NCBI RefSeq assembly: GCF_000829235.1
Contig: NZ_AP012549.1
Span: forward strand, 2,762,319-2,794,318
DNA length: 32,000 nucleotides
From: a cyanobacterium endosymbiont of Epithemia turgida isolate EtSB Lake Yunoko
Lineage (GTDB): Bacteria > Cyanobacteriota > Cyanobacteriia > Cyanobacteriales > Microcystaceae
Direction of reading: 5' to 3'
Translations under genes and position numbers: made by a program
Shown here: positions 1 to 32,000 of the stretch, piece by piece
Numbering within the stretch: the stretch's first letter is position 1
Layout: every line of letters begins with the position of its first letter
The notes under the pieces: generated by a model
The model's input: only the letters and a program-made list of their open reading frames with translations
Database searches by the model: none
What the model was told of the DNA's origin: nothing

Positions 1-581
1 GATCTCGGAAGTACCCCAATCTTTTTCGAAGCAGAGGCTAAGTTAGAATTATCATTATTTTTTTTCTGGCTAACGGAAGTATTTCTAAATTTACTAAAGT
101 TTTCATTATTGGTAGAACTTAACTGATTTGGATTTATTTTTTCTCCAGGAGCTACTGTTTTATTTTCAACCTCTACTTCTGGATTAATATTAGGAGTTTG
201 ATAGTGATTTGTTACCTCATCAATAAACTCAAGCTTGTCAAAAATGACAGAAGTGTTTGTCTCTTGATCCTGATAATCTCGTTGATCTCTTAAATGGAGT
301 TGTTTATCTTGCAAATCAGATATTTTTAAAAAAAAACGACTAGCTTTAAAAAAAGCTAATCCCGTGTTTATTTTTTGTAAATAGCCATTAACTTCTGTTT
401 CAAAATAAGTAATAATGCTTGTTCCATAGTTAGAATTTTCGACAGATACTTTTTTTCCTCCAAAATGTTTGTTTTCAATCTCTTTGATTTTCAAAGCGGA
501 TTTATAGGCGCTACTTAATGATTTTTCAGGGATTGCGAAGAACCAATCTGAGGTATTTTGAATGAAGGATTTAAGTTTCAT
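1..581 (-). CDS. pxcA: Proton extrusion protein PxcA (CemA family), N-terminal part; the gene runs off the left edge of the window
   Basis: Absent from the ORF track because it is edge-truncated. Hand translation of the minus strand from the ATG (complement of 579-581) gives MKLKSFIQNTSDWFFAIPEKSLSSAYKSALKIKEIENKHFGGKKVSVENSNYGTSIITYFETEV...SVIFDKLEFIDEV... and stays open to position 1. The WF..PE..L..AY..AL.IK.IE..HF.G block and the KL.FIDEV block match the N-terminal signature I recall for cyanobacterial PxcA. Confidence 0.7.
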   Translation of the reverse strand, partial: MKLKSFIQNTSDWFFAIPEKSLSSAYKSALKIKEIENKHFGGKKVSVENSNYGTSIITYFETEVNGYLQKINTGLAFFKASRFFLKISDLQDKQLHLRDQRDYQDQETNTSVIFDKLEFIDEVTNHYQTPNINPEVEVENKTVAPGEKINPNQLSSTNNENFSKFRNTSVSQKKNNDNSNLASASKKIGVLPR

Positions 582-637
582 GGGAATAGGAACTTGCAGT
601 CTTAAAATAAGGAGATTGTATATGTCATGTTAACAAA

Positions 638-2800
638 TTGAATCAAGGAGTCTGTGTGAATAGTCAACCTCTTTGGATTGAAGGAACAACCCGCAGTGGG
701 AAAACAACTCATCTTGTTAAGGAATTTTGTCATTGGCTCAAGCAAAAACATCATTCCCTTCAAACAATTTCGGTTCCTGATTTCGTTCCTCAAAATTTAG
801 CGTCTTCGCTCTTAATTTTGTCAGCAAACAGTGACAATTCCCGAAAACTTGCCGACAGACTTTCTTTATCTATTCAGGGCAGTTACCCTATTATCTGTAA
901 AACTCCTCTAGGATTTATTACCAAGGAGGTCACCCTTTTTTGGCCACTTCTATTTAAAGAATTAACCTTAAAAGCTCAATTTCCCTTACTATTACGTCCA
1001 GAAACAGAACAGGAATTAGCTCTTCAGCTATGGCGGTCACATTTAGAGCTACCTAAGGTTCGACTAACCAGAACCAGTGAGTCTCGCTTTGTCCGTCAAA
1101 CCTTAGATTTACTACAGCTTACAGGGGCTAGTGGTATTCCAATCGAAGATATCCCCTACATTTTAAGACAGGGTCTACCTGAAGGCGATCACTATAATGA
1201 TTCCTTAAATAACCCGGAACTTTCTTTAGAATCAGATTGGAAATTGAGAGAAAAGTTGATTTCAAAATGGCAGAATTGGTGTTTGGATAAAGGTTTACTT
1301 ACCTATGGATTAGTTTATACTCTTTATTGGCGATATCTTCTCCCTAACCCCAGGTATCAACAACATTTGATTAATCGCTACCAAGGTGTTTTTGCCGATG
1401 ATGTTGATGATTATCCGGCAATAACTAAAAATTTATTCGACTTTCTCCTTGAAAATAGAGTATTTGGGGTGTTCACATACAATTACGATGGACAAGTTCG
1501 TCTAGGACTTGACGCTGATCCTCAATATTTATCTAAATTAGCCTCTCGCTGCCGGGTAGAAGTGTTACCTTCTCCTTCAGGACTAGCTGTGGACTGTGGA
1601 AAACTCTTAGTGAAATTAGCCACTGATCCCTCAGAAATCAGTAATTTGCCTGGGTATATTTCATCAATTAAAACTATCTCCCGTGCGGACTTATTACGTA
1701 AAACTGCACAACTGATTATTGAAGCAATTAAAGTTGACCGAGTTATTCCGGAAGACATCGCTATTATAGCCCCGGGATTAGATGAAATTGCTCGTTATAC
1801 TCTTATTTCAATTGTTTCAAACGCAGGAATACCTATTAAACCCCTAAATGAACAAAGATCTTTAATTAGTTATTCGATAGTCCGTGCTTTATTATCTTTA
1901 TTGGGGTTGGTATATCCAGGGTTAGGAAGACTGATTTTGACTGATGATGTCGCTCAAATGTTAACGGTATTGAGTCAACAAACCATAGATGGAACTCAAA
2001 CTTTAGTTCCGGCGATCGATCCAGTCAGGGCGGGCTTAATTGCCGATTACTGCTACCATATTGATCCGGAATGCCCCAAATTATTATCTATTGAAACTTT
2101 TTCTCGTTGGGATCGTCTGGGACATCTTGCTACCAAAGCTTATCAAGTAATTTGTCAATGGATCACCGATAGTCAAACTCTGTTACAAAAGAAACCATTA
2201 ACTACTCCAGTAACTATCTTAGATTGGGCAATTAAACACTTTGTGATGATCAGGAGTCACATGCCTTACGATCAAATTGCAGCATTACGGAAATTAATGG
2301 AAACTGCCCAACATTTTTGGGAAGTTGAGCACCGTTTACATCAATATAATGCCACACCTTCACCGCACCAGGAAACCCTGATTAAGTTTATTCAATTGTT
2401 GCGTCGTGGAACAATCACAGCCAATCCTCAACCCGTTCGTTATTTGGGTAAAACACCTGGTTTTGTCACATTGGCAACGATTTTTCAATACCGTTCATTA
2501 CGTAATTCCCACCGTTGGCAATTTTGGCTAGACGCGTCTTCAATTTTATGGGAGAAAGGGGGAGCATCAGTGTTGTTTGGTGCACCTTTATTTGCACGAG
2601 AATGTCCAAGAAGAATGTTGACTCCTGAAGATGAATTTAAAGCTGATAAAGCCCGTTTAGAAAGGATTTTAAGGGATTTGTTGGGACGTGTTAAAGAAAA
2701 AATTATTTTATGTCACAGTGATCTCAGCATAAAAGGAACCGAACAAACTGGCCCTTTATTAACTTTGGTTAATAGTTCTTTAGAGTTTATCAGGGAGTAG
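638..2800 (+). CDS. Divergent SF1 (UvrD/AddA-like) P-loop helicase-related protein of unknown role
   Basis: 720-aa ORF with Walker A GTTRSGKT at about aa 17-24. An acidic block VFADDVDDY sits where UvrD-type motif II (DExQD) would lie. The C-terminal TLATIFQYRSL...WQFWLD resembles a degenerate UvrD_C TIHxxKGLE block. The track start is TTG at 638; an in-frame GTG at 656 has AAGGAG 5 nt upstream and may be the true start. Confidence 0.5.
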   Translation: MNQGVCVNSQPLWIEGTTRSGKTTHLVKEFCHWLKQKHHSLQTISVPDFVPQNLASSLLILSANSDNSRKLADRLSLSIQGSYPIICKTPLGFITKEVTLFWPLLFKELTLKAQFPLLLRPETEQELALQLWRSHLELPKVRLTRTSESRFVRQTLDLLQLTGASGIPIEDIPYILRQGLPEGDHYNDSLNNPELSLESDWKLREKLISKWQNWCLDKGLLTYGLVYTLYWRYLLPNPRYQQHLINRYQGVFADDVDDYPAITKNLFDFLLENRVFGVFTYNYDGQVRLGLDADPQYLSKLASRCRVEVLPSPSGLAVDCGKLLVKLATDPSEISNLPGYISSIKTISRADLLRKTAQLIIEAIKVDRVIPEDIAIIAPGLDEIARYTLISIVSNAGIPIKPLNEQRSLISYSIVRALLSLLGLVYPGLGRLILTDDVAQMLTVLSQQTIDGTQTLVPAIDPVRAGLIADYCYHIDPECPKLLSIETFSRWDRLGHLATKAYQVICQWITDSQTLLQKKPLTTPVTILDWAIKHFVMIRSHMPYDQIAALRKLMETAQHFWEVEHRLHQYNATPSPHQETLIKFIQLLRRGTITANPQPVRYLGKTPGFVTLATIFQYRSLRNSHRWQFWLDASSILWEKGGASVLFGAPLFARECPRRMLTPEDEFKADKARLERILRDLLGRVKEKIILCHSDLSIKGTEQTGPLLTLVNSSLEFIRE

Positions 2801-3628
2801 TTAAGGAGCGAAGAGAAGAGACAAAAGAAATAGGGAGGGCAATGTCGACTACCATAATTGTTAGAAGTTGCAACCCTTTTAATTATTTAGTTGCCATTTA
2901 GGATTTCGTAATTAACTAAAATTGTTTTGTTCTTTCTCAGACCTAAGATAATCAAAAGAATACTACGCTCAACTATGTATGCTGGAGGAAACCTTTTATC
3001 AAAAAGTAGAAATTTACATAATACTGAACCAGATTGCTATACTATCCTCAAAAAAATAACGATCTAGGAAAACCTCTTCTATTTTATGGATTGTTTTAAA
3101 ATATTCATTAACTTAAGGTGCATCTACTAACGTATACATTTTTTTTACAGGCTCTAATTATATAGAATAATATGGAAAATATTTCCTAATAATTACTTTT
3201 AAAAACTTACTTTTTTCTATATAATTATCTGCTATCACTATTCTATTTAATTCTTGTAAGTACTTTTTAGAAAAAAGTTTTTTTGCTAAAAATTTATATA
3301 ATTAATTTAACTATTTTGTATTTTTTTATAAAATAAAATTATATAATTTGGGGTTAATTAGTAGGTTGACAAATTTATATATATATGACCATTTGTAGCT
3401 TCAGCTTACCATAACAGTTGCTCTTTCTTACATGATACTTCAAGCTTGTATTATGAACTTTAATCTTACTCTATTTACATTAAACAAGCATATATATGCT
3501 TCGACTTGTGGATATCTTTTTTATAAATATCAACTTTTAAAAGTCAATATTTCTTATTGAATAAACGCGCATTTTCTAAGTTTTAGTCTCAGACTCTAAC
3601 AATAATATATGAGGGGGTTTTAAAAAAA

Positions 3629-4029
3629 TATTTTCTTATTGAGTCCCAATTGTCTTTAATATAATTTAATTTTTCTATCCAACAATATCCTCTCAATTCT
3701 TTCCACATTTATCCATCTACATAGTCTTAATTCTAACTAGAATACTAATTTTAAACTAGTTTAAAAATCAATAAATATTTTTATATTATTCTTTATTTTA
3801 AAATTTTATTTCTTAGATTTGTAACCCCTTCTTTTTGGTGTTTATGAGATTTATTAAAAATATCCTTGATATAAAAAAATATCTCATTACAGAGAATGCA
3901 CTCTGTTTAAGTGTTAATTCCTAAAATTTTTGCAAAAATGGATATTATTTTTTAGTTTAGGTAAATTAAGATTTGGAGGTGACTAAGCTTTTATAGACAT
4001 TGTTTTTATCTAGATTATTCCTTTATTAT
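3629..4029. repeat. Left copy of a large inverted repeat (partner 31600-32000)
   Basis: Hand alignment shows 3629-4029 equals the reverse complement of 31600-32000, with one mismatch (3979 g versus the complement of 31650 t). The inner boundary at 4029/4030 is sharp. The outer extent is unknown because the partner is cut by the window edge. The repeat is ORF-free and AT-rich. Confidence 0.95.
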
Positions 4030-4695
4030 ATTGTAATTAAACTACTAAATTTAGTTAATTTACTTTTTTATTTTCTGTCTTTTTTATTGACCTACTCTCT
4101 TTCAATATAATTGGTAATTTCTTTACTTTTTATTGCCTGATATTCAAACATAAATATTATGCTATTGTTCTGATTATACATATAACTTTATAGTTGTATT
4201 TTAACTTGTATAGTTATTAACTCTATAATTCTACTATTTTTTTAGCTATACTAATTACTATCTAAATCCTCGCTTATTTAAAACGATACTTTCTCTTCTG
4301 TACGGATTTAAAATCATCTGCTTAACTACCAATTTATTATACCCAGTCTAAACCCTAAGCTAAAATAGACTGCTTATAAATTATATAATAAGATAACTAG
4401 AGGGTATGTAAAGGTAATATGATACTTATATATTTTAAAAGTTCAATAAAATTCAAAAACAATTTTTTAAAAAAATCTAGTAATGAGGATATCGTCAATT
4501 TTAATAAAAATAACTTACTACCTATTCAATAATTTTAAAAATAAATTTATTGATTCAACTTTTATTGAAGTGATGCATTATCTTTTAAGACTAAGCGAGA
4601 AGCTTCAACAATTTTTTCGATTCAAGAGAAAGATTTGAGACTACAATAACCAATGTGAGATAGAGACGGTGGCTTAACTCTAGGAAGTAATATTT

Positions 4696-5754
4696 ATGGA
4701 TGAATCAGAGAAAATACCAGTCGGAATTATTGGAGCTTCAGGGTACGGTGGTATACAACTGGTGCGGATATTACTAGAACATCCAAACATAGATATCGTC
4801 TATCTTGGAGGCATTAAAAGTGCAGGAAAACTCTATTGGGATCTTTATCCCCATTTAGTACATCGCGTTGATCTGACTATCGAACCTATTGACATAGATG
4901 TGGTAGCTTCCCGTTGTAAAGTAGTATTTTTGGGACTTCCAAATGGGCTAGCTTGCGAGCTAGCCCCCCAATTACTGGTAAAAGGTTGTAAAGTCCTAGA
5001 TCTGTCTGCAGACTATCGTTTTCGTAATTTAGACACCTACACTGCATGGTACAACAAGAATCGCACTGATCACGAAACCGCCATGCAATCTGTCTATGGG
5101 CTTCCTGAATTGTACCAAGAAGAAATTAAATCTACTTCTTTGGTGGGATGTCCTGGATGTTACCCTACAGCAAGTTTGATGGCTTTATCTCCTCTCCTCA
5201 AACAAGGCTTAATTATTCCTGAGACTGCCATTATTGACGCTAAGTCAGGAACATCAGGGGGAGGCCGGCAAGCTAAAACTCATCTCTTACTCGCAGAAGC
5301 AGAGGGTTCGTGTATGGCTTACGAAGTGGCTAAACATCGCCACACACCAGAAATAGAACAAATTTGTTCTGATTTAGCCGGACATGAAGTTCGGGTTCAG
5401 TTTACCCCCCATTTACTTCCTATGGTTCGAGGTATTCTGGCAACGGTTTATGCATCTCTAAGAGATCCTGGGCTAGTTAGAGATGATATTCTGACCATTT
5501 ATAGTGCATTTTACCGTTCTTTCCCCTTCGTAAAAATTCTTCCTCACGGTATTTATCCTCAAACTAAATGGGCCTGGGGAACTAATCTTTGTTATATTGG
5601 AGTTGAAACAGATCCCCATACTGATCGCGTCATCGTTATGTCTGCTATTGATAACATAGTCAAGGGTCAAGCAGGACAGGCAGTGCAGTGCTTGAACTTA
5701 ATGATGGGTTGGGATCAAACCCTAGGACTACCTCAATTGTGTTTTTATCCCTAA
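4696..5754 (+). CDS. argC: N-acetyl-gamma-glutamyl-phosphate reductase
   Basis: 352-aa ORF. N-terminal Rossmann motif [10 protein letters not shown], active-site region GCPGCYPTA, and C-terminal [13 protein letters not shown]-like block ([20 protein letters not shown]) are typical of ArgC. AGGAAG lies upstream of the ATG. Confidence 0.93.
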
Positions 5755-5904
5755 CTAGAAACAAGCAATAGCAACAATTGTAGTTTTCTATTGACTTTAA
5801 CAATGTCGATTTTTATTCCAGATTTAGTTGAATATGCTATGTATTCTTGCGAAGAAAGTCCTTTCCTATCAACAATGCTTATTGAATGCTACCTTGGGAA
5901 ATTG

Positions 5905-6240
5905 GGATGTCCCTCCAACTTTTTAAGGATATAAAGGGGGAATCTTTTGGAAGTCATTCATAGACTTTATTCTTTACAGGACTTAGGTATTACTGCTTTA
6001 TGTTTTAATTCTATTTTTCAGTATGCTAGTAATTATGATTATCACATCCATGATTACTATACAGTTGATACCCTTTTGGGTGAAAATTAAGCTTTGAAAA
6101 ACTTATATAAAGGAGTAGATGAACGTAACTTTAAAGTCATCTTAGATGGGGTTGTTAACTGTACCAGTCGGGGCTTTTTCTCTTTAATTAAATCTTAAAA
6201 AACGGACCTAATTCTCCTTGTTTAAATTAGTTTAAAATCG
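5905..6240 (+). pseudogene. Decayed fragment of a GH13 (alpha-amylase family, neopullulanase/alpha-glucosidase-like) gene
   Basis: Hand translation from 5938 gives GNLLEVIHRLYSLQDLGITALCFNSIFQYASNYDYHIHDYYTVDTLLGEN*ALKNLYKGVDERNFKVILDGVVNCTSRGFF. This parallels the GH13 N-terminal catalytic core (GGDL.GI...LdYL.dLG..a..l.PIF...snH.YD..DY..vDp..G......L....h..gikViLDgVfNH). There is an in-frame TAA at 6088-6090 and another at 6196-6198. A frameshift in the G-run near 5936-5940 separates the upstream PPTF*GYKGG piece. A shifted tail KNGPNSPCLN*FKI lies at 6198-6239. The region-I His is replaced (NH -> NC). Confidence 0.65.
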
Positions 6241-6702
6241 TCAGTTGACTATTATCTATTTATAATGGCAATTTATCGGTAAATTACCTCTCTTATATTA
6301 ATTTTAGTTAAAGTGCTTCCTTATTTCATACAATAAAATTTAAACAACTGTCTGTTTTATATCTAGATAATATATTTATTGTTATTTACAATAATTAAGG
6401 AATAACATCGATAAAATCGATTTAATGGAATTTAACATCAATCCAGTGATTGGATTCCATAAAGCAAGAATTGTTTTAGCTGTAGGTTTGTATTCATAGG
6501 CTTCTACTGAAATGTCGTTGGCAGTGATTAAGTAAATATATTTTTTGCCGATGTCTAATATATATTAATATAGTGACAATTTGATTTAGTATGTTTGTTG
6601 TAATACTTAAAAATTTGGTAAAGAAAATATTCAACAGGTTTCCCTTAAGAAAGAAATTACATCTTATATCAAAATAATTTAATTGTTTATCACTTTTTTA
6701 TC

Positions 6703-6731
6703 TTGACTATTGGATGTCTTTGATCTATATA
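6703..6731 (+). promoter_or_regulatory. Near-consensus sigma70-type promoter (TTGACT - 17 nt - TATATA) facing an ORF-free block of coding-like GC
   Basis: TTGACT at 6703-6708, an exact 17-nt spacer at 6709-6725, and TATATA at 6726-6731. The predicted start is near 6738. Chance matches are possible in AT-rich DNA, so confidence is modest. Confidence 0.35.
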
Positions 6732-7183
6732 GTAGAGTCGTTGTAGAGTGTCCAACTAACATAAATGGGGGTAAGCCTTAGCTTCTACACGGAAGCACCA
6801 TATTCCACAATGTCTTAGCATTGAAATAGAAGTGTGGTCAGGGCTTGAGACAAAGCTATAGAAGCTGGAATAGAATAAGTATAACCAACGCTTGGAAACA
6901 GGCTAAGAAATCAAAGGGCGAACCTCGAGTTTAGGACAGTGGGGATACATATCTCTAGATTAGGACAGACAGTCGACAATGCTAAGAAACCAGAAAAGGG
7001 TAGAAGAGTTTTCATAGTAGTTAACAACCTACACATTTACAGCTAGCTGATCAATAGTTTGTAGTTTTAACTTTGGAGGTGTTTAGATAAGAGTAAATAA
7101 AAGATAATTTCTTATCTAGAAAAGACCACTGGAACAGCAAGGGAGCCCCTGCTATCCCCTTAGGTAGCTCGTCGGGAAAAATA

Positions 7184-8194
7184 TCAGGAATAAAATCGTG
7201 ATTTGAACCATTGTTGAACTAAACCAAGTTTTTGAGAATTCCTCTGCTGACGCAGTTGGTATTCTTTGTAAGCGCCATTAATACGGGCTGTAATATAATG
7301 AGCTAGGGGATGTTGAGTTCGATCAGGATGCCAAAGACGAATTAAACCCCTATAAGTTTGCTCAACTTGCAACGAAGTGGGGAAAGGATTAAGGTCTAGA
7401 ACTTTCCACCAAGGAGATGACTCATCAAAAAACGCACGATGAAGGTGGAGAGGATATTCACTCACAATAGGTTGCAACCGTCCCCAAGATGTTCCATAGA
7501 ACACCTGATAAATAGTCTTAAGTTTACTTAACCCTAGACGTTCTGTAGCTTGGTGGTGCCATTGCCGAAACCTATCGATAGTTTCTTGGTTCCAAAAAGA
7601 CTGATCCTCTTTGGCTAAAGATTCTAGGATTAATTTTGGAGTTCTTTGAGGTTCAGGCAAACTCCATAACCAGAATAATTCTGGGACAACTTGGGTGGCG
7701 AGAGGAAAATTTTTCCATTCCCAATAATTAACCCCAGGTGTGGCTAATCTTTGGCGGTAAAAAATATACCACCCTTTCTCCCAGATACACGCTAAAGGAG
7801 TCATAAGAGGGCTAGCTAAAGGATAAGCTTGTCCACGCAAAGAACTTTGGGGAGCATCTTCCAATAAACAAGTTAAAGGAGTCATAAGAAGACTAGCTAA
7901 AGGATAAGCTTGTCCACGCAAAGAACTTTGGGGAGCATCTTCCAATAAACAAGTTAAAGGAGTCATAAGAGGACTAGCTAAAGGATAAGCTTGTCCACGC
8001 AAAGAACTTTGGGGAGCATCTTCCAATAAACAAGTTAGTCGTTTAAATTGGCTATTAAGACCTTTACTTGAAGACTTAGACGAAGATAATAGCAAACAAA
8101 TACCACAAAAAATAAGGGTTAAAAGCAATAAATTTTGGAGTAAATCTCCAACAAACGTTAAAAAATTCATGATCAGGTAATCAATAATCTTCAA
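7184..8194 (-). CDS. Membrane-anchored J-domain (DnaJ-like) protein with an internal 27-aa tandem repeat
   Basis: 336-aa ORF with a hydrophobic N-terminal segment (LLLLTLIFCGICLLL). It carries three copies of LTCLLEDAPQSSLRGQAYPLASPLMTP. The C-terminal J-domain-like block is TYRGLIRLWHPDRTQHPLAHYITARINGAYKEY, with an HPD tripeptide. An alternative start is the MNFLTF codon at 8170. Confidence 0.7.
   Translation of the reverse strand: MKIIDYLIMNFLTFVGDLLQNLLLLTLIFCGICLLLSSSKSSSKGLNSQFKRLTCLLEDAPQSSLRGQAYPLASPLMTPLTCLLEDAPQSSLRGQAYPLASLLMTPLTCLLEDAPQSSLRGQAYPLASPLMTPLACIWEKGWYIFYRQRLATPGVNYWEWKNFPLATQVVPELFWLWSLPEPQRTPKLILESLAKEDQSFWNQETIDRFRQWHHQATERLGLSKLKTIYQVFYGTSWGRLQPIVSEYPLHLHRAFFDESSPWWKVLDLNPFPTSLQVEQTYRGLIRLWHPDRTQHPLAHYITARINGAYKEYQLRQQRNSQKLGLVQQWFKSRFYS
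7794..8036. repeat. Tandem repeat, 3 x 81 bp, in frame inside the J-domain gene
   Basis: Units at 7794-7874, 7875-7955 and 7956-8036 are identical except within a 5-nt patch (agagggc / agaagac / agaggac). The period is 81 bp, or 27 codons. Confidence 0.95.
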
Positions 8195-8619
8195 CGCTCG
8201 TAAAAAAAGACGAGCAAGAAATATTCTTAACTTTATATCATAATTTAACCTTGGAAAATTACCAAAAATATGATTGACAAAGATTGCGAAATATTAATAC
8301 TAAATCAAATTGTCATTTCTATTTGTGATGATAATTGCTAATATCAATTTTATTTTAAAAATTATAAAAATTCCTAATAAATCTTCTTATTAAGACTATA
8401 TTGTAAGTTGTATCACTATCTATAGTGATAGCTTGAAAGTCCGCTAAAACTAAGATTATAAAGTTTATTTTTCTATATATCTAATATATTTTTGGCAAAA
8501 ATTAGCAGATGGAATTGTTCAAAAAATTGAGGACGTTTACCCTATTCTTTTACTTATCTTTTGCTCCTTTGACAAGATAAACTAGAAAAGTCAATAAATT
8601 GTTATCGTAACTGAAGGAT

Positions 8620-10182
8620 ATGGAGCAGAAAAAAACAATGATCGCACAAAGCGAGTCTTCAACGATGGTATCTACAAGCAGGGGGAAGACTCCGGACTAT
8701 GATGTCATTGTAATTGGCTCAGGAATCGGAGGGTTAGTAACTGCCACTCAATTAGCAGTCAGGGGAGCAAAAGTCCTAGTATTAGAACGGTATTTAATTC
8801 CTGGAGGAAGTGCGGGATATTTTGAACGGGAAGGATATCGCTTTGATGTGGGTGCGTCTATGATTTTTGGGTTTGGTAGCAAAGGAACGACCAACTTACT
8901 TACTCGCGCCCTAGAAGCCGTTGACGTTAGTCTGGAAACAATTGAAGATCTTGTACAGATTCATTATCATTTACCTCAAGGATTAGACCTAAAAGTTTAT
9001 CGAGACTATGAAAAATTTATAGAAGAATTAATCACTAAATTTCCGCAAGAGAAAACAGGAATTCGCCGTTTTTACGATGAATGTTGGAAAGTCTTTAACT
9101 GCCTCAATACCATGGAGTTACTTTCCTTGGAAGAACCTCGTTACTTAACACGGGTCTTTTTCCAGAATCCCATGTCCTGTTTAAAGTTGATTAAATATTT
9201 ACCACAAAATGTGGGAGAAATTGCCAGACGCTATGTCAGTGATCTCCAACTATTGAAATTCATTGATATGGAATGTTACTGCTGGTCAGTGGTTCGGTCC
9301 GATCTCACCCCAATGATCAATGCAGGGATGGTATTTTCTGACCGTCATTATGGAGGTATTAATTATCCTAAAGGAGGAGTAGGACAAATTGCCCAGAAAT
9401 TAGTGGAAGGACTTGAAAAAGTAAAGGGAAAAGTTCAGTATAAAGCTAGAGTCACTAAAATTTTGCTAGAAAAGAAAAAAGCGGTGGGCGTAGAATTAGC
9501 CAATGGCCAACAATATTTTGCTAAGCGTATTGTTTCTAATGCCACTCGTTGGGATACTTTTGAAAAATTATTGACTCCAAAAGTAATGCTGGCTAAGGAA
9601 AACCGATGGAGAAATCGTTATCAAAAATCCCCCAGTTTTCTTAGTTTACATTTAGGGGTAAAGGCTGATTTATTGCCTCCTCAAACCGAATGTCATCACG
9701 TTTTGTTAGAAAATTGGGACAAAATGGAAGCTGAACAGGGAACGATTTTTGTTTCTATTCCCACGCTTCTTGATCCGAGTTTAGCTCCTCGTGATCATCA
9801 TATTATCCACACCTTTACCCCAAGCTGGATTAAAGGATGGCAAGGACTTTCTACTAGAGAATACCAAAAACAAAAAAAAAGAGCTACTAATGATTTAATT
9901 GGAAGATTAGAAAAAATTTTTCCAGGTTTAAGTCAAGCTTTGGACTATCAAGCAGTGGGAACCCCCCGAACTCATCGAAGGTTTTTAGGACGAGATGACG
10001 GAACCTATGGACCTATTCCAAAGCGAAAATTAGCAGGGTTGTTGGGAATGCCTTTTAACCAAACTGCGATCACTGGACTTTATTGTGTGGGAGACAGTAC
10101 TTTTCCTGGACAAGGGTTAAATGCAGTTGCTTTCTCGGGGTTTGCTTGCAGCCATCGTATTGCCGTTGATCTAGGTTTGTAA
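8620..10182 (+). CDS. crtH: Carotenoid (prolycopene) cis-trans isomerase, CRTISO/CrtH type FAD-dependent oxidoreductase
   Basis: 520-aa ORF with the dinucleotide-binding motif DVIVIGSGIGGL. The blocks LERYLIPGGSAGYFEREGYRFDVGASMIFGFG and the C-terminal GLYCVGDSTFPGQGLNAV match the CrtH/CRTISO family as I remember it. Confidence 0.8.
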   Translation: MEQKKTMIAQSESSTMVSTSRGKTPDYDVIVIGSGIGGLVTATQLAVRGAKVLVLERYLIPGGSAGYFEREGYRFDVGASMIFGFGSKGTTNLLTRALEAVDVSLETIEDLVQIHYHLPQGLDLKVYRDYEKFIEELITKFPQEKTGIRRFYDECWKVFNCLNTMELLSLEEPRYLTRVFFQNPMSCLKLIKYLPQNVGEIARRYVSDLQLLKFIDMECYCWSVVRSDLTPMINAGMVFSDRHYGGINYPKGGVGQIAQKLVEGLEKVKGKVQYKARVTKILLEKKKAVGVELANGQQYFAKRIVSNATRWDTFEKLLTPKVMLAKENRWRNRYQKSPSFLSLHLGVKADLLPPQTECHHVLLENWDKMEAEQGTIFVSIPTLLDPSLAPRDHHIIHTFTPSWIKGWQGLSTREYQKQKKRATNDLIGRLEKIFPGLSQALDYQAVGTPRTHRRFLGRDDGTYGPIPKRKLAGLLGMPFNQTAITGLYCVGDSTFPGQGLNAVAFSGFACSHRIAVDLGL

Positions 10183-11693
10183 AACTTGTCCTGAAAACCT
10201 ATTCTATGGCGCGTTGAGTTCTTGTCATGATTGAAGTGCAAATACAATTGAATCTAACTAAAAATTTCTTAGTGGACTAGACATCCAATAAAAATAAGTG
10301 GAGCAAAAAACTATTTTAAGTTATCAGCGAATGGTTAACAGCCAACGGTGACTCATTAATGATCACTGTTTATCTCCGAATTGTTTATTCAACTTCTAGA
10401 AATATGGTAGTACTTAAATACTATATGATAAAAAATTATGTAATTTATAACAATACATTATTTATTCTATTTAAACCATTGCTGATTAAAAGGTAACACC
10501 GTCAAATACTGCTCCCATTCTTACTAAGATAGATAATTAGCAACTATTCGAGTTTCTAAATAAATATTGTCATAGTTAACATTTCAACTTTGGATTGACA
10601 AACCAATCCTAACTACTAAAAGTGAGGGCAATTATTAGGTTTTCTCAAACCATCAATGATATCTTAACACACAATTTTACTGATATGTTGGAGGAATAAT
10701 TTTCAAGAAACCCCTATATTTTAGGGAAAAATTAAGGTGATTACAATAGAGAAAATTTAATTTCCATTTAATTGAATAGTAATCGCTTGTAACTTTAATT
10801 ACTGTAAATAATCTATCACCGGTAATTTATCTTTCAAAAATCATTATACTAATTACTCTTTAGTATGAATATCTGTAGTCTTCAATATAAAAGTACATAT
10901 TTAAATTTGAGTAGATAATAACCCGTAAACAACTTGTGTATAATAAACAACAAATAAATAATATTGATCCGTTTTTATTGGGTATAAAATTCGCAATATT
11001 TTAACTGTTGTAAAAAATAATTGTAATTTTCTGGTAACAAAAATTAACCAATTATGTTCTTAAAGAGCAATCATATAAAACAAAAGTTATTAACTAGATA
11101 AAAGAAAGAAATCTACACTTAGAAGATAAAATATTAAAATTGAAAATATTAACGTTTTATCTTTACTTTAACTAATTTTTAAAAATTAATTGAAGAGATA
11201 AACAAGTTTTCATAAAAAATATAAATTATAAAATTTGGAGGTCAGCTTTAATCGGCTACTATCGGAGAGTAAAACTACTAACTTGACTTCTTAAGAATCT
11301 ATTAATAGATACTAATTTCATGAAAAAATATTCGATATATCTAGTATTTTAAAAAAATTTTAATACTTATGTTCTCCTAGAAAATACACAAAAATTATAT
11401 AAAAAATCCTTAAACTATAATTACATTACGCAATTTTAGGTTTTTTTTATTTAATAATATTTATTATCTTAGCAATAAAATTTTTATATATTTTTTAAGT
11501 TTTTTCATAGATAAAAATTGTGTATTTTGGTAGAAAATAATTGCTCTTATTAACGTAGGGTTAACTATATTACAAGAAATAGTAGAATTACTTAATGACA
11601 CAATTAAAATAACTCATGAATTAATAGGTAATCTTGAAGACGGTATAATTGTTGTAAGATTAAGTCGTTACTTAATAGCTATCTTCGATTTTT

Positions 11694-13385
11694 ATGCTTA
11701 CCCAGAGAGTATTGTATAAATCGCCACGTTGGCAACGCTCTAAACTTTCTCCTATGATGCGTCAATGGGAGATTTTAGGGTTTAGTTTTAAATTTTTTCT
11801 AGGGTTAGGATGGGATAAACTGATTCGGAATAATTCCTCTAAACGTAGACATAAACGTGCAAGATGGTTGGTAAAAAACTTGTTAGAATTAGGTCCAACA
11901 TTTATTAAAATCGGTCAATCTCTTTCTACCCGTGTTGATATTATTCCCTTTGAATATATTCAAGAATTGAGTCAATTACAAGATCGGGTTCCTCCTTTTA
12001 ATTCTGATGAGGCAATCAAAGTAATAGAAACTGAACTGGGTAAGTCAATTAATGAGTTATTTAAGGACTTTAAGTCAATCCCCCTAGCCTCAGCAAGTTT
12101 AGGACAAGTTCATCGCGCTAAATTGTATACAGGACAAGAAGTTGTTGTTAAAGTTCAACGGACTGGATTAGAAAAAATTTTTAATTTAGATTTTGAAATT
12201 ATACATCGTTTAATTCGTTTACTTAATCGCTATCTTTCTAATTTAAGACAATATCAACTCGAAGCAATTTACAAAGAATTTTTTGAGCTTTTATTTCAAG
12301 AAATAGATTATATTCGTGAAGGTAAAAATGCCGAGCGGTTTCGAAAAAACTTCAAACACTACTCGCAAATTAAAGTGCCTAAAGTTTATTGGAAATATAC
12401 TACTAAAAATATCTTAGTATTAGAATATCTCCCAGGAATTAAAGTAGATGATCGTACTACTTTAAAGGATAGCAGAATTAATTTGGATAGTATCATCCAA
12501 CTAGGAATTTGCTCTTATCTAAAACAATTATTAATTGATGGTTTTTTTCAATCAGATCCCCACCCTGGAAATATGGCTGTAAGTCAAAGAGGGGAATTAA
12601 TTTTTTATGATTTTGGTTCTATGACAGAAGTTAAATTGATGGACAAAGAACAAATGATTCAAACCTTTTTTGCCGTCTTAAAAAGAGATACGGATAAAGT
12701 AGTTGAAACTTTAGTCTATATGGGGTTAATTGAACCCTTGAAAGACATGAGTGCTATCAAACAGATTGTTGGATTTATCTTGGAAAATTTTCGAGATAAA
12801 CCGGTAGATGTTAAAGCATTTGAAGTTATTAACGATGAAGTGTATTTAATGTTCAAAAAACAACCCTTTCGTTTACCGCCTCAGATGACGTTTATTATTA
12901 AATCTTTAACTACCCTCGATGGTATTGCCCGTGCACTAGATCCTCAATATAATTTCTTAACAGCAAGCAAACCTTTTGTCAAAAGTATTGCCTTAAGTAA
13001 TGGACAAGGAATAGTTATTAGTGCCATAGCTCAACAAGCAAAAGACTTTATTAAAAAAACCTGGCAAAATCCCAACTCAACTAATCGATTAATGCAAAGG
13101 CTGGTGCAAAAATTTGACCAAGAGGAACTGCAATTTCGGATTCGTTATCTAGAAGAAAATAAAAAAAACTTTAAACTCATTAGTTTAGGGATTAAGTGTT
13201 TGATTTATACCTGTTTAACAGGATTTACTTTGTTATTAACTTTGATATTAGTCATCTCCACATATTTTAAATTAGCTGTGGTTGGTTTTGGCTTATCAGG
13301 GTTATTTGGCTTATTTTTTTTGCGTTCCATAATTACCTTGATGAATCAGGAAAAAATTAACAATGTTTTTGATCACAAAAGTTAG
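11694..13385 (+). CDS. ABC1/UbiB (AarF) family atypical protein kinase with a C-terminal membrane segment
   Basis: 563-aa ORF. It has the ABC1 signature LGPTFIKIGQSLSTRVDIIPFEYIQELSQLQDRVPPF, the lysine region ASLGQVHRA, the catalytic-loop-like FFQSDPHPGNM, and a hydrophobic C-terminus. Confidence 0.88.
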   Translation: MLTQRVLYKSPRWQRSKLSPMMRQWEILGFSFKFFLGLGWDKLIRNNSSKRRHKRARWLVKNLLELGPTFIKIGQSLSTRVDIIPFEYIQELSQLQDRVPPFNSDEAIKVIETELGKSINELFKDFKSIPLASASLGQVHRAKLYTGQEVVVKVQRTGLEKIFNLDFEIIHRLIRLLNRYLSNLRQYQLEAIYKEFFELLFQEIDYIREGKNAERFRKNFKHYSQIKVPKVYWKYTTKNILVLEYLPGIKVDDRTTLKDSRINLDSIIQLGICSYLKQLLIDGFFQSDPHPGNMAVSQRGELIFYDFGSMTEVKLMDKEQMIQTFFAVLKRDTDKVVETLVYMGLIEPLKDMSAIKQIVGFILENFRDKPVDVKAFEVINDEVYLMFKKQPFRLPPQMTFIIKSLTTLDGIARALDPQYNFLTASKPFVKSIALSNGQGIVISAIAQQAKDFIKKTWQNPNSTNRLMQRLVQKFDQEELQFRIRYLEENKKNFKLISLGIKCLIYTCLTGFTLLLTLILVISTYFKLAVVGFGLSGLFGLFFLRSIITLMNQEKINNVFDHKS

Positions 13386-13428
13386 CTCATCAACTTTTTT
13401 ATTTTGTGTTTTTCTTAATGTAGAATCA

Positions 13429-14283
13429 CTATTCATGCCAACTCGAACGCCAAGCAGTTTCGGCCTCTACTCTTGCGTATTCCTGTTGCGCCTGACGATA
13501 ACTTTGATGTATTTTTTTAATTTTTTCTAAACCCTTACGAATTTCTTTACGTTTCAGACTTAAAGTTGCATTAGCAAAGACGATTTCTGATAATTGTAAC
13601 TGAATAGCAGAAAATCTAGTAATTTCCGATTCAGATTTTTCTTCTTTTTCCTTTGTTTCTCGATTAGTCTCCACCAACAAATTAATGATGTTAGGTGTTC
13701 TCCCAGCAGATACTTCTCCTTCTTCAGCTTTAAAAGCCATTTCTAATAACTGAGGAGGCAAATTGGGAGAGATGATTTGAGCTTGCTGCAAATAATTATT
13801 AGCTTTTTTAGAAAGACTTTCTAAAGTGTCATTAATTCTCTGTTCTATAGTCTTACACCAGTTCACTAACTCTTCAGGATTTTCAATTTTTAAAACTTGA
13901 GATTCTGGATCTACTTCTGAATCATCTATCTTAGATGAAGGTTCTTCTAATTCAGATAACAATACTATTTGCTCCTTAACGGTAGCCTGTAGAACAGAAG
14001 AAGAGGTTTCTGAATGAAATTCAATTTCATATTGAATTTCTTGACATAATTGACGTAAATTATTTTGTAGGGTTTCCCTTTGACTAAAAGATAATTTTAA
14101 AAATTGTTCAGGGTAAATTTGAGTACAAATATGATAGCAAGCTAAAATTAATTGTTGTTGAGCCGAATTACTTAAAGATTTTAAGTAATTACTATAAAGT
14201 ATATTTAATTCAAGTGCAAGTTCCTTAGTTTTTTCTTCAAAGACTTTCAGATCTTGTCTAATTTGCTGGAGAGATTTGGGCAT
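13429..14283 (-). CDS. Hypothetical protein, predicted largely helical/coiled-coil with an acidic central region
   Basis: 284-aa ORF with coding-like composition. I recognised no catalytic motif. It is rich in heptad-like Q/E/L stretches. Confidence 0.6.
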   Translation of the reverse strand: MPKSLQQIRQDLKVFEEKTKELALELNILYSNYLKSLSNSAQQQLILACYHICTQIYPEQFLKLSFSQRETLQNNLRQLCQEIQYEIEFHSETSSSVLQATVKEQIVLLSELEEPSSKIDDSEVDPESQVLKIENPEELVNWCKTIEQRINDTLESLSKKANNYLQQAQIISPNLPPQLLEMAFKAEEGEVSAGRTPNIINLLVETNRETKEKEEKSESEITRFSAIQLQLSEIVFANATLSLKRKEIRKGLEKIKKIHQSYRQAQQEYARVEAETAWRSSWHE

Positions 14284-14349
14284 AATTTAAGATTGATTTA
14301 GATAACTTTCTAACTAACAGTTTACTTAATAAATTTACGATTAATGTCA

Positions 14350-14392
14350 AAAAGGCAAAAGTTTAGCAATATTGCTCTTTCTTTTGCCTTTT
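14350..14392 (-). terminator. Candidate intrinsic terminator downstream of tsf
   Basis: A perfect 12-bp stem pairs AAAAGGCAAAAG (14350-14361) with CTTTTGCCTTTT (14381-14392). An inner AGCAAT/ATTGCT palindrome sits in the loop region. On the minus strand the 3' arm ends in a T-run. The element lies about 157 nt below the tsf stop and upstream of the next minus-strand gene. Confidence 0.45.
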
Positions 14393-14548
14393 ACAAAAAG
14401 TCTACATAAAAAGAAGACTATCCTTTCTTTTCCCTTTTTTGGAGAGAGTCTTTAATATATTTCAGCTTCAGCTGACGGAGTCGACTTTCTTTCTGTAGAA
14501 GTTCCTAGTTTTTTGGGAAACTTCTTCGACTTTCTCTTCTACTATAAC

Positions 14549-15220
14549 TTATAGCTCAGAACTTATTTGACCAGTTTGTTCTGCTACCTCTTTAGCAAAA
14601 TTAATTTCCACTTTTTCAATTCCTTCTCCAAGAACAAAGCGAGTAAAACGGCGGACTTGAATATTTTCCCCTAGTTGAGAAATAGTTTGTTTAATCAATT
14701 CTTCAATATCAATGCTTTGGTCGCGAATATAGGGTTGGTTCATCAAAGATAATTCTTTGATACGTTTGTCAATACGTCCTTGAACAATCTTTTCCTTGAT
14801 GTTGTCAGGTTTATTAGCTAGGTCATCTCGCCCCATCTCGATTTCTTTTTCCTTAGCGATGATGGTTTGCGGAATATCTGCCCCTCGAATATACTCCACA
14901 TTAGGACAAGCGGCAATTTGCATAGCCACATTGCGAACAAGATTTTTAAATTCATCTCTGCGAGCAACAAAGTCAGTTTCGCAATTAACTTCTACGAGAA
15001 CCCCAATGCGGCCTCCCGTATGAATATAACTTTCTACTAGTCCTTCTGCCGTTTGTCGTCCAGATTTTTTCTCGGCTGAGGTGATCCCTTTTTGCCGTAG
15101 CCATTCTATGGACTTAGTTATATTGCCTTGGTTTTCTCGAAGTGCTTTCTTGCAATCCATCATGCCAGCACCTGTCTTTTCTCGAAGCTCTTTAACCTGT
15201 TTTGCTGAGATTTCCGTCAT
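14549..15220 (-). CDS. tsf: Translation elongation factor Ts
   Basis: 223-aa ORF. The N-terminal UBA-like block [19 protein letters not shown] and the core [12 protein letters not shown] are classic EF-Ts motifs. It lies downstream of rpsB on the same strand. Confidence 0.95.
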
Positions 15221-15555
15221 GTTAACTTTATGTTCCTAATGCTTTAACTGTAATGACTTGAACCGCTAAGATTAAACTGTAGTTGCCGTCTCAGATCCTC
15301 AGCAACATCACTTCTGCTAAATCCCTTCCATCGAACGAATTAGTGTTTCGATATTTGGATTTCCAGACTGATTAGGTTTTCTTGATCATTTTTCCAAATT
15401 ACCCTGTTGGCTTTAGTGTTAGGCTTAATTGGTTGAGTGACCTTCAGTAGGTGTTTTTTTACCCGTCTTAGAATCCTATCACAAGTCACACTCTACAATT
15501 TATCTTTAATCATAAGGAAATTCGGTAGTGCTTATTTTATTTAATCAGAATGGCG

Positions 15556-15585
15556 GGAGATGTCTAGATATTGCATAGACATCCC
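15556..15585 (-). other. Intercistronic stem-loop just downstream of the rpsB stop
   Basis: GGAGATGTCTA pairs with TAGACATCC, giving 8 contiguous bp plus 2 more after a 1-nt bulge, with a 9-nt loop. No T-run follows on the minus strand, so it is probably not a terminator. It could be a processing or stability element. Confidence 0.3.
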
Positions 15586-15613
15586 GTAAACTTAGTCCTA
15601 AAATGAAGCGAAT

Positions 15614-16450
15614 TTACTCCTCTTCTTCATGATTCGTTTCAGCAATGATCTCTTGTGGATCTACACCTTCTGTTTGATCCTCTTCTCTTTCATAATCATC
15701 ATAGTCTTCATAATCATCTCCGTCGAGGTTTTCTTCGAACTCCTCGTAATCCCCTTGGGAACTAAGTTCACCATGACGACCTTCATAAATAGCATCAGCT
15801 AATTTACCTAGAATCAGCTTAATCGAACGAATAGCATCGTCATTAGCCGGAATAGGAATATCAGCAAAGTCAGGATCACAGTTAGTATCTAGAAGAGAAA
15901 TAATGGGAATTCCTAGTTTTTGGCACTCAGAAATGGCATTGTATTCCCGTCGCTGATCGACAATGACAACCACATCGGGAGGTTTGCGCATCGTTTTAAT
16001 CCCACCTAGGTACTTATCGAGTTTCCCTAGTTCTCGTCGTAACATCGAACCTTCTTTTTTGGGACGGCGAGCTAGGTTTCCATTAGTTTCCATAAACTCT
16101 AATTCCTTGAGGCGTTCAACCCGGGTTTTTATGGTTTCCCAGTTTGTGAGCATTCCTCCTAACCAACGTTGGTTAACGTAATTTGCTCCACAACGAAAGG
16201 CTTCTTGAGCAATAATCCCAGCTGCTTGACGTTTAGTTCCCACAAAAAGAAACCGCTTCCCTTTACTTGAAGAGATACGTACATATTCGTAAGCATCTTC
16301 CATTAATTGGGCGGTTTGTACTAAATCTATAATATGAACCCCATTACGAGCTGTGTAAATATAGCGGTCCATTTTGGGGTTCCAGCGGCGGGTTTGATGA
16401 CCGAAGTGTACTCCAGACTCTAGCAATTCTGCAAGGGAAACAACTGACAT
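15614..16450 (-). CDS. rpsB: 30S ribosomal protein S2
   Basis: [19 protein letters not shown] and the rest of the sequence are canonical S2. The start is taken at the internal ATG (complement of 16448-16450, [10 protein letters not shown]), which has AGGAGA upstream. The track ORF extends 20 codons further. There is an acidic C-terminal tail. Confidence 0.95.
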
Positions 16451-16594
16451 GTTTAACTTTCTCCTATTCGGGTTTATCCTCCACTCAGATGGATTTCTCA
16501 CAAGAAACACCCGAAGTTCTGAATGTGCGATATGTTTACTGCACTCTGACTATATCACATTTTATATCTAAATCTCGGGTGTACTCTCAGAAAA

Positions 16595-16633
16595 TATTTA
16601 GTCTGTAACTTCAGTAAAGTTACAGACTAAATA
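16595..16633 (-). terminator. 17-bp perfect hairpin followed by a T-run on the minus strand, upstream of rpsB (orphan terminator or attenuator)
   Basis: TATTTAGTCTGTAACTT (16595-16611) pairs perfectly with AAGTTACAGACTAAATA (16617-16633), with loop CAGTA. On the minus strand the hairpin is followed directly by TTTTCTGAG. It sits about 145 nt upstream of the rpsB ATG, at the edge of a 1.1-kb gene-free spacer. Confidence 0.4.
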
Positions 16634-17613
16634 ATGGTGGTGGTCGCGATATCAGTGGAAAATTAAAGTTTATCTATTAAACCCCAAAAATAGCTTTTAA
16701 TAAATATTAAAGATGCTAACAATGTTGTCTCTTTGTATTCAATTTATAGAACTTAATTTATATTGATTTAACAGGTATTTATCAGGGCAACTCTTTTGAG
16801 TAATACTTTGCTTTATTTGTCTTGTCTCAATTATGTTTATTTTTTAACATCCCTTCAGTAATTTAATAAATTTTATCTGATGTCATGTCCTTCCTATCAA
16901 ATTCTGTACTGAACTATCAATTAGTAAAATTATAGATGCAATTATTTTATTGCAATTTAATCAAGCAGCTCACTTGCATATACTAAACAATAATTAATTA
17001 TAGTAAAACGCAATAATTAACACCTCTATTTGCCTTTAAAATCAAAAAAATTTTTATTTTAAGAAGTTGTCAATAATATGTATTTATGCTGTATGAATTA
17101 ATTAATTATTTTTCTGTTTATATTTATAGATTTGTATTTTTTCCATATTTTAACTTTAATTACTTTTCTATTTTAGAATATATATGCAATTAAGATTTGA
17201 TAATAATGTTTAAAACAATATTTATTTATAACTTATTAAGGTTAATTAATTATAAAAATACTAAATTACGATTAATTAATGATTAATACAAAAATAAAAT
17301 TGACAATCAAGAGAAAATAATAACTCCCACAATCAATTAAAAGTATTCGAGGTTTTGAAGTGATTCTCAACTCAAAACGGTTTAAATTTTTCCTAGTTGA
17401 TCGCTCCTAGACAAAATATCATATTTTCATCACTGTAAAAAAAAATTTAAATAATTATTCTACCAACGCTTATAATTACTTTTCTCCTAATAAATTTTAT
17501 ACTGTAGAGCACTTAATAATCAATGTGCAATACATTTGCTTATTTTTCAATTAATATCCTTTGTTCAAAAAGATGTTAAAATCAGGGTATATATATAATT
17601 ATTGATAGAACTG

Positions 17614-18375
17614 ATGGGAGAAACAATCACCCTATTATCGAAACGAGAAATAGAAAAAATGCGACGAGCTGGACGTTTAGCAGCCCAGTTATTAGATCAT
17701 CTAGCCCCAATGGTCAAGTCAGGCATAAGTACTTTGTACTTAAATGAAGAGGCTGAACGTTGGACTCAATCGCACAACGCTACTAGCGCGCCCCTAGGTT
17801 ATCATGGCTTTCCTAAATCAATTTGTACTAGCATCAACAAGGTAATTTGTCATGGTATCCCTAATGCTAAGCAAATTCTTAAAGAAGGGGACATTATAAA
17901 CATTGATGTTACACCTATTCTTGATGGTTATCACGGTGATACCTCCCGTACTTTTTTTGTCGGAACTCCTTCCTCAAAAGCTCGACAATTAGTAGAAGTT
18001 ACAGAGGAGTGTTTAAGAAGGGGGATTGCTGTAGTGAAGCCTGGAGCTAAAATTGGGGATATTGGAGCTGCAATTCAAGAATACGCTGAATCCTACGGTT
18101 TCTCAGTAGTTAGAGATTTCGTTGGTCATGGAATTAGCAATATTTTCCATACACCTCCCCAAATTCCCCATTTTGGACAACGGGGAAAAGGAAAACGCAT
18201 TCGTCCAGGGATGGTATTTACGATTGAACCCATGATTAATGAGGGAACCTGGGAAGCGGTAGTATTAAACGATGGCTGGACAGCAATTACGAAAGACGGC
18301 AAACTTTCAGCCCAATTTGAACATACTCTCGCGGTAACAGAAACAGGAGTAGAAATTTTAACTTTACCTGATTAA
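17614..18375 (+). CDS. map: Methionine aminopeptidase, type I
   Basis: The metal-ligand context motifs VCHGIP, DIINIDV, GYHGD, VGHGIS and FTIEPM, plus FEHT, are typical of MAP type I. The track start is TTG at 17602; the ATG at 17614 (MGETITLLS) was chosen. Confidence 0.93.
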   Translation: MGETITLLSKREIEKMRRAGRLAAQLLDHLAPMVKSGISTLYLNEEAERWTQSHNATSAPLGYHGFPKSICTSINKVICHGIPNAKQILKEGDIINIDVTPILDGYHGDTSRTFFVGTPSSKARQLVEVTEECLRRGIAVVKPGAKIGDIGAAIQEYAESYGFSVVRDFVGHGISNIFHTPPQIPHFGQRGKGKRIRPGMVFTIEPMINEGTWEAVVLNDGWTAITKDGKLSAQFEHTLAVTETGVEILTLPD

Positions 18376-19015
18376 TGATGTTACTTAAGATTATGTACTT
18401 GATTTAAAATTAACTAGCTAAGGAAAAGAAACACCGTAACGGTCAACACTCAAACAGGGTTAAAACCTAACGGTAACTGTTTTAAGTTAATTTTTTTTGC
18501 TGCTATTATTATAATAGAAGTTATGCTAAGCTATTGCAAATCATAAAATTAAACTCTGAAGAGTACAGAAACAAAGATTTAGTCTTTTATTAGTTATTAG
18601 TTAGGCATAGTAAATATGGTAGGAATGTTTTTTATGTTGGTACAAAATCTTAGTTTAAATTATCAGACGGCATTTGTTACTGTAGCTACCGTAAACTTTA
18701 GTACTACAGTTAGATTTCACTAACAACTTTTAGCCAAATTTCTTAATCTCCATCTTCCCAAACGTTATGCTGAATTTCAGCTACCTGGATTACGGTTAGG
18801 GGTTTTTTATCCTGAGTGGTAGTATCAGTCTCTGTTTATAAATAGAAAATTTAGAAACAGCGATCACCTGTTTGAATTCATTGAGGGCTGAACCATCTAA
18901 TTCTATTACCATTGCTTCTCACCGCAGAGAAGTCTATGCTTACAATCCCATAATAAATCGATTGATATTGCATTAGTCAATTGGACAAGTTACCTGATAG
19001 GTAGGAGCATAATTA

Positions 19016-19900
19016 ATGCTAAGAAGCAAACTAAAAATTATGTCTAAAGTTACTCCCTATTTATTCCTATTTCCGGCTATTTTAGTGTTGGGAATTACTG
19101 TTATTTTTCCAGCATTGCAAGCTTTTGCCTTAAGTTTTACCCAGTACGATTATGATATCACCCAAGCACCAAAGTGGATTGGGTTAGAAAATTTTCAACG
19201 TTTGGCTAAAGATACTGCGTATTGGAAAATTCTCGGCAACACTTTGTTGTACTTAATAGTCGTTGTTCCTGTTTTAGTAACCGTCCCTCTAGGGTTAGCT
19301 ATATTAGTAAACAAAAGGATCCGAGGAATTAGTTTGTTTAGGGTCGCTTTTTATACTCCTGTTGTCATCTCTATGGTGGTAGCTGGTATTGCTTGGAAAG
19401 CCCTTTATCTTTCTAAAGGATTGCTTAATCAATTTCTCCAAGAATTTGGATTTTCTGAAGGAATTTCTTGGTTAACAAATCCTAAAATTGCTATTTTTAG
19501 CGTCATGGCAGTTACTATCTGGAAAGGACTAGGTTATTACATGGTTATTTATCTAGCGGGACTACAATCAATTCCTAATGAATTATATGAAGCCGCTGCT
19601 ATCGACGGGTCAGACGGTTTGCGTAAACACTGGGATATAACTATTCCTTTAATGCGCCCTTATTTACTATTAGTTTGGGTAATTTCTGCTATTGCGGCGA
19701 CTAAAGTATTTGAGGAAATTTATATTATGACCCAAGGAGGACCCAGAAATAGTTCTAAAACTGTTGTTTATTATTTGTATGAAAAAGCTTTTCAAGATTT
19801 AGAGATTAATTATGCTTGTACTATGGGATTAATCCTATTTTTAGTAATTCTTATGCTTTCTATTATTAGTTTAAAAATATCTCAAAATCACACTTTGTAA
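19016..19900 (+). CDS. Carbohydrate-type ABC transporter permease (MalF/UgpA-like, CUT1 family)
   Basis: 294-aa ORF with multiple hydrophobic segments. The EAA loop reads LYEAAAIDGSDGLRKHWDITIPLMRP. AGGAG lies 8 nt upstream of the ATG. No partner permease, binding protein or ATPase gene is adjacent. Confidence 0.85.
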   Translation: MLRSKLKIMSKVTPYLFLFPAILVLGITVIFPALQAFALSFTQYDYDITQAPKWIGLENFQRLAKDTAYWKILGNTLLYLIVVVPVLVTVPLGLAILVNKRIRGISLFRVAFYTPVVISMVVAGIAWKALYLSKGLLNQFLQEFGFSEGISWLTNPKIAIFSVMAVTIWKGLGYYMVIYLAGLQSIPNELYEAAAIDGSDGLRKHWDITIPLMRPYLLLVWVISAIAATKVFEEIYIMTQGGPRNSSKTVVYYLYEKAFQDLEINYACTMGLILFLVILMLSIISLKISQNHTL

Positions 19901-19911
19901 GAATTACTAAT

Positions 19912-20607
19912 TTATCCTAACTCATCGAAAATTGGCAATCTATTTAAAGCATCTTGGGCGGCGGCTTTTGTCGCTTCCTGTTTACGGCGACCTTTTCCTG
20001 TCCCTAATAGTTGCTCATTAATTTGTACACCGAAAATAAACTCTTTTGCATGATCAGGTCCTAATTCCTCAATTAAAAAGTATTCAGGAACTTTTCTGTA
20101 GCTAGCTAATGCCCATTCTTGAAGACGATTCTTGACATCGATAATTTTACTAGAAACTTTTTTTGACTCAGGGATTATTAGAGTATCAATTGTATCTTTA
20201 AAGAGTGATCGCACAAACTTTTGTACTGCTTCTATTCCTGCATCAAGAAAATATGCCCCTACTATAGCTTCAAAGGTATCACTCAATAAAGCAGGATTGT
20301 TTTGTCCCCCATCTTTAATCGCTCCTTGTCCAAGATACATAAATTTTCCTAAGTCTAAGATCTTTGCAAATTGAGCTAATTGGGGTTCATCAACTAATTT
20401 TGACCGCAAACGAGTCAATTGTGCCTCGCTTAATTCAGGATGGCGTCGATAAAGTTCTTCACTTACGACAAATTGTAATACTGCATCACCCAAAAATTCT
20501 AAACGTTCATTATGTTCTGTAACGTCACAATGTTCGTTAACGTAAGAGCGATGGGTTAACGCACAGTCTAATAACGCTTGATGTTTAAACCGAAGAAATG
20601 TAGTCAT
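19912..20607 (-). CDS. rnc: Ribonuclease III
   Basis: It has the RNase III signature ALTHRSY...NERLEFLGDAVL and a C-terminal dsRBD (GPDHAKEF...GKGRRKQEATKAAAQDAL). Confidence 0.93.
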   Translation of the reverse strand: MTTFLRFKHQALLDCALTHRSYVNEHCDVTEHNERLEFLGDAVLQFVVSEELYRRHPELSEAQLTRLRSKLVDEPQLAQFAKILDLGKFMYLGQGAIKDGGQNNPALLSDTFEAIVGAYFLDAGIEAVQKFVRSLFKDTIDTLIIPESKKVSSKIIDVKNRLQEWALASYRKVPEYFLIEELGPDHAKEFIFGVQINEQLLGTGKGRRKQEATKAAAQDALNRLPIFDELG

Positions 20608-20830
20608 AATTAACCGTCAACTATTAACTAACTCAAGTTTGAAATAACCATCTTAAAATAACTATCACGGCACTAAAATAGAAAAATTACTACACATTTT
20701 AACAAATAAAACTTACTCAAAGAATTAATATTTGAGTTTTTTTTTAGAAGACAGTCTACTTTTATTGTTTGTACGAATAAATAGAGAAAAAGGTTTCTTT
20801 AAAAAAAGATCCCACAAAGTGTTGTCAAAT

Positions 20831-21007
20831 TTATTCTTGGCAAATTTGTTGGTAGCCCTCTTTGAGTTCTATGAGAGATAACTGTGTATTTTCCAGAGCC
20901 GCTTCAAACACTTCAAAATTCTCATACTCACCTTTATTGGTTACACTAAAGAGTAAAGCATAGTAGTCGCGGCGCCGTCGGTATTGACTAATTAAAGTTA
21001 GATACAA
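20831..21007 (-). CDS. Possible small ORF (58 aa, TTG start), hypothetical
   Basis: Hand translation gives (M)YLTLISQYRRRRDYYALLFSVTNKGEYENFEVFEAALENTQLSLIELKEGYQQICQE*. It sits in a patch of coding-like GC between AT-rich flanks. It has no ATG start, no clear SD, and no recognised family. Confidence 0.2.
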   Translation of the reverse strand: MYLTLISQYRRRRDYYALLFSVTNKGEYENFEVFEAALENTQLSLIELKEGYQQICQE

Positions 21008-21114
21008 CGGCTAAAACCTTTGTTTAACAAGCAACTTGGTTAACTCGTCTCTTTGCTGACCGGCCACGCAATAGTTCTACGTCTTCTATTCTAATTTTAA
21101 ACCCTAGACTTCCT

Positions 21115-21441
21115 ATGTCTCAAATCACTCAAGTTTCTAACCCTGGACAAGATCAAACCATCAGCTCTCTAAAACTTGCTCAGGCATTAGCTGAACAACT
21201 TGCTATTACACCCAATGATTGGCATCGCCTCAAAAACAACCGTAAAGCGCAAGCTCAGCAACAAATAGCCTTTGCACTGGTTTTTTTACTCAAAGATCAA
21301 TCACAAGAGGCCCTAGACCATTTGACTCAAGCAGTTGGTTGGTTAGATCGTTCTATTTCTGCTTTTCCTTGTCCAGGTCATGGAACTTCCACTGGAATTC
21401 AAACTAGAAACCCCCAAGTATCTAAGTCAACAAGGGTTTAG
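21115..21441 (+). CDS. Small conserved-looking hypothetical protein
   Basis: 108-aa ORF containing NDWHRLKNNRKAQAQQQIAFALVFLLKDQ...AVGWLDRSISAFPCPGHG. I have a vague memory of similar small cyanobacterial proteins but cannot name a family. Its 3' end overlaps the convergent gene by 20 nt. Confidence 0.55.
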   Translation: MSQITQVSNPGQDQTISSLKLAQALAEQLAITPNDWHRLKNNRKAQAQQQIAFALVFLLKDQSQEALDHLTQAVGWLDRSISAFPCPGHGTSTGIQTRNPQVSKSTRV

Positions 21442-21871
21442 TTGTTTTTTTCATCACCTGCTTGCACAATTTAACGCGAGTTCCATGTTGATCCCAGTAA
21501 ACTTGATCAAAAATTTCGTGGAGTAGACATAACCCTCGTCCATGTTCAGCTTCTTCGGGAGGCAGATGTTGGGATGTTAGGTTGTGACAATTGCACCCAC
21601 TGGAAAATCCTAGTCCTTCGTCTGAAATTACCCAGGAATAACCTTCTTCAGTCACAGAAAAATTGACTATAATTGACTTACTGGGATCTAACTTATTGCC
21701 ATGTTTAGCAGCATTAACTAAAGCTTCTTGTAGACCTAACCTAATTTCTGGTCTTAAATAGATAGGAATATTAGTTAATAACAAGTCAAGCACTGGACAT
21801 AAATAAAGAGTGGATGTGAAGCTCATTGTTGTCCAGCTCTTCTTTGTCGGAGGCAGTGAAATAGAAATCAC
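21422..21871 (-). CDS. RsbW-like anti-sigma factor / serine protein kinase (HATPase_c fold)
   Basis: N-box LQEALVNAAKHGN, G1-like SDEGLGF and G2-like HGRGLCL occur in the right order for the GHKL ATPase fold of anti-sigma regulatory kinases. The true start may be the internal MSFTS codon at 21826. Confidence 0.7.
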   Translation of the reverse strand: MISISLPPTKKSWTTMSFTSTLYLCPVLDLLLTNIPIYLRPEIRLGLQEALVNAAKHGNKLDPSKSIIVNFSVTEEGYSWVISDEGLGFSSGCNCHNLTSQHLPPEEAEHGRGLCLLHEIFDQVYWDQHGTRVKLCKQVMKKTTKPLLT

Positions 21872-22368
21872 GCGTTTTACCTCAGTTGTTAATCTTTTAA
21901 GGATCTCATCTGTTTTAAAATGCTTGTTTGTGTAATATTATAGTCCTTTGCTAATCAAGCTTTAGCCAGGTTTGGTCTTAGCAGATTTCACGTCAAGCTT
22001 TTATCAAAACTAATTAATAGATCAAGATGTAATTTATATGAATCATGGTTAAGAATTGGAAAAAAATCAACTAACCCAAATTTTAGGTAATATCATCACT
22101 ATAGTCAAATAATAATGTTAATTAATTAAATATTTTTTGTAAAAGCAGTCAAGAAATAAATCACTCCCACTAATATAATAAATTCTTGGTTCATGGTTGT
22201 TTAAAATAAATTAATTTAATAAGGTTACTAATAAATAATAAGTGATATAAAATTAGACTCTCCTATGATTGAAGATAATAGAAAAATAGACCAGAACTAC
22301 GAACTACCATGGAAACCTGGACAAAAAAACTTTCATAGGTTAAAGCTCGCATGATCATTGTAGCATAC

Positions 22369-23733
22369 TTAAGAATTGAGTTTTAACAAGGCTGCACATT
22401 CAATGTGGAAAGTCTGTGGAAAAAAATCACTCGGTTGTACCCAAATTAATTCATAAGTCTTCCCCTGACATAATTTTTGGAGATCTCGTGCTAGAGTTGG
22501 TGGTTGACAACTAATATAGACTATATAAGATGGTCGAACGTTCCTGAGAGTTTCGATGACTGATTGATCGCAGCCTTTACGAGGAGGATCAAGAATCACA
22601 ACATCAGGTAAGAATGATAGTTGGGGTAATAAGCTTTCGACAGTTCCCATCAGAAACGAAACATTGTTAATACCATTAAGTTGGGCGTTTTTTCGCGCTT
22701 GAGTAACCGAAGTGGAGTTAACTTCTAGACCAATAATTTGTTGTACCTGTTGAGCTAAAGGTAAGGTAAAAGTCCCTATGCCGCAGTAAGCATCGACTAA
22801 CTGTTCGGTTCCAGTTAGATTGAGTTGTTCAATAATTTTGTTTATCAGGGTTTCGGCCGCTTCGGTATTTACCTGAAAAAATGTATCAGGACCTAAGTGT
22901 AGTTCCAGTCCTACAAATATTTCCCGCAAATAGGAACGACCAGCAATAGTTAGAGTTTCTTGTCCAGAAATGACATTGCCCCGATCAGGGTTATGATTGA
23001 GGGAAACTCCGACTAAATCAGGATACCTTTTCAACCATGTCTGTGCCTGTGTATCAACATTTCGCAGTTTTTTGTCGGTACTAACCAAGGTCAAAAGTAC
23101 TTCTCCAGTATGCCGTCCTATCCTTAGAGAAAGATGACGTAGTTTTCCCTGATGACGTTTTTCATCATAAATAGACCACCCTTGTTCTTGAATATCTTTT
23201 TTTACCTCGACTAGGAGAGGATTAAGGCGAGAATCTTGGATAGGGCATTGGTTAAGGTTAATGATTTGATGACTATTTCTGCGAAAATAGCCTCCTTGAA
23301 CATTGCCTGCGGCTGAACGTCCTAGGGGATAGGTAACCTTATTACGATAGCCTAGTCCCATTTTTGGTGCCAAAATGGGGACAACAGGAGGATTCTTGAA
23401 CCTACCAATATACTCTAGAGATTTGATGACGTGGTTCTGTTTAACGATACGTTGGTAAGTCTCATCAATATGCTGCCATTGACAACCTCCACACTTATCA
23501 GCCACGATGCAAGAGGGACGAAGACGATGTTGGGAAGGAGAGAGAAGTTTCTGTAATTTTCCGTAGGCGTATTGCTTTTTGATGTGAACTAATCGGACTA
23601 AGACGTGATCACCCGTTACCGTATCAGCAACAAAAATAGCACGTCCTTCAAAATGTCCAACGCCATCACCACTGTTACTAAGATCAGTAATTTCTAGTTC
23701 AACGAGACTTCCTTGTTGATAGCCTTGGGTCAT
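22369..23733 (-). CDS. rlmD: 23S rRNA (uracil-C5)-methyltransferase, RlmD/RumA family
   Basis: It has an N-terminal TRAM-like domain, the Fe-S cysteine cluster C...CGGCQWQH, the SAM motif DAYCGIGTF, PPRKG, and the catalytic ISCQPPTLARD. Confidence 0.85.
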   Translation of the reverse strand: MTQGYQQGSLVELEITDLSNSGDGVGHFEGRAIFVADTVTGDHVLVRLVHIKKQYAYGKLQKLLSPSQHRLRPSCIVADKCGGCQWQHIDETYQRIVKQNHVIKSLEYIGRFKNPPVVPILAPKMGLGYRNKVTYPLGRSAAGNVQGGYFRRNSHQIINLNQCPIQDSRLNPLLVEVKKDIQEQGWSIYDEKRHQGKLRHLSLRIGRHTGEVLLTLVSTDKKLRNVDTQAQTWLKRYPDLVGVSLNHNPDRGNVISGQETLTIAGRSYLREIFVGLELHLGPDTFFQVNTEAAETLINKIIEQLNLTGTEQLVDAYCGIGTFTLPLAQQVQQIIGLEVNSTSVTQARKNAQLNGINNVSFLMGTVESLLPQLSFLPDVVILDPPRKGCDQSVIETLRNVRPSYIVYISCQPPTLARDLQKLCQGKTYELIWVQPSDFFPQTFHIECAALLKLNS

Positions 23734-23902
23734 GGCAATAAAGCGTTTATCTTCGCTAAAATTTGAAATAATTTCATTCTAGCTTGTCCCATCTCACCCT
23801 TGTAAAAAATATCCAACTGTTTCTAAGCATTTCATCTTGATGATCGCATTAGATACAATTAAGTTTTATAAATCTTAACCAACTCACCTCCTCTTGCCCA
23901 AA

Positions 23903-25273
23903 ATGTCTTCTACTCCAAAACTAAAATATGATCGCGGAACTATAATTCTTCATCCTCCCCCCAGGGGGAAAGCTTGGAGCAAATTGGCAACTTGGGATGT
24001 TCGCATCGAAAAATTCCGTATCCAAGCCATTCACTATTATCTTTTAGTAGAGACTCTACAAGCTGACAAAGTTCACTTTATTGATGAAGCGAAAGCTTTT
24101 ATTTCATTAGAATTAAACCCTAATTTCCAACGAATTCCTTATCCCCATCAACTTGAAGCCCTTGCTGCTTGGAAACAACATAAACATCGAGGGGTAGTTG
24201 TCCTTCCCACAGCAGCGGGAAAGACTTATTTAGCGCAATTAGCCCTAGAATCTATTTCCAAGACTACTTTAATTTTGGTTCCTACCTTGGATTTAATGCA
24301 CCAATGGTACACTCAAATTATGGGGGCGTTTACTAATGTGGAGGTGGGGTTATTAGGAGGGGGTTCGCGTGATCGCACTCCTATTTTAATCGCTACTTAT
24401 AATAGTGCAGCTATTCATGCGGAGATCTTGGGAAATCAATATGCTCTTCTTATTTTCGATGAATGTCATCATTTGCCGACAGATTTTTTTCGAGTCATTG
24501 CTGAATACGCCATTGCCCCCTATCGGTTAGGGTTAACAGCAACACCAGAAAGGGCTGATGGCAGTTATCGGGACTTAGAAACCCTTATTGGTCCGTTGGT
24601 TTATCACAAAGGAGTAAAAGATCTCGCGGGCAAAATTTTAGCACAACATCAAATTATTCAAATTAAAGTTAAATTATCCGAGTTAGAAAGAGAAAGATAT
24701 AAAGAAGCGATCATTATTCGCAATGAATTTTTAAAAAAGTCTAATATTTCTTTGAGCAATTTAAATAATTGGCAATTGTTTCTTAAAACAAGTTCTAGAT
24801 CTTCTTCGGGAAGACGGGCGATGTTAGCTCATAGAGAGGCCAAAGAAATTGCAGCAGGAACTGATGAAAAGCTCAGAATACTAACGGATTTAATTTGCCG
24901 ACACTCCGAAGAATCTATTTTAATTTTTACTAATGATAACGCCACCGTTTATCGAATTTCCCAAGAATTTTTAATCCCCGCCATTACCCACCAAACTCCT
25001 GTGAAAGAACGTTACGAGATTTTAACTCGATTTCGAGAGGCGATTTACACGACTTTGGTCACTTCTCATGTTCTTAATGAAGGTATAGATGTTCCTGAAG
25101 TTAAGATTGCAATTATTTTATCGGGAACAGGTTCCACACGGGAGTATATTCAGAGATTAGGTCGAATTTTACGCAAAGGAACCAGCAAAAACGGATTAGC
25201 TATTTTATATGAGGTCGTAGCTGAAGATACTAGTGAGGAAAGAACATCTCAACGGCGACGAGGAAAAGATTAA
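23903..25273 (+). CDS. XPB/Rad25 (ERCC3)-like SF2 DNA helicase
   Basis: It has the N-terminal LKYDRGTIILHPPP, motif I PTAAGKT, motif II DECHH, motif III GLTATPER and motif VI QRLGRILR. The track start is TTG at 23894; the ATG at 23903 was chosen. Confidence 0.8.
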   Translation: MSSTPKLKYDRGTIILHPPPRGKAWSKLATWDVRIEKFRIQAIHYYLLVETLQADKVHFIDEAKAFISLELNPNFQRIPYPHQLEALAAWKQHKHRGVVVLPTAAGKTYLAQLALESISKTTLILVPTLDLMHQWYTQIMGAFTNVEVGLLGGGSRDRTPILIATYNSAAIHAEILGNQYALLIFDECHHLPTDFFRVIAEYAIAPYRLGLTATPERADGSYRDLETLIGPLVYHKGVKDLAGKILAQHQIIQIKVKLSELERERYKEAIIIRNEFLKKSNISLSNLNNWQLFLKTSSRSSSGRRAMLAHREAKEIAAGTDEKLRILTDLICRHSEESILIFTNDNATVYRISQEFLIPAITHQTPVKERYEILTRFREAIYTTLVTSHVLNEGIDVPEVKIAIILSGTGSTREYIQRLGRILRKGTSKNGLAILYEVVAEDTSEERTSQRRRGKD

Positions 25274-25478
25274 TATATCTCTAAACTAACTAAGTAAAGT
25301 TTCAAATAAAACCTAAGAATTGGAATTGCCCCCTTACAATGCTCCAAAATGATATCACCTTTAATATATTTTTACTAAAGCTGCAGAATATAAATTCTAT
25401 GTTAGACCATAATTTTTGAATTTATTTCTAATTAAATTTAGTTAATATTAATCATTCTATTCATTAAGATGTAAAACT

Positions 25479-26117
25479 CTAAGGAGCTAATCGGTCAATC
25501 TCCCAAGTTTTATTATCCTGTAAATTGTAGCAAAAGCGATCATGTAATCGATTAGGCCTACCCTGCCAAAACTCAAAATAATGAGGAACAACTCGATAGC
25601 CGCCCCAAAATGAAGGAAGGGGAATTTCTCCTTGATCAAACTTACGCTGCATTTCATTAAACTTCATTTCTAAAAGCTGTCTAGAAGAGATAACAGAACT
25701 CTGAGAAGAAGACCAAGCACCTAGTTTACTTCCTCTTGGTCGAGTGACAAAGTATTTCAGGGATTCTGCCGTTGAAACTTTAGCTGCTTTTCCCTTTATT
25801 TTGACCTGACGTTCTAGGGGCAACCAGAGAAATAAGAGAGCAACAGAGTAATTTCTATCTATCTGTTTAGCTTTATTGCTTTCATAATTGGTAAAAAAAA
25901 CAAACCCTTGAGTATCAAAGTATTTTAAAAGAACGGTTCTTAATGAGGGTTCACCTTTAGCTGAAACAGTTGCTAAACTCATGGCGTTCGGTTCAGTTAG
26001 TTCAGCTTTAACAGCCTGTTTAAACCAGGTTTCAAATTGTTTAAACGGTTCAGTTTCAAGGTTTTTACGAGATAAACCATTGTGAGTGTATTCTTCTCTT
26101 AAGGCTCCAATATCCAT
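25479..26117 (-). CDS. pdxH: Pyridoxamine 5'-phosphate oxidase
   Basis: [10 protein letters not shown]...[24 protein letters not shown] and the C-terminal [14 protein letters not shown]...RLAP are canonical PdxH. Confidence 0.93.
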
Positions 26118-26227
26118 GAATTTTTGAATATGTTAATAGTCGATAATCCATTTTAAACTAATAAATCAGTTAATAACTATTGATGCTTACAATCAATCAT
26201 AAAATACCAGAGGGCTAAAATCGCCAG

Positions 26228-27010
26228 ATGCTAGATAATTTATTATTTTTAATTGTTAGTGGTTTATTTTCGGGTTTGTTGGCTGGACTACTAGGCATTG
26301 GGGGAGGAACTATATTAGTTCCTTTATTAGTAACCCTTGGTCATATGCCCGTACAGGCTGTTGCCACAAGTAGTTTAGCCATTTTTATTACCTCTTTATC
26401 AGGAAGTATTCAGAATTGGCGTAGGGGTTATTTAGATCTACAGCGCGTTATCCTTTTAGGGTCTCCGGCCTTAATTACAGCTCAATTTGGAGTACATACT
26501 GCTAATTTACTTCCCGATTATATGTTGTTAACTACTTTGGGGATTTTACTAATTATTAATGTTTTCTTAGGAAACTTACGTCAACGGTTAGCTACCCGAC
26601 TAGCTTCTACTCATACTAAAACCATCAAAATTTTTACGAAAATAGCTCGTTTAGGAACCGGAGGAACCGCCGGATTTCTGGCAGGTTTATTCGGTATTGG
26701 TGGGGGAGTCATTATGGTTCCACTACAGATATTATTTTTAGGGGAAACCATTAAAATCGCTATTCAGACGAGTTTAGGAGTGATTGTTATTACCACCCTT
26801 TCTGCTACTATAGGCCATGCTTTACAAGGAAATGTTGTATTCCCTATTGGACTTATATTAGGAGTAGGAGGATTAGTTGGCTCACGAATAAGTACCAGTC
26901 TTCTTCCAAAGTTACCCGATAGAGTGGTTCAATTTTGTTTCTATGGACTATTAGTCATTTTAGCAGTTTATACTTTTTGGCAAGCTTGGCAAAGCTATAG
27001 TAGAACGTAA
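26228..27010 (+). CDS. TauE/SafE (DUF81) family anion exporter-like membrane protein
   Basis: 260-aa polytopic ORF with two internally duplicated halves, each starting with a GxxAGLLGIGGG-type motif (AGLLGIGGGTILVP and AGLFGIGGGVIMVP). Confidence 0.8.
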   Translation: MLDNLLFLIVSGLFSGLLAGLLGIGGGTILVPLLVTLGHMPVQAVATSSLAIFITSLSGSIQNWRRGYLDLQRVILLGSPALITAQFGVHTANLLPDYMLLTTLGILLIINVFLGNLRQRLATRLASTHTKTIKIFTKIARLGTGGTAGFLAGLFGIGGGVIMVPLQILFLGETIKIAIQTSLGVIVITTLSATIGHALQGNVVFPIGLILGVGGLVGSRISTSLLPKLPDRVVQFCFYGLLVILAVYTFWQAWQSYSRT

Positions 27011-27116
27011 AATTGAGCATGAACGACTTTCAAAAATCAGGAGGAATTAACAACTGTTGACCCCTAGATTAGTTCGTGGTCGACTATTGATTATTCATCA
27101 TTAACCTGATAAATTG

Positions 27117-29411
27117 TTAGATTCTACTATCTATCGTTTGAGTCTTAGTTCGATCTAACTTCAGAATTAAAACTCCTAAAGGTGGCAAACATAAATCAAG
27201 AGAACAGGGAAGGCTATGGAATGACCATTGATCAGTCCATTTACCTCCCAAATTTCCCATATTACTGCCGCCGTATTTCCTAGCATCACTATTAAATAAC
27301 TCAGTATAAAATCCCTCTTCGGGAACACCAATTCGGTAATGACTATGAGGTTGGGGGGTGAAATTACAAACAACAATCACAAACTCTGTAGGGTTTTTAC
27401 TCCATCGAATAAAAGATACTACACTATGACGGTTATCGCTACAATCAATCCACTGAAATCCTTCTTCTTCAAAATCACGGTCATAAAGGGCGGGTTCACT
27501 TTTATAAAGGGCATTTAGTTCGGTAAAAAACCGTTTAAGCTGTCGGTGGGGGTTATATTCCAACAGATGCCATTCTAAATCTCCCCAAACATTCCACTCA
27601 CTCCATTGGCCAAATTCCATGCTCATAAACATGGTCTTTTTCCCAGGATGGGTAAACATATAGCTAAATAACGCGCGTACGTTAGCATATTTTTGCCATT
27701 CATCTCCTGGCATTTTTCCCATCATGTTGCTTTTGCCATGTACTACTTCGTCGTGGGACAACGCCAACATGTAGTTCTCACTGTGGTGATACCACATACT
27801 AAAGGTGATATTGTTTTGGTGAAATTGACGAAACCAAGGGTCTATTCCAAAATAGTCGAGTATATCATGCATCCACCCCATATTCCACTTGAGGTTAAAT
27901 CCTAGTCCCCCAACATAAGTAGGACAAGAAACCATTGGCCAGGAAGTAGACTCTTCAGCAATAGATAATACCCCTGGAAAATAGCTATAAAGAACACTGT
28001 TGACTTGTCGCAAGAAATCAGCAGCCTCTAGATTTTCCCGTCCACCATATTCGTTGGCTATCCATTCCCCATCTTTTCGCAGATAATCACGGTAAAGCAT
28101 AGATGCAACTGCGTCTACTCGAATGCCATCAATATGATACTTATCAAACCAAAACAGAACATTAGCCACTAAAAAGTTACGAACTTCGTTACGTCCATAG
28201 TTAAAGACAAGAGTTCCCCACTCTTTATGTTCTCCTTCACGAGAATCAGCATATTCATAGAGGTGAGTGCCATCAAAAAAAGCTAACCCATGACCATCTT
28301 TAGGAAAATGACCTGGAACCCAGTCTAAAATGATTCCAATACCATTTTCATGGCACTTATCTACGAAATACATGAAATCTTCGGGGCGGCCATAACGCGA
28401 GGTAGGAGCATAGTATCCGGTAACTTGATACCCCCAGGAACCATCAAACGGATGTTCAGCAATGGGTAATAATTCAATATGGGTATACCCCAATTCCTTA
28501 ACATAGGCAATTAGCTTATCCGCGAACTCATAATAGCTGAGAAAACGCGCCCCTGTATTCCATTCTGAGACTTGGACAGGATCCAATTCTCCATTAAGGA
28601 CAGAGGTTTTTTCTTCCGAAGAAGCATGTAACCATGAACCTAAATGAACCTCGTATACTGAAACTGGTTGACTGAGGGGATCTTGATTGCGACGGTTCTC
28701 CATCCAGTCAGCATCTTGCCATTGATAGCTTTCAAGATCGGCAACGATAGAGGCAGTTTTGGGACGAACTTCCTGAAAAAAACTATAGGGATCAGATTTT
28801 TCATAAATATGACCTTCCCAGTTTTTCACTTCATATTTGTAGTGGGTTCCCACACCAATTCCGGGAATAAACAATTCCCAAACATTATTGAAGCGTTTAC
28901 GCATTTGATGTTGGCGGCCATCCCACTGGTTAAAATCTCCTAAAATAGAAACATTACGAGCATTAGGAGCCCACAGGGCAAAATAAACTCCTTTTACCTC
29001 CTTAACTTCCCCTGAATGTGCCCCTAATTTTTCGTAAATGCGGTGGTGGTTTCCTTCAGCAAACAAATGTAAATCAAATTCGGTTAAGTTAGAAAAAGGG
29101 AAACTATAAGGATCATATATAATTCGCTCGTTTTCTCCTTCTTTTACCCGTAATTGATAATTGTTTAATTGGGAAGTTTCAATAATACATTCAAAAAAGT
29201 TAGGGTGATAAACCGCTTCCATCTCATATTCTTGGTGTTCGGCTGGACATACTATCCAAGCGGCTTGAATGTTTGGTAAATAGGCGCGGACCACCCATCG
29301 AGGAGAAGATCTATCGTTATTAAGAAGATGGCAACCTAACACCTCAAAGGGATCATGGTGTAGGTTGTAGACAATTTGATTAACTTGATCAGAAGAAATA
29401 GTTGGGGTCAT
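27117..29411 (-). CDS. glgB: 1,4-alpha-glucan branching enzyme
   Basis: 764-aa ORF. The GH13 regions [26 protein letters not shown] and LSHDEV occur in the GlgB arrangement, with the N-terminal CBM48-type region. Confidence 0.95.
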
Positions 29412-29806
29412 TCAGTTACCAATCTTAACAAACTCTGAAGGCGAAACTGCCCTAGTAAATCGTTACTACTTACTTTACAATTAGCTGCTCAAAAGCCTAC
29501 TAGCCTTAGTCATGCCGACGCGGGTTTTCTTGATAGAAAAAGGTCTGTCGGGCGGTTTGCTATAATCTTCCTTGAGTGAATTATCCCGAACTCCTATCCA
29601 GGTATCACTGACCCATCCAGGCGTGCTGCTTAACCATCTCTACTTTCATATTAGTTAGCTAAAGGTAGGACTGTCCTCAATTGTTTAGCCGATAAAACCC
29701 AGTTTTTGTAAGTCTTATAACACTGTTTAGTTAAATTAGTATGTATTATTATAAGTGATTAGTATAATTATAACGGTAAGCAACTACTCTGAAAATAATC
29801 AGTCCC

Positions 29807-30493
29807 TTAAAAATTGAGGAGTTCTGATAACCGCCGTTGAACTTTACTAGTGTAAGGATCGCCGATCAATAATTCTGATAAAGCGCGACGGTAGTCTGCG
29901 GTCGCACAATTCCAATCTCCACGAAGATAGTAGGTATATCCCCGTTCTCCATAAATTCTTCCTTTAAGGGGTTTTCCAATCACTAAGGAAAAATCAAAGG
30001 TTTCCAAGGCTAGATCGTGCCATTCCAATTCTCGCAAGGTAATTCCTTTGTTAATCCATGCTCTTTGATTATAAGGATTTAAGTCTAAGGATATTTCGTA
30101 GTCTTCTAACGCCTTGACTAAGTTACCTAAATCAGCATGACAATTACCTCGATTATTATAGGCTTTGTCGAGGTAAGGGTTGAGGATAATAGCTTTTTCA
30201 AAGTCTTCTATAGCCCTGAAAAAGTTCCCTTGTTTACAGTACATTAACCCTCGGTTATTGTAATCCATAGCACTTTTGGGATGACGGTTAATCAATTGGT
30301 TAAGCAGAGTAATAGCACCTCGATAGTCTTCTTGTTCAGCTTTCTCTCTGATATACGCCCGTAACCCTTCGTCTGATATCTTCTGATGCTCTATTGAACA
30401 GCCTAGAATTAACGAACACCAATGACTCCCTTGAGTTTGTCTTGATGGTTCAGCTTTTTTTGAATTAGAGTTGTAAATTGTATTAATTTCCAT
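29807..30493 (-). CDS. Tetratricopeptide repeat (TPR) protein
   Basis: 228-aa ORF with several 34-aa repeats of the A..Y.N.G......G....A..D...A/S..L.P type (for example AMDYNNRGLMYCKQGNFFRAIEDFEKAIILNP). Confidence 0.8.
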   Translation of the reverse strand: MEINTIYNSNSKKAEPSRQTQGSHWCSLILGCSIEHQKISDEGLRAYIREKAEQEDYRGAITLLNQLINRHPKSAMDYNNRGLMYCKQGNFFRAIEDFEKAIILNPYLDKAYNNRGNCHADLGNLVKALEDYEISLDLNPYNQRAWINKGITLRELEWHDLALETFDFSLVIGKPLKGRIYGERGYTYYLRGDWNCATADYRRALSELLIGDPYTSKVQRRLSELLNF

Positions 30494-30843
30494 GATTTAC
30501 TCTCTTTATGTATCTTAATATTCACCGTACTCGACGATTTTTCCGATAACTAGTTACATTGTGTCAATCTAATAATTGTCTTGGATCAATAAATTAGCTA
30601 TTTCAGAATAGTAGAAAAAAACAATAACAGCTAAGAGCTAAAAGTTTTATTATATAAAACTTCCTGAATCATAAAAACTTGTTTTTAAACGGTTTAATTT
30701 TTTTAAAAAAATAAAATGCAGTCAGAATACTAATTCTTAAAGTTATTAGTGACTAATTTATCATGCCCAGCCTGAAAGAGCCAATATATTTTAAAGTAAA
30801 AGATATTTTAAAGAACTACATTAGTTTATTTTGATTATTTTAA

Positions 30844-30869
30844 AAAATCTTAAAAATTTTTAAGATTTT
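30844..30869. repeat. 26-nt perfect palindrome (AAAATCTTAAAAA|TTTTTAAGATTTT)
   Basis: Verified base by base around the centre 30856/30857. It is AT-rich, so partly expected by chance. Confidence 0.8.
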
Positions 30870-31227
30870 GGTTTATTCTGTATGTTTACAGAGAATAGAA
30901 AATAGAGAAATAATAAATTCTACACCATGTAAGATAATGTTATACTTAGTCTTCATTCATAGCATCATGAACAGCTTATGAAGAAAAGTATCAATATAAA
31001 TATTGAATAAGAGAATATTTTTTTTTGCATAGATATTCTAGTATATTTTACGTTTTTATTTAAAAAAGGAACTCACTGTTGTCTATATTCTAGTGGTAAA
31101 ATTATGTTTGGTTATTTTTTATAAAACATAAATAACTCTTGCATGAGTTTTGTTTAGCATATATTTTTACACGATACTTAGTTGCTTTTTACTTGTACAA
31201 AAGTTTTATAAACTTTATGCAAGTTAG

Positions 31228-31290
31228 TTTTCTGTTAGATTATTTTCAATAAAATATTTTTTATATTATTGAAAATAATCTAACAGAAAA
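31228..31290. repeat. Perfect 25-bp inverted repeat (hairpin) with a 13-nt loop
   Basis: TTTTCTGTTAGATTATTTTCAATAA (31228-31252) is the exact reverse complement of 31266-31290. The loop is AATATTTTTTATA. Confidence 0.95.
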
Positions 31291-31599
31291 TAGCTTTAAT
31301 TATTCTATGTAATACCATTACAATCAATATTTAAAATTATTCTTTATTAATCATAATTCTTTAATAGTCACTATTTCCATTACGCTGAAAAAATTGGTTT
31401 AGCAAAATTATAATTCCATTTTTTATAGATTTTATATATTTGCTGCAAACAATGTTATTGATTAATTTTATCTATTTTTACTTAAATTTCAATGCTTAGT
31501 GAATATCAAAACTGTTTTAACAGAAAAATTTATCTTGACTTTTTTAAAGTTTGTATAATTTTGAATTGTACTGAATCTACATGTGAAAATTAATTCCTA

Positions 31600-32000
31600 A
31601 TAATAAAGGAATAATCTAGATAAAAACAATGTCTATAAAAGCTTAGTCATCTCCAAATCTTAATTTACCTAAACTAAAAAATAATATCCATTTTTGCAAA
31701 AATTTTAGGAATTAACACTTAAACAGAGTGCATTCTCTGTAATGAGATATTTTTTTATATCAAGGATATTTTTAATAAATCTCATAAACACCAAAAAGAA
31801 GGGGTTACAAATCTAAGAAATAAAATTTTAAAATAAAGAATAATATAAAAATATTTATTGATTTTTAAACTAGTTTAAAATTAGTATTCTAGTTAGAATT
31901 AAGACTATGTAGATGGATAAATGTGGAAAGAATTGAGAGGATATTGTTGGATAGAAAAATTAAATTATATTAAAGACAATTGGGACTCAATAAGAAAATA
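31600..32000. repeat. Right copy of the large inverted repeat (partner 3629-4029), truncated by the window edge
   Basis: See the left copy: 400/401 identity in reverse complement. The mapping is position p on the left to 35629-p on the right. Confidence 0.95.

Follow-up and report, generated by a model that had tools for sequence, protein, structure and literature searches.

Inverted repeats that turn round the sequence between them are known from several kinds of genome. In plastids, whose genome is likewise cyanobacterial and of endosymbiont origin, the two inverted copies of the large repeat are kept alike by gene conversion, the edges shift between lineages and recombination inverts the sequence between them; these repeats are 10-30 kb long, contain the rRNA operon and divide the whole genome into two single-copy regions. 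In bacteria, RecA-type recombination between inverted rRNA operons or other long repeats flips the intervening segment, with breakpoints inside the repeats, and UCYN-A is said to occur in two chromosome arrangements. Repeats also serve as substrates for IS-mediated rearrangements in the AT-rich, decaying and pseudogene-full genomes of recently host-restricted endosymbionts. Finally, in invertible segments of the Hin/Gin type, which comprise an invertase, a short conserved crossover site and a switchable promoter or gene fusion, inverted repeats bracket a segment that is found in two orientations.

Spheroid bodies (diazoplasts) are a leading model of the bacterium-to-organelle transition, and the endosymbiont of Epithemia turgida (EtSB) is a nitrogen-fixing cyanobacterium living in a diatom. 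Spheroid-body chromosomes have been described as unusually stable and highly syntenic, without active mobile elements (PMC11131595). We analysed a 32,000-nt stretch of the EtSB chromosome record (the window, meaning this whole stretch at its full length), in which a first-pass annotation had noted a near-identical inverted repeat around a block of housekeeping genes.

The EtSB repeat is a new example of a mechanism that is itself textbook. By analogy with plastids, for which this is established knowledge, conversion may keep its copies alike as the edges move and the intervening sequence inverts. Unlike the plastid repeat, its arms are 0.7 kb long and non-coding, enclose about 1% of the 2.79-Mb chromosome and are known from one orientation per assembly; instead of an rRNA operon they hold no genes, and no rRNA, tRNA or Rfam match was found anywhere in the window. 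It differs from rRNA-operon inversions in that the substrate is anonymous spacer DNA and the segment is small. With the host-restricted endosymbionts it shares the type of genome, but not the transposase, the terminal repeats or more than the two copies seen. In contrast to Hin/Gin-type systems, it has no invertase, short conserved crossover site, switchable promoter or gene fusion, and encloses 27.6 kb of housekeeping genes.

Results

The repeat pair and its edges

The features of the window referred to below are as follows.

656..2800, + strand: left outer flank gene, BAP18610, 714 aa, Walker-A protein, with the NCBI pipeline name 'recombinase family protein'
3329..4029, + strand: left arm of the inverted repeat, ~701 nt, non-coding, between the 714-aa gene and argC
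3979..3979, + strand: difference between the arms, G here and A at 31650
4029..4030, no strand: EtSB-specific deletion junction, ~457 nt missing relative to E. adnata, R. gibberula and R. gibba
4030..31599, no strand: enclosed block, 27,570 nt, inverted in the EtSB record relative to five related genomes
30494..31599, - strand: spacer upstream of the TPR gene, 94.4% identical to E. adnata L005 13378-14455
31600..32000, - strand: right arm, visible part, 401 of ~701 nt, cut by the window end

In a direct comparison within the EtSB window, 3629-4029 and the reverse complement of 31600-32000 agreed in 400 of the 401 bases, confirming the repeat as first described. The sole mismatch is between G at 3979 and A at 31650, 51 nt away from the inner edge; both R. 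gibberula copies carry the A state at this site and both E. adnata copies the G state. The arms are AT-rich and without notable ORFs, much as described, with a GC content of 21.7% and, in an ORF scan, no frame longer than 42 aa. Even at a divergence of 5-7%, the between-species level in neighbouring spacers, the probability of at most one difference in 401 nt is 1e-8 to 1e-11, and thus a chance origin of the match is excluded.

The edges of the repeat could be placed with Logan contigs that derive from other read sets and are 100% identical to EtSB where comparable. These contigs each stop exactly 30 nt inside a repeat edge, a distance equal to k minus 1 for k = 31, assuming that Logan is a 31-mer assembly. 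Contig L001 starts at window position 4000, and a contig from SRR29904083 starts at ~31629 as judged from gene coordinates, ~30 nt inside 31600. Contig L009 has 3329-3358 in reverse complement at its start, and divergent sequence of the yaaW side follows. Since the assembly graphs of independent read sets break at all three observable repeat edges, the repeat is no invention of the assembly, the artefact against which the first-pass annotation had advised a check. L009 also places the outer edge at 3329, so that the suspected continuation to the left of 3628 is real and the full repeat measures ~701 nt; the outer edge of the E. adnata repeat is the same. At this length the right copy would reach ~32300, past the window end, and would include a counterpart of 3329-3628. 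Two copies were counted across the window and L009.

Further look-ups returned nothing: no gene record was found among the Logan contigs for the 42-aa ORF of the repeat, which was used to look for a contig holding it, nor for the product of the 714-aa gene in an EtSB-identical sample, and a 41-mer of the repeat had no match in a metagenome contig collection in which EtSB itself is absent. Nor did a 22-mer match anything in a collection of genome contigs, which lacks both EtSB and E. adnata.

Age of the duplication

Inverted copies flank the same gene block in the endosymbionts of E. adnata (737 nt, 93.2% identical by blastn), Rhopalodia gibberula (373 nt, 93.0%) and R. gibba (159 nt, 83.6%). 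E. clementina and E. pelagica showed no detectable pair, and the lengths vary widely among lineages. The ~40 kb sampled per relative genome held two copies at most, and in all freshwater relatives the left-copy sequence runs on without a break into the orthologous spacer. The inner boundary can be aligned among E. adnata, R. gibberula and R. gibba, as can the flanks beyond it, which differ between the TPR side and the argC side, and the duplication must therefore be older than the split of these lineages. From these alignments, the arms are apparently an old non-coding inverted duplication that already flanked the block in an ancestor shared by the endosymbionts of at least E. turgida, E. adnata, R. 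gibberula and R. gibba.

The inner edges had been reported as sharp, with unrelated flanks. The flanks are indeed unrelated (33 of 100 bases matching), but the left boundary at 4029/4030 is a deletion junction and not the original end of the repeat. The segment lost in EtSB (~457 nt, E. adnata L007 roughly 8887-9343) included the last ~30 nt of the ancestral repeat, and the junction shows microhomology (TTTATTAT versus TTTATTTA). A separate, microhomology-mediated deletion has shortened the argC-side arm at its inner end in this lineage.

We also considered whether the arms could be what is left of the genes found after the 714-aa gene in the free-living Rippkaea orientalis PCC 8801 (a P-type ATPase and others); no trace was found at the protein or the DNA level.

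Concerted evolution of the arms

Within a genome the two arms are 99.75% identical in E. turgida, a value whose interior part rests on the 2014 assembly and may be inflated if the repeat was collapsed and then copied to both places. The corresponding figures are 97.4% in E. adnata, counting substitutions only, and about 92-93% in R. gibberula. Between species, the repeat is about 73-74% identical for E. turgida and R. gibberula and, by substitutions only, 93.9% for E. turgida and E. adnata, equally to both E. adnata copies; the unique spacers of the latter two are 94.4-98.6% identical. The copies thus cluster by genome and not by locus. Same-genome copies being far more alike than orthologues, we conclude that they evolve in concert by gene conversion. 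Of the two origins offered at first pass for the near-identity, ongoing gene conversion therefore agrees with the comparative data, the copies clustering by genome though the duplication is older than the species, and a very recent duplication does not, given that the pair occurs with the same inner boundary and flank types in three relatives.

Conversion tracts in the E. adnata arms are patchy, with a 374-nt perfect tract beside an inner part that has 18 substitutions and a 30-nt deletion. An apparent assignment of both EtSB arms to the type of the E. adnata TPR-side copy (98% versus 88%) was discarded as an artefact of this 30-nt deletion in the other E. adnata copy.

Several chromosome copies per cell are usual in cyanobacteria. 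According to a survey, endosymbionts of this group keep 24 of 27 DNA-repair proteins (PMC12903740). Taken together, these two circumstances would let the arms keep recombining with each other. The agent acting on them is presumably homologous recombination, whose non-crossover exchanges would copy one arm onto the other, leaving the pair near-identical in each genome and drifting between species.

Orientation of the enclosed block

The block runs through argC, a crtH-like carotenoid isomerase gene, an ABC1/UbiB kinase gene, tsf, rpsB, map and an ABC permease gene to rnc, rlmD, an XPB-like helicase gene, pdxH, a TauE-like gene, glgB and the TPR gene; window proteins include exact matches to BAP18610, BAP18611, BAP18628 and BAP18629. 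In each of the five relatives examined, the 714-aa gene adjoins the TPR gene and yaaW adjoins argC. In the EtSB record (2014 assembly) alone, the argC-to-TPR block is inverted with breakpoints inside the repeat, so that argC is the neighbour of the 714-aa gene and the other arm borders on the yaaW side. Colinearity with E. adnata extends to the very edge of the repeat on all four flanks. The spacer at 30494..31599 is colinear with the E. adnata spacer between repeat and TPR gene, and the link between inner edge and TPR gene is accordingly ancestral. We took orientation from the fetched DNA because accession order is unreliable in some NCBI-pipeline genomes, in which adjacent genes bear distant numbers. 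The synteny comparison proposed at first pass thus gave opposite orientations in EtSB and all five relatives, and fits the early suggestion that the repeat is a substrate for inversion.

Discussion

We read the locus as an old recombining inverted repeat whose arms are kept alike by gene conversion and in which a crossover flipped the enclosed block in EtSB, and put the probability of this reading at roughly 0.72. An exchange with crossover inside the arms would invert the block in just the way in which the EtSB record differs from the five relatives, and we take the orientation in that record to be probably biological and not a choice of the assembly.

The most serious competitor, which we regard as distinctly less probable though worth weighing, accepts that the pair is real and evolves in concert but holds that the 2014 assembly joined the block wrongly, perhaps placing one consensus in both arms. 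All five relatives have the other orientation. The arms, at ~701 nt and near-perfect, exceed short-read length, which makes the orientation of a block between them unreadable from short reads; the E. adnata assembly was itself built from short reads only (PMC11131595). The single recorded difference between the arms lies close enough to unique flank to be reached by an anchored read. The contigs of related strains from JGI and Logan all break off ahead of the repeat or within it, and since every independent contig fetched stops at or before it, none spans it or confirms how outer and inner flanks are joined. The spheroid-body DNA of a sister genome was whole-genome amplified, a chimera-prone step (PMC5638926).

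The accessions point the same way. Wzy is BAP16911 and the TPR gene BAP18629; if the yaaW gene beside Wzy is BAP16910, as we assumed, then 18629 - 16910 + 1 = 1720, the published ORF count. The first and last coding sequences of the record would thus straddle the right arm. The window end is probably the end of the linearised circular record, whose origin appears to lie inside the right arm, which suggests that the assembly was closed there. Against a wrong join, the EtSB genome was published as closed and later re-used as a reference with no problem reported, inversions between EtSB and the R. gibberula genome have been reported in print, and a perfect 0.7-kb inverted repeat is expected to give inversions in a recombination-proficient genome.

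We consider it improbable that the arms are relics of mobile elements (a pair of IS or MITE copies, or a dispersed repeat with many copies) and that an ordinary IS-mediated rearrangement produced the inversion. Such an origin would suit the 18 degraded IS elements reported in EtSB (PMC5638926). However, the first-pass statement that transposase and IS-like termini are absent held up: family searches found no transposase family among the window proteins, and no transposase-like ORF or family match lies in or beside the arms. A test for terminal inverted repeats found no pairing between the 3329 end and the 4029 end. The repeat had no match in a plasmid collection, and both the copy number in the sampled relatives and the continuity of the left copy with the orthologous spacer speak against a dispersed element.

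Slightly less probable still is that selection keeps the arms alike because they have a function, for example as a promoter or small RNA that is present in duplicate for argC and the TPR gene. Each arm does lie upstream of a gene in the ancestral arrangement, but the repeat is no better conserved than ordinary spacers (74% between E. turgida and R. gibberula, against 71-76% in neighbouring spacers), and the arms hold no Rfam family, no terminator and no excess of promoter-like sites. The wide variation in length and the lack of a detectable pair in E. clementina and E. pelagica count against it as well. The repeat is thus most probably without a function of its own.

A programmed switch, in which the 714-aa 'recombinase family protein' flips the segment as a site-specific recombinase, can be set aside almost entirely. 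It draws on the name of a gene that immediately neighbours the left arm. A Walker-A motif is present in the protein, but resolvase, invertase and integrase domains are lacking, and Pfam, NCBIfam and PDB gave no match; the gene belongs to the cyanobacterial core, and its 2388 homologues include some from free-living species. Its gene neighbours the TPR gene in all relatives and argC in the EtSB record, whereas in Rippkaea orientalis PCC 8801 the homologue stands beside cemA, followed by different genes and not by the TPR gene. The window contains no other serine or tyrosine recombinase candidate, what is enclosed is housekeeping genes, and in place of short conserved crossover sites the arms offer 0.7 kb of sequence that drifts.

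Equally remote is a very recent duplication in the EtSB lineage, for instance one made together with the inversion by staggered breaks, which would account for a 400/401 match in a fast-evolving spacer and for a block inverted in EtSB only: we dropped it because non-inverted relatives already hold both copies, with the same inner boundary and locus-specific flanks, and because E. adnata and EtSB have the outer edge in common.

If the preferred reading of an old, recombining repeat is right, plain spacer DNA can still serve as a long-lived recombination substrate in genomes of this kind: in several lineages there is mutual correction between copies separated by 27 kb, and the product of a crossover is present in one. 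The locus is a natural marker of gene-conversion tract lengths and offers a defined place at which recombination, and perhaps isomer heteroplasmy, can be measured by PCR in a young organelle-like genome. It also calls for caution with short-read assemblies of these genomes, the reference EtSB record included.

More tentatively, and as a reading that we hold to be less likely than not, the spheroid-body chromosome may occur in the cell in two isomeric forms, with the 27.6-kb block in one orientation or the other, that convert into each other by way of a small non-coding repeat; continual copy correction would have preserved this repeat from a time before the freshwater Epithemia/Rhopalodia endosymbionts split. 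If so, the repeat would correspond, in miniature and without genes, to the inverted repeat of plastids, and would have arisen at an early stage of organelle formation.

Repeat arms and their extent

The sequence at 3629–4029 (left arm, near the 714-aa gene) and the reverse complement of 31600–32000 (right arm, at the window end) are identical at 400 of 401 positions, G at 3979 versus A at 31650 being the sole difference; the near-identical inverted repeat reported by the first-pass annotation is thus confirmed. Its description of the arms as ORF-free and set in spacers of about 20% GC held as well, with an arm GC content of 21.7% and no ORF longer than 42 aa within the arms. The inner flanks are unrelated (33 of 100 bases match), and tRNA and Rfam family searches of the whole window returned none.

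The edges of the repeat were located with Logan contigs, which are assembled from other read sets and match EtSB exactly wherever a comparison is possible. Contig L001 (SRR29904087; 100% identity to the window) starts at 4000, 30 nt inside the inner edge, and a contig from SRR29904083 carrying the TPR gene and glgB starts at ~31629, which is about 1136 nt upstream of the TPR gene and likewise 30 nt within the inner edge. The first 30 nt of contig L009 (SRR29904087), which carries yaaW and an O-antigen ligase gene, are the exact reverse complement of 3329–3358, after which it diverges. Because 30 nt is k minus 1 for a 31-mer graph, and assuming that Logan uses 31-mers, we read these contig starts as branch points at the repeat edges, and the repeat therefore spans 3329–4029. 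The full repeat should then be about 701 nt long, extending leftwards beyond 401 nt as had been anticipated; the right copy, seen directly at 31600–32000, should reach about 32300, with a presumed counterpart of 3329–3628.

Proteins encoded beside the repeat and their accessions
714-aa protein, 656–2800, plus strand: BAP18610, exact protein match
argC product: BAP18611, exact protein match
glgB product: BAP18628, exact protein match
TPR protein: BAP18629, exact protein match
O-antigen ligase, adjoining yaaW: BAP16911

These proteins identify the source as EtSB, the cyanobacterial endosymbiont (spheroid body or diazoplast) of the diatom Epithemia turgida, whose chromosome is 2,794,318 bp long. 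If yaaW is BAP16910, an assumed accession, then 18629 − 16910 + 1 = 1720, the published ORF count, and the TPR gene and yaaW would be the last and first coding sequences of the record. This arithmetic, with its assumed yaaW number, suggests that the circular record was linearised inside the right arm. If so, the TPR gene and yaaW adjoin in the record only via the circular join; the record probably ends at window position 32000.

Block orientation in related endosymbionts

Both junction regions were compared in five related endosymbiont chromosomes, as the first-pass annotation had proposed.

Junction DNA fetched from the relatives
E. adnata: L005, L007
Rhopalodia gibberula: L003/L015, L004/L011
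R. gibba: L014, L010
E. clementina: L016, L012
E. pelagica uoEpiScrs1: L017, L013

In every one of these chromosomes the TPR gene has the 714-aa gene upstream of it on its own strand, with glgB next in line, and argC has yaaW upstream. The EtSB record, by contrast, has argC after the 714-aa gene and places the TPR gene with glgB at the far end, on the opposite strand.

Stretches continuously colinear with E. adnata
Window 1–4040: L005 9346–13388
Window 32000–29000: L005 12977–15948
Window 4022–6000: L007 9343–11305
L009 1–3837: L007 8240–4403

Since these four stretches are continuous, both inversion breakpoints fall inside the repeat, in keeping with the suggestion that it serves as an inversion substrate. 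The 2014 EtSB record might instead be mis-oriented, or a consensus might have been pasted into both arms: with ~701 nt of near-perfect repeat between them, an outer and an inner flank cannot be joined by short reads, every independent contig obtained ends at or before the repeat, and the right arm seems to hold the origin of the record. We consider this unlikely.

Age of the repeat pair

The first-pass annotation proposed a very recent duplication. We reject this for EtSB, since the inverted pair, its inner end and its flanks are common to E. adnata, R. gibberula and R. gibba. The E. adnata pair (L005 12674–13409 and L007 8211–8916) aligns over 737 nt at 93.2% identity (blastn), and the pairs flanking the block in R. 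gibberula and R. gibba over 373 nt at 93.0% and 159 nt at 83.6%, respectively. The inner repeat end lies at the same aligned position in these genomes, and beyond it the TPR-side flanks align with one another across the species, as do the argC-side flanks; the shared end and the locus-specific flanks place the duplication before the divergence of these lineages.

No repeat pair is detectable in the junction regions of E. clementina (L012, L016), and E. pelagica is too diverged for its presence to be judged. In E. clementina (L012 8312–8992 and L016 8965–10000), the homologue of window 3051–3735 occurs only upstream of argC and includes 278 nt that EtSB has on its 714-aa gene side alone; the spacer between the 714-aa and TPR genes is short, only ~1 kb. 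This layout suggests either that the repeat was once longer and one copy has been lost, or that two inversions took place whose breakpoints differed. Most simply read, the repeat was longer in the ancestor, and erosion or deletion has taken a different course in each lineage. In the R. gibberula copies (L003 13265–13320, L004 8745–8799), a 56-nt stretch aligns with the partner copy in forward as well as reverse orientation, which indicates an internal palindrome.

The inner boundaries had been described as sharp. In the relatives the repeat runs ~30 nt further inward (TAGGAATTAATTTTCACAT...), a continuation that the EtSB right arm retains. The left arm breaks off at 4029/4030 and resumes with sequence that E. 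adnata has ~457 nt beyond that point (L007 about 9343); the segment skipped here is also present in R. gibberula and R. gibba. The left boundary is therefore an EtSB-specific deletion junction; it carries short imperfect microhomology (TTTATTAT versus TTTATTTA).

Concerted evolution of the arms

Identities of repeat copies and neighbouring spacers
EtSB, arm versus arm: 99.75%
E. adnata, copy versus copy: 97.4% (substitutions only), plus a 30-nt deletion in one copy; a 374-nt outer tract is perfectly identical
R. gibberula, copy versus copy: 92–93%
EtSB versus either E. adnata copy: 93.9%
EtSB versus R. gibberula copies: about 73%
Unique neighbouring spacers, EtSB versus E. adnata: 94.4–98.6%

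The copies group by genome and not by locus, and the differences between the E. adnata copies are mostly changes unique to one or the other. Free divergence of the EtSB arms after their lineage parted from E. adnata should have left ~20–28 differences in 401 nt, against the one observed; the probability of at most one is 1e-8 to 1e-11. The pattern bears the mark of repeated gene conversion, which had been raised as the alternative to recent duplication, with tract boundaries visible in E. adnata.

Neighbouring genes and other readings

The 714-aa protein has a Walker-A motif and is named 'recombinase family protein' by the NCBI pipeline. Pfam, NCBIfam and PDB gave no match to it. The protein belongs to the cyanobacterial core, with 2388 homologues in that group, and its gene usually adjoins cemA. 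The homologue in the free-living Rippkaea orientalis PCC 8801 stands beside cemA, and a P-type ATPase gene and others come after it rather than the TPR gene. The lack of family matches, the wide distribution and the different neighbours leave an invertase switch unsupported. A functional element is likewise unsupported: EtSB and R. gibberula are 74% identical inside the repeat and 71–76% in the surrounding spacers, and the search for promoter-like sites and terminators showed no enrichment of the former and none of the latter. A mobile element also finds no support: the window proteins include no transposase and the arm ends lack terminal inverted repeats, as the first-pass annotation had noted, and there was no plasmid match. 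Nor are decayed neighbour genes supported, there being no trace of the Rippkaea genes in the endosymbiont spacers.

Long spacers at 2801–4695, 10183–11693, 16511–17601 and 30494–32000 (1–1.9 kb, 20–25% GC, ORF-free) lie among the housekeeping genes and fit decayed pseudogenes in a shrinking genome; two of the spacers were checked for remnants of ancestral neighbour genes and showed none that could be detected. A near-perfect palindrome (29-nt arms, 97% complementary, 5-nt loop; −23.6 kcal/mol folded as DNA, z-score −9.8) occupies 31228–31290, in the spacer upstream of the TPR gene but not within the repeat, and is kept in E. adnata (L005 13688–13750). Within the ORF at 7184–8194 (minus strand, 336 aa), whose only family match is a weak DnaJ domain (E = 2e-4), three tandem 81-nt units at 7779–8037, 93–94% identical, encode an in-frame 27-aa repeat.

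Proposed mechanism and significance

Homologous recombination between the arms would best explain these observations: non-crossover outcomes would correct the copies against each other, and one crossover outcome would have produced the inversion in EtSB. The machinery is plausibly present, since these endosymbionts keep 24 of 27 surveyed DNA-repair proteins (PMC12903740). Inversions and translocations between the EtSB and R. gibberula genomes have been described at whole-genome scale only, together with 18 degraded IS elements in EtSB (PMC5638926), and spheroid-body chromosomes have been called highly syntenic and devoid of mobile elements (PMC11131595). Among the papers that could be searched, none described the repeat pair or its concerted evolution, or tied it to an inversion. 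The pair adds a new case to a well-known mechanism, and the genome in which it lies is of present interest for the origins of organelles.
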